DNA of 64,000 bases from Candidatus Peribacteria bacterium (GTDB lineage: Bacteria; Patescibacteriota; Gracilibacteria; Peribacterales; Peribacteraceae): positions 31,236 through 95,235 of the forward strand of contig JABICL010000034.1 of NCBI GenBank assembly GCA_018652265.1, written 5' to 3'. Within the stretch, counting starts at the first letter, position 1, and the number at the start of each line of letters is the position of its first letter. Positions 1-64,000 of the stretch are shown one piece after another. The position numbers and the translations under genes are program-made. The notes beneath the pieces are model-generated. The model was given only the letters and a program-made list of their open reading frames with translations, was not told where the DNA came from and did not search any database.

Positions 1-496
1 CACTTGGGATCCATCTATAAATCCAACATCTCTTATGAGGTGGATAGAGAGCAATGGAATACAATTTGGTTATCCAAAGATAAAAAAGTATGAGCAGGAT
101 TTTATTCCAGAGGACATTCAACACTTTTTTACTTACACAAGTAACATCAGTCTTCCTGCCAAAGTTTTATATCAAAATAAATTCTTGGAAGATGTTTCTA
201 TGTATGGATGGGAAGATATGGAATGGGGACTTAGATTAAAAGAAGAGGAAATAGATTTATTTTATGAGCCAGGAGCAAAAGCTTATCATCATCACCCATT
301 TACAAATCGTGAAATATGGGAGAGATCTAGATTAATTGGTGCTTCTGCAAAAGAAATAGAAAAAATGGTTCCAGGCGCTTCGTTCACTCCAAAAGGATTT
401 AAGCTAATTGCATATTTCCTGAATGCACTTCTGCCAACTCGTATGGGAAAACATAGAAGGCAGTTTTTGAAGGGAATATTTAGTGTGTCATCCTGA
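1..496 (+). CDS. Glycosyltransferase family 2 protein, C-terminal part (5' truncated by window)
   Basis: Frame open from window start; motifs FFTYTSNISL, YGWEDMEWGLRL, AYHHH typical of GT2; stop TGA lies inside the palindromic repeat at 485. Confidence 0.8.
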   Translation, partial: TWDPSINPTSLMRWIESNGIQFGYPKIKKYEQDFIPEDIQHFFTYTSNISLPAKVLYQNKFLEDVSMYGWEDMEWGLRLKEEEIDLFYEPGAKAYHHHPFTNREIWERSRLIGASAKEIEKMVPGASFTPKGFKLIAYFLNALLPTRMGKHRRQFLKGIFSVSS

Positions 497-574
497 GGAG
501 TCCGCCCACAGGCGGACGTCTCGAAGGACATAACATGCTTCGAGATGTCGCTTCACTCCTCCTCAGCATGACAC
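485..574. repeat. Inverted pair of TGTCAT(C/G)CTGAG...TCGAAG(G/C)A palindromic elements (family B)
   Basis: GTGTCATCCTGAGGAGTCCGCCCACAGGCGGACGTCTCGAAGGAC (485-529, +) and GTGTCATGCTGAGGAGGAGTGAAGCGACATCTCGAAGCAT (574-535, -) between convergent genes. Confidence 0.85.
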
Positions 575-579
575 GCAAA

Positions 580-1347
580 TTAGGACACTTCAGACAACTC
601 CCTAATCTTGGTTTTAACATCCTCATCTCTAGGATCTAGCCTATTTATTTCGTTATAAGCAACTTGTGCTCCTTCTCTGTCTCCGAGTTGTAGGTGGCAC
701 TCTGCAAGAAGCCTCAAGAGTCCTATGTCTTTTGTAAGTGACTGAGATGCTTTTTTAAGTAGTGGGACAGCCTCTTCAAATCTTTTTGCTGCGATACATG
801 CTCTTCCAAGGTTATAGCTCCTATCTGGATTTTGCGGATCTAGATTGAGAGATTCTTGATAAGCGTGACATGAATCGGTGTATTTTTTTTGTTTATAGAA
901 TGTAAGGCCAAGATTTGAATATAATTCAGGGCTTTTATTGCCAGTTAGAAGCTCTGTGTATAAGGCTTCCGCCTTTGGTTCCATGCCTGTTTCTAGATAA
1001 ACCTTTGCAAGCTTGGTTTTTACCTCTCTATCTTCATGATTCACTGTTAGAGCTTTTATAAGCTCTTTTTCTGCTCCTTCATAATCTTGTTTTGCAAGTG
1101 AGCGATCCGCATCTCGAATAAGAGTTCTCACTTCTTGTAATTCAATAGCTCTAGCCCGTGGAGATTTGAAAGCTTTGTCGGTAGGTGTATCTGGGATTAG
1201 TTTTACATTTCTCTCTTCTGCATCCGAAAGCCCTTTTTTTACTGAGCGAACGACCCTTCTCACATTTCTACTTCGGAGTATTCCTCTGAACATAAAAACC
1301 AAGAATATTCCTGTTGCCGATACAATCATTACTGCGAGATAGACCAT
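580..1347 (-). CDS. Membrane-anchored tetratricopeptide repeat protein
   Basis: N-terminal hydrophobic helix (MVYLAVMIVSATGIFLVFMF) then TPR motifs (YSNLGLTFYKQKKY, YNLGRAC); start moved to the ATG right after the holB stop. Confidence 0.8.
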   Translation of the reverse strand: MVYLAVMIVSATGIFLVFMFRGILRSRNVRRVVRSVKKGLSDAEERNVKLIPDTPTDKAFKSPRARAIELQEVRTLIRDADRSLAKQDYEGAEKELIKALTVNHEDREVKTKLAKVYLETGMEPKAEALYTELLTGNKSPELYSNLGLTFYKQKKYTDSCHAYQESLNLDPQNPDRSYNLGRACIAAKRFEEAVPLLKKASQSLTKDIGLLRLLAECHLQLGDREGAQVAYNEINRLDPRDEDVKTKIRELSEVS

Positions 1348-1348
1348 T

Positions 1349-2347
1349 TTATATGTGGGAAGATTTAGAAGAACATTGTAATGCAGTTTGCACTGCAAGG
1401 AGATCCTTATGTGTATTAGATTTTAGTGTGTGAAGTATAGGGAATAAACATTTGAGCATTCTCAGTGCATTATCAACTTCGGTGGAATTTTCGGATTTGA
1501 GTTTCTTTTGTAAATGCAAAAATACGTACTGCATAAAAATTTCCGATTTAGGATCTTTATAAGATGCGGATGCTTTTTTGAATCTATCCAATGCAGAATT
1601 TGTTTCTACAAATTGTTCTGCGTCTATATGAGCTTGTCTTAGGGTTCTAAGAAGGGATGTATCTTCTTTGCATCTAAAAAGTATTCCAGGCCTTCCTTGT
1701 GCTATATGAGATAGAAATCTTTGATCTTCTTCGGAGAATGTATCTAGCATGGGAGACATTTCTTCCTCAGACAGTGGATAAAATCGAATTATTCGCATTC
1801 TGGAAGCCACAGTGTCTGGTATAGAGTTAAGGTTTTCGGTTGTTAGACAAAAAACAACATGCTTTGGAGGTTCTTCTAAAATCTTTAAGAATGAGTTTGC
1901 TGCTGTGTTATGCATGCGTTCAATTGAGCGCATTAAACAACATGTTCTTCCTGTTTGTGACGTTTCATGAAGTCTTTCTTGTATTGAGCGAATATCGTCT
2001 ATTCCTATCACATTGGTTTTTGCCTTTGCCTTTGCGCGATGTTCTTGAGTGACATTCGAAGACATTGAGATTGTTTTCCAATCAGTACATTTATCTTCCA
2101 TCCATAATTTATCCAAAGTGATTAGATCTGGATGCATGTTTTTATCTATCAAATGCTCTGCATCCAATACACTTGTGTCGGTTTTGTCTGTTAATAATTT
2201 TTTGGCAAACCATTTAGCGATTGTAAATTTCCCCAGGTCTTTATCTCCTGCAAATAAATACGCATGTGACACATTATTTTTTGCAAGATCCTGCAATATG
2301 GCCTCTCGTTGTTTCGAGTGCCCAATAATGGACGAAGAAGATGGCAT
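1349..2347 (-). CDS. holB: DNA polymerase III subunit delta-prime
   Basis: IIGH, HAYLFAG-GK, HPDL, AANSFLKILEEPP, TVASRM motifs. Confidence 0.85.
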   Translation of the reverse strand: MPSSSSIIGHSKQREAILQDLAKNNVSHAYLFAGDKDLGKFTIAKWFAKKLLTDKTDTSVLDAEHLIDKNMHPDLITLDKLWMEDKCTDWKTISMSSNVTQEHRAKAKAKTNVIGIDDIRSIQERLHETSQTGRTCCLMRSIERMHNTAANSFLKILEEPPKHVVFCLTTENLNSIPDTVASRMRIIRFYPLSEEEMSPMLDTFSEEDQRFLSHIAQGRPGILFRCKEDTSLLRTLRQAHIDAEQFVETNSALDRFKKASASYKDPKSEIFMQYVFLHLQKKLKSENSTEVDNALRMLKCLFPILHTLKSNTHKDLLAVQTALQCSSKSSHI

Positions 2348-2351
2348 CTAG

Positions 2352-2603
2352 CTATTTGCGGAAGGCAATCAGTCCCATAAAGCGAGATCTTTCTACAGCT
2401 TTGCGTAAAGATTTTTGATGCTTTAAGCAAACTCCAGTGTAATAACGCTTCTTTATATTCCCAAAGTAGTCAGTAAAGTTCTTTAGAGTGGGGAAATCGG
2501 CCCAACTTATGTTGATTACTCCTGCTTTGCAAAATGGACATGGCCTACTTCCTGGAAGCTTCTTCTGATCTGAGCCTGTGAATGGTGAAATTACTTTTGG
2601 CAT
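2352..2603 (-). CDS. rpsR: 30S ribosomal protein S18 (Zn-binding C+ type)
   Basis: CPFC...GNIKKRYYTGVCLKHQKSLRKAVERSRFMGL. Confidence 0.9.
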   Translation of the reverse strand: MPKVISPFTGSDQKKLPGSRPCPFCKAGVINISWADFPTLKNFTDYFGNIKKRYYTGVCLKHQKSLRKAVERSRFMGLIAFRK

Positions 2604-2608
2604 TGTTC

Positions 2609-3166
2609 TTATAGGTTAAGGTCTTCGTCTGAAATAATTTCTTCTAACTTATCTTCTAAGTCCGGAGATGGCTCAGTGCTAGCCTCAGGAGCTTTCTCTG
2701 TTTTTTCTACTGCTGATGCCTTCTTGGAGACTTTCTTTATGATTTTCTTCTTTTCCTCTTCTGCCCTCTCTTCTTCTACTCTTTCCTTTTCTTCATCACG
2801 CTTCTCTAGCCATTCTTTGAACCATTTACCCCAATCTACTATTTCGAAATTCTTTGGAGTAGAAATGATTATATGTCTGAGTAAGTTCTTCTCTAGCTTC
2901 AGAGAGTCGTCTATTTCTTTAATGTATTCTGGCTTTATTTCATAAACATATACGAAATATCTGCCTTGAGTATGTCCTTTTATTTTGTAGGCAAGTCCGC
3001 GTCTTCCCCATTCGTGTTTAGCAATTTGTTTGCCTCCTTTTTCTGTGAAGAATCCTTCTGAGTTTTTTATGCATTCAGAAGTTTCTTTATCAGAAATACT
3101 AGAGGGCAGAAGTATTGCACACTCGTATATGCGGGTTTCCTGTGATGTTGGAGTAATTGCGTTCAT
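2609..3166 (-). CDS. rpsF: 30S ribosomal protein S6 with long charged C-terminal extension
   Basis: RIYECAILL, WGRRGLAYKI, LLRHII; likely start ATG at 3166. Confidence 0.9.
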   Translation of the reverse strand: MNAITPTSQETRIYECAILLPSSISDKETSECIKNSEGFFTEKGGKQIAKHEWGRRGLAYKIKGHTQGRYFVYVYEIKPEYIKEIDDSLKLEKNLLRHIIISTPKNFEIVDWGKWFKEWLEKRDEEKERVEEERAEEEKKKIIKKVSKKASAVEKTEKAPEASTEPSPDLEDKLEEIISDEDLNL

Positions 3167-3279
3167 ATGATTTTTGGGCAAAGCACTGCTTAAGCAGCGA
3201 AATCGTGATGAGATTGTAACATAGTAATAATGAGGGGAAATCAAAAAGTATGGAATATTTTGAGGTATCCTATGTGGGT

Positions 3280-6200
3280 ATGTCACAGTTTTCACAGCAT
3301 GAGGTTTATGAGAGGCATCGTCATATAAGGCGAGGCTCTTCTCGTGGTAAAAGCATTGGGATTTTTATAAAAAGGATTATTGGATGGATTCTTATGCAGA
3401 TTGTGAAGCTCATAAAATGGTTTAAAAGCTCCAGATCAAAAGAGGAGCTATTTAAACGTGTATTCAAATTTGTATTCATATCAGGATCCTTATTTGCAGG
3501 GTTTATATTTGTATGGTTACTCTTTATATATCTAACACTTCCAAATGTAGATGAGGTTGGCGCACTGTTTGCTGCAGAAAGCACAGTTATAACTGATAGA
3601 CATGGAGAAGAGCTTTATAGAATCCACGGAGATGAAGACAGAACATTTGTCCCGCTTTCATATATTTCAGATTTCGCTAAGCAGGCAACTATAGCCATAG
3701 AAGATGAAAGGTTCTATGAGCGAGGATGTTTTGACCCTAGGGCATTTACGAGAGCAGTGATAAGAAATCTAATAGGAGGATTTGGTTCACAAGGTGGATC
3801 TACTATTACTCAGCAATTTGCAAAGAATGCGATTATAGGATCAAGAAAAAAGAGAGTAACCAGAAAACTAAAGGAGTACATGCTTAGTTGTAAGCTCGAA
3901 GATAAATATTCGAAAGATGAAGTTTTAGAGCTTTACTTAAATAGAATTCCATATGGACATAATGCGCATGGCATAGAGCAGGCATCTAAAATTTATTTTG
4001 CTAAATCTTCTAGTGGTCTAACTCTTGCAGAGGCATCTGTGCTTGCAGCACTTCCTCAGCTGCCGTCATATTTAAATCCTTATGGAAAACATGTTCGAAC
4101 TACTCTTTCGGAAGGTGGAAAAGATAGAATGATCAGAGGAAAGATAAAATCTTCTAGAGATATAAAAGATGAAGACTTTTGGTTGGGGCTTGCAGGCGAA
4201 AACTTTGATCTAGAAACTGGCGAACCCTTGGGTCCGGATGCTGGGACTGGAAATGTTCTATATATAGGAGGTCGTACAGATCAGGTGCTTCGCAATATGC
4301 AAGATCAAGGATTTATATCAAATGAAGATAGAGAGTCTGCACTTTTTGATCTTCAAAATATTGCTTTCAAGAGAGCTCGAGAGAATATAAGGGCGCCACA
4401 CTTCGTTCTCTTTGTAAGAGAAGAGATAAAAAAGATGCTAGCAGGACAATTTGATGAAGGATTCTTGGAGCGAGGTGGTCTTAAGGTAATTACGACACTA
4501 GATTACAACTTGCAAGAGATTGCAGAATCAATTGTTACTGAAATAGGGGATTTAAATATTGATCTATATGGAGCTTACAATGCTGCACTACTCGCTATGG
4601 ACCCATGGAAAGGAGAGGTTCTTGCTTATGTAGGAAATAGAGATTATTGGGATGAAGAAAACGATGGAAATGTAGATATTATTCGTGCCCCTAGACAGCC
4701 AGGCTCTAGCTTTAAGCCATTTTCTTATGCAGCATCTTTTCTAAATGGATTTAATCCTGCAACTGTTCTTTATGATGTTCCTACAAAAATAGGAGAGGAC
4801 GAACCAGAGAACTTCGATAGTAAATTCTTCGGCCCAATGACTATCCGAGATGCACTCGGAGCTTCTAGAAACATACCTGCAGCAAAATCATATTTTATGG
4901 CAGGAAGAGAAGATTCAATTGTTAATCTAGCTGCTGATATGGGAATTCCTACAGTGCGTGATAGAAGAGATGAATTATCAGAGGCTCGTGGTAGTGAATA
5001 TAAATATGGTTGGCCTCTTTCTTTGGGCGCTGCAGAGATTCCACTTTTCGAGCTCGCACAAGGTTATTCAACTTTTGCTCGCGAAGGAAAAGCATTAGAT
5101 CCAACTTATTTACTTAGAATAGAGGATAGGCATGGCAATATTTTGTATGAAGCGACTGAAGAAAAAGAAGAAAGAGATGTTTTGGATCCCAGAGTTTCTT
5201 ACATGATTACTTCTATATTGAGTGATGAAAGTGCACGGCCAGAAGAATACTGGAGACAGCAACTTTCTATACCAGGATATGAAACAGCTGCAAAAACTGG
5301 CACAAGTAATAAATGCTCAAAGAGAGATAACAAAGAGATAGAAGATGGACATGGTAGATGTCTAGAATCTGCGCCAGATAACACATGGACAATTGGATAC
5401 ACCCCTTTCCTTGTTGCTGGTGCATGGGGTGGCAATGCATCTGGAGGTACATTGTTTGCTAAGGCTTCGGGGTTAAATACAGCAAGTCCAATCTGGAGAA
5501 GATTTATGATCGCTGCTCACAAAAAAATAAATAAGGAAGGAGTAAGTGTAAATGATGATGGGAAATTCAGTTTTGAAATTCCAGATGAATTAGAAAGTGC
5601 TCAGATTTCTAAGCTCTCAGGAAAATTAGCTTCGAAGTGCACTCCAGTTGAGTACAGAAAAGCAGATATATTTATGAAAGGAGAAGCACCAAAAGAATTT
5701 GATACGGCTTGCGTCGAATCTGAAATAGATAAGCTGACAGGCCTTATTGCTTCGGACGAATGTCCACAAGAAGCAAGAGAGCAAGGAAGTTTCTTTGATC
5801 CAAAAAGCATTATGCCAACCAGATGGCATACCTGGGAAAAAGATGTGCAGAATTGGGCCAAAGATGTTTCTGCTGGAACAGGTAGTTCTTATTGGATAGA
5901 GACCCAAAATGAAGATGGAGAAATTTCGAAAAAATTCCGAGGAACTGGAGCATTTCTGCCTCTTCCTTTGCCACTTTTTCCAGATGACAAATGTACTTTG
6001 GACATCACTCCTGGAAGACTTATAAAACCAAGCGTGAGAATAAAGTTTCCATCTAATAATGGACTCGCAGCACTCCCTTCATTTATACCAAAGATAGATT
6101 ACACAGTTGGGCATCAGGTTCGGGATGTAAGGTATGAGCTCGATGGAAGGCTAGTTTCTTTTGCTGCTTCGGGATCTAATCTAATGCCGCGGATTCGAAT

Positions 6201-6336
6201 ATCCAGAAGAATGGATACATCTGGTTCACATACTCTAAAAGTTACTCTTACAGATTCTTACTACAACACAGCTTCTCATGCTGTGAAGTTTAGATTTGAA
6301 GAGGGGGAGAATACGTCTAGAAATAACAGAAGGTAA
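3280..6336 (+). CDS. Class A penicillin-binding protein (transglycosylase + transpeptidase) with C-terminal Ig-like domain
   Basis: EDERFY, GGSTITQQFAKN, RKLKE, YLNRIPYG; SSFK, SRN and KTGT transpeptidase motifs; start could be 3250 or 3280. Confidence 0.92.
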   Translation: MSQFSQHEVYERHRHIRRGSSRGKSIGIFIKRIIGWILMQIVKLIKWFKSSRSKEELFKRVFKFVFISGSLFAGFIFVWLLFIYLTLPNVDEVGALFAAESTVITDRHGEELYRIHGDEDRTFVPLSYISDFAKQATIAIEDERFYERGCFDPRAFTRAVIRNLIGGFGSQGGSTITQQFAKNAIIGSRKKRVTRKLKEYMLSCKLEDKYSKDEVLELYLNRIPYGHNAHGIEQASKIYFAKSSSGLTLAEASVLAALPQLPSYLNPYGKHVRTTLSEGGKDRMIRGKIKSSRDIKDEDFWLGLAGENFDLETGEPLGPDAGTGNVLYIGGRTDQVLRNMQDQGFISNEDRESALFDLQNIAFKRARENIRAPHFVLFVREEIKKMLAGQFDEGFLERGGLKVITTLDYNLQEIAESIVTEIGDLNIDLYGAYNAALLAMDPWKGEVLAYVGNRDYWDEENDGNVDIIRAPRQPGSSFKPFSYAASFLNGFNPATVLYDVPTKIGEDEPENFDSKFFGPMTIRDALGASRNIPAAKSYFMAGREDSIVNLAADMGIPTVRDRRDELSEARGSEYKYGWPLSLGAAEIPLFELAQGYSTFAREGKALDPTYLLRIEDRHGNILYEATEEKEERDVLDPRVSYMITSILSDESARPEEYWRQQLSIPGYETAAKTGTSNKCSKRDNKEIEDGHGRCLESAPDNTWTIGYTPFLVAGAWGGNASGGTLFAKASGLNTASPIWRRFMIAAHKKINKEGVSVNDDGKFSFEIPDELESAQISKLSGKLASKCTPVEYRKADIFMKGEAPKEFDTACVESEIDKLTGLIASDECPQEAREQGSFFDPKSIMPTRWHTWEKDVQNWAKDVSAGTGSSYWIETQNEDGEISKKFRGTGAFLPLPLPLFPDDKCTLDITPGRLIKPSVRIKFPSNNGLAALPSFIPKIDYTVGHQVRDVRYELDGRLVSFAASGSNLMPRIRISRRMDTSGSHTLKVTLTDSYYNTASHAVKFRFEEGENTSRNNRR

Positions 6337-6378
6337 GTCGTTCATACGCTGCAAAGACTCCGCTCGCTCGCTACCCGA

Positions 6379-6474
6379 TGTCATGCTGAGCCACCCTGAG
6401 AGAGCGAGCACTTGAAGCAGAGCGACGAAGTCGCGATGCTTAAGTCTCGCGAGTCGAAGGGTGTGTCGAAGCAC
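6379..6474 (+). repeat. Nested family B palindromic element
   Basis: TGTCATGCTGAGCC[ACCCTGAG...GTCGAAGGGT]GTGTCGAAGCAC; close relative of 60488-60576. Confidence 0.85.
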
Positions 6475-6527
6475 TATTTTTCTTCTTTTAGTTATAAATC
6501 CTGCTACAAATTCGCTAGAATCAAATC

Positions 6528-8294
6528 ATGATCAGAACTAACACCTGCGGCGAGCTTAGAAAAGAAAATGTAAAAGAAGAGGTAACACTTTGTGGTTGGG
6601 TACATCGTAGACGCGACCATGGAGGACTTGTATTTATAGATCTGCGTGATAGATATGGATTCACTCAGATTGTTTTCGATCCTAGTGATTGTCCTAAAGA
6701 TATTTTTGCAATTGCAGAGACAGTAAGACCTGAATGGGTTCTGAAAATAACCGGAGAAGTTCGCAAAAGAACAGAAGGAGCTGTGCGAGAAGATTGTCCT
6801 ACTGGAGATATAGAAATAGTAGTTTCTGCTATAGAAGTATTCAATGAATCCAAAACTCCTCCATTCGAAATAGATCAGGAAAAAGATGTAGGAGAAGAAA
6901 CTCGATTGGAACATAGATATCTAGATCTTCGTCGTGGGCGTATGTTTACAAACATAAAACGCAGAGGTGAAATCGTGAAACGAATAAGAGATTATTTTCA
7001 TAAAAATGATTTCATAGATGTTGAGACTCCTATTCTTATAAAAGGAACCCCAGAAGGTTCTCGCGAATATCTAGTTCCTTCTCGTCTACACAATGGCAAA
7101 TTCTATGTGTTGCCGCAGAGTCCACAGCAGCTTAAGCAGCTTTTGATGGTTGCAGGATTCGATAAATACTTTCAGGTGGCTAGATGTTTTCGTGACGAAG
7201 ATCAGCGTGGAGACAGACAGCCGGAATTTACTCAGTTCGAACTGGAAATGAGTTTCATAGATCAAAATGATGTTATAGATGTTACAGAAGGTTGTTTTGT
7301 AGAAGTTACAGAAGCAGTAAGGCCAGATAAAAAGATTCAAAAAATGCCTTTCCCAAGGCTGACATACAAAGAGGCGATGGAAAAATATGGTTCAGATAAA
7401 CCAGATCTAAGGTTTGAGTTGCCACTTACGTTAGTGACAGAGGTTGTGCGCGGATGTGGATTCAAGGCATTTGCTTCTCCTATAGAAGATGGAGGTATAG
7501 CTGCAGCATTGCGCGTGCCTGGAGGGGCAGAGTTAACACGTAAAGAAATAGATGAACTAACAGATCTTGCAAAAAGACATGGAGCAAAGGGGCTTGCATA
7601 TATCGTAGTGAAAGATGATGGTCTCCAGTCTCCAATTGTAAAACATTTAGGAGATGACATTGCACAACAACTCGTAAAAGAAGTAGAGGCTCAAGTAGGC
7701 GACATTATTTTCTTTGGTGTAGATGAATATACGACAGCGCTTACCCCTCTTGGAGAAGTTCGTAAGGCATGTGCAAGAAGATTTAATTTGATAGATGAGT
7801 CTGTTTGGAGCTATTGCTGGGTTACAGATTTTCCTATGTTCGAGAAAAGTAAAGAAACAGGAGCAATTGGAGCAGTTCATCATCCATTTACTCGTCCATG
7901 TTCTGAAGATGTCGACATTTTGGAATCAGATCCTCTGAATGCCAGGTCTGTTGCATATGATATTGTGTTGGATGGCGTAGAAGTTGGGGGTGGTTCTATG
8001 AGAATTCATGAGCATGATTTGCAGAAAAAGATTTTTGATCTTCTTGGTATTTCGGAAAAAGATGCTGAACGACGTTTCGGTCACATGTTGAAAGCTTTTG
8101 AGTATGGAGCTCCTCCACATGGTGGAATTGCTATGGGATTAGATCGTTTTGTTATGCTTTTATGTGATGAGCCAAACATTCGTGAGGTAATAGCTTTTCC
8201 AAAAGATCAAAGAGCAAAAGATCTCATGTTAGGAGCGCCTTCTGAAATGCCTGATACACAAATTGCTGAATTGGGTATAAAGATTGTGGAATAA
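6528..8294 (+). CDS. aspS: Aspartate--tRNA ligase
   Basis: RTNTCGEL, GWVHRRRDHGG, LPQSPQQLKQLLM, FRDED, GAPPHGGIAMGLDR. Confidence 0.97.
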   Translation: MIRTNTCGELRKENVKEEVTLCGWVHRRRDHGGLVFIDLRDRYGFTQIVFDPSDCPKDIFAIAETVRPEWVLKITGEVRKRTEGAVREDCPTGDIEIVVSAIEVFNESKTPPFEIDQEKDVGEETRLEHRYLDLRRGRMFTNIKRRGEIVKRIRDYFHKNDFIDVETPILIKGTPEGSREYLVPSRLHNGKFYVLPQSPQQLKQLLMVAGFDKYFQVARCFRDEDQRGDRQPEFTQFELEMSFIDQNDVIDVTEGCFVEVTEAVRPDKKIQKMPFPRLTYKEAMEKYGSDKPDLRFELPLTLVTEVVRGCGFKAFASPIEDGGIAAALRVPGGAELTRKEIDELTDLAKRHGAKGLAYIVVKDDGLQSPIVKHLGDDIAQQLVKEVEAQVGDIIFFGVDEYTTALTPLGEVRKACARRFNLIDESVWSYCWVTDFPMFEKSKETGAIGAVHHPFTRPCSEDVDILESDPLNARSVAYDIVLDGVEVGGGSMRIHEHDLQKKIFDLLGISEKDAERRFGHMLKAFEYGAPPHGGIAMGLDRFVMLLCDEPNIREVIAFPKDQRAKDLMLGAPSEMPDTQIAELGIKIVE

Positions 8295-8301
8295 AAAATC
8301 A

Positions 8302-8354
8302 CCCACCTGTCCCTACAAAGAAGAACAGGCGGGCTTGCCTACTGTTAGGTAGGC
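8302..8354. terminator. Two small hairpins between convergent genes (terminator-like or repeat remnants)
   Basis: CCCACCTGT...ACAGGCGGG and GCCTAC...GTAGGC. Confidence 0.4.
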
Positions 8355-8375
8355 TTAGTTACACTCCTTGGCTAC

Positions 8376-8648
8376 TTAATCTGAGACAGAGGCTTGCCCT
8401 GCCTCAAATAAGTGAACTAAGAGGCTGTCGATCGAATGACCGGCAAGGATATCTCCTCCTACTTCCTGTATCCTTCGAATTGCTGCAAACAGCTCTTCGA
8501 GAGGTTCGGGTAAGTTGAGAGGGATTTCTCTTAGAACGCTACCACCCCCGTCAATGAGGGCTTCCACTTCTGTGTGATGGCTCACAACATCATGGAATGG
8601 AGTTCCACCGTCTTCTCCAGGTTGAACCTGGACGATACGGTACGTCAT
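8376..8648 (-). CDS. Hypothetical protein
   Basis: 90-aa ORF with a GGAGGT SD before ATG 8648, atypical for this genome. Confidence 0.6.
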   Translation of the reverse strand: MTYRIVQVQPGEDGGTPFHDVVSHHTEVEALIDGGGSVLREIPLNLPEPLEELFAAIRRIQEVGGDILAGHSIDSLLVHLFEAGQASVSD

Positions 8649-8771
8649 GTCACACCTCCGTGCTGACAAGAAACGAACGATCGCTCAGCAACATCGCATG
8701 AGCGAGTAACTATTTTTAAATTACCATGTAAAGTTTATATAACAAGGGTTTTCTGTACATATTTTGGCTTG

Positions 8772-8927
8772 CCAGCCGAAGTCGCAGCGATTTTATGCTT
8801 CATAAAATGCATCCTGCAAAATATTACGGATGATAATCTACGCTGCGCGTAGGCTGGTGCCCAGGGAGAGACTCCCTTCGTCTCGCTCACTTCGTTCACT
8901 CGCTCAGGATAAACTTCTCGTCTCTCC
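8772..8927. repeat. Duplicated tRNA-Leu 3' end (8855-8874) flanked by two structured elements
   Basis: TGGTGCCCAGGGAGAGACTC identical to 8975-8994; family B unit ATCCTGAGCG...CGAAGG on - strand; CCAGCC-GAA...GTA-GGCTGG stem at 8772-8857. Confidence 0.75.
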
Positions 8928-8974
8928 ACACTTTAAATCCGTCAAATGCATATAAGATGCATTTGTCGAATCTA

Positions 8975-9061
8975 TGGTGCCCAGGGAGAGACTCGAACTC
9001 TCACAGGATTGCTCCTACTAGCTCCTAAGGCTAGCGCGTCTACCAATTCCGCCACCTGGGC
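8975..9061 (-). tRNA. tRNA-Leu (anticodon TAG)
   Basis: GCCCAGGTGGCGGAATTGGTAGACGCG-CTAGC-CTTAGGA-GCTAG, long variable arm, GTTCGAGT, encoded CCA. Confidence 0.95.
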
Positions 9062-9137
9062 ACGAGCCACATTTTAGCAGTAATTTATAGGAAATAACTA
9101 TTTTGATGATATTTATTTCGTATCATCGCTACTCTGA

Positions 9138-9473
9138 TCAATTGAGCACTAGAGAGCCAGAAGGGCTTTCTAGTATCTTTTTTAAGTTAACTTTTTCTTT
9201 AGATGAAGTTCGTGAAACAAAATCAGATGGACTTAGTGGTTTAATTGTCACAACTCTTGCTTTCCCTCTCCTCATTACTATGTGATCGTCTTTTTTTAGC
9301 ACTGCACCCTTAGGAAAAGCACTTTTTGATAATGGCATTTCTATTGGCATGCCCATAACGAAAAAAACTGCAAATATTACTTCTCCAGAAATTCCTATAA
9401 TTTTCCCCTCAAGTCTTCGGTTGAATATTGCCCGTAGCATCTCTTCTTTTCCAAGGTCGGGGTAGTCTTCCAT
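9138..9473 (-). CDS. Hypothetical protein
   Basis: ORF filling the gap; no recognisable motif; start uncertain (9473 or 9512). Confidence 0.5.
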   Translation of the reverse strand: MEDYPDLGKEEMLRAIFNRRLEGKIIGISGEVIFAVFFVMGMPIEMPLSKSAFPKGAVLKKDDHIVMRRGKARVVTIKPLSPSDFVSRTSSKEKVNLKKILESPSGSLVLN

Positions 9474-9544
9474 TCCCAAATGATTCCAGATTAAGTAGCT
9501 TAAGACAAACAAAAATAAGCGAAAATTCGTGCTAAAATCCGATT

Positions 9545-10132
9545 ATGAATAAGTTCATAAAAAACAATCTATCTCTGATACTTGCATTCTCTTTGCCAGT
9601 AGCACTAATACTAGTTGTAGTTTTTACTACATATTCCCCATTTACTTCGGTAGAAACCAATTACAATTTTATGTATACAGCATGTGACAATGGAACTGGA
9701 GGATATTCGTATGGATGCCTAAATCATATGGAGGCATTATTTTCTGTAAAAGACACTTCTCTCATAAAAAATGATCTAGATGATTCTAGAGATACAGATA
9801 AAGATGGAATTTCTGACATAGATGAAAATTATCATGTAAGAATTTTCCTGCATGACACCCAACAAAATGAAAGCAGAGAAGTTAAATTTGAAAATGCAAA
9901 AGACTACGAAATAATTACAGATACTATTACATCCCCAGATGGAGTAAATGTTTCAGGTGGCTACGAAAGAGGACCAGAGGTATTTCCTATTATAGATACT
10001 CATTCTTCGTATGATTATTACCTTACGAAAGGTAAGAGTAAAACAAGGCTTAACCTTATAAATCGCGATAACAGATACTACTATAGAGATAACTTCCGAT
10101 TTATAGGATGGGTATCATCTAAAATCAATTAA
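9545..10132 (+). CDS. Hypothetical protein with N-terminal membrane anchor
   Basis: Hydrophobic N-terminus; extended -10 TGcTAAAAT 6 nt upstream. Confidence 0.75.
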   Translation: MNKFIKNNLSLILAFSLPVALILVVVFTTYSPFTSVETNYNFMYTACDNGTGGYSYGCLNHMEALFSVKDTSLIKNDLDDSRDTDKDGISDIDENYHVRIFLHDTQQNESREVKFENAKDYEIITDTITSPDGVNVSGGYERGPEVFPIIDTHSSYDYYLTKGKSKTRLNLINRDNRYYYRDNFRFIGWVSSKIN

Positions 10133-10143
10133 CCCCTTATATC

Positions 10144-11100
10144 ATGAACAAAAAAGAACTCTTAAAAGAGCTTTCAGAAAAAGTTGCATCTGGATCTATA
10201 GATAAAAGCGAAGTTATGGATGCTATTTCCGGAGAGGGGATAAAAAAATCCATGTCTCATTTATCTATAATGACAATCCTATACTTCATAGGTGCAGTTG
10301 CAGTGATTATGGGAATTATCTTCTTTATAGCGCAAGTTTGGGAGGATATAGGATCATTTGTAAGAGTATCTATTACATTAGGCATGGGTCTTATAATGAC
10401 CATGCTTGGATCTATGCTTGTAAAAGAAAAAGAAAAGAAAAACATAGGTTTAGTTTTTCAGTTTATAGGAGGCCTACTTATTCCGGGGGGATCTATGGTA
10501 CTACTTTCTGAATTTAGTACTGGAGTTGTTCACATGTGGCCTATAGCAATAACTATTGGAATTATATTTTTGTTTTATTTGATATTGGATTTTGCACAAA
10601 AAAATCCCATTCTTACATTCTTTGCGATAGCAAACGGAACAGCTTTTATTTATCTCCTTATAGGAGCTCTTACAGAAGGGCAGGCTTCTTATAAATACGA
10701 TGATCTATATGCATATACAACTATGATAATAGGTGCATCGTATCTCGCACTTTCACATAATTTTAAGACAGGTTGGAATAGGAATTTGGTAGGAATTTTG
10801 CAACTTGTAGGATCTTTCGGCTTCTTTGTTGCTGCATTCTCTAGGGTAGAATATATTTTTGCAGGACAGATCCTCTACTTCTTCGTATTAGGCGCAGGGC
10901 TCTTCTTATCTATCTATATGAAAAGCAAAGCCATATTGCTTACCAGTACAGTATTTTTGATAGTCCATTTTGTTTATATAACAGACAGATACTTCGCAGA
11001 TTCTCTCGGTTGGCCTATTTCTCTGATTATTTTGGGACTTATAATAATCGCTCTAGGATACGGATCCGTGGAGGTTAATAAGAAATATTTGAAGAAATAG
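10144..11100 (+). CDS. Polytopic membrane protein (DUF2157-like)
   Basis: About 9 hydrophobic helices; ILYFIGA...GIIFFIAQVWEDIG pattern. Confidence 0.7.
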   Translation: MNKKELLKELSEKVASGSIDKSEVMDAISGEGIKKSMSHLSIMTILYFIGAVAVIMGIIFFIAQVWEDIGSFVRVSITLGMGLIMTMLGSMLVKEKEKKNIGLVFQFIGGLLIPGGSMVLLSEFSTGVVHMWPIAITIGIIFLFYLILDFAQKNPILTFFAIANGTAFIYLLIGALTEGQASYKYDDLYAYTTMIIGASYLALSHNFKTGWNRNLVGILQLVGSFGFFVAAFSRVEYIFAGQILYFFVLGAGLFLSIYMKSKAILLTSTVFLIVHFVYITDRYFADSLGWPISLIILGLIIIALGYGSVEVNKKYLKK

Positions 11101-11102
11101 TA

Positions 11103-11191
11103 TGTCATGCTGAGCCGTACTGAGCGAGTAGAACTGGAGGCAGAACGAAGTGAAGCCTCAGTTCTAGGAGACGAAGTACGTGTCGAAGCAT
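11103..11191 (+). repeat. Nested family B palindromic element
   Basis: TGTCATGCTGAGCC[GTACTGAG...CGAAGTAC]GTGTCGAAGCAT. Confidence 0.85.
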
Positions 11192-11289
11192 AGATATTTT
11201 GCTAGAGATTGGTTGTATAAGTTATAAATAAGTTGTACAAATATAGTTAGTCTCAGATTTCACGTTGTTCCTTACACAAGGGGATAGAA

Positions 11290-11568
11290 ATGGCTAATTC
11301 GATTGCTGCCTTTGTTTCTGCTCTGGGCATATGTGTGTTTTCGAGCATTTTGATGTTTCTGACATGGGGTTTCATGAAACATGTTCAGGAGACCATCGAT
11401 GCCTTGTCTGCACAGGAAGATAACTTGCTTACTCCTGAGCACAGAAGCAAGTTAGTACGCTCGTTTCAAGTTTTGTATTTGAGGATGAATTATTGCTGTG
11501 GAGGGGCAGCTATAACCGCAATGGGATGCGCGCTAGTTGCCATCGTGGTTGCGTGTTACATTTTCTGA
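11290..11568 (+). CDS. Small two-helix membrane protein
   Basis: Two hydrophobic segments, purine-rich leader, followed by a terminator. Confidence 0.55.
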   Translation: MANSIAAFVSALGICVFSSILMFLTWGFMKHVQETIDALSAQEDNLLTPEHRSKLVRSFQVLYLRMNYCCGGAAITAMGCALVAIVVACYIF

Positions 11569-11597
11569 GATCTCTCCAGCGTTGTTGGAGAAAATCA

Positions 11598-11621
11598 GCC
11601 CCCACTTAACGGTGGGGGTTT
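11598..11621 (+). terminator. Intrinsic terminator
   Basis: GCCCCCAC-TTAACG-GTGGGGGT followed by a T-rich tract. Confidence 0.6.
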
Positions 11622-11689
11622 GACTTATATTTATTTTTTCTAAAAAAGAGATTCTTATGGCCTTGGATAAGAAGTATTTGAAGAGGTAG

Positions 11690-12055
11690 CTATCCTCTGC
11701 CTACAAATCTTTTCCTCGCTTCGCTTACTGCAGTATTAACATTCTCGACAAATTTTGTTAATTCGCCTGGATTCATGCCTTCAGGATTTTGAGAGCCAAT
11801 CTCTGCTTCTATAACACGTTTCAAAGACGGATTCATGCCTTCTGTGCCCCCTTCAGTTATTTCATCAGGGTTAAATTTTACAATTAATTTGTCGTCTTTT
11901 TCTACTACATCAATTGCTTTTCCTAATTGGATTTCAACTGTATAACTTTGAAAATTACCTAAGCCATCTACTAAATTCTTTTTCCCATTTTTTGCAGATT
12001 GTTCTAATGCTTGTTTGTGTAATTCGATACTTTTTTGTACAGATTCCCTGGTAGG
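11690..12055 (-). pseudogene. In-frame 121-codon continuation beyond the TAA of the 625-aa ORF
   Basis: Translated by hand: *PTRESVQKSIELHKQ...ARKRFVGRG*, same frame, no start codon at its 5' end. Confidence 0.65.
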
Positions 12056-13933
12056 TTATTCTGTAGATTCGCTTGGTTTGTCTGTATCAGAATCTTCTAT
12101 TGTTGTCTCAGATTCACTTTTTGGTTCGGCAGGTTCTTTGTTTGCATTATTGTCTACAGCAGCAGTATCTTCTCCTGTTGTAGCCTCAGGAAGTTTTTCT
12201 TCTAAAATTGATTCAACATCTTTCAAGGCAATGGTGAGAGTATTTTTCTCAGTATCTCTAGTCCCAGTATCAAATTCAACATCCTTAGCATTGTTTATGA
12301 TAATGACAAACTGATCTTCAAGCCCAAAATGAATATCTTCTATATTTACGCCTATAGCATTAGCAATTTTTTGTAGTACTGGTTTCAATCTACCTGTCAA
12401 AACTTCAAAATCGCTTCCAAGCTTCTTTGTAATTTCAGATTTCTTCTCAAGTTTTTCATTTTCCAGGGTTTTCTCTTTTACAAGATCATCTAATTTTTGG
12501 GCAGCTTCTTTGTTTGAGACAATCCTATCCTGTATTGTTTTTAGTTCAATCTCAAGCATCTTAACCTTGGTCTCCATTCCTTCATCTGAGCTTAAGTCTC
12601 CAATTTGACCTTTTAGTTCTCCTTCTTGTATGTATAGATCTTTGTTTGATTCTTCGTATTTTTCTCTGCTCGATTCAAGATCGACAATATCTTTTTCATT
12701 AGATTTAATTTTTTCCGTTGTATCTCCATCTATCTCATTTATTGCATCACGGGTTTGCTCTGTAGTTTCAGGGTTTTTTGCTGCAATCTCACTTTTAATT
12801 TCCGTTTCTTCAGGACTATCTGTTTTTGCCACTTCATTTACCTCTGTTTCTTCAGGAGTTTCACTCGTATCTTCATCCTTTTCGATTTTATCAAAAAGAG
12901 TTCCCTTTCCAAATTCTTTAAACATTTTCAGTATCATTGCAAAAGCCTCTGCAAGAGCCTTTATTTGATCTTTACCATTCATCTTATCAAAGTCCTCCAT
13001 TACTTCATTGATATCTTGGTATGATTTGTCGAAATTTGTTTCAGGATCTTCTAAAAATCTTGTACTAGGCTTTGGTTCTATTGGATGACCTGCTTGCTCT
13101 GCATTGTTTCTAAATTCTGTGTCTATAATGTTTCTTTCTTTATCTGAAATCTTATCCAAAGATGCACCATTTTTTGACCAAAAATCTGAGACTTCTGTTT
13201 GTGATTCAGTATTTTTACCTTCTTCTCTAAGGGCAACAGCCTTAGCTAAAACGATTTTTCCTTCTGCTTGGATCTGTTTTGCTAGTTTTGATAATTGTTC
13301 CTTGCCTTCTTCGGGGGATTCTGCGCTGTCATTTGGAGCCGCTCCTTCTCCCTCTCCTTTTGCTGATTCTGTTGGCTTTGCAGCATCTTCTGCTAAGTCT
13401 CCCATTACGTTTCCTGAGCCTTCCTCTACATCGACTATTTGATTCCTTTTTCCAATAAGAGCCTCCATCTCAGAGCCAATGTCTCCTTCATATTTTGAGG
13501 GATCTTTCTGCTCCAGATCTGCAATTTTCTGATTTATCTCTTCTAGGCTGAGACTGTCCGAACTCTGTTTTGTATTAGGTTTGTCAGGGTGTTCTCCAAC
13601 TACTGCAGAATCCAAATCCTCATCCATAGGTATTTGATTGCTATCATTATCTATTTTACTTCCAATATTTTTAAACCATTTATCTGTATTTTTGATTGCA
13701 TCTTCCAAAGGATTAGCTTTTTTTGCTGTATTCTTAGCCTCTTCTTTTGCTACAGTTTTTGCTTCAGAGGCATCCTCAATAGCAGGAGGCATATCTGCTT
13801 TGCTTGGATCTTCAAAATCATCAGGGTTTTCAGGCATTGGTTGTTCTTGATCTCCCCCTTCTCCCCCCATAAAAACAAGAAATCTCTCTTTCTCGTTATA
13901 GTCAATTTCTGATGTGTATGTGTGTTTTTCCAT
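12056..13933 (-). CDS. Large acidic, low-complexity/coiled-coil hypothetical protein
   Basis: 625-aa E/K/D-rich ORF. Confidence 0.8.
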   Translation of the reverse strand: MEKHTYTSEIDYNEKERFLVFMGGEGGDQEQPMPENPDDFEDPSKADMPPAIEDASEAKTVAKEEAKNTAKKANPLEDAIKNTDKWFKNIGSKIDNDSNQIPMDEDLDSAVVGEHPDKPNTKQSSDSLSLEEINQKIADLEQKDPSKYEGDIGSEMEALIGKRNQIVDVEEGSGNVMGDLAEDAAKPTESAKGEGEGAAPNDSAESPEEGKEQLSKLAKQIQAEGKIVLAKAVALREEGKNTESQTEVSDFWSKNGASLDKISDKERNIIDTEFRNNAEQAGHPIEPKPSTRFLEDPETNFDKSYQDINEVMEDFDKMNGKDQIKALAEAFAMILKMFKEFGKGTLFDKIEKDEDTSETPEETEVNEVAKTDSPEETEIKSEIAAKNPETTEQTRDAINEIDGDTTEKIKSNEKDIVDLESSREKYEESNKDLYIQEGELKGQIGDLSSDEGMETKVKMLEIELKTIQDRIVSNKEAAQKLDDLVKEKTLENEKLEKKSEITKKLGSDFEVLTGRLKPVLQKIANAIGVNIEDIHFGLEDQFVIIINNAKDVEFDTGTRDTEKNTLTIALKDVESILEEKLPEATTGEDTAAVDNNANKEPAEPKSESETTIEDSDTDKPSESTE

Positions 13934-13954
13934 AATGGATTAGGTAATAAATAT

Positions 13955-14287
13955 TTATTTTTCTTTTTGTATTTGTTTTTCTATTTCTGCAAGTTTTACT
14001 TCTTCCTTTTCTTTATTTCTATTTTCTAAGCTTTGTATAGAAATTCTCTTGTACTCTACAATTTTCTGGTTCATGCCTGCTAGATATTCATCTAGCTCTT
14101 TGTGATACTGAGCGAATGCTTTGTTATATCTATTTTTTCTTTCCTCTTTTTCTTCTGGGGTTTCATTTTTATATTTTTCCTCCAGACCATCTAAATTTTT
14201 GGAAAGAAGATCAGATTCAATCTTTCCCATAAGCAAGTCATAAATTTCCTGGCCGCTAGGTATAACTGGTGGGTCGATTTGGGACAT
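13955..14287 (-). CDS. Hypothetical coiled-coil protein
   Basis: 110-aa ORF directly upstream of and co-oriented with the 625-aa ORF. Confidence 0.7.
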   Translation of the reverse strand: MSQIDPPVIPSGQEIYDLLMGKIESDLLSKNLDGLEEKYKNETPEEKEERKNRYNKAFAQYHKELDEYLAGMNQKIVEYKRISIQSLENRNKEKEEVKLAEIEKQIQKEK

Positions 14288-14323
14288 TTTTGTTTGTTTT
14301 AGTTTTCCTATTATTATACCATA

Positions 14324-14395
14324 CGGCTTCGCGTTTAGGAATAGACCTATTCATTTGTCATATCACTTATTTTGACCAGCGATCCCGCTACGCCG
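14324..14395 (-). repeat. Stem closed by GTA/GAA internal loop (CGGC-GTA-GCG...CGC-GAA-GCCG)
   Basis: Same motif as 8772, 42224 and 58340. Confidence 0.5.
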
Positions 14396-14547
14396 CCATT
14401 ATTTCCGTTATTTTAATATGCCATTGGATGTGCTTTAATTGCAGGTTTTGATAAGAATTTGCCATTGTTTACCACCCAGAGATTCGCTACAGTAAGCCTA
14501 ACATCACCGCTTGCCCCGTAGTGCTGCAAAGCTACTTCTGGGGCCAA

Positions 14548-14649
14548 CTATCAAGAGAGACATAAAGGGAACTGGCCCGTCTGCATATGTCCCCCAACCG
14601 CCCCTAATACGGGAAAGGTGGGAAATCCAGCCCCTATACGGGAAGATAG
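14548..14649 (+). promoter_or_regulatory. SAM-I (S-box) riboswitch
   Basis: P1 CTATC/GATAG, ATCAAGAGA, GGGAACTGGCCC, CAACC...GGTG, AAATCC; directly upstream of metK. Confidence 0.85.
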
Positions 14650-14658
14650 CAAAAGCTC

Positions 14659-14696
14659 AACTCTTCTCTTATAAGGAAAGAGTTATTTCTTTATTT
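14659..14696 (+). terminator. Riboswitch expression-platform terminator
   Basis: AACTCTT...AAGAGTT hairpin plus U-rich tail before the metK ATG. Confidence 0.6.
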
Positions 14697-14710
14697 ATAC
14701 CCCTCACCCC

Positions 14711-15913
14711 ATGTCTTACTTTTTCACATCAGAATCCGTAACCGAAGGTCATCCAGATAAAATTTGTGACCAAATCTCCGATGCAATACTAGATGCAGTT
14801 CTAAAAGAAGATCCTACAGGCAAAGTATGTTGTGAAGTGTTTACAACAACTGGATTGATAGTAATAGGAGGAGAAATTACTACAAAGACATATGTTGATG
14901 TAGCTAAAGTTGCGCGCGGATTGCTTAGAGAAATTGGTTATACAGATTCAAAATATGGTATTGATTGCGATAGTTGTTCTGTAATAGTTGCGATTGATGA
15001 GCAAAGTCCAGAGATTGCACAAGGAGAGTCAGATACAGATGGAACACACAAAGAAATGGGAGCAGGGGATCAAGGTCTTATGTTTGGATATGCATGCGAT
15101 GAAACTCCTGAACTTATGCCTTTGCCTATTAAATTGTCGCATAGTTTAGCGCGTAGACTTGCAGATGTTCGTAGATCGAAGACTATAAACTATCTAAGGC
15201 CAGATGGGAAAAGCCAGGTTACCGTGGAATATGATGATCAGAATAAGCCTATAAGAGTTGATACTGTAGTAATTGCAGCACAGCATGATGATACAGTGAC
15301 ACAAGATCAGATTAAGACAGATGTGATAAGACATGTTATTGAGCCTGTATGTGAAGATTATATTGATTCAAAAACTCGTTTTCTTGTGAATGAAACAGGA
15401 AAATTTGTTTTAGGTGGACCGCAGGCTGATACTGGTCTTACTGGTCGAAAAATTATTGTAGATACATATGGAGGCATGGGACGTCATGGTGGCGGATGTT
15501 TTTCTGGAAAAAGTCCGAACAAACAAGATCGATCGGGGGCATATATGGCCCGTTACGTAGCCAAAAATATTGTTAAAGCAGGATTGGCAAAAAAATGTGA
15601 AGTGCAAATTTCATATGCTATTGGTTTTCCTGAGCCTATTTCAATTCATGTAGATACATTTGGCACAGGAACTGCAGGCGATAGAGTGCTAGAAAAAGCA
15701 GTTTCTGAAACATTTGATCTCAAGCCTGCTGCTATAATTCGTGATCTTGACCTTCTTAATCCTCAGTACAAAGCGCTTGCTGCTTATGGTCATATGGGAA
15801 GAGAAGACTTAAATGTTAAGTGGGAGAAGTGCGATAGAGTAGAAGCTCTTAAGTCTGCAGTAGCTAATGTAAATACAGTGAAATCCAGTGATCCTGTATT
15901 GCAAGCAGCTTAG
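14711..15913 (+). CDS. metK: S-adenosylmethionine synthetase
   Basis: [40 protein letters not shown]. Confidence 0.97.
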
Positions 15914-18900
15914 TTTCTCAGAGAGTGCACAGGGAGAATCTTCGTTCCTGGATAGTAATAATGCAAAATTTCTTCTGCAGTTTTACCTTCGTTAGCTTGC
16001 CCCTCTGCTCCGCAGCCTGACATACCTACTCCGTGTCCTGCATTACTCATGCCTTTGCACCATGGATCATCTTTTGAGTTTAAATATGGAGTGTGTTCCC
16101 ATCCCCATACATCGAGTGCTGATTTAGTTCTTCCATTGTCACTTGAGAAGTAAGGAGCTTTTACTACCTTTCTTTCCCAGGATAGAACCTTAGATTCTGT
16201 AGATTTCACAGCATCTTTCCATCGAGGATTTCTTTCTTCAAACACAACTCCTCCATAAGCTTGAAAACTTGCAGGACTATCAGATCCATCCCATGGCTTG
16301 CCAGGGAATTTTCTTTGTCCAGATATCAGATAAAAAAGAGCATAAGATCTAGCAGCTATAGCGAATGCACGCTGCTTCTCGTATGGTTCTGTGTCTGGCT
16401 CTTCTGCTAGACCATTTAGATATGTTTCTAGTGGTAATTCATTTATGAACTTAATTTCATTGTCTATGATTCGACATTCCACAATTCCTCTGTATCTGTT
16501 TAGACTCTTTGTTTCTGTCATTATTTTTACGAAAGAGTTTGCATCCTCTGCAGAGAATTTAATATGTGGAGCAATTATGTGGCCATTACTTGTAATTACC
16601 TTACATTGATCATGTTCTTTTGTGATGTGAGCAGGGCCAGACTCTAGGAAAATTATATTTCCACCACCCTGTATTCTCATTGTAGAAGGAGAATTGAAGA
16701 TAGAGTTTGGTTTTGTATAAGAAAGAAGAATTCTTATATTAGGATTATCCACATTGTTTGTAGTAGATCGAACAGGTGGAGGAGCGGTTTTTATTCTTCT
16801 TGCCCTTCTTTCTGCGCGCCTATCTGCCACAGTTCTTCTGGAAACCTGTCTGATAGATAATTGATTTGTACTAGAGCTTTGTCTAATTCTAATATTTGAA
16901 TTTCCAGATACCTTCAGGCTGAAATTAATATCGCCTATAGAAAAAGTATAATCACCAATATTGCGTGGAGCTTTTACTATCAAATTCAAATCATGAGTTT
17001 GGAATTTTCTGAGTGAGATTGGAGCTTTGAAATAAGATCCAACTCTTTGTGATCCATCTTCTGGCTTTAAGACTATTGTTGGATTAGATTTAACAACTGG
17101 TGAAATGTTTTGATATCTTCTAACACCATTTTTACCAGCTCTTATCCTAAGGGGAATTATAGATTGCTCTTTTGGTTTGAGTGTAAGCTCAGTTCCGGCA
17201 AGAGCTTCTATTCTTGCGTCTACTCCAGTTTCTTTCCCTTTACTTCTTCTAGAAGAGGGAAGCGGGGCTAGGTGAGATTGTCCAGAAAATGCAATTTCTG
17301 GGATTGGTTCTGCTCTTGATGCAACTGTAATAACATTCCCAATTATGTCTGATCCTTCAGCGAATTTAGGAACTATAGTTCTAGAATATTTACCTTCCTC
17401 TTCCACATTTTGTAATTGAACTCGAAAAGATCCTTGTTTTCCTGGGGCAATGCTATTTGGATGATTGATTACACTTACTTCTCCAGTTCCGCCTTCGATT
17501 TCAAATTGTACTTCTGTAATAGTATCTCGATCCCATGGTACCGAACCTGAATTAAATATTTTTATAGTGCCTGCCAAATCTTCTCCTGTTCTATGCAGAG
17601 GAGGGAAGTAAGAAGTCACATAAGTATATTTTGGGTTTCCATGTGAAATTTTAAATTTAACAGGAGCTATATTTTTTATAAGTCTCCTTCTGTTATTTAT
17701 TACAGGAGTTAGATTTATGGTTCCTTCTTTTTCAGAAAGTCCACCCTGGATTCTCACTGTAAATGTTCCTATCTCTCCAGGTTTTACTTCTTGTTCTTTT
17801 ATAAGTCCGGCTATGAAGCTATATGGCCTGTATTCAGTAAGGAATGCGCCGGTATCACCTTCTCCAAGTAGCCAAGTTTTTTCGTTCCAGGTATCCATGC
17901 CTACATTCATAAATTGAACATCAAACTCCTTCATCGCACCCATTGGCAGAGTTATGGGATCTATAGATGCCATGATTGCAGCTTCATTCTGTGAAGACTG
18001 AGCTGCTACAGAAGAAAAGAGTGGCCTAGAAGACTCTCTTTCTTTTGCATGTTGTCTGATTTGCGGAAGTAGTTCTTGTGAAAATGTTCCAGGACATGAT
18101 GTTTGCCCTACATCTCTATGTCCTATTACTGTTGGCATAGTTTTTCCATGATGAAGAGTTCTTCCTGTTGGATCTATTTTGTATTTATCTGCTAAATAAG
18201 AAACTAACCATCTAAGAGATGTAAGTTGTCCATCTGTTGGCTTGCTACTTTGAAAATTTCCCATAAGAGAAATCCCCATAGTTCCTACATTGTTGCAGTA
18301 TGCATGAGCTCCCACTGCATAATCTCCTCCAGCACGACCTTCGTAGATTTGTCCGTCTGTATCTATTACGAAATTGTATCCGATATCTCCCCATCCTTTA
18401 GATGCAGTGTGATATTCATAAATTGTCCTCATTCTCTGTGGTCCTGTTCGGGTATTTGATGCATTAGTAGATTCTGCAGTGTGATGAATCACTATCATAT
18501 TAACTTTGTCTGAATATCCCTGTGGCCACAAAAGTGCATTACCTGATTCATCTGAGAACTTTCTATTTGTTTCTCTAAATTCATCTGGATACAAAAAAGC
18601 TCTTCTGTCGCAATGTCTTATTTTGTCTGCTAGAAATGGATCACGATTATTAAATAGTCTTTCTATATCTTTTGCTCCACGATTTGAATATCTAAGTGTT
18701 TCATTTGCTCCCCATTGCCATCTGGGCACTATTACTGCGGCAGGGGATAAGCTTCTTCCCGCTGCCTCCTCCCAATCAGTTGTAGATTTAGATGGAGAGA
18801 TGGCATGCAAATTTATATTTGTAGATTTTTCAGATTTTAACCTTACTTTTGTTGCAGAATCGGTGAAGAGTAAATTGCTGTGTCTTTCTCCTGGCATTTT

Positions 18901-19188
18901 TACATCATCATCTATGCTTAAATTTTTCCATTCAGACCATTTACTTCCTTCTAGAGTTTGAATCTTTAAGTTTTTAATCCCACTTGGTAGTTCCGCAGAT
19001 ATTCCTGTCGCAGGTTTTTCTAGAGATATCTCTTTTGTTCGTTTTGCTTTTAGTGCGATAGAACTACTGTGCACTTCTGCATGAACTTCTTGTGCCCATA
19101 GCAAAGATATAACTGCTGCAAGTACCAAAACTATTGGCTTTGCAGTAATGCGGGATCTGTGAGAAATTTTAAAACGCCTAAGTAACAT
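15910..19188 (-). CDS. Secreted N-acetylmuramoyl-L-alanine amidase (Amidase_2/PGRP) fused via Ig-like domains to a SpoIID/LytB domain
   Basis: Signal peptide; [17 protein letters not shown]...TSCPG; C-terminal [36 protein letters not shown]. Confidence 0.85.
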
Positions 19189-19268
19189 ATATCTCTGATT
19201 ATAGCGGGTTTTTGGTAGTTTTGTAGGTTATGTATTTTATGTATAAATTGTCCAATGCTCCCTAAAGC

Positions 19269-19349
19269 TAATGAATAATTAAAAATGAATAATGAATAAT
19301 TATGGACTATTTCCTTTATTGTACATTTTTCATTGTACATTTTTCATTT
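19269..19349 (-). repeat. 81-bp cassette: 5 heptamers + 11-bp core + 5 inverted heptamers
   Basis: On - strand: aaatgaa aaatgta caatgaa aaatgta caataaa GGAAATAGTCC ataatta ttcatta ttcattt ttaatta ttcatta. Confidence 0.85.
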
Positions 19350-20545
19350 GTCGTCTTAATAACATTTATATATTGATTTACCATCCTCTCAACAGAAAAT
19401 CTTTCTCTAGCACTTTTTTCTCCATTTCTAGACAGTTTCTCCAAAACTTCTTCTTTCTGAATTTCTGTAATTGCAGCTTTAATTTTATTACTACTTCCTG
19501 CAGGAACAATAATTGAATCCTCCGAGGAGATATGCCTAGAGATTCCACATGCATCTGTACATATAGTAGGAATTCCTCGCATCATTGCTTCGGCAATCAC
19601 TAGTCCAAAAGGATCATTTTCTCTGCTTGGCAAAACCAGACAATCTATCCGATTATAAAATTCTTCTATATTGGGAATTGATTCCACAAGCTCAATTTTT
19701 TGCTGCCCACTTGTTTGTTTTTGTATATTGCAGCGAGAACAGGCTTTTATAAGCTTATTTCTCTCAGGTCCATTTCCAACTATCTCTAGCTCCACATTCG
19801 AAAGATCTTTTATGGCTTCTATAAGCAGATCTACTCCTTTGTCGTAAGTTAAGCGAGAAATACAGCCTATGCGGAAATTTCTAGCTTTCCTAGGGTGAAC
19901 ATTGTTGCTCTCCTCGACCGAGTCCGCCGAGGCGGACGAGTGGAGAGGCGCCTCTCGATTCAGCTCCTTGCTAGGAGCTTCACTCGAGGAAAGCCTTGTT
20001 TCCACTCCATTAGGAATAGAAATCACATCCTCCTCTCTCCACCCCATATCCAAATAAATATCTCTGCTCAGGTCAGATACCGTAACTGTAGTTGCTAGCC
20101 TGCTTAGTTTGCGAAGACGCGGAAGCCATGGATTCCACTTAAGCCATCTTCCTACTTTATCATGTTCGACCCAGATTACTTTTATGTTGTTTTGAATGCA
20201 CCACTCTGTGAGTAGAAGTTTTTCGCTTAGGCTCAACATGAAAACCGTGCTCAGTGTTCCGCGTTCCGCGTTCAGTGCTTCTATAAGCTTTTTCTTCATA
20301 CCTTTCTTCCGCCATAAGAAACTAATTGCATTCCACTTAGTAACTGGCGGGGGATCAATATTCAATTCTTTCATGCGGTCCGCGGTCCGCGGTCCGCGGA
20401 CCGCTCGTAATAGTGTTTTACAATCTCCCAAAAACTCAACTTCATAACCTCTCTCTCCCAGTCCTTTCATTAAACTCAGCGTCTGCACCTCCGCCCCGCC
20501 GAAACGAGATTCAAGTGGAAATCTGGTAAATAGGACTTTCTTCAC
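19316..20545 (-). CDS. Glycosyltransferase family 4 with three in-frame repeat insertions
   Basis: GGAEVQ, IPNGV, SRLTYDKG, DPFGLVIAEAM. Confidence 0.9.
   Translation of the reverse strand: MKKVLFTRFPLESRFGGAEVQTLSLMKGLGERGYEVEFLGDCKTLLRAVRGPRTADRMKELNIDPPPVTKWNAISFLWRKKGMKKKLIEALNAERGTLSTVFMLSLSEKLLLTEWCIQNNIKVIWVEHDKVGRWLKWNPWLPRLRKLSRLATTVTVSDLSRDIYLDMGWREEDVISIPNGVETRLSSSEAPSKELNREAPLHSSASADSVEESNNVHPRKARNFRIGCISRLTYDKGVDLLIEAIKDLSNVELEIVGNGPERNKLIKACSRCNIQKQTSGQQKIELVESIPNIEEFYNRIDCLVLPSRENDPFGLVIAEAMMRGIPTICTDACGISRHISSEDSIIVPAGSSNKIKAAITEIQKEEVLEKLSRNGEKSARERFSVERMVNQYINVIKTTNEKCTMKNVQ
19884..19994 (-). repeat. In-frame palindromic element (family A), 111 bp
   Basis: GCTTTCCT...AGGAAAGC termini; encodes LSSSEAPSKELNREAPLHSSASADSVEESNNVHPRKA. 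Confidence 0.9.
20247..20280. repeat. In-frame degenerate heptamer run
   Basis: gtgctca gtgttcc gcgttcc gcgttca gtgctt; peptide LNAERGTLS. Confidence 0.65.
20375..20404. repeat. In-frame heptamer run (GCGGTCC)n
   Basis: Encodes AVRGPRTADR; same unit as 38841-38870. Confidence 0.85.
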
Positions 20546-20619
20546 CGGTATAAATTAACATGTTATTAGATTGGGCGCGTGCTTCAAAAAGGGAATATGA
20601 AGAGCGCTTTGAGCAAGAA

Positions 20620-20722
20620 GTAGCATGCGCGTCCCGCGCATGAGGTCAAATGGGCGTCCTCGCCCACGTTTACCGCGGGCACGATGCCCGCATGACCTCA
20701 TCGCCGAGGACGGCGATGCTAC
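20620..20722. repeat. GTAG-type REP doublet with four hairpins
   Basis: GTAGCATGCGCG-TCC-CGCGCATG...CATCGCCG-AGGA-CGGCGATGCTAC; inner ATGAGGTCA/TGACCTCAT stem. Confidence 0.75.
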
Positions 20723-20728
20723 GCCGTC

Positions 20729-23386
20729 CTAGCCTCCGTGACACTTCTTATATTTCTTCCCACTACCGCACGGACAAGGATCATTTCTTCCTACTTTGGT
20801 TTTAGGCATACCAGGTGGTAATCCCTGAGAAGAAGGCCTCTTTCCGTTTCGCATAGCAGAACCTGCACCGGTTTCGTAAAGTTCATTTTCTATATCATCT
20901 ATATTCGTTTCCAGATCTTTTTGCTCTTCTTTTACTCTTTCCATCATCGCTCGTGGAGCGAATTGTTTGAAGTCTATTTGTAGCAGTGTGTGAACTATAG
21001 ATGATTCGATAGATACAATTAGCTGCGCAAATAATCTAAATCCTTTGTCTTTATATTCGATCAAAGGATCTTTTTGTGCATAACCAGAGAAGGCGACTTG
21101 CTCTCTAAGGTGAGACATAGTGTCTATATGATTCATCCAGTGGGTATCTATAGATCTAAGCGTAACTACTCTTTCTGCCTGTTCTACAAGTTCACTGTCA
21201 TACTCTTTGCATTTTTTCTCGTATGCATCTTTTGTGGCTTCACACAGTGATGTTTTTAATTCTTCTGTTGTTTGAAAACCTTTTACGCTGAATTCTCCAA
21301 GTGAGTGATGTAGTGCTCCAAGTCTCTTACTTATATCTTCTATCTCCCATTTTTCTGGATCTTTATCGGAAGCATGAGCAACAACTATTGCTCCTATTTC
21401 TTTTTCTATATATTCAACTATTTCACTATGTAAACTTTCTTCATTACTTTCATCGCTTTCTTTATAGGAGCTACTCATCTTATTCATAAGATCCTGTCTC
21501 CTCTTGTACATAATCTTTCTATGCTTATTCATTACATCGTCGTACTGCACAACGTGTTTTCTTACATCGAAGTTTCTCCCCTCCACTTTCTTTTGAGCAT
21601 TTCCTATAGCTCTCGATACCATTGAATTTTCAAGTGGAACATCATCAGGAACATTCATTCTTTCCATCATTGATTTCAATCTATCTCCACCAAATAGTCT
21701 CATTAGATCGTCTTCCATAGATACAAAAAATTGGCTTTCTCCAGCGTCTCCTTGCCTTCCTGCTCTTCCGCGAAGCTGATTATCTATACGACGAGCTTCG
21801 TGCCTTTCTGTTCCAAGTATTACAAGTCCTCCTAGTTCCAATACCTCTTCTGCGAGCTTTATATCAGTTCCACGTCCTGCCATATTTGTGGCTATGGTTA
21901 CTGCGCCTTTTTGTCCTGCCTGAGACACTATTTCTGCTTCACGTTCGTGGTGTTTTGCGTTTAAAACCTCATGTGGAATATTTTCTGCAGCAAGCAAAGC
22001 TCCCAATGCTTCAGATTTTTCTATAGAAGTTGTTCCTGCAAGAACTGGCTGACCTTTTTCGTGTTTTTCTTTTATGATTTTTGCAGCAGCTTTAAATTTC
22101 GCCTCTACAGTTCGATAAATTGCATCAGATTTATCATCACGTATTGTTGGTTTATTTGTTGGAATTACATATGTTCGTGTTCCATATATCTGTTCAAATT
22201 CTTCTTCTTCTGTTTTAGCAGTTCCTGTCATTCCAGATAACTTTTCGTACATACGGAAATAGTTCTGGAAAGTTATAGTTGCCAGAGTTTTACTCTCCCT
22301 TTGTACTTCTACCCTCTCCTTTGCCTCTATGGCCTGATGTAAGCCATGTCCATATCTACGTCCTGGCATCAGGCGACCGGTAAATTCATCTACAATTATT
22401 ATTTCTTGCTCCCTTACTACATAGTCCACATCTGATTTATATATTGCATGTGCTCTGAGAGCTTGCTCTATATGATGCACCTCTTCGAATCCTTTCTCTG
22501 TATATATATTTTCTATTCCAAGTAGTTCTTCCATATGCCTTATCCCTTCCTCTGTAAGAACTGCGAGCCTTTGTTTTTCATCTATTGTGTAATCTTTATT
22601 TGGTTTTAAATTACTTACGAGTCCAGAATACAAATTGTATTTATCGGTACTTTCTTCTGCTGGCTGGCTAATAATTAGGGGAGTACGGGCTTCGTCTATA
22701 AGGATTGAATCTACTTCATCTACTATGCAGAAATTTAAGCCCCTTTGAACCTGTAGATCTACAGATGGTGCCATGTTGTCTCTGAGATAATCGAATCCAA
22801 ATTCATTGTTAGTTCCATATGTCACATCAGAGTTATATGCAGCACGACGTTCTTCTGCAGATTTTTCATGTACAACTACATCAGTTGTTAGGCCTAGCAT
22901 TTCATATAATGGCCTCATCCACTCTTCATCACGCTTTGCAAGATAATCGTTCACGGTGACCACGTGTACACCTTTGCCTGTAAGTGCATTTAGGTACACA
23001 GGCATGGTACAAACCAAGGTTTTACCTTCACCAGTCTTCATTTCAGCTATTGAGCCTTTGTGCAAAATAATTCCACCAAGAATTTGAACATCAAATGGAA
23101 CCATATTCCATATTACTTGGGATTTTCCAACTTGGATTTCTGTACCACATAAAAGCTGACAAGCCCTAATTACTACTGCAAAAGCTTCTGGCATTACGCT
23201 ATCTAGAGATTCTCCCTCCTTTATTCTTGTGCAGAATTCTTCTGTTTTCTTCTTTATATCTTCTTCGGAGAAGTTCTGAGCCTCTTCGAATCTATTTTTT
23301 ACTTTAGCAACCAAAGGCGTAAGCTTCTTCAATTCTTTCTGAGCCGGGTCACCAAGTAGGCGATTTAGAGCATCTACAAACGACAT
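20729..23386 (-). CDS. secA: Preprotein translocase subunit SecA
   Basis: EMKTGEGKT, DEVDSILIDEARTPLIIS, TNMAGRGTDI, GRNDPCPCGSGKKYKKCHG. Confidence 0.98.
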   Translation of the reverse strand: MSFVDALNRLLGDPAQKELKKLTPLVAKVKNRFEEAQNFSEEDIKKKTEEFCTRIKEGESLDSVMPEAFAVVIRACQLLCGTEIQVGKSQVIWNMVPFDVQILGGIILHKGSIAEMKTGEGKTLVCTMPVYLNALTGKGVHVVTVNDYLAKRDEEWMRPLYEMLGLTTDVVVHEKSAEERRAAYNSDVTYGTNNEFGFDYLRDNMAPSVDLQVQRGLNFCIVDEVDSILIDEARTPLIISQPAEESTDKYNLYSGLVSNLKPNKDYTIDEKQRLAVLTEEGIRHMEELLGIENIYTEKGFEEVHHIEQALRAHAIYKSDVDYVVREQEIIIVDEFTGRLMPGRRYGHGLHQAIEAKERVEVQRESKTLATITFQNYFRMYEKLSGMTGTAKTEEEEFEQIYGTRTYVIPTNKPTIRDDKSDAIYRTVEAKFKAAAKIIKEKHEKGQPVLAGTTSIEKSEALGALLAAENIPHEVLNAKHHEREAEIVSQAGQKGAVTIATNMAGRGTDIKLAEEVLELGGLVILGTERHEARRIDNQLRGRAGRQGDAGESQFFVSMEDDLMRLFGGDRLKSMMERMNVPDDVPLENSMVSRAIGNAQKKVEGRNFDVRKHVVQYDDVMNKHRKIMYKRRQDLMNKMSSSYKESDESNEESLHSEIVEYIEKEIGAIVVAHASDKDPEKWEIEDISKRLGALHHSLGEFSVKGFQTTEELKTSLCEATKDAYEKKCKEYDSELVEQAERVVTLRSIDTHWMNHIDTMSHLREQVAFSGYAQKDPLIEYKDKGFRLFAQLIVSIESSIVHTLLQIDFKQFAPRAMMERVKEEQKDLETNIDDIENELYETGAGSAMRNGKRPSSQGLPPGMPKTKVGRNDPCPCGSGKKYKKCHGG

Positions 23387-23446
23387 CTTTATAAGGATAG
23401 CATTTTATTTATGTTTACATTGTAAATTCCTGTTAGAATCATGCAT

Positions 23447-23986
23447 ATGCCTCTCTATACAAGATTGGGCGACAGTGGAGAAACCATGCTTTATGGAGGA
23501 GAGAAGATAAGTAAATCTGAACCAAGAATTCATGCTTATGGGACTTTAGATGAGCTGGATGCTTTGCTTGGAGTAATAGCTTCTGATAGCGAGTGCAAAG
23601 AGGACCTGAAAACTAGGGTGCAGAAATTGCAGAAGAAGTTATTTATTGCAAAGTCAGATTTTGCAACACCCATGTCTTTTGGAGGTGATTGCTTGAGAAT
23701 TTCTCAAGAAGATGTAGAAGAAATGGAAAAAGAGATAGATGAATTAGAATCTAATGTTCCAAAACTTACAAAGTTTATAATTCCAGGAGGATCAAAAGTT
23801 GCATCTTATCTTCATCAAGCTCGTACAGTTTGTAGAAGAGCAGAGAGATGGGCAGTTAAATTTTCCGAAGAGAGTGAGATAAATTATGCGGCACTTAGGT
23901 ACTTAAATCGTTTTGGAGATATGCTTTTTGCTCTTGGTAGAGCGGTAAACATGGAAGAAGGTGTGGAAGAAGTAGAAGCAGGGTAA
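23447..23986 (+). CDS. pduO: PduO-type ATP:cob(I)alamin adenosyltransferase
   Basis: LYTRLGDSGET, AYGTLDELD, FIIPGG, ARTVCRRAER, YLNR. Confidence 0.88.
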   Translation: MPLYTRLGDSGETMLYGGEKISKSEPRIHAYGTLDELDALLGVIASDSECKEDLKTRVQKLQKKLFIAKSDFATPMSFGGDCLRISQEDVEEMEKEIDELESNVPKLTKFIIPGGSKVASYLHQARTVCRRAERWAVKFSEESEINYAALRYLNRFGDMLFALGRAVNMEEGVEEVEAG

Positions 23987-23995
23987 GATACCGAT

Positions 23996-24229
23996 ATGAC
24001 AAAAAGAGAACTCACAGGCGATGAAGCTAGACAACTCATAGACGATATTTTATCTAGAACGAATGATCCTTTTATAATGCATTTAAGTTGGAAGCGATCT
24101 GGAGAGAAGGACAAGATAGAACAACACTTAAGTTTTCATGGAACTTGGAATTCACAGGAGATCCTTGCGACGGGGAAGGGGAGAAATCAGCAGATACAAG
24201 AGATTGTTATGCGGAGTTTGGGAAAATAG
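23996..24229 (+). CDS. Hypothetical protein
   Basis: 77-aa ORF 9 nt after pduO. Confidence 0.5.
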   Translation: MTKRELTGDEARQLIDDILSRTNDPFIMHLSWKRSGEKDKIEQHLSFHGTWNSQEILATGKGRNQQIQEIVMRSLGK

Positions 24230-24238
24230 TCGAAGCAT

Positions 24239-26212
24239 CTAAAGTTCCCTCTTAAGCATCTCCACCTCATCCCTCAAATCTGCAGCCTTTTCAAACTCAT
24301 AGTTTTCTGAGGCGATTTCCATCTGATTTTGAAGTTCTTTTATAAGCCTCTTCTTTTCATCTTTTGGAATCTTCTTGTTATCACGTTTTGGCTTTCTGAG
24401 TTCCAGCTTATTTTTCTCTTCTGCAATGTCATGAACTGCTTTTTCAATCGATTGAGGAGATATTCCATGATCTTCATTAAATTTATGTTGAATAGATCTT
24501 CTTCTTTCAGTTTCTTCCATTGCTGCTTTCATAGCTTTTGTAATTTTGTCTGCATACAAAACTACATGCCCGCGAACATTTCTAGCACATCTTCCTATTG
24601 TCTGTACAAGCGCATCGCGAGATCTCAAGAATCCTTCTTTGTCTGCGCCAAGTATCGCAATAAAACTTACCTCTGGCAGATCCAATCCTTCTCGAAGTAG
24701 ATTTACTCCTACTATTATATCTATTTCTCCAATTCTTAATTCTCTTATGGTTTCTACCCTGTCCAATGTTTTAATATCTGAATGCAGATATTTAACTTTA
24801 TAATCTTTATCGAGTAAGTACTGAGAAATTTCTTCTGCACTTTTTTTGGTAAGTGTAGTTACAAGTATTCTTTCTTCTCTATCTATAGTTTGATCTATTT
24901 CCGAGACAATATTATCTATTTGTCCTTTCGATGGATGAATGGTTACTACTGGATCTAGTAATCCAGTGGGACGTATAACTTGTTCTACAATTCTATCTTT
25001 TTTGGTGTTCTTATATTCATATTTGCCAGGAGTGGCTGATATATAGACTGCTTGTCCTATTTTGTTTTCGAATTCTTCAAATCTAAGGGGTCTATTGTCT
25101 TTGCTAGAAGGAAGTCTAAATCCATATTCTATAAGAGTATTTTTCCTACTTAAGTTTCCTTCATACATACCTCCCACTTGAGGAATTGTCATATGAGATT
25201 CATCTACCAATAATAGAAAATCATCAGGGAAATAATCCAGAAGAGTTTCTGGTGGAGATCCAGGTTTTTTCTCTCCTAGATATCTCGCATAGTTTTCTAT
25301 GCCTGTGCAGTATCCAGTTTCAAGTAACATTTCCAGATCATATTCAGTCCTCTGTCTTAATCTTTCTGCTTTTGCGATATCTCCTCTTTCTATAAGTTCT
25401 TTTTCTCTTTCATTTAAGTCTTTTTTTATAGATCCAGCTGCTTTTTCTATTTTCTCCTTTGTAGTTACTGTGTGAGTGGCAGGGAAAATAGTTGCCTCAC
25501 TCATCTCGCACAGTACTTCGCCAGTAAAACTATCTACCTCTGATATAGATTCAATTTCATCAAAGGCCATTTCTATCCTTATTACAGTGTCTCCACTAGG
25601 AGGAAATATTTCTACCGTATCTCCTAGAACATGCACCATGCCCTGCTTAAATTCCACACCTGATCTTTTGTATTGTATGTCTGTAAGCTCTCTTAAAAAT
25701 GTATCACGTACTTTTTGCTCACCTTGTTTTATAGTTATTGCCATTCCCTCGTAATCCGTAACACTACCAAGTCCATATATACAAGATACTGATGCAACTA
25801 TAATCACATCTCTCCTAGAGAGAAGATTATGTGTAGCTGCGTGTCTATATTTTGCAATTTCATCATTGATAGATGCATCTTTTTCTATATACGTATCTGT
25901 AGATGGCATATATGCCTCTGGCTGATAATAATCGTAATAAGAAACAAAATAAGAAATTGCATTCTCTGGAAAAAAAGATTGAAATTCAGAACATAATTGA
26001 GCCGCTAAAGTTTTATTATGAGCCATTACCAATGTTGGCCTTTGCTGCTGCTCAATTATATTTGCCATTGTGAAAGTTTTACCTGTTCCTGTAGCTCCCA
26101 AAAGAGTTTGATGTCTTTCGCCGGATTTTAATCCTGCAGAGAGTTTTTTGATTGCCTCTGGCTGATCACCTTTTGGATCGAATTTGGATACGAGTTTAAA
26201 TTGGTTAGACAT
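24239..26212 (-). CDS. uvrB: Excinuclease ABC subunit B
   Basis: GATGTGKT, HNKTLAAQL, YYDYYQPEAY, DESH, C-terminal UVR domain. Confidence 0.98.
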   Translation of the reverse strand: MSNQFKLVSKFDPKGDQPEAIKKLSAGLKSGERHQTLLGATGTGKTFTMANIIEQQQRPTLVMAHNKTLAAQLCSEFQSFFPENAISYFVSYYDYYQPEAYMPSTDTYIEKDASINDEIAKYRHAATHNLLSRRDVIIVASVSCIYGLGSVTDYEGMAITIKQGEQKVRDTFLRELTDIQYKRSGVEFKQGMVHVLGDTVEIFPPSGDTVIRIEMAFDEIESISEVDSFTGEVLCEMSEATIFPATHTVTTKEKIEKAAGSIKKDLNEREKELIERGDIAKAERLRQRTEYDLEMLLETGYCTGIENYARYLGEKKPGSPPETLLDYFPDDFLLLVDESHMTIPQVGGMYEGNLSRKNTLIEYGFRLPSSKDNRPLRFEEFENKIGQAVYISATPGKYEYKNTKKDRIVEQVIRPTGLLDPVVTIHPSKGQIDNIVSEIDQTIDREERILVTTLTKKSAEEISQYLLDKDYKVKYLHSDIKTLDRVETIRELRIGEIDIIVGVNLLREGLDLPEVSFIAILGADKEGFLRSRDALVQTIGRCARNVRGHVVLYADKITKAMKAAMEETERRRSIQHKFNEDHGISPQSIEKAVHDIAEEKNKLELRKPKRDNKKIPKDEKKRLIKELQNQMEIASENYEFEKAADLRDEVEMLKREL

Positions 26213-26255
26213 GAAGAGGAATTGTATGTGTAAATTAAAACACAGGAAAGAAAAA

Positions 26256-26400
26256 TAAGTACTTTAGGTACTTTATGTACATTAGGTAATTTAGGTACAT
26301 ATTTAATACGAGAAATTAAATCCTACCTAAGATACCTAAGATACCTAAGATACCTAAGATACCTAAGATACCTAAGATACCTAAGATACCTAAGATACCT
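26256..26400. repeat. Inverted nonamer-arm cassette with perfect (TACCTAAGA)x8 array
   Basis: Five degenerate TAGGTACTT units, palindromic core ATTTAAT-N7-ATTAAAT, then 8 perfect TACCTAAGA units. Confidence 0.9.
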
Positions 26401-26415
26401 TATACTACCCCTCGT

Positions 26416-29301
26416 ATGATTAAAAAAATTCAAAACTATCTGTCACATGTATTTTTTCTGGCTCTGGTCGTATGGGGCATTTATGCAACGTTAGTGTTTT
26501 TGGGTATAGATGCACACATAGTTGTCCTTCTAGAAGATGAAGCATGGAAATCTATAGCTAAGGATATTCCACAAAAACAGGGGGAATTTCCTCCGGCTGC
26601 GTTTTTGAGAGGGTTAAATGCTCTAGTGCCTATGGTTCAGCATTTTATATCTAGAGCTAGACCATTTCTTGCTTACGGAGTGGTTAGTGCTTTAATTTAT
26701 TTGTTATATGTGTGTTATACAGTTCTTGTAAAGGGAAGGCTTTTTATAGATAAAAAGGTAAATGCTCTACATTTAATTATTTTATTCTTTGGAAGTACAT
26801 GGCTTGTATTTACTACTCTTTTTTATGTTGATGTTCCAAATTTACTTCCCAGTCTTATACTTGAGCCTTCAAGAGAGTCTTTAAATGATTCAGTTTCCGA
26901 AGAGGCATTTGTTGTATTAAAAGAAAATTTCAAGAGATTGGAAGAGTCTGGATGTATTATTCAAGATAAAGAGGGCAGAAAAACTGGAGCTGGAGCAAAT
27001 GCATACTGGTATCAGGGCATTTGTGTTCAGAAAGCATTCTTTACCAGAGTTATGTCTCAGGCTTTTATGCTTATGTTTTTGATATTGAATTTCCTTGTTA
27101 TAGGTAAATTCTTGCTTAAGCTTTTTAAGTTCAAGACATCAAAATTATTAGAATTTGCTATGAGTTTAGGTTTGGGTGCAGCAGGAGTTACTATGATAAT
27201 TTGGATATTGGCACTTATTAAGATTTTAAATTCTGCTACTGCATGGGTAGTTCTTATTGCTATTCCAATAATTGGATATCCGTATGTTTCTTATTGGATA
27301 AAATCAATTTTGCATTCCAACTGGAAATACAAAACATCATTCTTATCTGCAAAAAATATTATTATCTGGCTTCTTATTACATATCTAGCATTTAACTTCT
27401 TAACAGTTGTAAGGCCATTTCCTATTGGATGGGATGATCTTGGTAGATATATAAATGGGCCAAGACAAGTAAGTGTATTTGGCCATATTATTCCTGGAAT
27501 GCTTGCTGCACAGTGGGAATATCTAACGTCTTTGGGGTTTGTATTGTTTGGTTATTATTCAGCTTTTGGGGCAACACTTGCTCAGCAAATTAATTGGATG
27601 GCAGGACTTTTTGCAACATTTGCTGTGTTTATTTGTGCAAGAAGTGTTTTGGGTGATGGCAAAGGAATATTTGCTGCCCTCTTCTATTACACATTACCAA
27701 TGGCTGGTCATTTCTCGTTTGCAGATATGAAAACTGAGAATGCACTACTCTTTTATGGGGCGCTTGGTATTACCGCAGTTGTTATTTGGATAAAAAATAG
27801 AGAAAAAGAAGAGCAAGATGGAAATGGAATGAAGTGGTTGTTTGTTGCGGGAATTTTATTTGCTGCAGGAGTTGCTACCAAGCCTACGATTGTTCTTATG
27901 TTTCTTATGGCAGGAACCATGATTACATTCGATGTATTGGGAGTTTCTAGTGGTATAGGATCAATATTTCTTGGCACTCTTATACTTACAAAATCTAGGG
28001 CAATCAGCTTATCCAAGATAGCGGAAAAATTGGGGATACTAGACGTTTCATTGTTTAGTACTTTTGTGACTATCTCTCTCCTTGTGATTGGTGTTGCACT
28101 ATTTGTAATGCCACTTGTTTATTCAAGGAAAAAATCAAATACAAAAGCAAAACTTGCGGAACACAAGTTCTATTGGAAGAGCGTTATGGTTATTGTAGTT
28201 GGTTTTATGATTTTCTCGGGGCCATGGATGGTTAGAAATATGGGGGCTAATAAAATGATAAATGTGTCTGCATTACTTGGTGCGCCAAATACGATTACTC
28301 CTATGATTGTATATAGCGAAGAAATGCTTCCTGATAATGCTCCTGAAGGATCGAGATTTTTGCCTCCTGAATTGGCAGTAGATCCTGATCATGAAAGATG
28401 TATAGGTACTTCTGAGCAAGAAGAGTTAGATAGATATTGGGGATATGGTGCTGGATTTAGTCATTTCCTTAAATTGCCATGGAGAGTGATTATGAATGTA
28501 GATTCTCAGGGGTACTACCTCACAACTTCTCCATTATTACTTCTTGTTCCATTATTACTTCTGGCGCCAATCTTTTGGAGGAAGAGAATTCTTAGATTGA
28601 TATTCTGGGGGACACTTGCATATGTTTTCCAATGGATTCTCGCAGCCAGTGGTATCCCTTGGTATGGAATAGGAATGTTCCTTGGCCTTGCCATATGTGT
28701 TGAAGCTGTTTTATTTGGTTCAAAAGATAAGGCTTCCAGGATAGTAGGAGGGACTTTGTGTGTTGTTGCAATACTTATGGTCCTATCTCTTAGGCTTTGG
28801 CAATTTTCCATGCAAATGAATTTGCATGAGTATTCATGGGGAAAAGCTTCCTTTGAAGTGCTTAGAGAGATGACTATTCCTGATTACGATAATATTACAG
28901 AAAATGTTGTTGAGCTTTCCAAGAATAAGGAAACACCTTATCTATATAGGATGGGAACTTTTATAAGTTATTTCATTCCACGCAATAGGGAAATTATTAC
29001 GCTAAATGATAATCAGCTTGTCTTTTTTAATTGTATAAACCAAGAGGGAGATCATCTTCTTACTTTAAAGAGACTTAAGGCATTAGGATTTCATAGTATA
29101 GTTTTTGATACGAATACTGCGACCATAGAAAAAGATCAAAACGGAACTCTTCATCAGAAGGTAAATAATTTTATGGATTTTGCAAATGATGAAAGTACGG
29201 GAATTATATCTGTGGTGAATAATCCAGGAGGGGGGATTGCTTATATGATACTTCCGGAGAGCGTTGAGATTGATGAGGATGCTGTAGATGTAGAGGAGTG
29301 A
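26416..29301 (+). CDS. Large polytopic membrane protein, GT-C/PMT-like glycosyltransferase
   Basis: Many TM helices; PIGWDDLGRY acidic loop and KTE...K motifs resembling ArnT/PMT_2. Confidence 0.6.
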   Translation: MIKKIQNYLSHVFFLALVVWGIYATLVFLGIDAHIVVLLEDEAWKSIAKDIPQKQGEFPPAAFLRGLNALVPMVQHFISRARPFLAYGVVSALIYLLYVCYTVLVKGRLFIDKKVNALHLIILFFGSTWLVFTTLFYVDVPNLLPSLILEPSRESLNDSVSEEAFVVLKENFKRLEESGCIIQDKEGRKTGAGANAYWYQGICVQKAFFTRVMSQAFMLMFLILNFLVIGKFLLKLFKFKTSKLLEFAMSLGLGAAGVTMIIWILALIKILNSATAWVVLIAIPIIGYPYVSYWIKSILHSNWKYKTSFLSAKNIIIWLLITYLAFNFLTVVRPFPIGWDDLGRYINGPRQVSVFGHIIPGMLAAQWEYLTSLGFVLFGYYSAFGATLAQQINWMAGLFATFAVFICARSVLGDGKGIFAALFYYTLPMAGHFSFADMKTENALLFYGALGITAVVIWIKNREKEEQDGNGMKWLFVAGILFAAGVATKPTIVLMFLMAGTMITFDVLGVSSGIGSIFLGTLILTKSRAISLSKIAEKLGILDVSLFSTFVTISLLVIGVALFVMPLVYSRKKSNTKAKLAEHKFYWKSVMVIVVGFMIFSGPWMVRNMGANKMINVSALLGAPNTITPMIVYSEEMLPDNAPEGSRFLPPELAVDPDHERCIGTSEQEELDRYWGYGAGFSHFLKLPWRVIMNVDSQGYYLTTSPLLLLVPLLLLAPIFWRKRILRLIFWGTLAYVFQWILAASGIPWYGIGMFLGLAICVEAVLFGSKDKASRIVGGTLCVVAILMVLSLRLWQFSMQMNLHEYSWGKASFEVLREMTIPDYDNITENVVELSKNKETPYLYRMGTFISYFIPRNREIITLNDNQLVFFNCINQEGDHLLTLKRLKALGFHSIVFDTNTATIEKDQNGTLHQKVNNFMDFANDESTGIISVVNNPGGGIAYMILPESVEIDEDAVDVEE

Positions 29302-29390
29302 TTAGTAGGTAGTGGGTAGTGATTAGTAGCAAAACAATATGTGGTACGTTGTGCAGCGTGCTAGCCACTAACTACTAACCACTAACCACT
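29297..29390 (+). repeat. Inverted heptamer-arm cassette (AGTGRKT / CACTRAC type)
   Basis: agtgatt agtaggt agtgggt agtgatt agtagca + core + ctagcca ctaacta ctaacca ctaacca. Confidence 0.8.
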
Positions 29391-29466
29391 TGTTCGTTCT
29401 TAAAATTCTTCAAAATATACAATTTATTCCATACATATCACCAATAATAGTTCTATACTTTATACT

Positions 29467-30135
29467 GTGAAGACCGTAGCAATAATTCCGGCTTTCAATG
29501 AAGTAACGCAGATATCTGATGTTATAAATGGAATGAAAAAGCATGTGGATTCTGTAATAGTTATAGATGATGGTTCCACAGATGGTACAGGTAATATTTC
29601 TAGAGATTGTGGAGCAATAGTAGTGACTCACAGAATGACTCGAGGTGCAGGAGCCGCAACTATGACTGGAATTATTGTAGCAAGGCTAATGCATGCACAG
29701 GCTGCTATAACAATAGATGCAGATGGTCAGCATGATCCGAATGATTCTCCAAAATTGTTGGCCCCTATTCTAAGTGAAGATGCAGACATAGTTATAGGCA
29801 CAAGATTTAAAGGAAGAAACAATGTCCCGTTTTTGCCAAAGCTATTTAATAAAATTGGAAACATACTTACTTTTATGACTACTGGTAAATATGTCTCAGA
29901 TAGCCAGTCGGGATTCAAAGCCTTTGGACCGGTTTCTTTATATACGATTCATTTGCATATGGATGGGTTTGAATTCTGCACAGAAATTGTAAGAGAAATT
30001 GCACAATATGGATGGAAGGCAAAAGAGGTTCCTGTAGGAGTTACATACTCTGAATACACTAGAGCAAAAGGTCAGTCTTTTTCCCGTGGAGTGATTACAG
30101 CATGTAAGATATTACTTAGATTCTTCCTCAGATAA
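29467..30135 (+). CDS. GT2, polyprenol-phosphate sugar synthase-like
   Basis: IPAFNE, DDGSTD, DADGQH, DSQSGFK. Confidence 0.88.
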   Translation: MKTVAIIPAFNEVTQISDVINGMKKHVDSVIVIDDGSTDGTGNISRDCGAIVVTHRMTRGAGAATMTGIIVARLMHAQAAITIDADGQHDPNDSPKLLAPILSEDADIVIGTRFKGRNNVPFLPKLFNKIGNILTFMTTGKYVSDSQSGFKAFGPVSLYTIHLHMDGFEFCTEIVREIAQYGWKAKEVPVGVTYSEYTRAKGQSFSRGVITACKILLRFFLR

Positions 30136-30137
30136 TT

Positions 30138-30515
30138 ATGGATTTTCAAATAACCCCATACATCGTAGTAGTGCCGCTCATAGCCTTTTTCTTTATAGTT
30201 TATGCATGGAACCACGTTATGCGTGGGACCAAGACTATATGGGAAGCAATACTTTGGTCGTTTTTCTGGGGGTGCATCGCAACTATAGTTCTTTTCCCAG
30301 AATGGATAGGCTTTCTAACATCATGGACTGGGATAAAAGATCAAGAGAATGCAATATTTGCTATAGCAATTGGAATAATCCTTTTTATCGTTTTCCAAAT
30401 AATTATAAGAATGGAAAATATGCAGAAGCAAATTACAGATTTGGTGAGGCATGATGCTATTGAGGATTCGGGACTAACAGAGTCAGATGCTGTAACAAAT
30501 AGCACAAACAAGTGA
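30138..30515 (+). CDS. DUF2304-like small membrane protein
   Basis: Three TM helices plus C-terminal QITDLVRHDAI; usual partner of DPM-like GT2. Confidence 0.7.
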   Translation: MDFQITPYIVVVPLIAFFFIVYAWNHVMRGTKTIWEAILWSFFWGCIATIVLFPEWIGFLTSWTGIKDQENAIFAIAIGIILFIVFQIIIRMENMQKQITDLVRHDAIEDSGLTESDAVTNSTNK

Positions 30516-30603
30516 GTAGTGAGTAGTGGGTAGTGATTAGTAGCAAAGCAATAGGTACGCGATATGTAACCCACTGACCACTGACCACTAACCACTAACC
30601 ACT
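30511..30603 (+). repeat. Inverted heptamer-arm cassette (second copy)
   Basis: agtgagt agtgagt agtgggt agtgatt agtagca + core + cactgac cactgac cactaac cactaac. Confidence 0.8.
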
Positions 30604-30608
30604 CGTAC

Positions 30609-31808
30609 ATGAAAACCATTCTACTCATCTCCCCCTATTGGAAAGAGCCGCATCGTTGGATGGTAAGTTCTGTAAAACTTGCAGAGCTTTGGCAAAGAAT
30701 GGGATATAAAGTAGTTGTTGTATGTATGGGGGCGAAAACAGAGAAAGAAGTAGTCTCGGAAACTCTCACTATTTATAGGGTGTGGGATTTCTTTTTGCCA
30801 GACCCTTTAAACTATGGAATATCTCCAGGATTTTTCTTTAAAGTTTTAAGGGTTTTAAAAAACGAAAAGCCAGACATCGTAATTGTAAATAAGATTCTTT
30901 TCTGGACTTCTTTGATTGTTCCTTGGCTTAGAATTCTTGGAAAAAAGCCAATCGTTACTACGGATGCACTTGTAGGAGTTACCTGGCAGCCTAGAGGAAT
31001 AATTCCAAAAGTCATTATGTCTATTGGAGGATGGACGGCTGGATGGAAAGTAATGCTTTTTGCCAAAAAATTAGTATTTTTTCATCCGCAGCCGGATAAG
31101 ATTTTGAAAATGATGGGGGTTTATGGAAAATCAATTGTGATTCCTACGGGGATAGATAGTCGAGCTTTCCTTAACAAGCTCTCCTCGAGTGAGTCCGCCA
31201 GCGGGCGGACGAATCGAGAGGCGCCTCTCCACTCGTCCGCTAAAGCGGACTCGGTCGAGGAGAGTTACAATATTCATGCGAGGAAAGCTCAAACCGTGAC
31301 TTATGTTGGACGATTAGAATCTGTAAAAGGTGTAGATGATTTTCTCGCAGCGACAGTGCCTCTAAAAAAAGATTATCCAGATCTAAATATTCAAGTTGTT
31401 GGATATTGTAAGCCAGGGAATACGATCGTAAGGCAATATGAAGGTAGCGTGAAATTCACAGGATTGCGTGATGATATTCCAGAGATTCTAAGTAGCTCAG
31501 ATATATTCGTCTTACCAAGTTATAGTGAAGGCCTTAGTAATGCTCTCATGGAAGCTATGTCTTCTAGGTGTGCATGTATTGCTACCGGTGTAGGCGGTAA
31601 TAAATATTTAATAGAAGACTCAGTATCTGGATTACTATTTAAGCCAGGGGATATCGAGGCTCTTAGATCTCATGTAAGAAGCCTGATAGACAATCCTTCA
31701 AGGATAGAGGGATTAGGAAATGCAGCCAGGGCCCGCATAGAGGATATGTTTGACTGGAGCGTAATCGAGAGTAAATATGCTGAACTTTTTAACGAGCGGG
31801 CCAATTAA
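30609..31808 (+). CDS. Glycosyltransferase family 4 with in-frame palindromic insertion
   Basis: IPTGID, YVGRLESVKG, SEGLSNALMEAM. Confidence 0.9.
   Translation: MKTILLISPYWKEPHRWMVSSVKLAELWQRMGYKVVVVCMGAKTEKEVVSETLTIYRVWDFFLPDPLNYGISPGFFFKVLRVLKNEKPDIVIVNKILFWTSLIVPWLRILGKKPIVTTDALVGVTWQPRGIIPKVIMSIGGWTAGWKVMLFAKKLVFFHPQPDKILKMMGVYGKSIVIPTGIDSRAFLNKLSSSESASGRTNREAPLHSSAKADSVEESYNIHARKAQTVTYVGRLESVKGVDDFLAATVPLKKDYPDLNIQVVGYCKPGNTIVRQYEGSVKFTGLRDDIPEILSSSDIFVLPSYSEGLSNALMEAMSSRCACIATGVGGNKYLIEDSVSGLLFKPGDIEALRSHVRSLIDNPSRIEGLGNAARARIEDMFDWSVIESKYAELFNERAN
31162..31290 (+). repeat. In-frame palindromic element (family A), 129 bp
   Basis: GAGCTTTCCT...AGGAAAGCTC termini; encodes AFLNKLSSSESASGRTNREAPLHSSAKADSVEESYNIHARKA. 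Confidence 0.9.
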
Positions 31809-31882
31809 CAATGTACAATGAAAAATGAATAATAAAGGAAATCTTCCATAATTATTCATTGTTAATTATTAATTATTCATTA
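31802..31882 (+). repeat. 81-bp 5x7/core/5x7 cassette
   Basis: caattaa caatgta caatgaa aaatgaa taataaa GGAAATCTTCC ataatta ttcattg ttaatta ttaatta ttcatta. Confidence 0.85.
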
Positions 31883-31893
31883 ATACTTTCTCT

Positions 31894-32835
31894 ATGATGA
31901 CATCTATAGTTACTGGCGGAGCAGGATTCATAGGTTCACATCTATGTGAAGTACTTCTTGAAAGGGGAGAGAGGGTTATCTGCATCGATAATTTTTTCAC
32001 TGGAAATAAGAAGAACGTAGAGCATCTAATGGATAATGAAAAATTTACTTTAATTGATCATGATATTGTTGATCCATTATCAACGGTGGAATGCCCACTT
32101 GCTGCTGACATAATTTACAATCTTGCATGTCCAGCTTCCCCTGTTCACTATCAGCATGATCCAGTAAAAACTGTTCAAACAAATGTGGTAGGAACTACAA
32201 ATATGTTGGAGCTAGCAAAAGCTAGAGGAGCAATTTTTCTACAAGCCTCGACTTCCGAAGTATATGGAGATCCAGAAGTACATCCACAGCCAGAAAGTTA
32301 TGTGGGGCATGTAAATCCACTAGGGCCTCGGGCTTGTTATGACGAAGGAAAGAGATGCGCAGAGACTTTATGTTCTGACTATCATCGTGAATATGGATTG
32401 ACGACTAAGATTGCACGTATTTTTAATACGTATGGTCCACGTATGGCAGAAAATGATGGAAGAGTAGTTTCTAATTTTATTTTGCAAGCACTTCGAAATG
32501 AACCAATAACAATATATGGGGATGGATCACAAACTCGTAGCTTTCAATTTGTAAATGATCTAGTTCGAGGACTTCTTCTACTTGCTGATCACAAAGATTT
32601 TCATGGTCCTGTAAATATAGGTACTCAGTTTGAGATGACTGTGAAAGCGCTTGCTGAAATGATTATTAAAATGACTGGATCGAAAAGCGAAATAATATAT
32701 GGCCCGTTGCCTGAAAATGATCCTAAACAAAGAAGGCCAGATTCTTCACTTGCAAAAGAGAAATTGGGCTGGGAAGAAGAGATTTCAGTTGAAGATGGAT
32801 TGAAGCAGGCTATTGAATATTTTAAAAGCTTATAG
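31894..32835 (+). CDS. UDP-glucuronate decarboxylase (UDP-xylose synthase)
   Basis: GGAGFIGSH, LACPASPVHYQ, STSEVYGDP, YDEGKR, RIFNTYGPRM. Confidence 0.92.
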   Translation: MMTSIVTGGAGFIGSHLCEVLLERGERVICIDNFFTGNKKNVEHLMDNEKFTLIDHDIVDPLSTVECPLAADIIYNLACPASPVHYQHDPVKTVQTNVVGTTNMLELAKARGAIFLQASTSEVYGDPEVHPQPESYVGHVNPLGPRACYDEGKRCAETLCSDYHREYGLTTKIARIFNTYGPRMAENDGRVVSNFILQALRNEPITIYGDGSQTRSFQFVNDLVRGLLLLADHKDFHGPVNIGTQFEMTVKALAEMIIKMTGSKSEIIYGPLPENDPKQRRPDSSLAKEKLGWEEEISVEDGLKQAIEYFKSL

Positions 32836-32842
32836 CGACGAG

Positions 32843-32923
32843 AAATGAACAATGAATAATTAACAATGAATAATAAAGGAAATCTTCCATAATTGTTAAT
32901 TGTACATTGTTCATTGTTAATTA
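32843..32923 (+). repeat. 81-bp 5x7/core/5x7 cassette
   Basis: aaatgaa caatgaa taattaa caatgaa taataaa GGAAATCTTCC ataattg ttaattg tacattg ttcattg ttaatta. Confidence 0.85.
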
Positions 32924-32976
32924 GCATGTTCCACTAATGAACACTCAATGAGTTGTTTTGCTGTAATATATCAATC

Positions 32977-34017
32977 ATGAAGAAGGTAGTGATCTTGTCG
33001 GCATTTCTCTCTCCTTACAGAAGTGGAGCAGAAGCATGCGTAGAAGAGGTGGCTATAAAACTGTCTAAATATTTCGATGTAACTATAGTTACTAGTAAGA
33101 AGTTTTCTGGAGAAGATAAAAAACTTAGAGGTATTGTTTCTATAAAGAGAGTTGGCTTGGGATTATCTATAGATAAATGGCTATTTCCCATATTTGCTCC
33201 ATTTGCAGTAAGAAAATTACGACCAGATATCACGCATGCGATACTTGAGACTTTTGCGGGACTTACTCTTCACTTTTGTAAGTATGCCGATAAAGAAACC
33301 AAGAGAATTTTAACTCTGCAAACTACGAATAGAAGTTTTCTAAAAGGCATGATAATCAGGTCTGCAGATAAAGTTACTGCAATAAGTAAAGCATTGGTGA
33401 AAATTGCAGGGGAGTTAGGTAGAAATGATGTTGTTTTGATTCCGAATGGTGTGAATATATCTCAGTTATGTAATTCTGTTTCGAAGACTGATGGAAGTAT
33501 CCTATTCGTTGGAAGATTAGAAAAAATGAAAGGAATAGATATCTTGATGCAAGCCTTCAAAAAAGTTTCAGAGAAAAATAGTGAAGCAAAATTGCGGATA
33601 GTGGGGGATGGATCACAGAGAAAGACTCTGAAGAGTCTGGCTTATGAGTTGGGAATAAAAGACAAAGTAACTTTTACGGGGAAATTATCTCCAAATGAGG
33701 TTTACGAAGAATATGGTCACGCACAAATCTTTTGTGGACTCTCTAGATCTGAGGCTTTTGGAAATGTATTTATAGAAGCTCAAGCTGCAGGATGTGCTGT
33801 TGTAGGAACTAGCATCGGAGGAATCCCAGATACTGTAGAACAAGGTGTTACAGGACTTCTGGTAAAACCAGATGACGTCGATGGTGCAGTAGAAGCTCTG
33901 GAAAGGCTACTTAGCGATGCAGATCTAAGGAATAAATTAAGTGAAAATGGGAGAAAAAATGCAGAGAAATATGACTGGGCAAATATTGCACAGCAATATG
34001 CGGAGTTATATAGTTAG
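32977..34017 (+). CDS. Glycosyltransferase family 4 (insertion-free linker)
   Basis: SGAE, IPNGVN, FVGRLEKMKG, EAFGNVFIEA. Confidence 0.9.
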   Translation: MKKVVILSAFLSPYRSGAEACVEEVAIKLSKYFDVTIVTSKKFSGEDKKLRGIVSIKRVGLGLSIDKWLFPIFAPFAVRKLRPDITHAILETFAGLTLHFCKYADKETKRILTLQTTNRSFLKGMIIRSADKVTAISKALVKIAGELGRNDVVLIPNGVNISQLCNSVSKTDGSILFVGRLEKMKGIDILMQAFKKVSEKNSEAKLRIVGDGSQRKTLKSLAYELGIKDKVTFTGKLSPNEVYEEYGHAQIFCGLSRSEAFGNVFIEAQAAGCAVVGTSIGGIPDTVEQGVTGLLVKPDDVDGAVEALERLLSDADLRNKLSENGRKNAEKYDWANIAQQYAELYS

Positions 34018-34022
34018 CGCAA

Positions 34023-34235
34023 ATGTCTGAGACTGGTTTTGGTCCTGAAAGTTGGTCATCCGAAGAAAGGAGAGATTCATTTGAGCCTCTAATAAGTGGT
34101 AAGTCTAGATCAAAATTTTTTCCTGTTTCTAGACAACCTGCTCCAGGTTCAACGGTTCCATCTTTTTTTGATGAGTGTACAGCTCTTAATGAGAAAGATT
34201 GGCCAAAAGAAGATAATGAAAGTGAGCCAAGGTAA
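34023..34235 (+). CDS. Small hypothetical protein
   Basis: 70-aa ORF filling the gap exactly. Confidence 0.4.
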   Translation: MSETGFGPESWSSEERRDSFEPLISGKSRSKFFPVSRQPAPGSTVPSFFDECTALNEKDWPKEDNESEPR

Positions 34236-34239
34236 TAAA

Positions 34240-34965
34240 TTAAATATTTTTCACAATCTCTTCAGCCCTCTCAAGAGCCTCAAAAGTCCCTGCGTCTATC
34301 CAGTCCTTTTCGATAACAGTAGCAGTTAATTCGTTGCGATCTAGATATGCCTTGCTTACATCTGTAATTTCTAATTCTCCACGATCAGATGGATTAAGAG
34401 TTTTTATAATCTCAAAACAATCTCCTGCAAACAGATAACATCCAGTCACTGCTAAATTAGACTTCGGGGTTTCAGGTTTCTCTTCAAGCGATATCACTTC
34501 ACTGATCGCGGATCGCGGATCGCGGATCGCGGTTTCTGCTACTCCAAATCTCTCTGGATCATCTACTTCTTTTAGAAATAGATGTCCTCCATTTCCTTCG
34601 AAAGCTTTTATATCTTCAGATAAATTGTTTGCGAAAATATTATCGCCAAGCATGGCACACACAGGCTCTTCGTCTGCAAAAGATTCTGCAAGTGCCAGAG
34701 CATGAGCTATTCCTTTTGGCTCATCCTGAATTCTGTATGTGAAATCACAACCAAACTTTGCTCCAGATCCCAAAAATTGCATAAAGTCTCCTGCGAATGT
34801 GGGGCCTGTAATTAGCATAATATCTGTGATTCCTGCATCTAGTAGAACTTTGAGTGGATAGTGAATAAGTGGCTTGCCACCGACCTTTAGTAGACTCTTG
34901 TGAGTAGTGTCTGTAAGAGGCTTGAGCCTAGTTCCCGATCCGCCGCAGATAAGAATTCCTTTCAT
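34240..34965 (-). CDS. rmlA: Glucose-1-phosphate thymidylyltransferase-like sugar nucleotidyltransferase
   Basis: MKGILICGGSGTRLKP, LGDN, EEKP, RGELEITD, WIDAGT; the extension to 35097 in the ORF track is repeat-derived. Confidence 0.85.
   Translation of the reverse strand: MKGILICGGSGTRLKPLTDTTHKSLLKVGGKPLIHYPLKVLLDAGITDIMLITGPTFAGDFMQFLGSGAKFGCDFTYRIQDEPKGIAHALALAESFADEEPVCAMLGDNIFANNLSEDIKAFEGNGGHLFLKEVDDPERFGVAETAIRDPRSAISEVISLEEKPETPKSNLAVTGCYLFAGDCFEIIKTLNPSDRGELEITDVSKAYLDRNELTATVIEKDWIDAGTFEALERAEEIVKNI
34504..34531. repeat. In-frame (GATCGCG)x4
   Basis: Encodes AIRDPRSAI in the hairpin turn between FGVAE and VISLEEKP. Confidence 0.9.
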
Positions 34966-35015
34966 AGTGTCGACATTATAACACTCCGCTCGCGTGCTTA
35001 AGGTGGTATTTCGCT

Positions 35016-35122
35016 TAGGTGGGAGCCAAGTCGCTCTCCTCGAGTGAGTTGTGCTGCCTCTCGACGTCCGCCTGTGGCGGACGCTCGAGGAAAGCACAAC
35101 GAATCGAGAGGTGTCGAAGCAT
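35016..35122 (+). repeat. Intergenic compound A-in-B element (5'-truncated relative of 42210)
   Basis: TAGGTGGGAGCC-AAGTC-GCTCTCCTCGAGTGAGTTGTGCTGCCTCTCGA...GAATCGAGAG-GTGTCGAAGCAT. Confidence 0.85.
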
Positions 35123-35182
35123 CACTAGAAAATCAGAAATAATATGATGTTTTTTTAGGAAAAAGCACCTATTCTAATAATC

Positions 35183-36136
35183 ATGAATCTCCTAGTAACA
35201 GGTGCTGCAGGCTTCATAGGTTCTCACTTTGTTCTCAGGCACATTGAGAATTTTTCGGACGATAAAATCGTTGTCTTAGACAAGCTTACATATGCAGCGG
35301 ATAAGAGATTTCTAGATCCTGTTTTGGATAAGATAAAATTTGTAGAGGGGGATATAGCAGATAAAAACCTTGTGACTGAAATTGTCAAAGAAAATGGCAT
35401 AGATACAATCATAAACTTTGCAGCAGAGTCTCATGTAGACAGAAGTATTTCTGATGCTTCTCCTTTTATACATACAAATGTAATTGGCACACAAAATCTT
35501 GCAGAGGTTTGTAGAGATAATGATGTTTTCCTTTTTCATATATCTACAGATGAAGTCTATGGAGACTTGTCTGATGATGAGCCTCCTAAAAAAATAGATG
35601 ATTTACTGCGTCCAAGCTCTCCATATGCAGCAAGCAAAGCAGCAGCAGAAATGATGGTAAGTGCAGCAGTAAGGACTTATGGAATAAAGGCTTGTATTTC
35701 GCGTTGTACAAATAACTTTGGTCCACATCAGGCAGAGGAAAAATTTATTCCTACAGTTATACGGCATGCACTCAAGGACGAACCTGTTCCTATATATGCT
35801 GAAGGTAAAAATAAAAGAGATTGGCTATATGTAACAGATCATACGGATGCGATAGAGATTATTTTAAAAAGCCAGCTTTCAAATTCATCAGAATCCAGTG
35901 TAAATATTTTTAATATCTCTGCAGATGATGAAAAAGAAAACATAGAAGTAGCAAAAGCTATTTTAGATATTCTGGGTAAACCTCATTCTTTGCTTGAGTT
36001 TGTTGAGGATCGTCCGGGGCATGATTGGAGGTATGCAATAGATTCCTCTGAAACTAAAAAACTCGGATGGAGTCCGAGGGTTTCATTTGAGGAAGGGCTT
36101 GAGGATACTGTGGAGTGGTATGTTAAAAGGCTATAA
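35183..36136 (+). CDS. rmlB: dTDP-glucose 4,6-dehydratase
   Basis: DKLTYA, AAESHVDRSI, STDEVYG, YAASK, DRPGHD. Confidence 0.93.
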   Translation: MNLLVTGAAGFIGSHFVLRHIENFSDDKIVVLDKLTYAADKRFLDPVLDKIKFVEGDIADKNLVTEIVKENGIDTIINFAAESHVDRSISDASPFIHTNVIGTQNLAEVCRDNDVFLFHISTDEVYGDLSDDEPPKKIDDLLRPSSPYAASKAAAEMMVSAAVRTYGIKACISRCTNNFGPHQAEEKFIPTVIRHALKDEPVPIYAEGKNKRDWLYVTDHTDAIEIILKSQLSNSSESSVNIFNISADDEKENIEVAKAILDILGKPHSLLEFVEDRPGHDWRYAIDSSETKKLGWSPRVSFEEGLEDTVEWYVKRL

Positions 36137-36147
36137 TATAAGCAGTT

Positions 36148-37287
36148 ATGAAAATAGTTCTTGCTACAGGTATTTACCCTCCAGATATTGGAGGACCGGC
36201 TACTTATTCTCATCAGCTTGCATCTGAGCTGCAAAAGCGAGGTGAAGATGTGACTGTAATTACTTATGGAGAAGTGGATATAGAACAGAGAAAAGTAATT
36301 GATAATGAAAATTGGATAGTTGAGTGTGTTCCAAGGTTTGGTGGACCTATTACAAGATGGCTTCGTTATGCAGCCGTTCTTAAAAAATGTGCGAATGATG
36401 CAGATTTTGTAATCGCATTCTCTTCTGTTAGTTGCGGAGTTCCTCTAAAGCTTGCGAGGCTAAAGAAGCCAAAGAAAATCCTCAGACTTGGTGGAGATTT
36501 CTTCTGGGAGAGGTATACAGATAATGGGGGAGAGTGTGGATTAAGAATTTGGTACGATAAAAAATTCAAATCATTAAAATACTTTTTGATTCGAGCTTTT
36601 TACAAGTCTGTACTTAAAGCTTTTAATCATATTATTTTTTCTACTAGATTTCAGGAAGAGATTTATGAAAATAATTTTAAATACTTGCCATCACATTCTG
36701 TAATAGAGAATGCATTGCCAAGTGGAGCATTAGAACTTCACAAAAAGCATGATCCATTTCGAATATTATTCATGGGAAGATTGGTTGGGTTTAAAAATCT
36801 GCCTGAGTTACTTGCTGCAGCTTCTATTCTTCGTGCAAGCGGTAGAGATATAGAGTTGTTATTTGTAGGGGATGGTCCTATGAAAAAAGAACTACAGTGT
36901 GTGTCTATAGAACAAAATGTAGAAGATATAACAGAATTCAAATTCCCTGTTCATGGAGAGGATAAGAAGAAAACTTTTGTAGAGGCAGATCTTTTGGTAA
37001 TTCCTTCTATAACAGAAATAAGTCCAAATGTAGCTTTGGAAGCTCGTGCCGCAGGTCTTCCTGTTTTGCTTTCAAAAGAAACAGGGCTTAGTGATTCTCT
37101 TACAGAAGGTATGGTTATTTCGGATTTGATATATGCAGAGACAATCTCTCATGAAATAGAAAAAATAATTGATAATTATGATCAAATTGCATCTGATTCA
37201 TCAAAAGATACCTCTGACAGAGGGTGGGATCGTGTTGCAGAAGATTGGTTAAAATTGTGTAGCAAGGAGTACAATTCAACATTATGA
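36148..37287 (+). CDS. Glycosyltransferase family 4
   Basis: YPPDIGGPATY, FMGRLVGFKN, EISPNVALEA. Confidence 0.88.
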   Translation: MKIVLATGIYPPDIGGPATYSHQLASELQKRGEDVTVITYGEVDIEQRKVIDNENWIVECVPRFGGPITRWLRYAAVLKKCANDADFVIAFSSVSCGVPLKLARLKKPKKILRLGGDFFWERYTDNGGECGLRIWYDKKFKSLKYFLIRAFYKSVLKAFNHIIFSTRFQEEIYENNFKYLPSHSVIENALPSGALELHKKHDPFRILFMGRLVGFKNLPELLAAASILRASGRDIELLFVGDGPMKKELQCVSIEQNVEDITEFKFPVHGEDKKKTFVEADLLVIPSITEISPNVALEARAAGLPVLLSKETGLSDSLTEGMVISDLIYAETISHEIEKIIDNYDQIASDSSKDTSDRGWDRVAEDWLKLCSKEYNSTL

Positions 37288-38387
37288 ATATATTAATGAT
37301 CTCAGGCGATCGCTCTGTAGTAGAAGGAAAGAAAAGTGCCTTCTGGTATATGCTTGAAGAATTTAGTAAGCATTGGGGAAGAATCGATATTATTTGTCCT
37401 AGGGCAAATGTCCAAGGTGATGGCATTAGAAATGTTTTTGGCAATGTTTATTTTCATCCATCTTCAAAAGGCTTACTTCGTCAGCCGGCTTGGATAGTAA
37501 AGAAGGGCAGAGAATTAATAGAAGAGCATGGACATTCAGTTATGTCGGTTCATGATTACCCTCCTTTTTATAATGGAATAGGGTCTGAATGGTTATCTAG
37601 AAAGATGAAAGTTCCATACATTCTGGAGGTTCATCATATTGTGGGTTATCCACGTCCTGCATCTTTTGTGGAATGGATAGGAAGAATTATGTCTCACCTA
37701 TTTCTTGCTCATGATACATATGGAGCAAAAGCAGTTAGGTGTGTAAGTCAGGGGACCGCAAAAGTTCTTCGTAAATGGGGGTCCGATCCAGATAGTGTGT
37801 TCATAATTCCATCTTTTTATTTAGATAAAGATCTACTTAGACCTAGGCCTTGTGTCAAAGATTATGATTTAGTTTGTTGTGGAAGGTTGGTATCAAACAA
37901 AGGTATAAACGAAATTATAGAAGCAATTTCCATGACTCATGAAGCTAAATTATTAATAATTGGAGATGGTCCACTTAGATCTTCTTTAGAGAAAAAAGCT
38001 GAAGATTTAAAGATTTCAGATCGTGTTAAATTTTCTGGATGGCTTCCAGAAAATGAGGATGTATATAAAGCAATACAGTCTGCAAAAGCTTTTGTGATGA
38101 ATTCAAAAAGTGAAGGAGGACCTAGAGTGGCACTTGAAGCTATGGCACTTGGCATGCCAATAATAACTACCAAGGTGGGAGTGATGCCAGACATAGTTCG
38201 AGATGAAGAAAATGGATTATTTACAACTGGAAGCGCAAAAGATCTTGCAGACAAAATAAATAAGTTGCTCGATTATCCAACTTTGCGAGAGAGGGTAGGA
38301 CAGGAGGCAAAAGGGGTTTTAGACAAATTTGAGAAAGAAAGCCTTATTCGTGAGTATGCGGAGTTTCTGCAAAGTATGGCTAAATAA
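37284..38387 (+). CDS. Glycosyltransferase family 4
   Basis: CGRLVSNKG, EGGPRVALEAM. Confidence 0.88.
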   Translation: MNILMISGDRSVVEGKKSAFWYMLEEFSKHWGRIDIICPRANVQGDGIRNVFGNVYFHPSSKGLLRQPAWIVKKGRELIEEHGHSVMSVHDYPPFYNGIGSEWLSRKMKVPYILEVHHIVGYPRPASFVEWIGRIMSHLFLAHDTYGAKAVRCVSQGTAKVLRKWGSDPDSVFIIPSFYLDKDLLRPRPCVKDYDLVCCGRLVSNKGINEIIEAISMTHEAKLLIIGDGPLRSSLEKKAEDLKISDRVKFSGWLPENEDVYKAIQSAKAFVMNSKSEGGPRVALEAMALGMPIITTKVGVMPDIVRDEENGLFTTGSAKDLADKINKLLDYPTLRERVGQEAKGVLDKFEKESLIREYAEFLQSMAK

Positions 38388-38401
38388 AGTATCCTTACAA
38401 A

Positions 38402-39454
38402 GTGACATTACTGTTCATAACACAGAAATTACATCAGCAGGATGCTTTCGTATCTCTGTGGGTTCGTGCATTTATGAGGCGCGGATATACGGTAAAAGTT
38501 TTGTGTTTAGAAAACAAATTAGATGTCACTTCACGTAAAGATGCTTCGCATCCACGTGACATGGATTTCGAAATATATTCGATGGGCAAAGAAAAGGGTT
38601 ATGGAAGAATTCGTCAAATATTAAGATTTTTGAAATTTATTTGGTCTTTGAAATATAATTCAGTATTTGTGCATATGGCTCCAATATATGGCGCACTTGG
38701 ATCTTGGTTTTGGATTATAAAAAGAATTCCTGTGTATCTTTGGTATACACACTACAAAAGAAGTTTCTCTATGAGAATTGTAGAGAGGTTCGTAAAAAGA
38801 ATTTTCTGTGCAACTTCTCAGAGTGTTCCATGGCTAGAGAGCGGACCGCGGACCGCGGACCGCGGACCGCAACTTCCAATATATAAAAAGGTAGTTGTTG
38901 GTCATGGTATTGATCTAAGTTTCTGGAAAAAGAAAGAAAACATCACGTCTAATCCAAGGGAATTGCTCGTTGTGCATAGATTATCCAGATCTAAGCGTCT
39001 AGAAATAAACATTAGAGCAGTAAAACTTCTTCCAGAGGATTACACTATGGTGATCTACGGCATAGAAGCCGAAAAAGATTATGTTTCTGAGCTTAAGCAG
39101 CTGGTTAAAGACCTAGGTCTAGAATCTAGAGTTAAATTTGTGGGTACTACACCTATGAATACTCTTCCTGAGATATATAGTTCGCATAAATTAATTTTAA
39201 ACATGGCATCGGAAACGATAGATAAGACAATGCTCGAATCTATGACATGTGGGTGTTATCCAGTAACAACACATGCGAATTCGGAGGCTATTGGTATATC
39301 CGAATCTCCAGGATCAGATACTCCAGAGGCAGTTTCTAAGTTTGTGCAGGAATTTCAGGGGGTGGATGCAGATGAGTTGTATAGAGTTGTGGCAGAGAAT
39401 CACGGTTTGGAGGGGTTAATCGAAAAGATGGATAAATACATTAAGCCAATTTAG
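38402..39454 (+). CDS. Glycosyltransferase family 4 with two in-frame repeat insertions
   Basis: GHGID, HRLSRSK, DKTMLESM. Confidence 0.85.
   Translation: MTLLFITQKLHQQDAFVSLWVRAFMRRGYTVKVLCLENKLDVTSRKDASHPRDMDFEIYSMGKEKGYGRIRQILRFLKFIWSLKYNSVFVHMAPIYGALGSWFWIIKRIPVYLWYTHYKRSFSMRIVERFVKRIFCATSQSVPWLESGPRTADRGPQLPIYKKVVVGHGIDLSFWKKKENITSNPRELLVVHRLSRSKRLEINIRAVKLLPEDYTMVIYGIEAEKDYVSELKQLVKDLGLESRVKFVGTTPMNTLPEIYSSHKLILNMASETIDKTMLESMTCGCYPVTTHANSEAIGISESPGSDTPEAVSKFVQEFQGVDADELYRVVAENHGLEGLIEKMDKYIKPI
38523..38562. repeat. In-frame palindrome ATGTCAC...GATGC-TTC-GCATC...GTGACAT
   Basis: Encodes DVTSRKDASHPRDM; GCGAAGC mini-hairpin on the - strand. Confidence 0.6.
38841..38870. repeat. In-frame (GCGGACC)x4
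   Basis: Encodes SGPRTADRGPQ. Confidence 0.9.
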
Positions 39455-39485
39455 TATTTGTAGTTACAATAGTGTCGAATTAAGA

Positions 39486-40559
39486 ATGTTTATTCCAATT
39501 GCTAAGCCTATTATCGGCGATCTAGAAAAGAAATATGTTCTCGAAGTTATGGAGTCGGGAATAATTGCACAGGGCCCTGTTACTAGAAAGCTCGAAGAGA
39601 AGTTCGAGGAAGCTTGTGAGGTAAAACATGCAATTGCAGTTTCATCTGGTACTACTGCATTAATTGCGGCACTACTTGCGCATGACATAGGTCCCGGAGA
39701 TGAAGTCATAACAACTCCATTTAGTTTTATGGCGACTGCAACATCTATAATATTTACAGGTGCCACACCTGTTTTTATAGATATAGAGGAAGATACATAC
39801 AACATAGATGCATCATTAATAGAAGCTGCAATTACAGAGAAGACAAAAGCAATTCTGCCAGTGCATTTATACGGACATCCATGTGATATGGATGCGATTA
39901 TGGATATAGCAGAAAAAAATAATTTAGTTGTGATAGAAGATTCGGCACAAGCCCTGAGTGCCAGATACAAAAATCGTCCAGCAGGTAGTTTTGGTACTGG
40001 ATGCTTCAGTTTGTATGCGACAAAGAATATAACAAGTGGAGAAGGGGGGATGATTACTACAAATTCAGATTCAGTTGCAGACAAATGCAGGCTGATCCGA
40101 AATCATGGCATGAAAGAACGTAATAAGCATGAAATGATTGGTTATAATTTTCGTACTAGCGATATGTGTGCAGCTATTGGTGTTGCTCAAATGGAAAAGA
40201 GAAATGATTTTCAGGAAAAGAGAACAAATAATGCAAAGTACTTATCGGAAAATTTAAAAGGAGTTGAGATTCCAATTACTCGTTCAGAATGTGTACACGC
40301 ATGGCATCAGTACACAATTAGAATTAGTGGAGATCAAAATGATGCAATAGAGAAACTTAAATCAGATGAGGTGGGAGCAGCGGTCTTCTATCCAAAACCT
40401 ATGTATGATCATCCTTGTATCCAAGAGAAGTTATCAGCGGAATATAGCCTTTCTGTTGCAGAAAAGGCCTGTAGAGAAGTATTGCAAATTCCGGTGCATC
40501 CTTTGTTGAATGAAAGCGATCTAGAACGTATAGTTTCTGCTGTATGCAAACTAAATTAA
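39486..40559 (+). CDS. DegT/DnrJ/EryC1/StrS aminotransferase (WbpE-like)
   Basis: SSGTTAL, VHLYG, EDSAQ, SLYATKNITSGEGGM. Confidence 0.9.
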   Translation: MFIPIAKPIIGDLEKKYVLEVMESGIIAQGPVTRKLEEKFEEACEVKHAIAVSSGTTALIAALLAHDIGPGDEVITTPFSFMATATSIIFTGATPVFIDIEEDTYNIDASLIEAAITEKTKAILPVHLYGHPCDMDAIMDIAEKNNLVVIEDSAQALSARYKNRPAGSFGTGCFSLYATKNITSGEGGMITTNSDSVADKCRLIRNHGMKERNKHEMIGYNFRTSDMCAAIGVAQMEKRNDFQEKRTNNAKYLSENLKGVEIPITRSECVHAWHQYTIRISGDQNDAIEKLKSDEVGAAVFYPKPMYDHPCIQEKLSAEYSLSVAEKACREVLQIPVHPLLNESDLERIVSAVCKLN

Positions 40560-41554
40560 AAGCAGTCGTTATTGGAGTAGGTGCAATGGGAAGGAATCAT
40601 GCACGTGTTTATGCAGAAATACAGGATGTTACTTTGGTTGCAGTGTCGGATACGGATCAAGAAAGAGCCGATTCGATTGCCACGCAATACAATGTTTCTG
40701 CTTATAGCGATTACAAGAAGATGATCTCGGAAGAGAAGCCGGATGTTGTAACAATTGCAGTACCTACGCCGTTACATTTGGAAGTTGCAACTTATGTTAT
40801 GGAACAAGGCTGTCATGTTCTTCTAGAAAAGCCAATTGCTCAAAGCATAGAAGATGGACAAAAGTTGATTGAGGCTGCAGAAAAGTCAGGAGTGATAATG
40901 ACGGTTGGGCACATAGAAAGATTTAATCCAGCAGTACAACAGCTAAAAGAACGTCTACAAAAAAACGAATTAGGAGTTTTGCATTACATAGAAGCTCGTA
41001 GACAAGGCCCTTACCCATCACGAATGTCAGACATTGGTGTGATTATTGATCTTGCGGTACATGATCTGGATATTCTTTCATTTGTAACTGGTAAAAAGAT
41101 AGATCGCCTATATGCAGAAACTAAACAATGTGTAAGTGAAGATAGTGATGATATTTTGAGTGGAGTTGCACATTTAGAAGGTGGAATTGTTGGTAGCTTA
41201 AATATTAACTGGGTAACACCTACAAAAATTCGTGAATTATATGTCACAGGTGAGGCAGGAACTTTTCATGTGAATTACATAACTCAAGATCTGACGTTTT
41301 TCGAAAATGAAAAAGGAGATCCTAGTACTTCCTGGGAAGCCATGGGAAATCTGCGTGGTGTGAGCGAGGGGAATATGATTCGTTATAAGGTTAGAAAAGA
41401 AGAGCCACTAAAAGCAGAGGTGAATGCATTCCTAGGTGCAGTTCGAGAAGGCGGTGAACCTCCTGTAAAAGGATCATGTGCACTGGAGGCACTTAGGCTT
41501 GCTGGAATGCTTGTAGAATCTGGTCAAAATTGTAGTGTTATCAAAATTACTTAA
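40544..41554 (+). CDS. Gfo/Idh/MocA oxidoreductase (WbpB-like 3-dehydrogenase)
   Basis: GVGAMGRNH, LEKP, GHIERFNPA, DLAVHD. Confidence 0.88.
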   Translation: MQTKLKAVVIGVGAMGRNHARVYAEIQDVTLVAVSDTDQERADSIATQYNVSAYSDYKKMISEEKPDVVTIAVPTPLHLEVATYVMEQGCHVLLEKPIAQSIEDGQKLIEAAEKSGVIMTVGHIERFNPAVQQLKERLQKNELGVLHYIEARRQGPYPSRMSDIGVIIDLAVHDLDILSFVTGKKIDRLYAETKQCVSEDSDDILSGVAHLEGGIVGSLNINWVTPTKIRELYVTGEAGTFHVNYITQDLTFFENEKGDPSTSWEAMGNLRGVSEGNMIRYKVRKEEPLKAEVNAFLGAVREGGEPPVKGSCALEALRLAGMLVESGQNCSVIKIT

Positions 41555-41563
41555 CTTATAACA

Positions 41564-42061
41564 ATGTCACACATTCACGAAACTGCCATAGTCTCATCTG
41601 ACGCTACTCTTGGAGAGGGGGTTAGCATTTGGCACCATACTGTTGTGCGTGAAAATGTAAAAATAGGAGACAATTGTGTGATAGGAGGTAATGTTTACCT
41701 AGATGAAGGAGTTGTTATTGGAAACAATGTAAAAATACAAAACAATGCATGTATTTATAGAAAAGCTGTTATAGAGGATGGAGTTTTTATAGGTCCTGGT
41801 GCGATGATCATAAATGACAAAGTGCCACGAGCTGTAACTCCAGATGGAAAGCTAAAAGATGCTAGCGAATGGGAATGTGGAACCGTTACTGTAAAGCGCG
41901 GTGCTGCGATTGGTGCAGGAAGTATTATCTTGCCGGATATTACTATTGGTGAACGCGCAATGGTTGGAGCTGGAGCAGTAGTAACAAAAGATGTTGCAGA
42001 TAAAATGCTAGTAGTCGGAAATCCAGCTAAAGAACATGGGAATGCTCCGGATGCTTCTTAG
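41564..42061 (+). CDS. Left-handed beta-helix N-acetyltransferase (WbpD-like)
   Basis: Hexapeptide repeats, IWH, VKIQNN, NDKVPRA, GNPA. Confidence 0.88.
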   Translation: MSHIHETAIVSSDATLGEGVSIWHHTVVRENVKIGDNCVIGGNVYLDEGVVIGNNVKIQNNACIYRKAVIEDGVFIGPGAMIINDKVPRAVTPDGKLKDASEWECGTVTVKRGAAIGAGSIILPDITIGERAMVGAGAVVTKDVADKMLVVGNPAKEHGNAPDAS

Positions 42062-42209
42062 ATCTCCGCTCGCATGCTGAATGTTACATATTGAGCCGAA
42101 ATTTCGCAGGGCTATATTTCTAAATCTTTACATTGTATTTGCAAATCTAAAGTGATCTCTGCTGACAAATTTCTTACTCAATATGCAACCTGCATGCTTG
42201 CTACTAATA

Positions 42210-42386
42210 TGTCATGCTGCCTGCCCGCCGAAGTCCGCCGCGGCGGACGTAGGCGGGAGCCAAATAGCTTTCCTCGAGTGAGTTGTGCTGCCTCTCGACT
42301 TTCGCCTGCGGCGAAAGCTTCCTCCTTCGCTAAAGCTACGGACGACAGGCGAGGAAAGCACAACGAATCGAGAGGTGTCGAAGCAT
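42210..42386 (+). repeat. Multiply nested compound palindromic element
   Basis: Family B ends split by a CCTG-hairpin (42220-42257); contains a family A element that is itself interrupted by a second CCTG-hairpin (42320-42349). Confidence 0.9.
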
Positions 42387-42394
42387 TATTTGCA

Positions 42395-43135
42395 TTAACC
42401 ATGCTCTTTCTTGAATTTATTATCCAATTCAGCACGTTTTTCTAATGCCCTATTCAAATTATCTATAGCTTTTGTACATTTTTCAGGAGAAATATTAGCA
42501 ATTGCAGAAATTTTATCTGCTTGAGTTTCGCCATTTGCAAACCACCATATTGGATGAGAGAGAAATTGGAAGCTTTTACCTTCTTCTATCAAATCAAGTG
42601 GCGTTTTTTCTCGCCACTGCATTGAGCTATCCGACACATATGCAAATTGTGATCGAATTTTTTCGCTATATGCTTCGTTTGTAATTAAATTTTCAATGTT
42701 TAGATGAAGACTATTAGTTGGATCATGTTGAGCGGCAGATGAAACTTGCTCTCCGATTAGATCAGACAACATCTGCATGTCTTTTGTAAAATCTTTTTCA
42801 TATTCCTCTGGATTATATTTGCTAGTGTCGTAATGCAATCCTATTTCGTGTCCTAAATTTTGCATGTGTTGAATTTGCTCTTTTCCAATATCAGAAAAAG
42901 GATCATAAAATTCATTTTCTGGAATTACGAAGTAAGTAGAAGAGATTCCAAGCTCGTTTTCTAGTTCTGCCATTTGAACTGCATATTCCAAGGAAAAATC
43001 GATGTCGTGACGTAGGAGTAATACAGGATCAGATTTGCTTGTAATAGCATCCTGCATAGGCAGAATGGTAAATTTGGTGGAAAGCGCTTTTTCAATCAAG
43101 GCGCGATATGACGTAGGATTAAATGAGATATTCAC
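42395..43135 (-). CDS. Polysaccharide deacetylase-like protein
   Basis: LLRHDIDF, HEIGLHYD, LSHPIWW. Confidence 0.65.
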   Translation of the reverse strand: MNISFNPTSYRALIEKALSTKFTILPMQDAITSKSDPVLLLRHDIDFSLEYAVQMAELENELGISSTYFVIPENEFYDPFSDIGKEQIQHMQNLGHEIGLHYDTSKYNPEEYEKDFTKDMQMLSDLIGEQVSSAAQHDPTNSLHLNIENLITNEAYSEKIRSQFAYVSDSSMQWREKTPLDLIEEGKSFQFLSHPIWWFANGETQADKISAIANISPEKCTKAIDNLNRALEKRAELDNKFKKEHG

Positions 43136-43180
43136 AAGGGCACTATAGATTATTCCCTCATGACTTAGTAGGCTGTAACC

Positions 43181-43993
43181 GTGATTATTGAACGAGGAAA
43201 AATTAAATGCAGCGCGCTTACGTTTGTAAAAAATGGAGGAGATCAGTTTAAGAATTGTCTCGACTCTGCTCTATTTTGTTCTGAGCACATTGTTCTGGAT
43301 AGTAATTCCACAGATCAAACACGCGCACTTGCAGAAAATTATGAATGCAAAGTTATTTCTCAATCAAAAGAATGTTTGAGTGAGAATGGATGCATAAAAG
43401 ATTATTCGTGTATTACAAATCAAGGCATAGAAGCCACAGAGCATGATTGGGTAATGATAGTTTCTGCAGATGAAGACTTAAGTGACGAATTACAAAAGGG
43501 AATGACTGATGTGATAGAGAAGGATGAGCCAGGTGCATATCTATTTGAAAGAAAATATGTTTTGAACGATAAAGTTGTAGAACATGCATCAAGTTATCCA
43601 AATCTTCAAATTCGCTTATTTCATCGTTCATGTATAAATGGATTTATAAAACCTATTCATGAGAGACCAGAACTAAAAGAAGGCGTCTCTACAAAAATAT
43701 TGCCAGGCATACAGTACATACCGATGGACCCTACATGCGATCTTGCTCGCAAGCACAACAGATATATTGCCCTCGAGGTTTATCATCGAACAGGATTAAC
43801 GTGGCGCACATGGTTCCGTGTAACTTTTGAAAAGCTATTTCGTGTTTGTGGTCGTATTGCACGTATTATTATATTTCGATTGCGTTATCCATGGCATACA
43901 TGTCTGCCGCTTCGTTATGAATGGCTGAATATACGATATTCACTACTTCTTATTTTGAGACTTTTTCCTCTATATCCGCGTCCACGGGTTTAA
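43181..43993 (+). CDS. Glycosyltransferase family 2 (WaaE/KdtX-like)
   Basis: DSNSTDQT, ADE, RLF, IHE. Confidence 0.82.
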   Translation: MIIERGKIKCSALTFVKNGGDQFKNCLDSALFCSEHIVLDSNSTDQTRALAENYECKVISQSKECLSENGCIKDYSCITNQGIEATEHDWVMIVSADEDLSDELQKGMTDVIEKDEPGAYLFERKYVLNDKVVEHASSYPNLQIRLFHRSCINGFIKPIHERPELKEGVSTKILPGIQYIPMDPTCDLARKHNRYIALEVYHRTGLTWRTWFRVTFEKLFRVCGRIARIIIFRLRYPWHTCLPLRYEWLNIRYSLLLILRLFPLYPRPRV

Positions 43994-44013
43994 AAATCAG
44001 ATACTCTATATGT

Positions 44014-45147
44014 ATGCGTATTGCGTATTGCACCAATGTACGGCTTCCTTCAGAAAGAGCTCATGGCTATCAGGTATCTGCTGTATGTGATGCTTTTATA
44101 AAGCTTGGACACAGCGTAGAGATATTTTCTCCATTCAGAATAAACACAGTTCAGGAAAATTTTTCTGATTATTACGGTGTGAGTGATCAAATAAAAATAA
44201 ATTATGTTGGAAGTTGTGATTATATTAAAAATAAATTTTTTCCAAGTGTTATGGGGTTATGGATGATGAATAAATCCATGAGAAGTTTATTACCAGAATC
44301 ATTGAAGTCATTTGATGTGCTTTATACACGTACAGAGGCATTACTTCCTGCTCTACTTTCTTTAAGTATTCCTACTATTATGGAAATACACAGACTTCCA
44401 AGAAGGGATAAGTATGGTTTTGCAGATAGATGTAATAAATGTGTGAAAGTCGTGTGCCTAACTTCTCCAATGAAGAATGAGCTTGTTTCTTGGGGAGTTT
44501 CTGAAGACAAGGTAGTAGTAGAAGGGGATGCGGTAGATATAGATAAATTTGAATCTTTGCCAGATAGGACAACTGCCAGAGGTAAATTTGATTTAAAAGA
44601 GGGTGAGTTTACGGTTTCTTATGCTGGGTCTATAAAAACTATGAAGCTAGATAAGGGTGTTTCTCAAATAGTAGAGGCTGTGAAACAAATTGCGTCTGGT
44701 GGAGTAAATATGAAAGCCTTGATTGCAGGAGGTCCGGAAAAGGAAGTTGAGAATTTGAAGCAATCATCTGGTGAGAATATAAATGTATTAGGTCAGCTTG
44801 CTCGTAATGAAGTAAAAGAAGTTTATAGCGCCTCTGATTTACTTGTTTATCCTGCTCCGAAGACTAGTCATTCATATTTTATGCGCGACACTTCTCCTAT
44901 GAAGATATTTGAATACATGTCTACTGGAAAACCTATGATATGCGCAGATACTCCCCCTATTCGTGATGTTTTAGATGAATCTGTAACCCTATTTTATGAG
45001 CCTGGAAATGTAGATGATTTGTCCACAAAAATAGTATTTGCAATGGAGAATGCCGAAGAAATGCATGCAATGGCATGGAGAGCCAAAGAAAGAGTAAAAG
45101 AATATACTTGGGATAAGAGAATGGAGCGTATAATCTCTTGTGTATGA
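44014..45147 (+). CDS. Glycosyltransferase family 4
   Basis: PSERAHG, YAGS, TSPMKIFEYM; start MRIAY. Confidence 0.88.
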   Translation: MRIAYCTNVRLPSERAHGYQVSAVCDAFIKLGHSVEIFSPFRINTVQENFSDYYGVSDQIKINYVGSCDYIKNKFFPSVMGLWMMNKSMRSLLPESLKSFDVLYTRTEALLPALLSLSIPTIMEIHRLPRRDKYGFADRCNKCVKVVCLTSPMKNELVSWGVSEDKVVVEGDAVDIDKFESLPDRTTARGKFDLKEGEFTVSYAGSIKTMKLDKGVSQIVEAVKQIASGGVNMKALIAGGPEKEVENLKQSSGENINVLGQLARNEVKEVYSASDLLVYPAPKTSHSYFMRDTSPMKIFEYMSTGKPMICADTPPIRDVLDESVTLFYEPGNVDDLSTKIVFAMENAEEMHAMAWRAKERVKEYTWDKRMERIISCV

Positions 45148-46268
45148 GGATTTGTTCCATAGTTTCTGCTCGGCCAAATTTTGTGAAGCTCGCAGGCGTG
45201 GTGCATGCATTCAAGTGTCATGCTGAGGAGGAGCGAAGCGACGTCTCGAAGCATAAACACTTCATAATCCACACAGGCCAACACTCAGATCCTTTGTTTT
45301 CTGACATCTTCTTCAAGGAACTTGATATTCCAGATCCAGATTATAATTTGGGCGTAAAGAGTGCAGGAAATAATGAAGAAACTATCAAAGCAACTTCCGA
45401 AGCTTGCGTCGATGCTCTGAAAGATGCAAATCCTGATGTTGTTTTGGTTTACGGAGATGTATCTGGAGCACTTGGTGGCGCACTTGCTGCAAAAGAAATT
45501 GGAATTCCAGTTGCTCACGTCGAAGCAGGGCTTCGGTCAGGTGATATGGATATGCCAGAAGAAAGAAATAGAATAGAAATAGATAAAATTGCTAAATATT
45601 TATTTGTTACTGAAGAATCAGGACGAAAGAATTTAGAAAAAGAGGGGATAGAGGGAGAGGTTCATTTTGTGGGCAATACGATGATAGATACTTTGATTCG
45701 GATGCAGAAAAATGTGTTTGATTTCAAAAGACCATTTGATTATCCAGATAAATTTGGATTGGTAACTTTGCATCGTCCAAGTAATGTTGATTCAAAAGAT
45801 AATCTGAAGAAAAACATAGATTTTCTAAACGAAGTTGCAGAAAAAAAAGAATTGATATTCCCAATCCACTTAAGAACCAAGTCTGCACTAGAAAATTATA
45901 ATCTATATTCAAAATTATCTGACAAAATAATAAAAAAAGACCCGCTAGGGTACATAGATTTTCTAAAATTAATACATTTATCAGATTTTGTACTTACAGA
46001 TTCGGGAGGCATTCAAGAAGAAACCACTTTTTTGGGAGTTGAATGTTTTACTCTTAGGAAAAACACTGAGCGCCCAGCTACAGAGAGTAAAAATGGTGGG
46101 ACAAATCATTTGATAGATATAGATAAAAAGGAGGGCAAGGATTTAGTACTAGAATTTGCTGAGGAAAATATAAATTACAACGAAAGATCTATGAGACTAA
46201 TGGATGGGAAAGGCCCTGAAAACTGGGACGGAAAAGCGGGAGAAAAAATCATAAAAATTCTAACTTAA
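45144..46268 (+). CDS. wecB: UDP-N-acetylglucosamine 2-epimerase (non-hydrolysing; WbpI-like)
   Basis: ARPNFVK, HTGQH, HVEAGLRS, MPEERNR, TDSGGIQEE, TERP. Confidence 0.9.
   Translation: MRICSIVSARPNFVKLAGVVHAFKCHAEEERSDVSKHKHFIIHTGQHSDPLFSDIFFKELDIPDPDYNLGVKSAGNNEETIKATSEACVDALKDANPDVVLVYGDVSGALGGALAAKEIGIPVAHVEAGLRSGDMDMPEERNRIEIDKIAKYLFVTEESGRKNLEKEGIEGEVHFVGNTMIDTLIRMQKNVFDFKRPFDYPDKFGLVTLHRPSNVDSKDNLKKNIDFLNEVAEKKELIFPIHLRTKSALENYNLYSKLSDKIIKKDPLGYIDFLKLIHLSDFVLTDSGGIQEETTFLGVECFTLRKNTERPATESKNGGTNHLIDIDKKEGKDLVLEFAEENINYNERSMRLMDGKGPENWDGKAGEKIIKILT
45215..45254 (+). repeat. In-frame family B element
   Basis: GTGTCATGCTGAGGAGGAGCGAAGCGACGTCTCGAAGCAT encodes CHAEEERSDVSKH; 2 mismatches to the intergenic copy 574-535. 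Confidence 0.92.
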
Positions 46269-47008
46269 GCACGCTCTGTTAAAACGAAAAACTCATGGCC
46301 TTTATTTATATATTTTTTGAAGAATCTAAATTGGATTGCATACACAGGTGGCCAAATAAAACTAGATAATTTAATCATTATATTCAAAAACGGAATGTCC
46401 CATGCATTCACAGTGGCACTCACCTTCGTTTTTTCCTCTTTGTTGTACGAGTGTTGTTTGACTGGTCTTTTTATGAAAGTGTATATACGCCTCATGAGCC
46501 AAAATACAGGATAGGTGAAATCCCAAAATGCTATAGGTTTCATGTTTGCCTTGTTTATTTTTAGTGTTATATCTTCAGTTGTATATCTTCTATAATGTCC
46601 ATAAAACTCATCGTCCCATCTCCATTCCTTGGGATTACTTGGGGTAGCTATTAGAAGTTTGCCATTTTTGGTAAGTAAAGATGAAATTTTTTCCAGTGCC
46701 TCTGTATCATTTTCAATATGCTCAATGACATCCCATAAGATTATTGTATTAAAAGACCCTTCGATCTCAAGAAGAGAAACATTCTCAACTTGAACATTTG
46801 CAAATGAAGACAGATTTTCTTTTGCTTCTTTACAGGCCACATTTGAATAATCAACAGCTTTGCCATTCCATCCCTTTTTAGCAAGATATTTACTTACATC
46901 GCCTATTCCACATCCTATATCAAGAAATGGTGGCTCAAGATTGTATTGTTTTATGCAGTGATCAAGACAATAAAACATGTAATCCTTTAGTGGTTTGAAA
47001 TTTGCCAT
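46265..47008 (-). CDS. Class I SAM-dependent methyltransferase
   Basis: LDIGCGIG, DVIEHI, GHYRRY. Confidence 0.85.
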   Translation of the reverse strand: MANFKPLKDYMFYCLDHCIKQYNLEPPFLDIGCGIGDVSKYLAKKGWNGKAVDYSNVACKEAKENLSSFANVQVENVSLLEIEGSFNTIILWDVIEHIENDTEALEKISSLLTKNGKLLIATPSNPKEWRWDDEFYGHYRRYTTEDITLKINKANMKPIAFWDFTYPVFWLMRRIYTFIKRPVKQHSYNKEEKTKVSATVNAWDIPFLNIMIKLSSFIWPPVYAIQFRFFKKYINKGHEFFVLTERA

Positions 47009-47746
47009 TTATGAAAAGATGTGAAAGTGCCACATTTTCATTTTGTGTAATCTATACCTCAGCGAGGTAAAAATAACACCAAATCCATATTTTATGCAGC
47101 GAATAAAATTAATTGAGGATGCTTCAGGAAAATATTTTGTTGGACATGAAACCTCACCTATGAAAAATTTTTTCATAAATATTTGTGATAGCATCTGGTT
47201 ATCAAATATAAAGTCGTTAGAGTTTTTTTGAAAATTTACGCTTTTCAAAACATCTCGAGAGAATGCCCTATAGCCTGTGTGGTACTCAGATAATTTTTCC
47301 CACAGCAATAAGTTTTGTATGCCAGTCAAAAATCTATTTGCAAAATACTTCCATATTGGCATGCCGCCACGCAGGGCATGCCCTCCAAGAATCCTCGATG
47401 CTATTACTGCATCGTAAGGTCCATCTACTATCATTGCGCATATTGCTATTACTAAATGTGGATCATATTGATAATCCGGATGTACCATGACAACTATATC
47501 CGCACCATGTTCCAATGCTGTTTTATAACATGTTTTTTGATTAGCTCCGTATCCTAGATTGTCGGTATGAATAACGGTTTTTATCCCAAGTCTATTTGCT
47601 ACATTGACAGTATTATCTTTGCTGCAGTCATCTACAAGTATTATCTCATCCACTACGTCATGTGGTATGTCTCTGTATGTTGCTTCCAGTGTTGCCTCAG
47701 CGTTGTATGCTGGCATGACGACAATAATCCTATTGTTGTGTAGCAT
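47009..47746 (-). CDS. GT2, polyprenol-phosphate sugar synthase-like
   Basis: MPAYNAE, GYGANQKTCY, HPDYQYDP, EYHTGYRA. Confidence 0.9.
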   Translation of the reverse strand: MLHNNRIIVVMPAYNAEATLEATYRDIPHDVVDEIILVDDCSKDNTVNVANRLGIKTVIHTDNLGYGANQKTCYKTALEHGADIVVMVHPDYQYDPHLVIAICAMIVDGPYDAVIASRILGGHALRGGMPIWKYFANRFLTGIQNLLLWEKLSEYHTGYRAFSRDVLKSVNFQKNSNDFIFDNQMLSQIFMKKFFIGEVSCPTKYFPEASSINFIRCIKYGFGVIFTSLRYRLHKMKMWHFHIFS

Positions 47747-47782
47747 ATGTGTATTCTATAGGTATTTTTAGTAACCATCATA

Positions 47783-50149
47783 ATGATTTCGCGAATATTT
47801 AATGGCACTCCACTCTTTGTAAGATTTTTGCTCGGGTATTTATTGATATTGCTACCTTTATATTGTCGCCTGCTACTAGGTAGTAGAATGTATATAGATG
47901 GAGATACTGTTGGATTCAGTTATGTAGCAATTAAAGCACTAAATCCATTTTCGATATCTTCTTTACTTTCTGACCCTTTCTCTGGGCGTGGGTTTCCATG
48001 GATTTTCAGTTACGGGACTATGGATCCAATAGTTCATTTCATGCGTTTAATATTTAATGAATTCCAAACTCTTGCATGGATATGCTATATATATTTTTCA
48101 TTAGGAGGATTATTATTTGCTATTTTTTTGAAAAATAGAGGCAATTCAACTTTGTCATCTTTTGTTGGTGGTCTTGTATTTTCATTATCATTTTTTTGGG
48201 TGGGTGATGGAGATTATTCATTCCCATTTTTACTTCCATTGTTCGCTTCGATTTTAATTTTGATTCAGGGTTGTTTTAGACACTTATTTAGGAATGGAAT
48301 TCTAATTACTTTAATGGTTGCTTATGGCTGGCTGGCTGGCCATTTTAATTTCGTTCCGTTAATCCTCGTAGGATGTGGGATTTTTGCAGTTTTGCAAACA
48401 TTTGAAAATAAAAAACCAAACAAAAGACGTGTAATGATTATTGCTTACATATTTGCCTGTTTCTTGTTAGGTACTTTTTTGGGAATGGCAAGATTATTAC
48501 CTGCCCTTGCAAATTTACAATTTTCCGAAAGGGCAGGAGGCCTGTCTGCAGAAGTGGCATCAACTGTGACGTTGAATATATCTTCGTTGATAACTGCATT
48601 CTTCCCATACATGGTCCTTCCTTTTTTAAATGGAAGTGATGGTACGCTTTTTTTTGGAGTCACAGCTTTATCCCTTTTAATTATAGGTTTGCTTTATAGA
48701 AGTAAGCATAAATTTGCTTTTGCTGCGTTTGTAACATGTGTACTTATTGCTATTCCAAACTCTCCGCTATATTGGCTTATACAAAACACCCCTTTATTTT
48801 CATATCTTCGTGTACCCATAAGGTGGATGTTTCTTGCTAATGCTGCCGTAGCAGTAATTGTAGCGAATATTTTTGACGAAGTTGTAAATAACAAATTGGT
48901 AGGAATAAGAAAAAGAGTGGGATCTATCTTTTTTTGTATTGGAGTTGCATTTTTTGTCATTAGCGTAGTATTTACTATAGTCGATTTGCTATTTTCTGAA
49001 ACAATACTTTCTAATTTAAAATTGTATTTCGATTCCAATTTATATGGAAAAACATCTGGTCTTCCATTGGAGCACTATCATCAATATATAGATGGTTTAT
49101 GGAGGCGTGTGATAAGTATTTTTTCTGTGTCGTCCCCAAAATTTTTATTATCCTTGATAGGGTTATTGTTAACGGGGTTGTATATGTGGAAATATTCTAT
49201 CAATAAAGTTTTGCTTACCCTTTTAATTGTCTTTACATCTGTTTCTCCATTCTTTTTCTATCACAAAACTGTGAGCATAAATGTTTTAGAAAGTGTCAAA
49301 GATATTTATGAAAATGAGATAGAAGACGAGTATGTAATGAGCATACTTCCGGGTTTGGCAGATTTTACAAAAAGATTTGTTGTTTTTGGGGAAAATGATA
49401 ATGAGAGAATGTCCTATCAGCTTGCACTTCTTTCGCCAAATAGGCATGCCCTACTTAATGTGAAAAACATAGATTTTTATCAGCCTGTGCAGCCAACAAG
49501 AATGGCAAGGCTACTTGCCTCTATAGGGAGCGGAAATGCACCTGTGCCAAAAGGTGAAAATTTAGAAGAGCCGATATTCTCTCCAGATGAGAGAATTGAA
49601 ATTTTGAAAGACAGATATCATTTATTTGCCGCATTAAACGTTTCGAAAGTTGTGAGTGCATGGAATTTACCAAAACCCTTTGTATGGAATTCAGATATAA
49701 GACCAGTAGATAGATTGCCGGAAATACATATATACAATGTTCCGGATGTAAGGCCAATAATTTATTCTGCGGAAAAATTTGAAACAATGTCTCCGGATGA
49801 AGATAAAGCAATCGAGTTTATGAAATCCATTGAAGATCCTGAATTATCTCTGATTGAATGCGAAAAATGTCCTGATATTCAGGGTGGAGAAGTGGATATA
49901 GATGTTATTACAGATGAAGATTTGTTAGTTGAGTTCGATGTAGATGTAGAGTCTTCTTCTTGGATAGTTGTTTCCAGGCCTAGAATTCCTGGTTGGAGGG
50001 TAGAAATGGATGGAGAGGGGATAGATACTGCAATTGCTAATGGAATGTTCTTTGGGATACCAGTGAAGAAAGGGGATCATAAAGTAAAAATGTATATGAA
50101 TTACAAAACATTATTTGTAGATAGTTTAAAAATTCTTATGGGTAACTAG
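47783..50149 (+). CDS. YfhO-like GT-C membrane protein
   Basis: Many TM helices, RVPIRW, C-terminal PGWRVEMDG...ANGMFFGIPVKKGDH. Confidence 0.7.
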   Translation: MISRIFNGTPLFVRFLLGYLLILLPLYCRLLLGSRMYIDGDTVGFSYVAIKALNPFSISSLLSDPFSGRGFPWIFSYGTMDPIVHFMRLIFNEFQTLAWICYIYFSLGGLLFAIFLKNRGNSTLSSFVGGLVFSLSFFWVGDGDYSFPFLLPLFASILILIQGCFRHLFRNGILITLMVAYGWLAGHFNFVPLILVGCGIFAVLQTFENKKPNKRRVMIIAYIFACFLLGTFLGMARLLPALANLQFSERAGGLSAEVASTVTLNISSLITAFFPYMVLPFLNGSDGTLFFGVTALSLLIIGLLYRSKHKFAFAAFVTCVLIAIPNSPLYWLIQNTPLFSYLRVPIRWMFLANAAVAVIVANIFDEVVNNKLVGIRKRVGSIFFCIGVAFFVISVVFTIVDLLFSETILSNLKLYFDSNLYGKTSGLPLEHYHQYIDGLWRRVISIFSVSSPKFLLSLIGLLLTGLYMWKYSINKVLLTLLIVFTSVSPFFFYHKTVSINVLESVKDIYENEIEDEYVMSILPGLADFTKRFVVFGENDNERMSYQLALLSPNRHALLNVKNIDFYQPVQPTRMARLLASIGSGNAPVPKGENLEEPIFSPDERIEILKDRYHLFAALNVSKVVSAWNLPKPFVWNSDIRPVDRLPEIHIYNVPDVRPIIYSAEKFETMSPDEDKAIEFMKSIEDPELSLIECEKCPDIQGGEVDIDVITDEDLLVEFDVDVESSSWIVVSRPRIPGWRVEMDGEGIDTAIANGMFFGIPVKKGDHKVKMYMNYKTLFVDSLKILMGN

Positions 50150-50184
50150 ATTTTGTATAGCAGTGAATCGCTCGCTTGCTATCA

Positions 50185-51435
50185 TCAAGTTTGAAAAAAC
50201 TTTAAATAATTTTCTATCTGTTTTTCTAGAGAAAACTTTTCTTCAATGAGTTTTCTGCCTGCCTTTCCCATTTCTATTGCTCTATTTCGATCAGAAAGTA
50301 GGTAGTCTAATTTTTTTGCAAATGTTTTAGTATCAAATGGATCTACGATAAATCCGGTTTGCTCATCTAGAATCAATTCTTTCGATCCTCCATAGTGAGT
50401 TGCAATTACTGGCTTTCCAAGTGCCATAGCTTCTAGATTTACAGTAGGAAAAGAGTCAAAGCATATAGATGGGGTAACACATATGTCACAATTAGATATT
50501 GCTTCTATGAATTCTTTTCTCCTGAGCTTTCCTGTGAATTTTATTTTGTCTACCAAATCTTCTGAATGTCTATATTTATTTGTAAGAGCTTCTGCTTTTG
50601 ATTTATCTCCTGCAATTACAATTGATGCCTCTGGATGAGAGCTTTTGATGAGTCTAAAAGCATCAAGTAGCTGATATAAGCCTTTGTCTCGGTTCATTCG
50701 ACCTCCGAAGAAGATAGTTTGTTTATCTGAGGCTTTCCTCGAGTGAGGCTCTTCGCAAAGAGCTGAATCGAGAGGCGCCTCTCCACTCGTCCGCCTGAGG
50801 ACGGACTCGGTCGAGGAGGGCAGATCTATGCCATTGTAAATTACATCATCAATTTCTATGCCATTTGCTTCCAATGCATCTTTTAGCGCATGGCTTACTG
50901 CTATTTTTACATCTACTTTCTTAAGAATGCGTTTTATAAAGAAGTTTCTTAGTGGATTCCAAAGTATTCCAGCTTGTTTTATGTGATCTATGAAACTTAG
51001 TTTGTAATTGAAGTTTTTTAGATATTTATCCGTTGCAAGTCTTCCATAAGAAAAGCTCATTACGTCATGAAATGTGATTACAACTTTTTTTGCATGCTTC
51101 TTTGCAATTTTCAGTGAATTATATGTAAGAAGCTGATGCACATTATGTGCATGGACAATGTCATATGATCCATTTTCCTTGAAAAACTTTTTTATAAGCT
51201 TAGAAGCTTTAGGATTCCAAATACTTAAGTAAGCTCTCCATCTCGAATCATAAGATATTGGTATATATGAGATTTTGTATGGACTACTAATCGCTAATCG
51301 CTTACCGCTAATCGCTGTCAAAACATCTACCTCATGTCCCTGCTCAACATACCCTTCAGCAAGTTGAGATGCTATTTGCCCTGCTCCTCCATCACAATTT
51401 GGAGGGAAATCATCATTTAGAATTAAAATTTTCAT
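50185..51435 (-). CDS. Glycosyltransferase family 4 with two in-frame insertions
   Basis: GGAG, HAHN, IYNGID, GGRMNRDKG, DSFPTVNLEAM. Confidence 0.9.
   Translation of the reverse strand: MKILILNDDFPPNCDGGAGQIASQLAEGYVEQGHEVDVLTAISGKRLAISSPYKISYIPISYDSRWRAYLSIWNPKASKLIKKFFKENGSYDIVHAHNVHQLLTYNSLKIAKKHAKKVVITFHDVMSFSYGRLATDKYLKNFNYKLSFIDHIKQAGILWNPLRNFFIKRILKKVDVKIAVSHALKDALEANGIEIDDVIYNGIDLPSSTESVLRRTSGEAPLDSALCEEPHSRKASDKQTIFFGGRMNRDKGLYQLLDAFRLIKSSHPEASIVIAGDKSKAEALTNKYRHSEDLVDKIKFTGKLRRKEFIEAISNCDICVTPSICFDSFPTVNLEAMALGKPVIATHYGGSKELILDEQTGFIVDPFDTKTFAKKLDYLLSDRNRAIEMGKAGRKLIEEKFSLEKQIENYLKFFQT
50732..50821 (+). repeat. In-frame family A element, opposite orientation relative to the host gene compared with the other GT4 copies
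   Basis: GCTTTCCTCGAGTGAGGCTCTTCGCAAAGAGCTGAATCGAGAGGCGCCTCTCCACTCGTCCG...GGTCGAGGAGGGC; read as PSSTESVLRRTSGEAPLDSALCEEPHSRKA. Confidence 0.9.
51287..51316. repeat. In-frame (CTAATCG)n run
   Basis: ctaatcg ctaatcg cttaccg ctaatcg; encodes AISGKRLAIS. Confidence 0.8.
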
Positions 51436-51446
51436 ACTATTAAAGC

Positions 51447-53783
51447 TTAATTAATAATTTGATTATCTTGTATTATTTTTACAAGAGCTTCTCCAACACT
51501 TTTTTGTGCTGATGCATTGGGATGCCAATCCCAATATAGACTTTCATATCCCATTCCAAGGATTTCATAAAGATCTAGAACATGCCATCCATGTTTTTCT
51601 GCCATTGCATGAAGTCGTGGTTTAGATTTGAAATGTAATGATGTCTCTGGCCATATAACAAAGATTTTTTCTGAATCCTTGATAGTTTCTGATAATTTTA
51701 CAAACCATTTTTCATAAAATTCCAAGTTCTCATCAGATATAGATTCTACAAATGTTGAATCAATATGTTTTCTAAATGGAAGCCATTTGGTTCTTTTTTC
51801 TACAAAATTAAAAGTTGCACTGTTTGTCTGTAGCCAAGCTTTGAAAGGAATTTTAATAGTTCCTGGCTTTGTTATATCTGCTTTCATTCTTTCAAATTCT
51901 GTATCCTTTGTAAGATATCTATTCCAATTATCAACCCAGGGATTTTTTTCATCAGTCAAAAAACTTGATGGATCCATATCATTCCAATAGAACTGTAATA
52001 TAACAAGATCGGGCTTAATATCTTCATGTTTTTCCAGATATGCACGGACCATTTGTTCCACATTGTATCCACTTACACTAAGGTTTCTTATATTATATTT
52101 GGGGAATGCTTCGCGAAGGTAATGAGAGTTTGTTTTATCATTGTTTAAGCCAAATCCAAATGCAAATGAATCACCTAAAACAGCAATATTTTTCTTGTTT
52201 GAATCTGGTTCGAGACCTCTTTCTCCGAGACTATTTGAAGAGACTTTTTCCCAATTATATCCACGCTCATTTCGTAAATTTGGTAGTAATTCATAATTTA
52301 AATGTAAAACATTTGATATCCGATGCAGGTGTGGCCTTCTATGGTTAATACGTTGAATACCTGTGATACGAAGTCCAGCTTCAAGCACTAGAAAAGAAAG
52401 GGTAAGGCTAATGATCAGCATAGTTGTGTTTACAAATATCTTTTTCATGTTCTCAGATTTTCCAATTCCTTTATTTAGAATAATTCGGAATATGTAAACA
52501 GATAGTAGTATTGGAAGAAATTGTCCTAATGCATATGCAATTACAAAACTCATTTCAGGTGTTGTAACTTTTGAAAATACAATAATTGCTGTAACCATTG
52601 CTGCTAAAGTTACAATCCCCCAAATTATAGAATAGTGAACTTTTCTAAATATTCTGAGAAGAGGGGAGTTCATTATAGATAATGGATTCGCTAGTGATAA
52701 TAAAATTAACCAAAGTGTTATTGGAATTGTAGGTGAGTATTCCAGTCCATAAAAAAGTGGAATCAAAAATGGAATTGCAATTATTGCTCCAATGCTAAAT
52801 AGAGCATGTACTACGAGGCTGTGTTTGATAACTTTTGCTATATTTTTTCTTAGTGCATTAATCCCTTTAGATTTTATATTTGCAAGTACTGTTGTAGAAA
52901 GCTCTGCCACTTGAGGCAAAATCATAGAGCTCGATAGAGATGTAAGTTGTAATGCTATTCTTGCAATACCAACAGTAGAGACTGGAGCGACAAGGCTTAA
53001 CACAAAGAAAAGTCCATTAGGATACATATTTCCTATGCTTTTATCTGCTGCAAACCATAGTCCTTGTTTTAGATATTCTTGTGTTTCGCTTGATTTAACA
53101 CGCAATATTTCTCTTAGTTTAGGCAAGTTGTGTTCTTTCATCATTCTCCTGTAGACAAAAGCAGATACAACTACAAATAGAGCACTTGTTATAAGTTGGC
53201 CAATTATAATTCCCCAGATTCCATATCCAAGAAGAAGTAATACAACGCCAAGTATGAGTGCAGCAATTACTGCAGCTTGTTCGAGTATTGTTTTTAATCT
53301 GATGCGACGAATTGCTTGCAGTATCAAGAGCATTCCACTGTTTGCCACTTCAAGCATATGAAAAACAAATATCGCGATCGCAAATGATCCAATTAAAGAA
53401 TTGTTATAAAAAATAATTGCTAGTGTTTTTGAAATAATTGCTAACGTACAAAGTAGCATTACATGCACAAAAGAAACCTGTAAAAAGTTTTTTAGAACTC
53501 TAGCCATGCCCTTTTTATTCTTTTTCCCGTATTCTTCTGCAAAAAAAACAAGAAGTGTAGTTGTTTGTCCCAGATTTGTGAATGTCTTAAAAGTGCTTAC
53601 AAATGCAATTACAACTGCATATAGACCATACTGTTCTAATCCCAGAATTCTTGCAAAAGCTATAGATGCTGCGAAGGTAGCTCCTGAATAAACTAGGCGT
53701 CCAATTTGCATTGTGAATATATCTCTCACAAATGGGATTTCCCGATAGTTGTATAATCTTCTTATTATCTTCAAAACAGTCAC
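51447..53783 (-). CDS. Wzx-like oligosaccharide flippase fused to an SGNH/GDSL hydrolase domain
   Basis: ARILGLEQYGLYA MOP-flippase N-part; GDSFAFG, SGYN, WND, DWHPN C-part. Confidence 0.8.
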   Translation of the reverse strand: MTVLKIIRRLYNYREIPFVRDIFTMQIGRLVYSGATFAASIAFARILGLEQYGLYAVVIAFVSTFKTFTNLGQTTTLLVFFAEEYGKKNKKGMARVLKNFLQVSFVHVMLLCTLAIISKTLAIIFYNNSLIGSFAIAIFVFHMLEVANSGMLLILQAIRRIRLKTILEQAAVIAALILGVVLLLLGYGIWGIIIGQLITSALFVVVSAFVYRRMMKEHNLPKLREILRVKSSETQEYLKQGLWFAADKSIGNMYPNGLFFVLSLVAPVSTVGIARIALQLTSLSSSMILPQVAELSTTVLANIKSKGINALRKNIAKVIKHSLVVHALFSIGAIIAIPFLIPLFYGLEYSPTIPITLWLILLSLANPLSIMNSPLLRIFRKVHYSIIWGIVTLAAMVTAIIVFSKVTTPEMSFVIAYALGQFLPILLSVYIFRIILNKGIGKSENMKKIFVNTTMLIISLTLSFLVLEAGLRITGIQRINHRRPHLHRISNVLHLNYELLPNLRNERGYNWEKVSSNSLGERGLEPDSNKKNIAVLGDSFAFGFGLNNDKTNSHYLREAFPKYNIRNLSVSGYNVEQMVRAYLEKHEDIKPDLVILQFYWNDMDPSSFLTDEKNPWVDNWNRYLTKDTEFERMKADITKPGTIKIPFKAWLQTNSATFNFVEKRTKWLPFRKHIDSTFVESISDENLEFYEKWFVKLSETIKDSEKIFVIWPETSLHFKSKPRLHAMAEKHGWHVLDLYEILGMGYESLYWDWHPNASAQKSVGEALVKIIQDNQIIN

Positions 53784-53845
53784 ATAGTACCATTTATGCG
53801 ATCATAAGATCTTACATTTGTTGGTGTTTAATATTCAGATTTTCC

Positions 53846-54943
53846 CTATATTGCCAGGTTTTTTACGTGCACATACAAATCTTCAATTTCTTTGATAGAG
53901 TTTTCAATTCTGTGCTTCTCAGCCCACTCTCTACAGTTAATAGTTTCTATGGTATTTAGATCAAGAATTTTATGTATACATTCAGCAATATGTTTAGGGT
54001 CATGTGGGTCCGTGTGATATCCACTGTAGTTATTATTTATTGCTTCCATAGCTCCACTATTATTTGGTCCAATACAAGGAATGCCATACGCATTTGCTTC
54101 TAAGTAGACTATTCCAAATCCTTCGAAATTATCGTCTTTAGTAAGAGACGGCATTAAAAATAGATTTGATTTTTCATAATAATTTTCAAGCTCTTTTTCT
54201 GAAGCTTTTCCAGTAAGAGTAACTTCATTCGAAAGTCCTAATTCTATTATTTTAATCTTCGCATCTGCTACATATTTACTGTTATTTATTTGTCCTACGA
54301 CAAATAAGTGAAAAGGCTTTTTATATATTTCTTTATATTGATAACAGGCTTCGATGGCTTGTATTACACCTTTTCTATATTTTACTCCTCCTACGAGAAG
54401 GATATTACGATCATGTTTTGCATCACTATATGTTGGCCGAATCTTAATGCCATTTTTTATTACTATCACATTGGATTCAAATCTTTTAGATAAAGATTCT
54501 CCTGCATACTTTTTTATTGCCTCTGCAACTTTTTGTTTTGTGTAATTACTAACACAAATAAAACTTCTGATCCTTTTATAATAAATTTTTGCAAATGGTC
54601 TACTGATCCAATTCTTTATAGGCTTTATTCCGTAGGTGCCATGTATTGTTAAAATTGTTTTCTGTAATATTTTTCTATTCAAAAATGCAAATATCATTGC
54701 AAAAGGCTCGACTGTAATATGAATAATATCTGGATTGAAATCCTTAATTATATTTTTTATTTTTATTGCTGAAATAATTGCATTAAGTGGATTCGATAAG
54801 TATTTAATCGGGCGAAGAAGAAGGCCTGTTTGACATACTTGGACTGTGTGACCGTTTTTTATAAGGCCATCTTCTAATAACTTAGAGTATTTACTCCATC
54901 CATCCATTCCATTTGTGTCTTCGCAGATTATTAATACTTTCAT
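53846..54943 (-). CDS. Glycosyltransferase family 4
   Basis: IKNGI, RKG, FEGFGIVYLEAN. Confidence 0.9.
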   Translation of the reverse strand: MKVLIICEDTNGMDGWSKYSKLLEDGLIKNGHTVQVCQTGLLLRPIKYLSNPLNAIISAIKIKNIIKDFNPDIIHITVEPFAMIFAFLNRKILQKTILTIHGTYGIKPIKNWISRPFAKIYYKRIRSFICVSNYTKQKVAEAIKKYAGESLSKRFESNVIVIKNGIKIRPTYSDAKHDRNILLVGGVKYRKGVIQAIEACYQYKEIYKKPFHLFVVGQINNSKYVADAKIKIIELGLSNEVTLTGKASEKELENYYEKSNLFLMPSLTKDDNFEGFGIVYLEANAYGIPCIGPNNSGAMEAINNNYSGYHTDPHDPKHIAECIHKILDLNTIETINCREWAEKHRIENSIKEIEDLYVHVKNLAI

Positions 54944-55016
54944 ATGTGTATATTCTACATTTTAATCAGGATAAAGTCCGTGTAGGAATACTGCGTTGGT
55001 GATAATATTGATCTCA

Positions 55017-56171
55017 ATGAAATCAATTTTTTCCAAATTACTTCTGCTTATATCAAGTCTAATTTTTGCAGTTGTAGTTACTGAATTGGTTTTATCAATG
55101 TTTCTTGGCAGATTCAATTCATATTATCCATGGAAGCCAAATATGTTAGTTGAGCTTAATCCAGCACAGGAATATTTGCCTGGCATCTATGGAAAGTCTG
55201 TATTTCAGACTAATTCATATGGATTAAGGGGTGATGAAATTCCTACTGGAGAATCATTCAAAATATTAGCTATTGGAGGTAGTACAACAGAATGTTTATA
55301 TCTTGATCAACGTGAGACATGGACACATCTATTACAGGAAAAATTAAAAGAATCTGATAATTGGGATAATGTTTGGATTGGCAACAGCGGAAAGAGTGGC
55401 TTGAGTACCAGACATTACATATTGCAAATGAAGCATTTGCTTGCACAAATTCCTGACATCAATCGTGTAATTGTATTGCCGGGGATAAATGATCTTAGCA
55501 ATTTACTATCTACTGGCGATCCTGATATTTATAAGGGAAAAGAAGAAAAAGATGAACATGTTGCTCTTACTGCAGCTTTTGATGTTATGCCTAGATATGA
55601 AGAAAAGAAGCTCCCATTTTTTAAGCGCACTAGAATATGGTTTCTTCTAACCAAAGCAAAGTTTCTTATAGCTGGATGGAATGATATTCAAAATAATGTT
55701 GGCAGCCAGTTAAAATCTCAGAGAGAATTTCGTCAAAATGCAAAAATATATATTGATGAATTGCCTGTTATGGACTCAGCGATATCTCTATACAAAGAGC
55801 GTTTAAATATAATGGTTGATGAAGTTCAGAAAAAGGGGTCTAAAATTATTTTTTTGACGCAGCCCTCTTTATGGAAAGATGGAATGAAGGAAGAAGTAGA
55901 AAAATTGTTGTGGTTTGGGTGGATGGGCGGAAAATGGGGATCAGATGAGTATTACAGTATTAAAGCTTTGATAAAAGGACTAGAAAATTACAATAAAGCT
56001 CTTTTGGAGGTTTGCAGAGAAAGAAATGTAGATTGTGTTGATTTGGCATCAGATATTCCAAAGGATACATCTGTATTTTACGACGATGTTCATTTCAATG
56101 AAGGAGGGGCTAGACAGGTAGCAGACATTCTTGAAGATTATTTTCTACCATCATCGCCTCCAATACTCTAG
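55017..56171 (+). CDS. Membrane-anchored SGNH/GDSL hydrolase
   Basis: GGSTTE, GIND, DDVHF. Confidence 0.85.
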   Translation: MKSIFSKLLLLISSLIFAVVVTELVLSMFLGRFNSYYPWKPNMLVELNPAQEYLPGIYGKSVFQTNSYGLRGDEIPTGESFKILAIGGSTTECLYLDQRETWTHLLQEKLKESDNWDNVWIGNSGKSGLSTRHYILQMKHLLAQIPDINRVIVLPGINDLSNLLSTGDPDIYKGKEEKDEHVALTAAFDVMPRYEEKKLPFFKRTRIWFLLTKAKFLIAGWNDIQNNVGSQLKSQREFRQNAKIYIDELPVMDSAISLYKERLNIMVDEVQKKGSKIIFLTQPSLWKDGMKEEVEKLLWFGWMGGKWGSDEYYSIKALIKGLENYNKALLEVCRERNVDCVDLASDIPKDTSVFYDDVHFNEGGARQVADILEDYFLPSSPPIL

Positions 56172-56195
56172 TATTCCAATATACTATTTCATGTC

Positions 56196-56426
56196 ATGAA
56201 ACCTGCATTTAGAGCACTTTACAGATATTGGATGGCGTTTGCCCGAGTGTTAGGGTGGATAAACGGAAGAATAATATTAACGATTATGTATATTTTTATA
56301 ATTGGTCCTTATGCAATAGTTAGAAAAATTGGTTCAATTTTTATGCGAAAAAGAATACAAGAGACATTTTGGATAAAGAGAGATTCAAAAGATCATACTT
56401 TGGAATCCTTAAGGCAAATTTTTTAA
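56196..56426 (+). CDS. SxtJ-family small membrane protein
   Basis: WMAFARVLGWINGRIIL...FWIKR...RQIF pattern, adjacent to the carbamoyltransferase. Confidence 0.75.
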   Translation: MKPAFRALYRYWMAFARVLGWINGRIILTIMYIFIIGPYAIVRKIGSIFMRKRIQETFWIKRDSKDHTLESLRQIF

Positions 56427-56427
56427 T

Positions 56428-58332
56428 ATGACAAATAATGATACGTACATACTTGGCCTCTCCTGTTATTACCATGATAGTGGTGTTGTACTACTTAAAA
56501 ATGGAGTAATAGTTGCAGCTGCTCAAGAAGAGAGGTTTACCAGAAAAAAACATGATGATGGATTTCCATCCGAAGCAATTTATTATTGCTTAGAAGAGGC
56601 TGGAATTTCAAAAGCTGAACTTAACTATGTGATTTTTTATGATAAGCCCCTTTCGAAGTTTGAAAGGATTTTGATGACTACTATAGATGCTTGGCCAAGG
56701 GGATATAGGCAAATGCTTCAGTCTCTATCACTTTGGCTTAGTAAGAAGCTATGGATGAAACAGCAAATTGCGAAAGAATTAGATTTTGATGGAGAAATAT
56801 TATTCTCGGAGCATCATATGTCTCATGCAGCCTCTACATTCTTTAGTTCAGCATTTTCCGATTCTGCAGTTGTAACTCTAGATGGAGTAGGAGAGTGGGA
56901 AACTACTGGAATAGGATATGGTTCTACTTCGCAAGCTATGCAGAATGCCTCGAATTTATGTTTAACACATGTTATTCATTTCCCTCATTCTCTAGGACTT
57001 TTGTATTCAGCGGTTACTGGATATCTGGGATTCAAGGTAAATAGTGCAGAGTACAAAGTAATGGGACTAGCTCCATATGGAGTAGTAGATGGGAACCCAG
57101 AGAAGTATATGCCAGCTATGCGTAAGCTTATAGATATAAAAGAAGATGGAAGCTATAAGCTGAATATGAAATATTTTGCATATGAATATGGTCTAAGGAT
57201 GACAAATAGACATTTTCATAAGCTTTTTGGGGGTCCACCTAGAAAAGCAGAGTCAGATCTTGAGCAAAAGCACAAAGATATAGCGGCAGCATTACAAATG
57301 ATTACAGAAGAAGCTGTTATGAAGATAGTTCGATATGCTTACAAGCTGCATCCAAGTGAAAATCTATGTCTTTCCGGAGGAGTCGCACTAAATTGTGTAG
57401 CTAATGGAAAAGTTCTCCGAGAAGGACCATTCAAAAATATATTTATACAACCAGCTTCTGGGGATGCAGGCGGAGCACTAGGTGCTGTTCAGTATCTTTG
57501 GCATGCAGTACTGGGTAATCCGAAGACGCAGGAGACTTGTATGAAGAATGTTTACTTTGGACCGGAGTTTGAAGATCAAGAGATTGAAAAGTATTTACTA
57601 CAGTATTCTAGGCAAACAAGCTTTCCTCGAGCGAGTTGTGCTGCCTCTCGACATTCGCCTTCGGCGAATGCTCGAGGAAAGCACAACGAGTTGAGAGGCA
57701 ATGAACTTAAATGGAGAAAATTTGGTAGCAATGAGGAATTAACCGAGGAAGTTTCCTCTCTAATAGATGGAGAAAATGTAATTGGATGGTTCCAAGGTCG
57801 AATGGAATTTGGTCCACGGGCACTTGGCAATAGATCGATAATTGCAGATGCAAGGAGAAAGGAAAATTGGCAGAAAGTGAATCTAAAAATTAAGTTCAGA
57901 GAATCTTTTAGACCTTTTGCACCTTCTGTTCTAGAAGAGCGTGCGTCTGATTGGTTTGAATTAGATGTTCCAAGTCCTTATATGTTACTTGTCGCAGATG
58001 TAAAAGAAGAGAAGCGTGCAGAAATACCTGCGATAACACATGTAGATGGATCTGCTCGAATACAAACTGTAAATAGAGAAGAGAATTCTGTTTACTATGA
58101 CCTCATAAAGAAATTCTACGAGAAGACAGGATGTCCTGTAGTTATAAATACGTCGTTTAATGTTCGTGGAGAGCCTATAGTCTGTTCTCCTAAGGATGCA
58201 TTGTATTGCTTCTTAAATACAGAGATGGATTATTTGGTTATGGGATCTTATGTTCTTGCGAAGAAAGACAATGTGCATCTAATAGATTCTTCTCTTAGAG
58301 ATAAGTATCTTGATGCATTCGATCTAGATTAG
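56428..58332 (+). CDS. Carbamoyltransferase (NodU/CmcH/SxtI family) with two in-frame insertions
   Basis: YYHDS, AAAQEERF, EHHMSHAAS, EYKVMGLAPYG, GRMEFGPRALGNRS, RESFRPFAP, NTSFN. Confidence 0.95.
   Translation: MTNNDTYILGLSCYYHDSGVVLLKNGVIVAAAQEERFTRKKHDDGFPSEAIYYCLEEAGISKAELNYVIFYDKPLSKFERILMTTIDAWPRGYRQMLQSLSLWLSKKLWMKQQIAKELDFDGEILFSEHHMSHAASTFFSSAFSDSAVVTLDGVGEWETTGIGYGSTSQAMQNASNLCLTHVIHFPHSLGLLYSAVTGYLGFKVNSAEYKVMGLAPYGVVDGNPEKYMPAMRKLIDIKEDGSYKLNMKYFAYEYGLRMTNRHFHKLFGGPPRKAESDLEQKHKDIAAALQMITEEAVMKIVRYAYKLHPSENLCLSGGVALNCVANGKVLREGPFKNIFIQPASGDAGGALGAVQYLWHAVLGNPKTQETCMKNVYFGPEFEDQEIEKYLLQYSRQTSFPRASCAASRHSPSANARGKHNELRGNELKWRKFGSNEELTEEVSSLIDGENVIGWFQGRMEFGPRALGNRSIIADARRKENWQKVNLKIKFRESFRPFAPSVLEERASDWFELDVPSPYMLLVADVKEEKRAEIPAITHVDGSARIQTVNREENSVYYDLIKKFYEKTGCPVVINTSFNVRGEPIVCSPKDALYCFLNTEMDYLVMGSYVLAKKDNVHLIDSSLRDKYLDAFDLD
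56922..56945 (-). repeat. In-frame 24-bp GTA/GAA-type mini hairpin
   Basis: - strand TTCTGC-ATA-GCTTGC-GAA-GTAGAA; resembles 42320-42349. Confidence 0.5.
57620..57699 (+). repeat. In-frame family A (nested subtype) element
   Basis: Closely similar to intergenic copies at 35033 and 42267; encodes SFPRASCAASRHSPSANARGKHNELRG. Confidence 0.92.
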
Positions 58333-58339
58333 TGAAATC

Positions 58340-58375
58340 GCGGCGTAGTTCTGAGCTTGCCGAAGAACGAAGCCG
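58340..58375 (+). repeat. Family B core nested in a GTA/GAA stem
   Basis: CGGC-GTA-GTTCT-GAGCTTGCCGA-AGAAC-GAA-GCCG. Confidence 0.75.
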
Positions 58376-58437
58376 GATGAATTGGATTGATTATTTTGCA
58401 GTTATAGGTGTGCATATTGTATTTATATTTGTACTAT

Positions 58438-60246
58438 ATGATTATGAGCTTGTGTGACAACTGGAAAAAATTCATTTATTCATTCTATTCGAATTATAAA
58501 AGATTTTTTATAGAAAATAAGTTGATTGCGACTCTAATTAGTCTTGCAGCTTTTAAGGGGGTGTTTGATTTGGGTAGATTAATTTATTTTTACATAATTC
58601 ATAAGCCAATAAACTGGGATACTCTAATTTATCTCACAATTGGTCGTGGGATTCTAAACGGAATAAAGCCTTATTCAGGATTGTATGAAATGAAGCCGCC
58701 AGGTATTTTTTTGATTTCTGCACTAAGTTTGCGTGTAACAGGAAATGAAACTTTTGGGATTTATATGCAAATTGCGTTTCAGGTATTAATACCACTTCTT
58801 ATTTCTTGGGCAGCTTGGAAAATTACTATAAAAAAACCTTCATCATTTCGTATTTTTTCTGTGATGTCTGGAATGGTATTTGGACTGATTGTTTCTCTGT
58901 ATGCAGAATCACGACACATAGCATTTCAATCTGAAGGATTTGGATTCTTCTTTGCTTTACTATACGTAATTTCAATTGCATTTATAGGAAGAATGACAAT
59001 TCTACGCACAGTTATAGCATCTGTTGGAATTCTTGGATGTATAGGTATGAAAGAGCCATTTTTTCTATCAGTGATTGCGGTTGCATTGATTTTGCAAGAT
59101 GAAGATGAATCTTTTTTTAAGAACATTCTTTATAGATTAGTATTTCCATTTTTAATAGCTGCCGTATCGGGGATTATTATTATGGCTTTACTGGGATATT
59201 TAGATGGATATTTAGGAATTCATCTTCCTTTCATTTTTGAATCACGTGTATCAAATGGATTGCCATTACCACTTCGGGGTCTTTCTATTGGTTATGTGCT
59301 TATGGATTTATTTATTACACCAATGTTCCTTTTTGGATTGCCGGTTGGATTATTCATCCTTATTACACTTGTAGGATCCAAAATCCCAGTGACATATATT
59401 AAACGGCTTATTGTTTCTTTTTTTGGATGCATTATTTTTTCTACAGTTCTTTGGTTTGTTATTAGAAATCATCAATTAGTGGGACGTCTGGAATGGAACA
59501 ATATAAATATTGTGTATATGACACTAAGAAAAATTTTATTAGTAGGAGAAGCATGGACAGCTTGGAAAATCATTCTTGTGGGACTATTGATATTAGCTTC
59601 GATTAAGTCATTTCTTGCTATACCAAGAAAACATTTCACGCAAACATTGATAATAATTTTTGCTCTTTATCTAGTATCACTTGCAGCTGCAGCTGGAAAT
59701 TTTTTTGGATCTCATATGATTTTTGCATTGCCGCTCTATTGTGCATTCTTTTTTATGTTTTTGCATAGAATTAATAAATATACAAATCCGCGATTTTTAC
59801 AAAACATCTGTGCAATATTATTGTTTATGGCTGCTATTTTTACATATCAAAAAAATCATCAATATATTTTGCAGCAAGAAATTCAATATAATGAAAAATC
59901 AAATACAGAATTAACCGAAGCATTTGATAGCATCATGGAGAGCTGTGATATAAAAAGATATTTTATTGTGGGTGATGGAGCATTTTTAACATCACACTCA
60001 AAATATTCGCCGATTGGGCCTATACCATTTCATTTACCATTTATGAGTGACTCGCACTCTCTTCTTGTAGATTACTACAAAAGAGGATTGGCATATGCTC
60101 AATTTGCTATTTTAATGCCTGAAGGTCGTAATATTCATGTTCTTGCAAAACTCTTGGAAGAAAGCAATTTTACAAGATCTATTCCTAAGTGTGCAAAACC
60201 TAATAGATTGCCAGAGAATTATGTATTATATTTCCGTGATTTGTAA
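58438..60246 (+). CDS. Polytopic membrane protein, GT-C-like
   Basis: WDTLIY...PYSGLYEMKPPGIF loop motif; many TM helices; start uncertain. Confidence 0.65.
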   Translation: MIMSLCDNWKKFIYSFYSNYKRFFIENKLIATLISLAAFKGVFDLGRLIYFYIIHKPINWDTLIYLTIGRGILNGIKPYSGLYEMKPPGIFLISALSLRVTGNETFGIYMQIAFQVLIPLLISWAAWKITIKKPSSFRIFSVMSGMVFGLIVSLYAESRHIAFQSEGFGFFFALLYVISIAFIGRMTILRTVIASVGILGCIGMKEPFFLSVIAVALILQDEDESFFKNILYRLVFPFLIAAVSGIIIMALLGYLDGYLGIHLPFIFESRVSNGLPLPLRGLSIGYVLMDLFITPMFLFGLPVGLFILITLVGSKIPVTYIKRLIVSFFGCIIFSTVLWFVIRNHQLVGRLEWNNINIVYMTLRKILLVGEAWTAWKIILVGLLILASIKSFLAIPRKHFTQTLIIIFALYLVSLAAAAGNFFGSHMIFALPLYCAFFFMFLHRINKYTNPRFLQNICAILLFMAAIFTYQKNHQYILQQEIQYNEKSNTELTEAFDSIMESCDIKRYFIVGDGAFLTSHSKYSPIGPIPFHLPFMSDSHSLLVDYYKRGLAYAQFAILMPEGRNIHVLAKLLEESNFTRSIPKCAKPNRLPENYVLYFRDL

Positions 60247-60310
60247 TCCTATTTTTGATATTAGATATTTGTTTTATTCCAATGATTGATTCTGATACAG
60301 TTCATGACAT

Positions 60311-60478
60311 ATGAAAAAACACAGCAAACTTTCAATCTTTAGCGATATATGGGCGTTTCTATGCGTTAGGAAAAAATGGTGGCTGGCACCTATTCTTATA
60401 GTTCTAGTACTGTTTGGATTCTTGCTTGTATTTGCAGAGACATCTGCGCTTGCACCGTTTATTTATACATTGTTTTAA
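60311..60478 (+). CDS. DUF5989/SxtK-family small protein (not in ORF track)
   Basis: MKKHSKLSIFSDIWAFLCVRKKWWLAPILIVLVLFGFLLVFAETSALAPFIYTLF. Confidence 0.9.
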   Translation: MKKHSKLSIFSDIWAFLCVRKKWWLAPILIVLVLFGFLLVFAETSALAPFIYTLF

Positions 60479-60487
60479 AATAAATAA

Positions 60488-60576
60488 TGTCATGCTGAGC
60501 CATTCTGAGAGAGTGAGCACTTGAAGCGGAGCTTGCGACGCTTAAGTCTCACGAGACGAAGAATGTGTCGAAGCAC
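60488..60576 (+). repeat. Nested family B element overlapping the GT2 C-terminus
   Basis: TGTCATGCTGAGCC[ATTCTGAG...CGAAGAAT]GTGTCGAAGCAC. Confidence 0.88.
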
Positions 60577-61252
60577 TAATGCCTACTCGTATCTTAAGCA
60601 TCATCAGTATTCCTTTTACTGCGTCTTTCCAGTTTATCTTTTTCCCTTCTTCTATGGTTCTAGGGTTATAAGAGATTGGAACTTCGAGAATTTCTTCTTT
60701 GAGCTTTAGGCACTTGGCACATATTTCTGCTTCCATCTCAAAGCCATTAGATTTTAGGTTTAGTGATTTAAATAAATTTGTATCTAGTAATTTGTAGCAT
60801 GTATATGAATCTGTAATTCTTTTAAAAAATAGAATGCTAATAATTAAGCTAAGAACTTTATTGCCCATTAGGAATATCAAATACGCTCTTGGATTTTTTT
60901 GCATGAACCTTGATCCAAAAACCACTTTTACATTTTTTTCTTTTGCCTCTTTTAGAAGTAGTAGCATTTCTGATGGTTCATATTCCAGATCCGCATCTTG
61001 TATCACCGAATATTTTCCAGTTGAGTGTTCTAGTCCCATTCTGATTGCTGATCCCTTTCCTCCATTTGGCTTTGTAAGAACTAAATCTTGCTCTCGGGCG
61101 TTCTGTTTAAGTATTTCTAATGAAGAATCATGTGATCCATCATCTATATATATAATTTGAGCTTCTGGGCATGCATTACCAACAGTCCGCATAACCTGAG
61201 CTACGGTTTTTTCTTCGTTGTAGACGGGGATAAGTATGGATAGCTCTTTCAT
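60542..61252 (-). CDS. GT2, polyprenol-phosphate sugar synthase-like
   Basis: IPVYNE, DDGS, QDADLEY, EGKKINWKD. Confidence 0.9.
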   Translation of the reverse strand: MKELSILIPVYNEEKTVAQVMRTVGNACPEAQIIYIDDGSHDSSLEILKQNAREQDLVLTKPNGGKGSAIRMGLEHSTGKYSVIQDADLEYEPSEMLLLLKEAKEKNVKVVFGSRFMQKNPRAYLIFLMGNKVLSLIISILFFKRITDSYTCYKLLDTNLFKSLNLKSNGFEMEAEICAKCLKLKEEILEVPISYNPRTIEEGKKINWKDAVKGILMMLKIRVGISASTHSSSRET

Positions 61253-61384
61253 AGATTTGATGTGTATAAGGTATATGAATGAAGTTTATTTCGAAAGCGA
61301 CTTCTCCCAAACTTCTGTAAAAATTGCTTGTATTGCAGTCGAGACAGGAATAGCATTTTCTCCAATTTCTTAACCAAGCTTATT

Positions 61385-61696
61385 ATGGGTAGATCATTAG
61401 ATGAACAAGAGGCTCGTATAGTAGCAGCACTAGAATGTGCAGGTGAGTCTGGAGTTGTAGATATTGAATTATTTGATGGAATACAAGAAGTCACAGCAAG
61501 TGTATCTGAAATTAGATTGGATTCAGGGAGACTATTAATTGGTGAAAATGATTTTGGAATTTCATTTTCTTCAGTTTCAAGAATTCGTCCTGCTATTGAT
61601 ACTATGTCGCAGTCTCATGATGAATTGTGTGATTTTAGTGAGTTAGATTTGACTGATAATGGAGTTGAAGATGGCGCAGAATTAATAGAAGCTTAA
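61385..61696 (+). CDS. Acidic hypothetical protein
   Basis: ORF from MGRSLDE; start uncertain. Confidence 0.5.
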   Translation: MGRSLDEQEARIVAALECAGESGVVDIELFDGIQEVTASVSEIRLDSGRLLIGENDFGISFSSVSRIRPAIDTMSQSHDELCDFSELDLTDNGVEDGAELIEA

Positions 61697-61735
61697 TTCT
61701 TTGTAAAAGATTCAATTTGAATTAATATTAAGAAC

Positions 61736-62092
61736 ATGAGAACTACATTAGTTTTTGCATTGTCCTTGATTCTATTTGGCTGCAATCAATCTCAGAACAC
61801 AAACGAAGCAGATTTGATTCAGGTTCTCGTAGATGAGCATCTGATAATTTTGGAGGATGGAGAATTGCGAGATGGAACTGAGGTTACTTTCGAGAAAGTA
61901 ATGGTAGAAAGTAATGATCAAGAATGGTTCAAGGCAAATCTAATTCAGGATAATCTTCCTGATGATTCTGTGAAAAAAACGGAGCATGAGATATATCTGA
62001 AGCAGAATGAAGTAGGAGAGTGGGAAGTGGTAGATAAAAAGCTTGTAGATATAGAGTGTCGTAGGGGGAAGGTAGATGGTATGTGTATATAA
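61736..62092 (+). CDS. Putative lipoprotein
   Basis: Lipobox LFGC after a hydrophobic signal; C-terminal CRRG...C. Confidence 0.7.
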   Translation: MRTTLVFALSLILFGCNQSQNTNEADLIQVLVDEHLIILEDGELRDGTEVTFEKVMVESNDQEWFKANLIQDNLPDDSVKKTEHEIYLKQNEVGEWEVVDKKLVDIECRRGKVDGMCI

Positions 62093-62135
62093 GGTGATCT
62101 GTCTCACAGAGATATTTTTTGTATACGCATATATT
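62093..62135 (+). promoter_or_regulatory. Crp/Fnr-type box with -10 in class II geometry
   Basis: GGTGA-N6-TCACA (62093-62108) and TATATT (62130-62135). Confidence 0.6.
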
Positions 62136-62167
62136 TATGATGCTTTATTTCTTACCCCCAATTTATT

Positions 62168-62215
62168 ATGGAAGGCGGTGGACACTGTCGTGTTGGAGGT
62201 TGCAGTTGCAGCTAG
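62168..62215 (+). CDS. Putative 15-aa Cys/His/Gly peptide MEGGGHCRVGGCSCS
   Basis: Lies between the predicted promoter and terminator; C/T-rich leader like that of metK. Confidence 0.4.
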   Translation: MEGGGHCRVGGCSCS

Positions 62216-62234
62216 TCCAAATCACGAACTATAC

Positions 62235-62269
62235 AAAAAGAGCCGAAGGTCACGCACTCGGCTTTTTTT
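62235..62269. terminator. Bidirectional intrinsic terminator
   Basis: AAAAAGAGCCGA...TCGGCTTTTTTT. Confidence 0.8.
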
Positions 62270-62280
62270 GTATCTAAGAT

Positions 62281-62970
62281 TTAGGAAATTGCCATTACTT
62301 CCCTTATTCCATTTTGGCTTAACCTGATATGTTTTTTATCTACGTTTATAAATCCTTCGGCTTGTAAGTTTTTAAGTTCTTTAGTAACTGTTTCTCTAGT
62401 TAATCCTGTCATATGTCCAAGTTTTTCATGAGTTATTCTTGTGGGCATACGAAGTATAGGAGGGAGTATGCTCTCATCCTCTTTTTGATTTAGAAGTCTT
62501 ATAGTTGCAAGTAATCTGTCTCGCGCTTGAAGTGCAGATAGAGATCTAATCTGTGCTTCGTATTGAGAAAGTCTCTTGTTTAAAACTTTCATAGCTCTAA
62601 GTGCTACGTCTGGTCTTTTTTTCAGTATTTGTAAGAAGTAGTTATGAGGAAGAGTACATATGTAAGAATCTTGCGTAGTTTCTGCAAAGTGTTTTTCGCT
62701 CGAATCTGGATCAAATCCTATATTTCCAAAAACTGCGCCAGGCTTAAGTATATCCAGAACGATTTTTTTACCATCTACAGATTGATAAAGAGTAACCTCT
62801 CCTTCTTTTAGTATAAAAACATTTTCTACTCGATCATGTGGTGTGTATAAAAAGCTTTTTTGATCGTATTCACGATCTATTACACCAGAAACCATTTCAT
62901 GCATTTCTTCTTCACTAATGCCTGCAAATAGTTCTACGCTAGAGAGATACCAGAACGGTGGTCTATGCAT
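62281..62970 (-). CDS. Crp/Fnr family transcriptional regulator
   Basis: cNMP-binding fold (LFAG, ILKEGEV, GAVFG) and HTH THEKLGHMTGLTRETVTK; start 62970 or 62994. Confidence 0.9.
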   Translation of the reverse strand: MHRPPFWYLSSVELFAGISEEEMHEMVSGVIDREYDQKSFLYTPHDRVENVFILKEGEVTLYQSVDGKKIVLDILKPGAVFGNIGFDPDSSEKHFAETTQDSYICTLPHNYFLQILKKRPDVALRAMKVLNKRLSQYEAQIRSLSALQARDRLLATIRLLNQKEDESILPPILRMPTRITHEKLGHMTGLTRETVTKELKNLQAEGFINVDKKHIRLSQNGIREVMAIS

Positions 62971-63068
62971 TTTATTGTTGGGTAAAATTAACATTTTTAA
63001 TATACCAGCAGAATTCGTATGTTTCCGTACAATAGACCTCTTTCTGTAATAGATTTCACATTCCGCTT

Positions 63069-63173
63069 GCATGCTTAAGGCGGTATATGCGACGAAATCA
63101 ACGTAACCCATCACCGTTTATTACTTATCAGAGGTTACGGATTGATTTCTTACGCAAAATACCGCCAGCATGC
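63069..63173. other. 105-nt imperfect rod-like hairpin
   Basis: GCATGCT/AGCATGC, GGCGGTAT/ATACCGCC, GAAATCAA/TTGATTTC, CGTAACC/GGTTACG. Confidence 0.7.
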
Positions 63174-63287
63174 TCGCTGCTTAGTCGACAGATATTTATT
63201 CATCTTAAATTTACCCCGATCTTAATGGCAAATTTGCCGTGTGTGTGCTGGATATAAGGCTTCTTATAAAGTAATCTCTGTCTCTGT

Positions 63288-64000
63288 ATGGATAAGTCTC
63301 CAGTCCAGATTGGCGTTGGCACACTTGAGATTACAAATGAGGAAAAGAGTGCAGTAATGGAAGTGCTAGATAGCAATAGACTTTCTTATGGTCCCAAGAG
63401 TAGAGAATTTGAAAGTAGATTTGCCGGTTTTCACGATAGTAAGTTTGCAGTTCTAGTAAATAGTGGAACTAGTGCACTTCGAATAGCTATAGCCTGTCTA
63501 AAAGAAACAGAAAATTGGAAGGAAGGGGATGAAGTTATAGTCCCTGCAGTTACATTTGTTGCTACTGCAAATGTGATAATAGATCATGGTCTTGTTCCTG
63601 TGTTCACCGATTGTGATTCGAATACATACAATATCGATCCTGCAAAAATAGAAGAAAAAATTACAGATCGTACGCGAGCAATTATGTCAGTTCATCTTTT
63701 TGGACAGATTGCAGATATGGATCCAATTATGGAAATTGCAAAAAAGCATAATCTAAAAGTTATAGAAGATAGTGCAGAGACTATGGGTGTTGATTACAAG
63801 GGGAGAAAAACAGGATCATTTGGTGATATAAGCTGTTTCTCAACATATGTTGCTCATCTAATAGTAACTGGCGTTGGTGGATTTGCTGTTACGAATAATC
63901 CAAAATATGCAGAGATTTTAAGAAGTCTTGCAAATCACGGAAGAGATGGAATCTATCTAAGTATTGATGATGATAAAGATGTAAAAGATGAAAACTTCAA
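63288..64000 (+). CDS. DegT-family PLP/PMP enzyme with His at the catalytic Lys position (3-dehydratase-like), 3' truncated
   Basis: Hand translation MDKSPVQIGVG...NSGTSAL...VHLFG...EDSAE...FSTYVAHLIVTGVGG. Confidence 0.88.
   Translation, partial: MDKSPVQIGVGTLEITNEEKSAVMEVLDSNRLSYGPKSREFESRFAGFHDSKFAVLVNSGTSALRIAIACLKETENWKEGDEVIVPAVTFVATANVIIDHGLVPVFTDCDSNTYNIDPAKIEEKITDRTRAIMSVHLFGQIADMDPIMEIAKKHNLKVIEDSAETMGVDYKGRKTGSFGDISCFSTYVAHLIVTGVGGFAVTNNPKYAEILRSLANHGRDGIYLSIDDDKDVKDENF

Follow-up and report, generated by a model that had tools for sequence, protein, structure and literature searches.

Repeated elements of the window

We analysed a window of 64,000 nt (positions 31,236-95,235 of contig JABICL010000034.1, assembly GCA_018652265.1, Candidatus Peribacteria bacterium). 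The genome, from a marine member of the Peribacteraceae (CPR), is metagenome-assembled and comprises 1.07 Mb in 48 contigs. BLAST of the window against its own genome identified 29 repeated intervals, and 25 intervals of the genome self-BLAST catalogue lie within the window. Five further structured pieces were recognised by eye (479-574, 8765-8904, 20599-20751, 29361-29390 and 45215-45254). Together they make about 30 elements of several families, the number counted in an earlier note on this DNA, and all fold strongly. No transposase is found among the 49 window ORFs by family search, as the note had also stated; seven of the ORFs without a match were rescanned at E<=0.01.

The F1 element is a GC-rich palindrome of 85-95 nt with a terminal stem of 11-12 bp (GCTYTCCTCGA / TCGAGGARAGC). 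The central hairpin of its interior is constant (GAGAGG-loop-CCTCTC), whereas the two side hairpins vary and remain paired through compensatory changes. In the side hairpin hpB, three pairs show compensatory double changes (in 4, 9 and 5 of 20 sequences). The palindromes F0a and F0b measure 90-140 nt and lie between genes. In the array stem-loops, each arm is a tandem array about 30 nt long, in which a unit of 7 nt (in some cases 8-9 nt) occurs about 4.3 times. Solitary single arrays occur besides these paired-arm forms.

The earlier note placed 11 or 12 in-frame copies inside CDSs of sugar-modifying enzymes. Nine are true in-CDS copies, all in glycan genes. Four are F1 copies. They are located in GT4 19316-20545(-) (19901..19994, minus strand, aa 183-213, between the N and C Rossmann domains), in GT4 30609-31808 (31176..31264, plus strand, aa 189-219), in GT4 50185-51435(-) (50732..50823, plus strand, aa 205-235) and, as a short copy, in a carbamoyltransferase (57617..57702, plus strand, aa 397-419, between Carbam_trans_N and Carbam_trans_C). 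In all three GT4s and in the carbamoyltransferase, the insert lies between two Pfam domains. Another four are solitary heptamer arrays, all in frame: (GCGGTCC)x4.3 at 20374..20406 in GT4 19316, (GATCGCG)x4.1 at 34504..34532 in rmlA, (GCGGACC)x4.3 at 38839..38872 in GT4 38402-39454 and (CTAATCG)x4.3 at 51287..51316 in GT4 50185. The ninth is a 40-nt F0b-like mini-element on the plus strand at 45215..45254 (GTGTCATGCTGAGG...CGAAGCAT), which translates in wecB as CHAEEERSDVSKH. Two further pieces at 34977..35115, an F0a fragment and a short F1 copy, were rejected as in-frame copies in rmlA. The gene likely starts at the Met of MKGILICGGSGTRL (34965), which places both pieces ahead of it, in the spacer between the divergent rmlA and rmlB; their apparent position within the gene is an ORF-extension artefact.

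Several elements overlap the 3' ends of genes. AT-rich stem-loops of family F5, with heptamer-array arms, contain the stops of GT4 19316 (19269..19349) and GT4 30609 (31802..31885). Heptamer-array stem-loops of family F6 contain those of the DUF2304 gene 30138-30515 (30508..30603) and of the unknown 961-aa ORF 26416-29301 (29297..29390, AGTGATT / CTAACCA). F0b palindromes on the plus strand contain the stop of GT2 60542-61252(-) (60486..60578) and abut that of the DUF2157 gene 10144-11100 (11100..11192, a borderline case). The stop of ORF 2-496 lies in a GC-rich palindromic element at 479..574 with termini GTGTCATCCTGAGG / CCTCAGCATGACAC, a GC island that folds at -47 kcal/mol and has one other match in the genome. 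Thus 5-7 of these cases were seen where six elements had been said to supply the stop codons of glycan genes, and some of the host genes are non-glycan.

The remaining elements are located between genes or at their edges. An F0b palindrome (ATGTCATGCTGAG...GTGTCGAAGCA) on the plus strand lies between the PBP gene and aspS (6378..6479), and a GC-rich repeat of family 3 (8765..8904) adjoins tRNA-Leu (8975-9061). A GC-rich multi-hairpin block in the spacer between GT4 19316 and secA (20599..20751) merely touches the natural secA stop. Between uvrB and ORF 26416 is an F4 stem-loop (26255..26413) whose arms are 9-mer arrays, GTACTTTAG x4.4 and TACCTAAGA x8.6. An AT-rich F5 stem-loop with heptamer-array arms is found 6 nt past the epimerase gene (32841..32925). 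The composite intergenic block at 42065..42386 has F0b-type termini around a GC hairpin and a disrupted F1 copy. An F0a palindrome of about 115 nt on the plus strand (63059..63183) is found at the 5' end of the Crp-like gene 62281-63114(-).

In-gene copies across the genome

F1 is found at 59 loci genome-wide, 29 inside ORFs, 26 intergenic and 4 at gene edges. None of the 38 F0b loci and none of the 53 F0a loci are inside ORFs. On average, 4.04 of the six reading frames are open in F1, compared to 2.47 in shuffles, 1.26 in F0b and 1.22 in F0a. F0a and F0b contain stops in nearly all frames, and are therefore found only between genes or providing stop codons. In genes, F1 is found in all three phases and both orientations, and the host ORFs are unbroken through every in-gene copy. 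The AlphaFold model of GT4 30609 has a mean pLDDT of 88, and its sole segment below 50 is residues 196-224, which overlaps the F1 insert and its 3' flank. The insert is thus predicted to form a disordered inter-domain loop.

Period-7 arrays inside ORFs number 46, in 39 genes. Of 179 period-7 arrays in total, 26 overlap a stop. The in-CDS arrays are mostly solitary (41/46), whereas 35 of 63 non-CDS arrays have an inverted partner.

The earlier note also held that housekeeping CDSs are spared. Within the window, the CDSs of PBP, aspS, metK, secA, uvrB and holB are indeed free of elements when compared to the catalogue. Genome-wide the claim fails, since 37 of 49 non-redundant hosts are non-glycan and include essential genes. 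Hosts named by Pfam are 6PGD, transketolase, LeuRS, IleRS, TyrRS, two Mur ligases, MurB, CarA, CarB, PurH, TIM, malic enzyme, GatA, KsgA, TsaE, PrmC, UvrD, RecG, PriA, ComEC, two FemAB proteins, POR, DHPS and others. The gene models are our own ORF calls, with some wrong starts, and nine edge events were therefore left out.

A check of orthologues for empty sites, proposed in the note, indicated that the segments are insertions, as they are missing in other genera. The insert is missing from all orthologues compared for the GT4 (9/9), the carbamoyltransferase (4/4), KsgA (10/10) and F1 in CarA (7/7). One of the CarA arrays, on contig C14, is missing from the 93%-identical copy on contig C20. 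This genome contains 21 occurrences of the exact F1 termini, whereas none of 30 relatives contains any. Logan contigs from four runs, which break at the repeats, yielded no pair of empty and filled F1 alleles. Inspection of 37 full copies by eye revealed no consistent target-site duplication.

Forms that carry an ORF

A search for split halves of F1 returned exactly one match, at 44935-45307 of contig C38. Here, F1 model positions 1-46 and 47-89 enclose an 86-aa GIY-YIG ORF (Pfam E 3e-18) in the central loop. The genome contains seven small GIY-YIG genes (79-122 aa), and a relative up to 15 matches. Among 22 such genes in relatives, just one or two have a convincing flanking inverted repeat. 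The interior of the ORF-bearing copy shares no homology with the long loops found in F1.

PF05635 (23S-rRNA-IVS / four-helix-bundle, Avd-like) genes show a similar arrangement. PF05635 proteins are not known to have nuclease or recombinase activity. Every PF05635 gene examined in this genome has tandem arrays of 7-10-nt units on one or both flanks, which are inverted pairs wherever both flanks are comparable. By BLAST, these arms group with the hairpins lacking an ORF, in families F4, F6, F7 and F9. Under a strict criterion for inverted array arms, 4 of 7 PF05635 genes are positive, compared to 0 of 372 other small genes in this genome. In relatives, about 23 of 26 PF05635 loci have arms, as judged by eye rather than by the criterion. 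For PF05635 loci from many phyla, the criterion is positive in 44 of 66, and in 2 of 66 with a mirror-repeat control.

The four-helix-bundle genes and one GIY-YIG gene are flanked by the repeats, as the earlier note suggested looking for. Of its other candidates, TnpA-REP/RAYT found no counterpart, as the assembly contains no Y1 transposase. Y1_Tnp, rve, TnpB and RVT were not found in the assembly, giving no recognised transposase for these elements; there are only IS30-like 3' ends, located at contig ends. ORF-bearing counterparts exist for both main in-gene classes, and the proposal of trans-mobilised non-autonomous elements is therefore plausible, although no act of transposition was seen. 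The PF05635 and GIY-YIG proteins may be the best candidates for trans-acting partners of the ORF-less miniatures; the GIY-YIG link to F1 comes from one locus.

Origin and persistence of the elements

We consider it probable that a genome-wide population of small repeats inserts and is then filtered by purifying selection, rather than being targeted to glycan genes. Three kinds of elements would make up this population: F1, the array-arm stem-loops together with solitary arrays, and the F0a/F0b intergenic palindromes. Copies would arise all over the genome, by a mode that we infer, and those persisting in genes would be the ones that keep the frame open and are located in loops or inter-domain linkers. 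Judged from the intact frames, such copies are likely translated as 10-30 extra residues. In the ORF-bearing forms, the gene would occupy the loop of the same stem, PF05635 between array arms and GIY-YIG in F1. Glycan enzymes, and most of all GT4 enzymes in their GT-B inter-domain linker, may tolerate insertion better or be under weaker constraint, which would produce a 3-5-fold excess without exclusivity.

That surface-glycan loci are instead the target of the elements, or retain them specifically, and that glycan enzymes are diversified or reshuffled there while housekeeping genes are protected, appears distinctly unlikely. All eight counted in-CDS events in the window are in glycan genes, which form 48% of its coding length (3.8 expected, p 0.003). 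GT4 genes contain 7 of 62 in-CDS events with 1.0 expected, and glycan genes 15 of 62 in 5.5% of the coding length, or 8.7 versus 1.6 events per 10,000 aa. Glycan genes make up 12 of the 49 hosts, whereas a random sample of 95 genes, weighted by length, included 5-8 of them (Fisher p 0.001-0.01). The same GT4 linker in other Peribacteraceae has other inserts, 7-aa tandem repeats and F1-like peptides. Glycan genes are enriched about 3-5 fold, mostly owing to this window, and part of the enrichment depends on the window and on the inclusion of glycan families for the reason that they were hosts. However, with families fixed in advance there is no excess outside the window (2/54 events, 1.2 expected, p 0.34), and the window, which is 6.0% of the genome, accounts for 25 of the 457 repeat intervals (5.5%), so that overall density is not raised. 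The many non-glycan hosts contradict the exclusive form, and the linker position and disordered model indicate tolerance rather than a change of specificity. The concentration in glycan loci that the note described therefore stands for in-CDS events and not for overall density, and targeting is not borne out, as open element frames and loop or linker positions account for the pattern. Restriction to sugar enzymes, seen in the window, does not hold genome-wide, though glycan enzymes carry above their share.

The repeats could also be immobile. Slippage of the polymerase and fold-back synthesis would then produce them locally, they would persist as terminators or as stems for RNA processing, and convergent constraints and gene conversion would account for the family resemblance. 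Consistent with this, neither a transposase nor target-site duplications were found, many stem-loops lie directly at 3' gene ends, and slippage has been proposed for heptamer over-representation in an account of such repeats (PMC4692102). Orthologous sites in 93%-identical strain variants keep period 7 with different units (AGCGATC versus CAATGAA), which suggests local turnover. We nevertheless regard this origin as unlikely: F1 has 37 invariant columns in 89 aligned positions across 20 loci in unrelated genes, unexpected under independent origin, a terminator would do harm in the coding loops that contain copies, and inserts are missing from orthologues. Contingency loci, in which slipped-strand changes in copy number cause phase variation of glycosyltransferases and other proteins, are suggested by the resemblance of 7-nt tandem units inside glycosyltransferase genes to known phase-variable loci and by the frame shift that one unit gained or lost would cause. 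Arrays can expand, as the 8.6 copies at 26324-26400 against 4.4 in the partner arm indicate. Yet array length is nearly uniform (about 4.3 units, about 30 nt) and frame-keeping, and strain variants differ in unit sequence or whole-array presence, not copy number. The arrays at 20374, 34504 (run X3) and 38839 (run X6) are the same in contigs from independent runs, and arrays are present in IleRS, TyrRS, TIM, CarA/B, PriA and RecG, where an off-switch would be lethal. Phase variation is thus very unlikely. Collapsed repeats or chimeric joins in the assembly or bin are scarcely credible as an explanation. The 48 contigs include several strain-variant pairs (89-97% identical) and ends in IS-like sequence, but host ORFs are unbroken, and contigs from independent runs on other samples and in other studies agree with the window at 0 differences, in arrays and gene bodies alike.

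Several known systems resemble the present elements in part. REP/BIME elements with RAYT, and MITEs, are likewise short, abundant, structured, non-autonomous, mostly intergenic and presumed to be mobilised in trans. Unlike them, the present elements come without a Y1 transposase, a parent IS with matching ends or a visible target-site duplication, and have a four-helix-bundle protein and a GIY-YIG nuclease as candidate partners. Free-standing GIY-YIG homing endonuclease genes are also small ORFs in a selfish DNA context. The present proteins consist of the catalytic domain only, with no recognisable DNA-binding domain, and one of seven has the F1 context.

The 23S rRNA IVS is described as an inverted-repeat stem with a PF05635 (S23p) ORF in the loop, with ORF-less versions and a long-suspected mobile-element origin (PMC4990558). 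Both forms are found here too, but the cassettes lie between protein genes rather than in rRNA helix 25/45, their stems consist of tandem 7-9-nt units varying by locus, and single arms are present inside CDSs. Dispersed heptamers (cyanobacterial STRR, Xanthomonas GGGAATC and Nostoc GGGGAYT) have about four or more units, often near gene ends, and those of Xanthomonas form 70-75 convergent inverted pairs capable of stem-loops, with function unknown (PMC4692102). The present arrays, also of about four tandem heptamers, genome-wide and often near gene ends, differ in having many units in one genome rather than one, frequent in-frame genic copies and PF05635 linkage, of which the account of these heptamers in PMC4692102 makes no mention.

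Insertion filtered by selection would follow the pattern of the Rickettsia palindromic elements (RPEs). As outlined in PMC10969869 (citing Ogata 2000 and 2002), these are palindromes about 100 nt long, present in tens of copies. About half lie in frame in metabolic or housekeeping genes that are unrelated to each other, where they lengthen the protein by a peptide and leave it intact; orthologues lack them. F1 is similar in size, copy number, in-frame share and absence from orthologues. Its sequence appears unrelated, and it comes from an unrelated host phylum (CPR, a free marine population). Where RPEs encode one conserved peptide, F1 copies are read in several frames and in either direction, and one F1 copy contains a GIY-YIG gene.

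Repeat families in the window and the genome

The short elements of the window belong to a phenomenon like that of the Rickettsia palindromic elements (RPEs), found in a CPR genome and comprising two element classes, each with an ORF-bearing form. The assembly measures 1,069,784 bp in 48 contigs (38% GC). The window AspRS is 65% identical to that of a Candidatus Peribacteraceae MAG, and the matches that follow belong to Peribacterales/Peregrinibacteria. DNA near-identical to the window is present in marine and seawater metagenomes from several studies.

Pfam searches of 49 window ORFs agreed with the gene map drawn earlier from the sequence. The glycan cluster of about 32 kb contains nine GT4, four GT2, rmlA, epimerases, DegT, wecB, a flippase and a carbamoyltransferase. 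The non-glycan genes are holB, S6, a class-A PBP, aspS, metK, an amidase/SpoIID protein, secA and uvrB. Transposase, integrase and nuclease families gave no match among these ORFs, which bears out the reported absence of a transposase from the window. At the gathering threshold, tRNA-Leu is the only Rfam match.

The earlier note counted about 30 elements. BLAST of the window against the genome returned 29 repeated intervals. A stricter catalogue from genome self-BLAST holds 25 window intervals, to which five further structured pieces were added by eye, in agreement with that count. The predicted folds of the window elements are all far below random-sequence expectation. Nine copies are in frame inside the CDSs of sugar enzymes, fewer than the 11-12 first reported. 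F1, a GC-rich palindrome, is in frame in the carbamoyltransferase gene and in the GT4 genes starting at 19316, 30609 and 50185. Heptamer arrays, which consist of tandem 7-nt units, are in frame in rmlA and in the GT4 genes at 19316, 38402 and 50185, and a 40-nt F0b-like mini is in frame in wecB. The two pieces at 34977-35115, which seem to lie inside rmlA, were not counted, as they precede the probable true start of the gene at the Met of MKGILICGGSGTRL. In the long rmlA ORF, the Pfam match starts only at residue 46. Elements supply stop codons in five to seven cases, as had been noticed, but the genes concerned are partly non-glycan. The six housekeeping genes named as free of copies contain no catalogued element. 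Inside the window, the original observation is essentially right.

Additional structures are found in the window. A GC-rich, apparently structured stretch of 130 nt (14504-14635) is located just upstream of metK and has no Rfam match at the gathering threshold. Adjoining it, 14380-14403 is a 24-nt match to F12, a family of nine copies of about 120 nt. The 9-mer array stem-loop at 26255-26413 has unequal arms, with 4.4 units in one and 8.6 in the other, so one-sided expansion of arrays is possible.

Genome self-BLAST found 457 repeat intervals, which total 41,013 nt and cover 3.8% of the assembly. With 25 of these intervals (5.5%) on 6.0% of the genome length, the window is no denser in elements than the genome at large. 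F1 is 85-95 nt long, with the termini GCTYTCCTCGA/TCGAGGARAGC, which form terminal inverted repeats of 11-12 bp. In its consensus fold, the central hairpin is constant and the two side hairpins vary. The side hairpins show compensatory changes, as three base pairs have both partners altered, in 4, 9 and 5 of 20 sequences. Fold energies range from -42 to -68 kcal/mol. Two other palindromes, F0b and F0a, are about 90 nt and about 105-140 nt long. In the array stem-loops (F4, F5, F6, F7, F9, F13), the arms are tandem units of 7, 8 or 9 nt. Solitary heptamer arrays (F11 and others) contain about 4.3 units in about 30 nt. F2 and F8, which consist of coding Cys-rich repeats, were excluded. Their sources are large Cys-rich repeat proteins (C15 9840-16637, C35, C37, C2/C41), which resemble the C-rich extracellular proteins of Ca. 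Peribacter riflensis described in passages of PMC4736985.

The families differ in their relation to genes. A genome-wide profile search located 59 F1 loci, 29 in ORFs, 26 intergenic and four at gene edges; inside ORFs it found F0b at 0 of 38 loci and F0a at 0 of 53. The 29 in-ORF F1 copies lie in 28 intact genes, in all three phases and both orientations, and are read as peptides such as ELSSSES..REA..PL..LEES. Tandem Repeats Finder (TRF) detected 179 period-7 arrays in the genome, 46 of which have at least 3.3 copies and lie inside ORFs, in 39 genes. An inverted partner within 160 nt accompanies 35 of 63 non-genic arrays, compared to 7 of 63 in the control. Of the 46 genic arrays, 41 are solitary.

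Host genes and the glycan excess

The earlier note proposed that the elements rewrite glycan-enzyme genes and spare housekeeping CDSs. The genome-wide scan indicated otherwise. The 23 F1 hosts outside the window include no glycosyltransferase by Pfam. They include LeuRS, IleRS, GatA, KsgA, TsaE, DnaK (at the N-terminal edge), 6PGD, transketolase, CarA, POR, an amidohydrolase, a metallophosphoesterase, a PyrK-like protein, a thioredoxin-reductase-like enzyme, two Mur ligases, two FemAB, UvrD, ComEC and an SDF symporter. The non-glycan array hosts include PriA, TyrRS, PrmC, PurH, MurB, CarA, CarB, TIM, malic enzyme, RecG, an IscS-like enzyme, DHPS and IleRS. Arrays are also present in GT4s, WecG, PMT_2, MraY/WecA, PGM and NTP-transferases. 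After strain-duplicate genes and nine events near ORF ends were dropped, 62 in-gene events in 49 genes were counted. As 37 of these hosts, among them aminoacyl-tRNA synthetases, CarA/B, Mur ligases and UvrD, are not glycan-related, in-frame copies are largely spread across functional classes. The scale, in a 1-Mb genome, is similar to that in Rickettsia.

A glycan excess is present, but it is moderate and fragile, and comes mostly from the window. The glycan set, as defined, contains 47 genes and 5.5% of coding residues. It holds 15 of the 62 events, compared to 3.4 expected, and GT4 genes hold 7 compared to 1.0 expected. Some glycan families had entered the set because they are hosts, and a length-weighted random sample of 95 genes was Pfam-scanned as a correction. 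Between 5 (strict) and 8 (broad) of the 95 are glycan-related; against this sample, the 12 glycan hosts among 49 give a Fisher p of 0.001-0.01. In the window alone, all 8 events are in glycan genes (3.8 expected). Outside it, families fixed in advance hold 2 of 54 events, compared to 1.2 expected (p 0.34), and 7 of 54, compared to 1.5 expected, when host-seeded families are included. The glycan-only pattern came from a window of which half consists of glycan genes. The rule of rewritten glycan genes and spared housekeeping genes is wrong, and a moderate excess is what survives of it. A single window can mislead about function.

Insertions, strain variants and reading frames

Comparison with orthologues from other genera indicated that the in-gene segments are insertions. 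They are absent from 9/9 orthologues of GT4 30609, 4/4 of the carbamoyltransferase and 10/10 of KsgA, and the F1 piece of CarA is absent from 7/7. Exact F1 termini occur 21 times in this genome and in 0 of 30 relatives, so the F1 family is young and lineage-specific.

The assembly is a mixture of two strain variants. The contig pairs C6/C7, C19/C45, C2/C41, C14/C20, C10/C37 and C35/C47 are 89-97% identical over 0.4-2.3 kb, which allows arrays to be compared between variants. In CarA, the (GCGGACC) array occurs on C14 but is absent from C20. At three orthologous sites (C14 8846-8878 and C20 12129-12160; C19 702-733 and C45 703-735; C14 1026-1044 and C20 1029-1052) both variants have an array, and the units differ. 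The unit pairs are AGCGATC/CAATGAA, CCACTRM/CTACTCA and GCGGACC/ACTRACC. Period 7 and position are kept, and the flanks are about 95% identical. We know of no mechanism that accounts for such a concerted unit change at orthologous arrays. The variants differ in array unit sequence or array presence, not in copy number. With regard to possible phase variation, the window arrays at 20375, 34504 and 38841 read the same in contigs from independent sequencing runs, but such contigs drop rare variants.

No empty F1 allele at the species level was found among 5.8 billion proteins with GT4 30609 as the query, since no relative exceeds 65% identity except the gene itself. None was found in Logan contigs of the runs X3, X5, X6 and X7. 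These contigs break at repeats; the listed joints between them connect only different copies of one family, and none skips exactly one element. The flanks of 37 full F1 copies show no consistent target-site duplication by eye. The elements are probably mobile.

On average 4.04 of the six frames of F1 are open, compared to 2.47 in shuffles, 1.26 in F0b and 1.22 in F0a. The insert is located exactly between the two Pfam domains in the carbamoyltransferase and in the three GT4 enzymes of the window that carry F1. By eye, the F1 insert is at or next to a domain boundary in CarA, IleRS, transketolase and FemAB, and in the remaining hosts the domain envelope exceeds the profile by about the insert length. 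The inserts are probably translated. An AlphaFold model of GT4 30609, built from 33 sequences, has a mean pLDDT of 88, and residues 196-224, which overlap the insert and its 3' flank, are the only segment below 50. The model shows the insert as a disordered loop. Four orthologues of GT4 30609 from other Peribacteraceae (P0059, P0030, P0005, P0006) have inserts at the same inter-domain linker (alignment columns ~225-270), consisting of 7-residue tandem repeats (SPITNHQ, KVESGKL) or F1-like peptides (FSSSEAPTRSGGE...). Repeats such as SPITNHQ match what translation of a heptamer array through its three frames would yield. This GT4 linker is a recurrent insertion site.

The distribution of the families inside and outside genes fits a filter by purifying selection. 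The open frames, the linker positions and the solitary state of in-gene arrays do not require targeting of glycan genes, which the earlier note had considered beside relaxed selection. We infer that the glycan excess stems from tolerance rather than targeting.

ORF-bearing forms and relation to known systems

A split-half search with three profile families revealed exactly one F1 copy carrying an ORF. At C38 44935-45307, 285 nt lie between F1 model positions 1-46 and positions 47-89, and this interval codes for a GIY-YIG domain of 86 residues (Pfam E 3e-18). No ORF-bearing F0a or F0b was found in the genome, and apart from this ORF the genes bracketed on both sides by F1, F0a or F0b are ordinary. 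Of the GIY-YIG genes, which the earlier note had suggested seeking beside the repeats, one is inside F1. The six other small GIY-YIG genes of the genome are outside F1, and small GIY-YIG genes of relatives have a convincing flanking inverted repeat in only 1-2 of 22 cases, so the link to F1 comes from a single locus. Long F1 central loops match the interior of the copy that carries GIY-YIG no better than shuffles do. Three small GIY-YIG genes adjoin tRNA genes and GC-rich family-3 repeats (C48 11026-11274, C43 28039-28293, C44 17100-17420). Beside the tRNA-Leu gene of the window, family-3 repeats are present and a GIY-YIG gene is absent.

Other candidate enzymes were searched for. RAYT genes, also suggested earlier, were not found: PF01797 (Y1) has no match in the assembly, which is 100% complete by markers, and the control was positive in 6 of 14 genomes. 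The elements differ from REP/RAYT systems in that no Y1 RAYT gene flanked by the repeats was found. PF00665 (rve), PF07282 (TnpB) and PF00078 (RT) likewise have no match in this assembly. Repeat-rich parts of the genome may be unassembled. F1 shares terminal inverted repeats with MITEs. No autonomous, transposase-encoding IS with F1 ends was found, and the only ORF-bearing F1 encodes the GIY-YIG domain. A common sequence at C30 1-260 and the ends of C9, C11, C26 and C34 encodes the C-terminal part of a transposase, 31 kb upstream of the window on C30; the IS body is unassembled. From its peptide, we take this fragment to be IS30-like. IS30-like ends differ from those of F1.

Four-helix-bundle genes, which had likewise been proposed as neighbors of the repeats, were found as PF05635 (23S-rRNA-IVS family, Avd-like) genes flanked by array arms. 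The genome contains nine PF05635 matches. All copies examined have tandem arrays of 7-10 nt on one or both flanks, and wherever both flanks are comparable, these form inverted pairs. These arms fall into BLAST families F4, F6, F7 and F9, to which hairpins that contain no ORF also belong. Under a strict criterion (inverted repeat of at least 28 bits, equal period in both arms, autocorrelation of at least 0.5), 4 of 7 PF05635 genes score, compared to 0 of 372 other genes of 240-700 nt. In relatives, about 23 of 26 PF05635 loci have this architecture by eye, outside the scoring by criterion, each with its own unit.

A sample of 66 loci covered Acidobacteriota, Bacteroidota, Nitrospirota, Omnitrophota, Planctomycetota, Elusimicrobiota, Chloroflexota, Pseudomonadota, CPR and others, and is biased to close relatives of two query PF05635 proteins. 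Inverted flanking repeats of at least 28 bits are present in 45 loci, and 44 pass the full criterion, 39 with period 7 and five with period 8. In the mirror-repeat control, 2 of 66 loci reach 28 bits. The association between PF05635 and arrays appears to be general across bacteria. A search of open-access papers found none that states this link. With inverted array arms around the gene in most of the loci examined, in many phyla, the purpose of the PF05635/IVS ORF and the origin of dispersed heptamer repeats both gain a testable anatomy. The PF05635 and GIY-YIG proteins are candidates for action in trans on the elements.

Known systems share parts of this anatomy. F1 resembles RPEs as a multi-copy palindrome with a stable predicted fold that is in frame in unrelated, intact housekeeping ORFs and absent from orthologues; the likeness is one of behavior, as described in passages of PMC10969869. 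In-frame selfish palindromes in core proteins have been regarded as a peculiarity of Rickettsia, and a free-living marine CPR bacterium does likewise with different elements. Intervening sequences of 23S rRNA have a stem of terminal inverted repeats, an S23p ORF in the loop, an RNase III cut and a suspected mobile origin (passages of PMC4990558). The PF05635 cassettes share the ORF-in-stem-loop anatomy, but those examined lie between protein genes and their stems are tandem arrays. Passages of PMC4692102 describe dispersed heptamer repeats, which in Xanthomonas include 70-75 convergent inverted pairs, as unexplained in function; the paper does not mention PF05635. Passages of the paper on complete Peribacteria genomes (PMC4736985) do not mention such elements.

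One tentative reading, which we regard as rather unlikely as a whole, is that PF05635 genes are the cargo of a widespread, undescribed class of stem-loops whose arms are locus-specific arrays with units of 7-9 nt. Miniatures or footprints of this class would then include the array hairpins that have no ORF, the solitary 30-nt arrays in frame in housekeeping genes and perhaps the dispersed heptamer repeats of other phyla (cyanobacterial STRR, Xanthomonas GGGAATC pairs). F1 would be the miniature of a stem-loop element that carries GIY-YIG. If the reading is true, selfish hairpins would have a second route besides RPEs to add peptides to core proteins.

PF05635 also appears in other contexts. 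A figure legend of a large clustering study (PMC10910872) lists '23S rRNA IVP' among novel CRISPR-associated genes; speculatively, flanking tandem arrays could account for this association. A capsule locus of Riemerella contains a PF05635 gene, according to a table of PMC13688083.

What the first reader, a model, noticed from the sequence alone, without database searches (positions are those of the whole stretch)
6379..60576. Strand-specific non-canonical motifs conserved while stems covary
The B core is always stem-GA-G...C-GA-stem with exchangeable stems: TCCT/AGGA (491), TGCT/AGCA, ACCCT/AGGGT (6393), GTACT/AGTAC (11117), GTTCT/AGAAC (58348), ATTCT/AGAAT (60502). This implies tandem sheared G-A pairs. 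A second motif, a GTA/GAA internal loop resembling a loop E submotif, closes unrelated stems at 8772-8857, 14324-14395, 42224-42257, 42320-42349, 56922-56945 (ATA variant) and 58340-58375. Several loops are GNA triloops, including GCGAAGC, known as an exceptionally stable ssDNA mini-hairpin. Selection appears to act on a folded single strand of one polarity, as expected for a protein-recognition structure.
Basis: partly seen in the sequence, partly recalled or inferred. Interest (0 to 1): 0.7.

Follow-up and report, generated by a model that had tools for sequence, protein, structure and literature searches.

The report
Strand-specific G·A hairpin repeats, nuclease-linked
Small non-coding repeats scattered through this tiny uncultured bacterium's genome are built so that only one DNA strand folds into a long hairpin held partly by unusual G-A pairs, and they most likely serve as recognition sites for small single-strand DNA nucleases encoded in the same genome.

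Summary
A ~90-nt intergenic repeat ("type A", 38 copies in this 1.07-Mb genome, 3 in the window) folds as one hairpin. It has four nested tandem G·A steps, an invariant bulged G and mostly GNA loops, while 13 of 30 Watson-Crick pairs covary. A second family ("C", 53 copies) uses the same stem-GA-G...C-GA-stem core, and its only non-Watson-Crick cells are G·T, G·A and 3 A·C. The top strand is the better folder in 35 of 35 copies.

Orientation follows neither transcription nor replication. No Rfam family matches and no RAYT gene is present. Every type A copy starts with ATGTC followed by a stem that begins AT. This is the signature of CGTC/TGTC-tagged REPs, the repeats bound as single-stranded DNA by Ssn-type GIY-YIG nucleases (Chenal 2025). 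The genome has seven such small GIY-YIG genes, five with G·A hairpins beside them, and relatives show the same adjacency.

My reading is a new, multi-layered G·A variant of Ssn-related hairpin repeats that acts as ssDNA. Binding and cleavage are untested, and the published SRM pattern does not match. This scan has reported GIY-YIG hairpin elements on other genomes before.

The parts
6378..6474 (+). Type A element. ATGTC tag, then a 4-layer hairpin: P1 TGCT/AGCA, P2 ACCCT/AGGGT, a CGAG/CGAG block, P3 with a bulged G, and apex GCGAC-GAA-GTCGC.
11102..11191 (+). Type A element (P2 GTACT/AGTAC), 3 nt after the stop of ORF 10144-11100.
60487..60576 (+). Type A element (P2 ATTCT/AGAAT). Its 3' end overlaps the end of the convergent ORF 60542-61252.
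486..529 (+). Short TGTCAT-tagged B-core hairpin (TCCT-GA-G...C-GA-AGGA). It is the left half of a dimer with the tags on the outside.
535..573 (-). Short TGTCAT-tagged B-core hairpin on the minus strand. It is the right half of the same dimer, between convergent genes.
45217..45254 (+). Short GTCAT-tagged B-core hairpin with a GCGAAGC apex.
58341..58375 (+). Hairpin CGGC-GTA-GTTCT-GAG-CTTGC-CGA-AGAAC-GAA-GCCG. A B core sits nested inside a G-N-A/G-N'-A 3x3 loop.
42224..42257 (+). Hairpin CCCGCC-GAA-GTCCGCC...GGCGGAC-GTA-GGCGGG (3x3 loop).
8772..8857 (+). Long hairpin closed by GCC-GAA-G...C-GTA-GGC. It abuts a 19-nt copy of the tRNA-Leu 3' end.
14324..14395 (-). Hairpin CGGC-GTA-GCG...CGC-GAA-GCCG. 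The G·A strand is the minus strand, in a divergent intergenic region.
35038..35111 (+). Family C composite: a CCTC-GA-G...C-GA-GAGG shell with an inverted family C unit nested in its loop.
31183..31221 (+). Family C B-core hairpin lying in frame inside glycosyltransferase ORF 30609-31808.
19951..19989 (-). Family C B-core hairpin lying in frame inside glycosyltransferase ORF 19316-20545.
50737..50775 (+). Family C B-core hairpin inside ORF 50185-51435, antisense to the gene.
57644..57677 (-). Family C B-core hairpin inside the carbamoyltransferase ORF, between its two Pfam domains.

Best explanation
These are dispersed REP/MITE-like hairpin repeats of the CGTC/TGTC-tagged kind (the 'Ssn-related motifs'), in an elaborated form. 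Several families share one building rule: stem, tandem G·A, G-C pair, inner hairpin, C, tandem G·A, stem.

Proposed mechanism, all steps inferred:
1. When the DNA is single-stranded, the top strand snaps into a long hairpin. It is held by Watson-Crick stems, tandem G·A pairs in pyrimidine-GA-purine context, G·T wobbles and GNA or CTTG caps.
2. The complementary strand would carry C·T mismatches and A·C in the same places, so it folds less well. This gives the element a polarity.
3. A small single-domain GIY-YIG nuclease of the Ssn type (seven genes in this genome) recognises the unpaired 5' tag (A)TGTC together with the hairpin base, and cuts the single strand nearby.
4. The result is either spread of the repeats or processing of single-stranded DNA.

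Shown here: the fold by covariation, the polarity, the tag, the absence of any orientation rule, the lineage-specific copy number, nesting and chimeras, and adjacency of GIY-YIG genes to such hairpins. Inferred by analogy with N. meningitidis SsnA: ssDNA as the active form, binding and cleavage.
For: 1. Fold and polarity. See the observation check. The top strand is more stable than the bottom in 35 of 35 copies under both RNA and DNA parameters. Family C has 52 simple copies with 37 distinct inner stems. Their first 7 inner positions hold 303 Watson-Crick, 14 G·T, 3 A·C, 44 G·A/A·G and 0 other cells.

2. Tag. All 36 type A copies examined have AT before GTCAT, and the stem starts AT. Di Nocera 2013 (PMC3733652, section 6 read) says of CGTC REPs that the tag is often TGTC and that stems almost invariably start with AT. 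The NTS repeat of Chenal 2025 is CGTCAT plus a hairpin, bound and cut only as ssDNA of that strand, not as dsDNA, RNA or the reverse strand.

3. Not an RNA terminator and not tied to replication.
- Type A between co-directional genes: 12 sense, 8 antisense. Family C: 10 sense, 11 antisense.
- The folded strand lies on the G-rich replichore side in 24 of 38 type A and 23 of 53 family C copies.
- No Rfam match at gathering score in the window, nor at E<=1 for 7 copies.

4. Mobile-like behaviour.
- The full type A was found in none of 40 related genomes. Only 45-55-nt versions were found, in 3 of them.
- TGTCATNNTGAG counts range from 0 to 140 in 31 family genomes, against 0-3 for the reversed-pattern control.
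- Chimeras and nested copies occur.
- There is no target duplication.

5. Partner.
- No Y1/RAYT gene is present.
- Seven 79-93-aa GIY-YIG ORFs are present. By eye, 5 of 7 have G·A hairpins within 150 nt. One (C38) is flanked on both sides in inverted orientation, which is the NTS-ssnA-NTS layout. An automatic test gives 3 of 7 against 9.4% of all ORFs (p=0.02).
- In relatives, 8 of 29 best GIY-YIG loci have a B core within about 300 nt, at 0.63 per kb against 0.16 per kb elsewhere in those loci.
- The only two tags in G013 lie within 225 nt of a GIY-YIG gene. The G019 gene has two tags on each side. G006, G022 and G014 also show adjacency.

6. Chemistry.
- DNA CGAG blocks form stable hairpins with sheared G·A pairs by NMR (PMC10085684, passages read).
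- d(GCGAAGC) melts at 76.5 C, whereas r(GCGAAAGC) melts at 39 C (PMC13037366, passages read).
Against: - The published SRM search pattern has 0 matches in this genome, against 0-5 in shuffles.
- None of the seven GIY-YIG genes is flanked by a type A element or by an exact TGTCAT tag. The nearest is GAATGAC-CCTGAG upstream of two of them.
- Across 31 family genomes the number of GIY-YIG matches does not correlate with the number of TGTCATNNTGAG tags (Spearman 0.12, p=0.51).
- Only 2 of 80 pan-bacterial loci have a GIY-YIG ORF within 400 nt.
- The closest solved relatives of the proteins are UPF0213 proteins (E 6e-27). Membership of the Ssn clade proper (CDD cd10448) could not be tested.
- With DNA nearest-neighbour parameters the top strand is favoured by only 0.5-2.2 kcal/mol in the five window elements folded, and z-scores are modest at -0.9 to -3.9. 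The asymmetry therefore rests mainly on known G·A chemistry.
- G·A pairs and G·U wobbles are equally at home in RNA.
- If ssDNA exposed at the replication fork were the active form, a replication-strand bias might be expected. None is seen.
Confidence: 0.55

Rival explanations
1. The hairpins are selfish or neutral repeats that spread by some route unrelated to the GIY-YIG genes, such as another enzyme or template switching at hairpins. The G·A steps then mainly weaken the bottom-strand hairpin, so that long palindromes avoid cruciform formation and cleavage.
For: There is no count correlation between GIY-YIG genes and tags. No type A copy lies beside a GIY-YIG gene in this genome. Nested and chimeric copies fit replication or recombination errors at hairpins as well as they fit enzyme action.
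Against: The adjacency of tagged B-core hairpins to GIY-YIG genes recurs in at least six other genomes of the family and in 2 of 80 pan-bacterial loci. The invariant unpaired 5' ATGTC (36 of 36) is hard to explain without a sequence-reading protein. No RAYT gene was found, and other candidate transposase families were not searched for.
Confidence: 0.22
2. The elements act as RNA: 3'-end hairpins, mRNA stabilisers or protein-binding sites in transcripts, as proposed for many REPs. Tandem G·A and GUA/GAA loops would then be RNA motifs.
For: - G·U wobbles and tandem G·A pairs are classic RNA features.
- The predicted RNA folds are strong and asymmetric (-36.4 against -28.0 kcal/mol).
- Type A is enriched between convergent genes: 11 of 36 intergenic copies, against 94 of 574 spacers genome-wide.
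- Four upstream ORFs end at the element's own TGA.
- The central pair of the 3x3 loop is T-A or A-T in all the convincing cases (my reading), as in loop-E-like motifs.
Against: - 8 of 20 type A and 11 of 21 family C copies between co-directional genes are antisense.
- Hairpins next to tRNA genes have their G·A strand antisense to the tRNA.
- There is no consistent T-run after the hairpin.
- No Rfam family matches.
- The full element is absent from all 40 relatives searched, which is unlike a conserved host RNA.
- GNA triloop mini-hairpins are far more stable as DNA than as RNA (PMC13037366, passages read).
Confidence: 0.15
3. The elements are binding sites for a dimeric double-stranded-DNA-binding protein, or chance palindromes.
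For: The overall inverted-repeat symmetry.
Against: Symmetric dsDNA recognition does not predict G·A on one strand only, G·T outnumbering A·C (47 to 17) or an asymmetric bulged G. Chance is excluded by the shuffles and slid controls.
Confidence: 0.03

Closest known systems
Ssn nucleases and their Ssn-related motifs (NTS/SRM), Chenal et al. 2025, PMC11893778
   Same: - Strand-oriented hairpin repeats with a conserved unpaired 5' tag (CGTCAT there, TGTCAT here), present in tens to hundreds of copies and mostly intergenic.
- Small single-domain GIY-YIG genes flanked by such hairpins.
- Polarity matters: SsnA cuts only one strand, and only as ssDNA.
   Different: - The hairpin here is up to about 90 nt with four tandem G·A steps, a bulged G and nested modules, instead of a 20-50-nt near-perfect palindrome.
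- The published SRM pattern finds nothing here.
- The host is a candidate-phylum (Peregrinibacteria) genome. That group is not mentioned in the paper's supplements (13 of 14 files searched).
- Some copies lie in frame in genes.
- Activity is untested.
CGTC/TGTC-tagged REP superfamily, Di Nocera, De Gregorio and Rocco 2013, PMC3733652
   Same: - A terminal TGTC tag, and stems starting with A-T pairs.
- G·T pairs are tolerated.
- Dimers with the tags outside occur (window 486-573).
- There is a preference for convergent and co-directional spacers.
   Different: The described families have 8-9-bp stems and 4-5-nt loops. The layered G·A architecture and copies inside ORFs are not part of that description, judging from section 6 and the passages I read.
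REP/REPIN elements with RAYT (TnpA-REP), and IS200/IS605 subterminal hairpins
   Same: Imperfect hairpins read as single-stranded DNA by a small nuclease. There is no target duplication and a fixed short sequence sits on the 5' side. Non-autonomous copies far outnumber the enzyme genes.
   Different: The tag is not GTAG, and no Y1/HUH transposase gene is present. No lagging-strand orientation bias is seen.
DNA 'CGAG block' and GNA mini-hairpin motifs (PMC10085684, PMC13037366)
   Same: The same local chemistry: pyrimidine-GA-purine tetranucleotides paired in tandem (TGAG/CGAA and CGAG/CGAG), and GCGAAGC-type caps.
   Different: Those are structural studies of oligonucleotides, a human promoter and phage origins, not genome-wide bacterial repeat families.
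Rickettsia palindromic elements (RPE)
   Same: Hairpin repeats that also sit in frame inside protein-coding genes. Di Nocera 2013 equates RPE-4 and RPE-6 with CGTC families (section 6 read).
   Different: Different sequence and host. That RPEs lie in frame in genes is recalled from the literature, not read here.

Membership tests
Ssn / SRM system (Chenal 2025) | Single-domain GIY-YIG protein of about 90-100 aa, CDD family cd10448 | tested here: inconclusive
   There are seven ORFs of 79-93 aa with PF01541 at 50-66 bits. NCBIfam gave nothing above cut-off. The best PDB relatives are UPF0213 proteins. CDD is not on hand.
Ssn / SRM system (Chenal 2025) | Repeat with a conserved oriented 5' tag HGTCWY followed by a hairpin | tested here: met
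   ATGTCAT plus a stem in 36 of 36 type A copies. TGTCATNNTGAG occurs 59 times in the genome against 0 for the reversed control.
Ssn / SRM system (Chenal 2025) | Match to the published degenerate SRM pattern | tested here: not met
   0 matches, against 0-5 in ten block shuffles.
Ssn / SRM system (Chenal 2025) | The nuclease gene is flanked by its repeats | tested here: inconclusive
   By eye, 5 of 7 genes have G·A hairpins within 150 nt, and one is flanked on both sides. The automatic test gives 3 of 7 against 9.4%. Several relatives show it. No gene is flanked by type A itself, and there is no count correlation.
Ssn / SRM system (Chenal 2025) | Binding and cleavage of one strand as ssDNA only | not testable with these tools
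   This needs purified protein and oligonucleotides.
CGTC/TGTC-tagged REPs (Di Nocera 2013) | A terminal CGTC or TGTC tag, and A-T pairs at the first two stem positions | tested here: met
CGTC/TGTC-tagged REPs (Di Nocera 2013) | Stem of 8-9 bp and loop of 4-5 nt | tested here: not met
   Type A has 30 pairs in four layers with G·A interruptions.
REP with RAYT | A GTAG tag and a Y1 transposase (PF01797) gene in the genome | tested here: not met
   0 matches in a genome rated 100% complete. The same search rings in 6 of 14 control genomes.
Intrinsic terminator or other known structured RNA | Sense orientation downstream of genes, a U-tract, or a match to an Rfam family | tested here: not met
   Sense to antisense is 12:8 and 10:11. 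No consistent T-run follows the hairpin. There are no Rfam matches.
Loop E / sarcin-ricin submotif | An asymmetric bulged-G motif with fixed non-canonical pairs, in RNA | tested here: inconclusive
   The loop here is a symmetric 3x3 (G-N-A opposite G-N'-A) with N-N' always T-A or A-T in the convincing cases. Geometry cannot be derived from sequence.

The most novel reading that the evidence does not exclude
Tandem G·A blocks in pyrimidine-GA-purine context, capped by GNA mini-hairpins, form a pan-bacterial single-stranded-DNA 'structure code'. Single-domain GIY-YIG nucleases read it and use it to move a new class of minimal mobile elements. These grow by hairpin-in-hairpin insertion, which would explain the four-layer type A element and the nested composites, and they can settle in frame inside genes.
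Probability: 0.3. Interest if true: 0.8.

Novelty: new variant of a known kind. Interest (0 to 1): 0.6.

Why it matters
Ssn nucleases, described in 2025, were presented as the first site-specific ssDNA-only endonucleases. How such an ~90-residue protein reads its hairpin is still open.

These repeats supply a natural mutational series. There are dozens of copies in which the stems vary freely while the tag, the G·A steps and a bulged G stay fixed. This points to the features a protein is likely to read and gives direct oligonucleotide designs for testing.

The same tag plus G·A core recurs in many phyla, so a widespread and so far unremarked DNA structural motif may underlie a whole class of bacterial repeats.

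The elements also explain much of the non-coding DNA, some contig breaks and some in-frame peptide insertions in small candidate-phylum genomes.

Tried and rejected
- Generic scans for any tandem mismatch flanked by short stems were swamped by chance matches in this AT-rich genome. I replaced them with stricter scans against shuffles.
- Rfam: only a tRNA in the window, and nothing at E<=1 on 7 copies.
- Sister-species comparison: the metagenome scan with the neighbouring AspRS found relatives at 63% identity at best. The type A model hit none of the 49 (of 80) loci searched. Empty sites and in-place compensatory change therefore could not be examined.
- Expression: no RNA holder was listed for window 5000-12000.
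- Laying contigs of four DNA runs showed only that assemblies break inside the repeats and that other copies cross-map. No insertion polymorphism could be read.
- Target-site duplication: flank sharing equals the permuted control.
- RAYT as partner: absent.
- NCBIfam gave no family name for the GIY-YIG proteins.
- Literature: full-text searches found no description of these repeats or of G·A steps in REP-like elements. The searches were GCGAAGC with intergenic and repeat, sheared with repetitive extragenic, and the 11-mers GTCATCCTGAG and GTCATGCTGAG with their complements. Subscription journals are not covered.
- PMC156048 (a review of unusual DNA motifs) is not held.

Full report
**What is there**

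The window is G000:C30:31236-95235 of a 1.07-Mb, 48-contig, 38% G+C genome. Earlier notes of this scan call it an uncultured marine Peregrinibacteria; I did not test the name. The gene content is ordinary for a small-genome bacterium.

They belong to repeat families.

The largest I call type A. It reads AT-GTC-ATGCT-GAG-CC-[5-bp stem]-GAG-CGAG-[12-bp stem with a bulged G]-[apex]-...-CGAG-N-CGA-[stem']-GTGT-CGA-AGCAT. It has 35 copies by regex and 38 by covariance model at E<1e-10. Three are in the window (6378-6474, 11102-11191, 60487-60576).

**Is it more than chance**

I aligned 34 copies, leaving out one that has a nested insert. On that alignment a hand-drawn 30-pair structure gives:
- 93.4% of cells paired, against 85.1% in column shuffles (0 of 500 as high) and 29-40% when partners are slid by 1-3 columns.
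- 13 of 30 pairs changed on both sides.
- 109 doubly changed cells against 34 expected.

These cells count sequences, not events. However, the second stem alone shows about a dozen different variants.

Four tandem G·A steps are kept in 34/34, 34/34, 25-26/34 and 30-32/34 copies. At the third step a 107-nt subtype has A-T and G-C instead, which shows that these positions lie inside the helix. The bulged G is invariant. G·T cells number 47 against 17 A·C.

A second family, C (GCTTTCCTC-GAG...C-GA-GAGG, 53 copies), has 37 different inner stems in 52 simple copies. Its non-Watson-Crick cells are only G·T (14), A·C (3) and G·A/A·G (44).

Against block-shuffled genomes, the stem-GA-G...C-GA-stem core is 4.4-fold enriched and the G-N-A/G-N'-A loop 3.9-fold enriched. 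No other mismatch combination is enriched as much.

Among the second-motif sites, 56922-56945 is probably chance and 42320-42349 is weak. 14324-14395 and 42320-42349 have their G·A strand on the minus strand.

**Polarity**

The strand carrying G·A is predicted to fold better than its complement in 35 of 35 type A copies. The means are -36.4 against -28.0 kcal/mol with RNA parameters and -16.7 against -14.0 with DNA parameters.

With DNA parameters the difference in individual window elements is only 0.5-2.2 kcal/mol, and z-scores against shuffles are -0.9 to -3.9. Those parameters treat G·A as a plain mismatch.

NMR work shows that DNA tetranucleotides of the form pyrimidine-GA-purine, paired in tandem ('CGAG block'), make stable hairpins with sheared G·A pairs (PMC10085684, passages read). 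The type A steps are TGAG/CGAA twice, then CGAG/CGAG, then NGAG/CGAN.

GNA caps, including exact GCGAAGC, are the extraordinarily stable DNA mini-hairpin, with a Tm of 76.5 C. The RNA version of the related GCGAAAGC melts at 39 C (PMC13037366, passages read).

**RNA or DNA, and where**

The active form could be RNA or DNA, and orientation gives the main clue. I used crude ORF calls (975 ORFs covering 90% of the genome).
- Type A lies between convergent genes 11 times, between divergent genes 5 times, between co-directional genes 12 times sense and 8 times antisense, and inside (probably spurious) ORFs twice. An earlier tally on 35 copies gave 14 sense and 7 antisense.
- Family C is 10 sense to 11 antisense.

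Third-codon G/C skew splits cleanly into a coding-strand part and a replication part of about ±0.15. The folded strand lies on the G-rich side in 24 of 38 type A copies (p=0.14) and 23 of 53 family C copies.

So neither transcription nor replication sets the orientation. No T-run follows the hairpin consistently. Rfam has no match. No RNA run is available.

A host RNA function at each locus is therefore unlikely, though not excluded.

**Behaviour like mobile DNA**

- The full type A was found in none of 40 genomes of the same family or class, each from a different genus. Three of them hold 45-55-nt versions with the same tag and nested G·A steps.
- The 12-mer TGTCATNNTGAG occurs 59 times in this genome and 0-140 times in 30 family genomes. 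15 of the 31 genomes have 10 or more, and the reversed control gives 0-3.
- Chimeras join a 24-nt mini-unit (GTCAT-CCT-GAG-CTTG-T-CGA-AGG-GC) to type A at the shared CGAAG or CTGAG words.
- The same mini-unit sits in the loop of four family C copies. Six family C composites carry an inverted copy in their loop.
- Type A has no target duplication. It always has AT before the tag (36 of 36).
- Four ORFs end at the element's own TGA.

**The likely partner**

Earlier notes of this scan pointed me to small GIY-YIG genes and to two papers, which I then read.
- Chenal et al. 2025 (PMC11893778; Results part 1 of 4, section 10, Methods section 17, Discussion and one supplement read) show that 94-aa single-domain GIY-YIG proteins (Ssn) bind an oriented hairpin repeat starting CGTCAT. 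They cut just upstream of it, and only as single-stranded DNA of that strand.
- Di Nocera et al. 2013 (PMC3733652, section 6 and passages read) describe the same repeats as CGTC-tagged REPs. The tag is often TGTC, the stems nearly always start with two A-T pairs, and dimers mostly have the tags outside.

Type A fits the tag and the stem start. The pair at window 486-573 is a tags-outside dimer.

In this genome:
- There is no Y1/RAYT gene.
- There are seven GIY-YIG ORFs of 79-93 aa.
- One (C38) has family-C-type hairpins on both sides in inverted orientation.
- Two (C43, C44) are preceded by ATGAC-CCT-GAG...CGA-AGGG.
- One (C48) is preceded by a GAA/GTA-loop hairpin and one (C31) is flanked by such hairpins.
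- Two (C8, C34) show no B core or 3x3 loop.
- An automatic count gives 3 of 7 against 9.4% of all ORFs (p=0.02).

In relatives:
- All 31 family genomes have 1-15 GIY-YIG matches, one of which is probably UvrC.
- 8 of 29 best loci have a B core within about 300 nt, at 0.63 per kb against 0.16 per kb elsewhere in those loci.
- By the coordinates, the only two tags in G013 lie 190-225 nt from a GIY-YIG gene.
- The G019 gene has two tags on each side.
- G006 (three genes), G022 and G014 also show adjacency.

**Evidence against the link**

- The published SRM pattern finds nothing here.
- No GIY-YIG gene is flanked by type A itself.
- GIY-YIG and tag counts do not correlate across the 31 genomes (rho 0.12).
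- The nearest solved structures are UPF0213 proteins, and I could not test membership of the Ssn clade (CDD cd10448).

The partner assignment is therefore an inference of moderate strength.

**Breadth**

My own arithmetic puts chance at roughly 34.

The hits come from Bacteroidota, Ignavibacteria, Acidobacteriota, Alpha-, Beta- and Gammaproteobacteria, Chloroflexota, Planctomycetota, Peribacteria and others. In the 85 matches of the 80 loci held with flanks, the two free stem positions are Watson-Crick in 76.

Longer members, for example from Bradyrhizobium and Afipia, again contain nested CGAG...CGAG layers. Two of the 80 loci have a GIY-YIG ORF within 400 nt.

The G·A core is thus a widespread feature of this repeat superfamily. 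My full-text searches found no description of it.

**Verdict**

The interpretation (a folded single strand of one polarity that a protein reads) is the best reading. It now has a concrete candidate: Ssn-like GIY-YIG nucleases acting on ssDNA.

This is a new, multi-layered variant of a known kind of element. It is not a new kind, and its activity is untested.

Noticed in passing
window 31183-31221, 19951-19989, 50737-50775, 57644-57677: Family C hairpin repeats lie inside four long ORFs without breaking the frame. In two glycosyltransferases they add nearly the same peptide (SSSE...NREAPLHSSA.ADSVEES). In the carbamoyltransferase the repeat sits between the two Pfam domains. This recalls Rickettsia palindromic elements.
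   Followed up: partly
window 8857-8875 and 8977-8995: A 19-nt direct repeat (the 3' end of tRNA-Leu, 8978-9061 minus strand, plus 2 nt) brackets a 101-nt insert. The insert carries a minus-strand B-core hairpin (about 8876-8912). It looks like a small insertion into the tRNA 3' end that rebuilt the tRNA end.
   Followed up: partly
G000:C43:28039-28293 and G000:C48:11026-11274: Two of the seven small GIY-YIG genes lie directly downstream of tRNA genes, with G·A hairpins in between. Several CGGC-GTA...GAA-GCCG hairpins also abut tRNA 3' ends, with their G·A strand antisense to the tRNA.
   Followed up: partly
window 35038-35111, and five more loci (G000:C21:31945, C34:62062, C34:29165, C48:7929, C48:18133): A 74-nt composite in which one family C unit sits inverted in the loop of another is itself repeated six times in the genome.
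   Followed up: partly
whole genome (G000): Third-codon G/C skew separates into a coding-strand part (about +0.145) and a replication part (about ±0.15 per contig). Gene orientation shows no clear bias towards the inferred leading strand (18-90% per contig).
   Followed up: partly
L051 (G014:C6) 1037-1375: A GIY-YIG gene of a related genus has an in-frame TGA and is followed by three TGTCAT-tagged B-core hairpins, two direct and one inverted.
   Followed up: no
window 42266-42355: A cluster of family C-like and small hairpins follows the 42224-42257 hairpin and fills the gap before ORF 42395-43135. Crude ORFs 42152-42445 and 42178-42435 here are probably not genes.
   Followed up: no

Follow-up and report, generated by a model that had tools for sequence, protein, structure and literature searches.

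Structure of the cassettes and their neighbouring genes

What kind of element occupies the gene ends of a bacterial sugar locus in several copies of exactly the same length, each built from repeat units that vary in identity but not in number? Three such copies were found in the window, the whole stretch of 64,000 nucleotides analysed here. Each of them was exactly 81 bp long, and each was parsed into five heptamers, an 11-bp core, and five inverted heptamers, just as the first-pass annotation had described them. The two inverted arms, the 5+5 units, and a single unit alphabet were common to 3/3 copies, and the alphabet was the one that had been listed before (aaatgaa, caatgaa, taatgaa, taattaa, caattaa, caatgta, and aaatgta). 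The cassettes and the features around them were as follows.

19269..19349, plus strand (parent-gene polarity), B-type cassette 1, contig C30 50504-50584: arm 19269-19303, core 19304-19314, arm 19315-19349
19316..20545, minus strand, GT4 glycosyltransferase gene (ORF list and Pfam), stop codon within cassette 1
~19883-20000, GC-rich palindromic insert in the GT4 gene 19316..20545
20244-20279 and 20370-20408, GC-rich heptamer arrays, in frame in the GT4 gene 19316..20545
29293..29394, no strand assigned, gene-less cassette of a second heptamer family (AGTGNNT / ANNCACT arms)
30506..30607, no strand assigned, second gene-less cassette of the AGTGNNT family
30609..31808, plus strand, GT4 glycosyltransferase gene (ORF list and Pfam), stop codon within cassette 2
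31179-31264, GC-rich palindromic insert in the GT4 gene 30609..31808
31802..31882, minus strand (ATG side at the right), B-type cassette 2, contig C30 63037-63117: arm 31802-31836, core 31837-31847, arm 31848-31882
31894..32835, plus strand, NAD-dependent epimerase/dehydratase gene (ORF list and Pfam), between cassettes 2 and 3
32843..32923, minus strand (parent-gene polarity), B-type cassette 3, contig C30 64078-64158: arm 32843-32877, core 32878-32888, arm 32889-32923

The core read GGAAATAGTCC on the minus strand of cassette 1 and GGAAATCTTCC in both cassettes 2 and 3. Its pattern matched four times in the window (0.69 expected), and the fourth match, at 25228, was unrelated to the cassettes. 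The innermost units deviated from the rest: on one side they read TAATTAT or CAATTAT, and on the other TAATAAA or CAATAAA. Namely, the arm 19269-19303 of cassette 1 had TAATTAT as the last of its five units, with an ATG that continued into the core. No ORF was located between the arms in any of the three copies (0/3), the cores being only 11 bp long.

Since both GT4 ORFs ended inside a cassette, two of the cassettes gave these genes their stop codons, as had been noticed in the first-pass annotation; the TAA of the second gene (31806-31808) was supplied by cassette 2. Additionally, TGA was a sense codon in some genomes of the class. Cassette 3 started 7 nt past the stop of the epimerase/dehydratase gene. 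The earlier statement that all three were in sense orientation at a gene 3' end was correct in that they had the same orientation to the upstream gene in 3/3 cases, but by the polarity of the parent gene this orientation was antisense; the polarity of cassette 1, for instance, was antisense to both flanking genes, which were on the minus strand. The two cassettes of the second family made up whole spacers, the one at 29293..29394 between the ORF 26416..29301 and a GT2 gene and the one at 30506..30607 between a DUF2304 gene and the GT4 gene. For annotation, it matters that such cassettes donate stop codons, occupy all sugar-operon spacers in the window, and enter genes in frame.

A gene-bearing copy of the same family

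In the 1.07-Mb genome, the B-type family comprised 12 cassettes with two arms and, besides these, 13 single arms. The two-armed copies had 5+5 units in 10/12 cases. All 12 combined an ATG side with a TAA/AAA side, and of their two inner edges one read ATG-GA(A/G) and the other TCC (12/12). Thus, the random unit counts and missing core that the first-pass annotation had named as contrary evidence were not what we observed.

When the genome was searched for arms enclosing a PF05635 or TIGR02436 ORF, one B-type cassette of this kind was found, at C46:11888-12324. Its arms (11888-11922 and 12297-12324) enclosed a PF05635 match encoded by an ORF of 120 aa, with the ATG at 12291 lying within the innermost unit, and the protein matched TIGR02436 with an E value of 2.7e-27. 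The statement in the first-pass annotation that inverted heptamer arms flank IVP or bAvd-like genes was therefore confirmed for these very arms. Moreover, a 100-bp copy was located 1.7 kb away (C46:14013-14112). Its first 43 nt were identical to those of the gene-bearing cassette and reached 10 nt into the ORF, and at the 3' end the two matched in 48/55 nt. As judged from these matches, the 100-bp copy is the C46:11888-12324 cassette with its gene removed by an internal deletion.

The copies in the window lacked an ORF and their sister at C46:11888-12324 had one; they were therefore regarded as derivatives rather than full members. The early guess of 'empty, non-autonomous' cassettes thus gained support from the gene-bearing copy, the 100-bp deletion copy, and the ATG edge in all 12 copies. 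By these sequence comparisons, the three units of 81 bp were shown to be copies of a small IVP insertion cassette that have lost the gene through internal deletion. The full cassette consists of five NAATKWA heptamers, an ATG followed by the TIGR02436/PF05635 four-helix-bundle gene (IVP, homologous to Avd of DGRs), TCC, and five inverted heptamers. Taken as a whole, the explanation by gene-less IVP-cassette copies, together with the binding, RNase III cutting, and spread in trans proposed below, was considered probable.

The cassettes were not limited to the polysaccharide setting suggested in the first-pass annotation, and elsewhere in the genome their neighbours included GroEL, enolase, V-type ATPase, and RNase III. 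The IVP-bearing B cassette was located directly behind rnc; a link to rnc by gene neighbourhood was considered and taken as coincidence. Among the places listed in other genomes, no B-like IVP match was located within 10 kb of rnc.

Heptamer arrays in the genome

Arrays of period 7 with at least 4 units were found 185 times in the genome (166 once overlaps were merged) and 6 times in block shuffles. There were 5 arrays of period 8 (2 in shuffles) and none of periods 10 and 11. After merging, 152/166 arrays had 4-5 units and 9/166 had at least 6. In the outer units of the B-type family (n=94), positions 2-4 (AAT) were invariant, and all 104 non-modal letters were at positions 1, 5, 6, and 7. 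The possibility of periodic protein-binding arrays, also raised earlier, would make these arrays candidate sites; it is plausible, and it is compatible with their being gene-less cassettes.

All IVP genes of the genome (9/9) had flanking heptamer arrays in eight different alphabets, one of the nine having an upstream array only and two being cut by contig ends. For each of the four abundant array families, this genome also contained one IVP-bearing copy with matching arms, and the gene-less copies were more numerous than the IVP genes. Two of the IVP proteins (L011 and L013) were 52% identical and had quite different heptamers, so that recognition of the arms would need fast evolution.

The arrays also occurred in frame within ORFs. 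The GC-rich heptamer families persist within genes as such in-frame inserts. Stops occur in most AT-rich arms of the B type, although some frames of some arms are free of them; thus, most of these arms survive only between genes, and two donate a stop codon. Among the spacers, arrays or cassettes were rarer in divergent ones (9/99) than in co-directional (35/208) and convergent ones (10/68), and in two co-directional cases the cassettes filled the spacer and ended ~10 nt before the next start codon.

IVP genes and heptamer arrays in other genomes

The eight-paralogue IVP profile was too divergent for the search in other genomes, and a two-sequence alignment was used instead; therefore, the 80 IVP loci that it found in many phyla sampled one IVP subfamily only. 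Period-7 arrays were present upstream of the gene at 26 of these loci, downstream at 29, and on both sides at 17. With periods 5, 6, 8, and 9, no count at the same loci exceeded 6 for one side or 2 for both sides. An ungapped inverted stem flanked 54/78 IVP loci in comparison to 1/78 in the control. In other genera, AAT-type heptamers accompanied most of the closest B-type IVP homologues. The top IVP matches came from a Candidatus Peribacteria MAG.

Four IVP-free genomes contained 9, 1, 3, and 3 period-7 arrays per 400 kb, whereas four IVP-bearing genomes contained 38, 52, 83, and 75, a comparison that involved a small sample of related genomes; the period-8 controls in all eight were at 0-8 per 400 kb. 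The B-type arms matched at least 4 times, and the control at most twice, in 12 genomes; 8 of these had a match to a B-like IVP and 11 had some PF05635 match, where the tally was made by hand, the threshold was set afterwards, and the background was 45/120 for the B-like IVP and 70/120 for PF05635. In the relatives (n=30, all from other genera) the matches to the GT locus were limited to short stretches with 65-77% identity, its spacers contained other heptamer families, and the cassette positions were not conserved.

The alternative that survived best, although we consider it quite improbable, was that the arrays are host regulatory sites, either operators of a global regulator or elements of inter-cistron translational control, without a causal tie to IVP. 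A regulatory role has been proposed for the heptanucleotide arrays of Geobacter metallireducens and the TAACTGA repeats of Beggiatoaceae (available text of PMC2700814 and PMC4679880). Four conserved positions out of seven and the fixed count of units spoke for such sites, and against them spoke the functionally unrelated neighbouring genes and the lack of conserved positions in the GT loci of relatives. The two co-directional spacers filled almost to the next start codon favoured this alternative, as did the 7/24 promoter-like hexamer pairs of the region 19000-33200 that were located inside the three cassettes. However, the cores retained the start and the 3' end of an IVP cassette, and the arrays were also found in frame inside ORFs, were patchily distributed among genera (38/121 genomes), and tracked the presence of IVP genes.

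Possible pairing of the arms in RNA

In a transcript, the two arms of an IVP cassette might pair into an imperfect stem of ~35 bp that would be a target of RNase III, similar to the 23S rRNA IVS of Coxiella. There, heptameric repeats precede the S23p ORF, and RNase III cuts inside a stem of 28 bp (available text of PMC4990558). The rnc gene was present in this genome, and if RNase III could cut the paired arms, then insertion between cistrons would be tolerated. This role of the arms is suggested tentatively, by analogy with Coxiella. In register, the B-cassette arms were 74% complementary, and their 106 mismatches in 406 positions were worse than in permutations of the unit order (94.8 +/- 4.2). 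The RNA folds of the three cassettes were modest (-12.3 to -24.2 kcal/mol, z from -1.9 to -6.1), and their helices were broken every 7 nt. In the 54 IVP stems, G:U-type and A:C-type mismatches were equally frequent (45 vs 44), giving no sign of strand-specific selection for RNA pairing. Additionally, 13 B arms had no partner, so the hairpin was not needed for persistence.

It could also be proposed that the cassettes are mRNA structural elements, namely intrinsic terminators or REP-like 3' stabilising hairpins, in which the heptamers are incidental. Their location at gene 3' ends, their ability to form hairpins, and their rarity in divergent spacers agreed with this proposal. Nevertheless, it was very improbable, since the stems were weak and interrupted, no GC-rich stem was present in the cassettes, single arms and in-frame intragenic arrays cannot work in this way, the genome had no RAYT/Y1 transposase, and the cassettes matched no Rfam family. 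Moreover, 0/10 terminator-like sites in the region 19000-33200 were at a cassette.

Proposed spread of the cassettes

We propose that the IVP cassettes would spread in trans in an IVP-dependent manner, with the gene-less copies acting like MITE or REPIN passengers; such spread is possible, but we would not yet call it probable. Across the 12 two-armed copies, there was no target motif and no target-site duplication, the longest flanking direct repeat being 0-4 nt with offsets allowed. Contigs from four seawater runs contained no insertion polymorphism, empty sites, or unit and length variants, and they spanned cassettes 2 and 3 with 0 differences. Other copies, mapping at 85% likeness, were the best explanation for the extra depth and the joints at the repeats. 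The genome had no match to the reverse transcriptase (PF00078) or the Y1 transposase (PF01797) and one tyrosine recombinase (PF00589, C1:85795-86325). Accordingly, DGR, RAYT, and integron-like readings were rejected. With respect to MITEs, a parent copy existed but encoded IVP, and the check for a transposase covered PF01797, PF00078, and PF00589. We know of no catalytic activity of IVP.

Plain slippage of 7-nt microsatellites with a coincidental IVP link was hardly credible: although heptanucleotides have been reported to outnumber the other classes of long simple repeats (Mrazek 2007, cited by the available text of PMC4679880) and a few long arrays (9/166) occurred here, the copy number was capped at 4-5 units in most arrays, the units within an arm differed at fixed positions instead of being identical, inverted pairs surrounded a conserved core, the sampled IVP-free relatives lacked the arrays apart from a residual 1-9 per 400 kb, and contigs from the four runs had no length variation, in line with the earlier remark that slippage does not produce a fixed count with variable unit identity.

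A possible reader of the heptamers

The solved IVP homologues 2gsc and 2rld had 5 chains per entry each. Avd has been described as a barrel of five protomers that resembles the S23 ribosomal proteins, and all five protomers touch an RNA stem-loop through flipped-out bases (available text of bioRxiv 10.1101/2023.10.23.563531). By analogy, an arm of 4-5 x 7 nt could be where the pentamer of its own IVP binds, each protomer taking one unit, in which the AAT..A positions would be the contacts and positions 1, 5, and 6 would be free or flipped out. Binding of the arms by their own pentamer is put forward as a candidate mechanism with some reservation. The wider idea, that IVP is a ring-shaped reader of 7-nt repeats whose binding to its own arms as single strands or hairpins drives the spread or maintenance of an unrecognised class of mobile cassettes, seemed rather unlikely.

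Implications and comparison with known systems

Outside DGRs, we know of no function for the large family PF05635/TIGR02436. Reports of short heptamer arrays go back decades, and we are not aware of an explanation for them. Here, the family and the arrays were tied together in one genome, where arrays of four to five heptamers were the arms of IVP cassettes, and in the eight genomes compared the arrays occurred where IVP genes occurred. It is possible that IVP cassettes are the source of heptamer repeat arrays in many bacterial genomes. If so, the STRR, GGACCGG/MTYCTGA (Geobacter), and TAACTGA repeats would be candidate arms and footprints of IVP cassettes, and ORF-bearing rRNA IVSs would be one special landing site. 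The questions that follow can be tested at the bench, with the IVP pentamer on its own five-unit arm and RNase III on paired arms in mRNA.

REP/REPIN-RAYT systems and MITEs have a master copy flanked by inverted repeats and many short gene-less doublets and singlets in intergenic spacers, and REPs are not known to make a target duplication. The cassettes described here were similar in their gene-bearing master with inverted repeats, in their scattered gene-less doublets and singlets, and in that no target duplication was seen. On the other hand, the enclosed gene encoded a four-helix bundle with no nuclease or transposase activity known to us, the repeats were arrays of 4-5 heptamers rather than a single palindrome, and the genome had no PF01797 match.

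Another comparison was provided by heptamer arrays in the literature, among which the STRR are heptanucleotide arrays of cyanobacteria. In Geobacter metallireducens there are four GGACCGG and five MTYCTGA repeats, and TAACTGA repeats occur in Beggiatoaceae, Cyanobacteria, and Bacteroidetes (available text of PMC2700814 and PMC4679880). Similar to the arrays described here, these have small fixed unit numbers (four or five; 2-6), are located between and within genes, sometimes form opposite-strand pairs, and are patchily spread in phylogeny (same texts). The GC-rich family of our genome (GCGGTCC/GGACCGC) was close to the Geobacter unit GGACCGG. The available text of the two papers did not mention S23 or a four-helix protein, and in the openly searchable literature we found no paper beyond the Coxiella IVS that linked heptamer arrays to IVP genes.

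The Avd protein of DGRs is a homologous pentameric four-helix-bundle barrel with five protomers on one RNA element, where the flipped-out bases sit in crevices between protomers (available text of bioRxiv 10.1101/2023.10.23.563531). Its site is an 11-bp stem-loop, in contrast to the 5 x 7-nt array here, and since our genome lacked a reverse transcriptase, it had no DGR.

The 23S rRNA IVSs of Coxiella burnetii and Leptospira were similar in that terminal inverted repeats enclosed a member of the same gene family (S23p/IVP, PF05635). Tandem heptamers (GACAGAT, 3-4 copies) make up the 5' arm in Coxiella (available text of PMC4990558), and decay and deletion of the ORF also occur there. Unlike the IVSs, the cassettes were not sited in the 23S rRNA but between protein-coding genes and in some cases within them, and a single genome contained numerous gene-less copies along with several heptamer alphabets. 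In this genome, the 23S gene (C3:5256-9284) had ~1.1 kb of extra sequence, with no PF05635 match in the gene or on contig C3. The IVP cassettes and the ORF-bearing 23S rRNA IVSs are elements of one kind, but the cassettes are sited between protein-coding genes.

Heptamer cassettes in the sugar operon and across the genome

The cassette pattern was real. As the first-pass annotation had described, each of three cassettes could be parsed as 81 bp, with five NAATKWA units (B-type heptamers) on one side of an 11-bp core and five units in inverted orientation on the other. The window begins at base 31236 of contig C30; the core pattern matched four times in the window versus 0.69 expected, three times inside the cassettes. 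The genes 5' of them encoded two GT4 glycosyltransferases and one NAD-dependent epimerase/dehydratase, and the claim that cassettes supply stop codons held for two of these three genes. The sugar operon has four spacers, and each was occupied by a cassette, two by B-type and two by gene-less AGTGNNT-family copies.

Heptamer cassettes of the window
19269-19349: B-type (sequence parse)
31802-31882: B-type (sequence parse)
32843-32923: B-type (sequence parse)
29293-29394: gene-less, AGTGNNT family, core like GCAAAGCAAGAACAAACATT, common to copies elsewhere
30506-30607: gene-less, AGTGNNT family, same core type

Sigma-70-like hexamer pairs were fewer in 19000-33200 than in shuffles (24 versus 44), and seven of the 24 fell within the three B-type cassettes (19318-19359, 31805-31894, 32846-32920).

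The whole genome (G000; 1.07 Mb, 48 contigs, 38% G+C, completeness rating 100%) contained 12 two-armed B-type cassettes, ten of 76-100 bp, one of 437 bp and a doubtful pair of 2.6 kb, as well as 13 solitary arms. Ten of the 12 had 5+5 units. All copies were tightly placed between genes, with the upstream stop mostly -14 to +18 nt away and the next gene about 10 nt beyond the cassette. Besides sugar genes, the neighbours (NifU, YebC, enolase, GroEL, V-type ATPase, LytR, RNase III) shared no common function. The annotation had set ordinary terminators against its own reading; none of the 10 terminator-like sites detected in 19000-33200 coincided with a cassette, this explanation was rejected, and no Rfam family matched the cassettes.

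A gene-bearing cassette and its shortened relatives

The PF05635 profile (23S_rRNA_IVP) had nine matches in G000, and, in answer to the proposed search for arms enclosing a PF05635/TIGR02436 ORF, one of the nine, at C46:11968-12270 (-), lay between B-type arms. This IVP ORF started at an ATG within the innermost unit (TAATT-ATG-GAG) and ended 9 nt before TCTTCC, which was followed by the other arm; its protein matched TIGR02436 (four helix bundle protein) with E 2.7e-27. A 100-bp cassette located 1.7 kb away was identical over its first 43 nt, ATGGAGAAGA included, and matched at 48 of its last 55 nt. This copy is the gene-bearing cassette minus the ORF. All 12 B-type cassettes had ATG-GA(A/G) at one edge and TCC at the other, and therefore had a polarity. 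Together, the ORF-deleted copy and the common edges placed the 81-bp units at the short end of a series of deletions. Thus, the earlier idea of empty cassettes gained support, and their identity as gene-less IVP cassettes was well supported. According to the polarity of the parent, all three cassettes of the window were antisense to co-directional neighbours, as was the copy with the IVP gene; genome-wide, six of the 12 were antisense, two sense, three convergent and one unclear.

The only RNase III gene of G000 (C46:11166-11846) was directly upstream of this only IVP-bearing B-type cassette (11849-12324), whose full arm adjoined a tandem duplicate, a partial extra end of three units and GGAAGACTATTTTTTTAT (C46:11849-11887). 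In the rest of the class, none of the listed B-like IVP matches was within 10 kb of rnc.

Heptamer arrays accompany IVP genes

Every other IVP gene of G000 was flanked by a different heptamer (AGTGRTT, GCGATCY, AAATTGA, GGCTTTA, AAAGGAT, TTAGGTA or GGAAATC, the last upstream only). Counting runs of four or more units, G000 had 185 period-7 arrays versus 6 in shuffles; they formed four large families (62, 45, 39 and 25 arrays) and 14 others. For each large family there was one IVP gene whose arms it matched, and each included many inverted gene-less pairs. After merging of overlaps (n=166), 61 arrays had four units, 91 had five and 9 had at least six. Two near-identical IVP genes with TTAGGTA-type upstream arrays (C20:1-252, C14:1-252) were truncated at contig ends; thus, the cassette was an assembly-breaking repeat.

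Of the 121 genomes of the class, 71 had a PF05635 match and 38 had B-type arms. We compared single-contig genomes picked by IVP count alone, using the first 400 kb of each.

Arrays per 400 kb
IVP-free (G051, G113, G089, G109): period 7, 9, 1, 3, 3; period-8 control, 8, 1, 2, 0
IVP-bearing (G093, G069, G091, G000): period 7, 38, 52, 83, 75; period-8 control, 3, 3, 4, 1

Among 80 IVP loci from Omnitrophota, Bacteroidota, Nitrospirota, Acidobacteriota, Planctomycetota, Patescibacteria and others, 26 had a period-7 array upstream, 29 had one downstream and 17 had arrays on both sides. With control periods 5, 6, 8 and 9, no more than 6 loci had an array on a given side and no more than 2 had arrays on both. 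An ungapped inverted stem, mostly of 26-35 nt, joined the flanks in 54 of 78 loci (control 1/78), and 46 of the 54 stems had more G than C in the 5' arm; these counts were not independent because the loci are homologues. Most of the closest homologues of the B-type IVP had AAT-type units. The two closest, L102 (G044:C14) and L103 (G010:C6), shared an insert of about 100 nt that started near TATCACTCGG and parted the upstream arm from the ATG. In G047, G105, G124, G128, G091 and others, internal stops of IVP and rnc matches were TGA only, which suggests that TGA may be read as sense in part of the class; G000 read normally under table 11.

Proposed mechanism and evidence against it

The 23S rRNA IVS of Coxiella has tandem heptamers ahead of its S23p ORF, and RNase III cuts within a 28-bp end stem (PMC4990558). 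Avd, the DGR homologue of IVP (see also PMC10053308), forms a pentameric barrel 'similar to S23 ribosomal proteins', and all five protomers grip an RNA stem-loop via flipped-out bases (bioRxiv 10.1101/2023.10.23.563531). Both solved IVP homologues had five chains per entry. Because of these five-fold contacts and entries, we infer that the five 7-nt units of one arm could serve five IVP protomers. By analogy with the Coxiella stem, arms paired in RNA may be a target of RNase III, which G000 encodes, and such cutting would make intergenic insertion harmless. AAT was invariant at positions 2-4 of 94 outer B units, with all 104 non-modal letters at positions 1, 5, 6 and 7, and this constancy was counted as sequence support, the parsing pattern having preset positions 2 and 4 and left position 3 free.

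On the other hand, several observations were counted as evidence against. B-arm complementarity was 74%, below that of shuffled unit order, a shortfall that shared descent of the copies may partly explain. Cassette folds were modest and broken every 7 nt, G:U-type and A:C-type mismatches were equal in the 54 stems (45 versus 44), and single B arms persisted. GC-rich and AGTGNNT arrays and a few B arms also lay in frame within long ORFs; 66 arrays genome-wide were wholly within ORFs, although these were called crudely and may include spurious ones. RGPRTADR and AIRDPRSAIS are examples of the peptides encoded by the GC-rich arrays, of which the GT4 gene 19316..20545 contained two and the NTP-transferase domain of 34240..35097 one.

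In-frame elements
Window 20244-20279, 20370-20408, 34495-34540, 38834-38875, 51286-51317: GC-rich arrays (GCGGTCC/CGGATCG type)
Window 31179-31264, ~19883-20000; G000 C43:60149-60245, C21:17866-17958, C11:1394-1482: GC-rich palindromic element, ~90 bp

The palindromic element, present in both window GT4 genes, lay in frame within coding genes without stops (rough translation LSSSESASGRTNREAPLHSS..DSVEES). It resembles Rickettsia palindromic elements; Rfam gave only sub-threshold miRNA-like matches to it.

No target duplication was found at the cassettes and no insertion polymorphism was seen in four metagenomes. G000 had no detectable RT or Y1 transposase and only one tyrosine recombinase.

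Comparison with known systems

Geobacter metallireducens is known to have unexplained heptanucleotide arrays of four or five units, including intragenic copies and opposite-strand pairs (PMC2700814), and TAACTGA repeats have been described in Beggiatoaceae, Cyanobacteria and Bacteroidetes (PMC4679880); the searchable text of neither paper mentioned S23 or four-helix proteins. Beyond the Coxiella IVS, we found no literature link of heptamer arrays to IVP genes in a search of main texts outside subscription journals. The closest known system was the ORF-bearing IVS of 23S rRNA. The 23S rRNA gene of G000 (C3:5256-9284) had 4029 bp versus 2925 model positions and therefore carried about 1.1 kb of insertions; PF05635 had no match on its contig. 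In architecture, the cassettes were like REP/REPIN with RAYT and MITEs with their parent element. Unlike in those systems, the enclosed gene encoded a non-enzymatic four-helix bundle.
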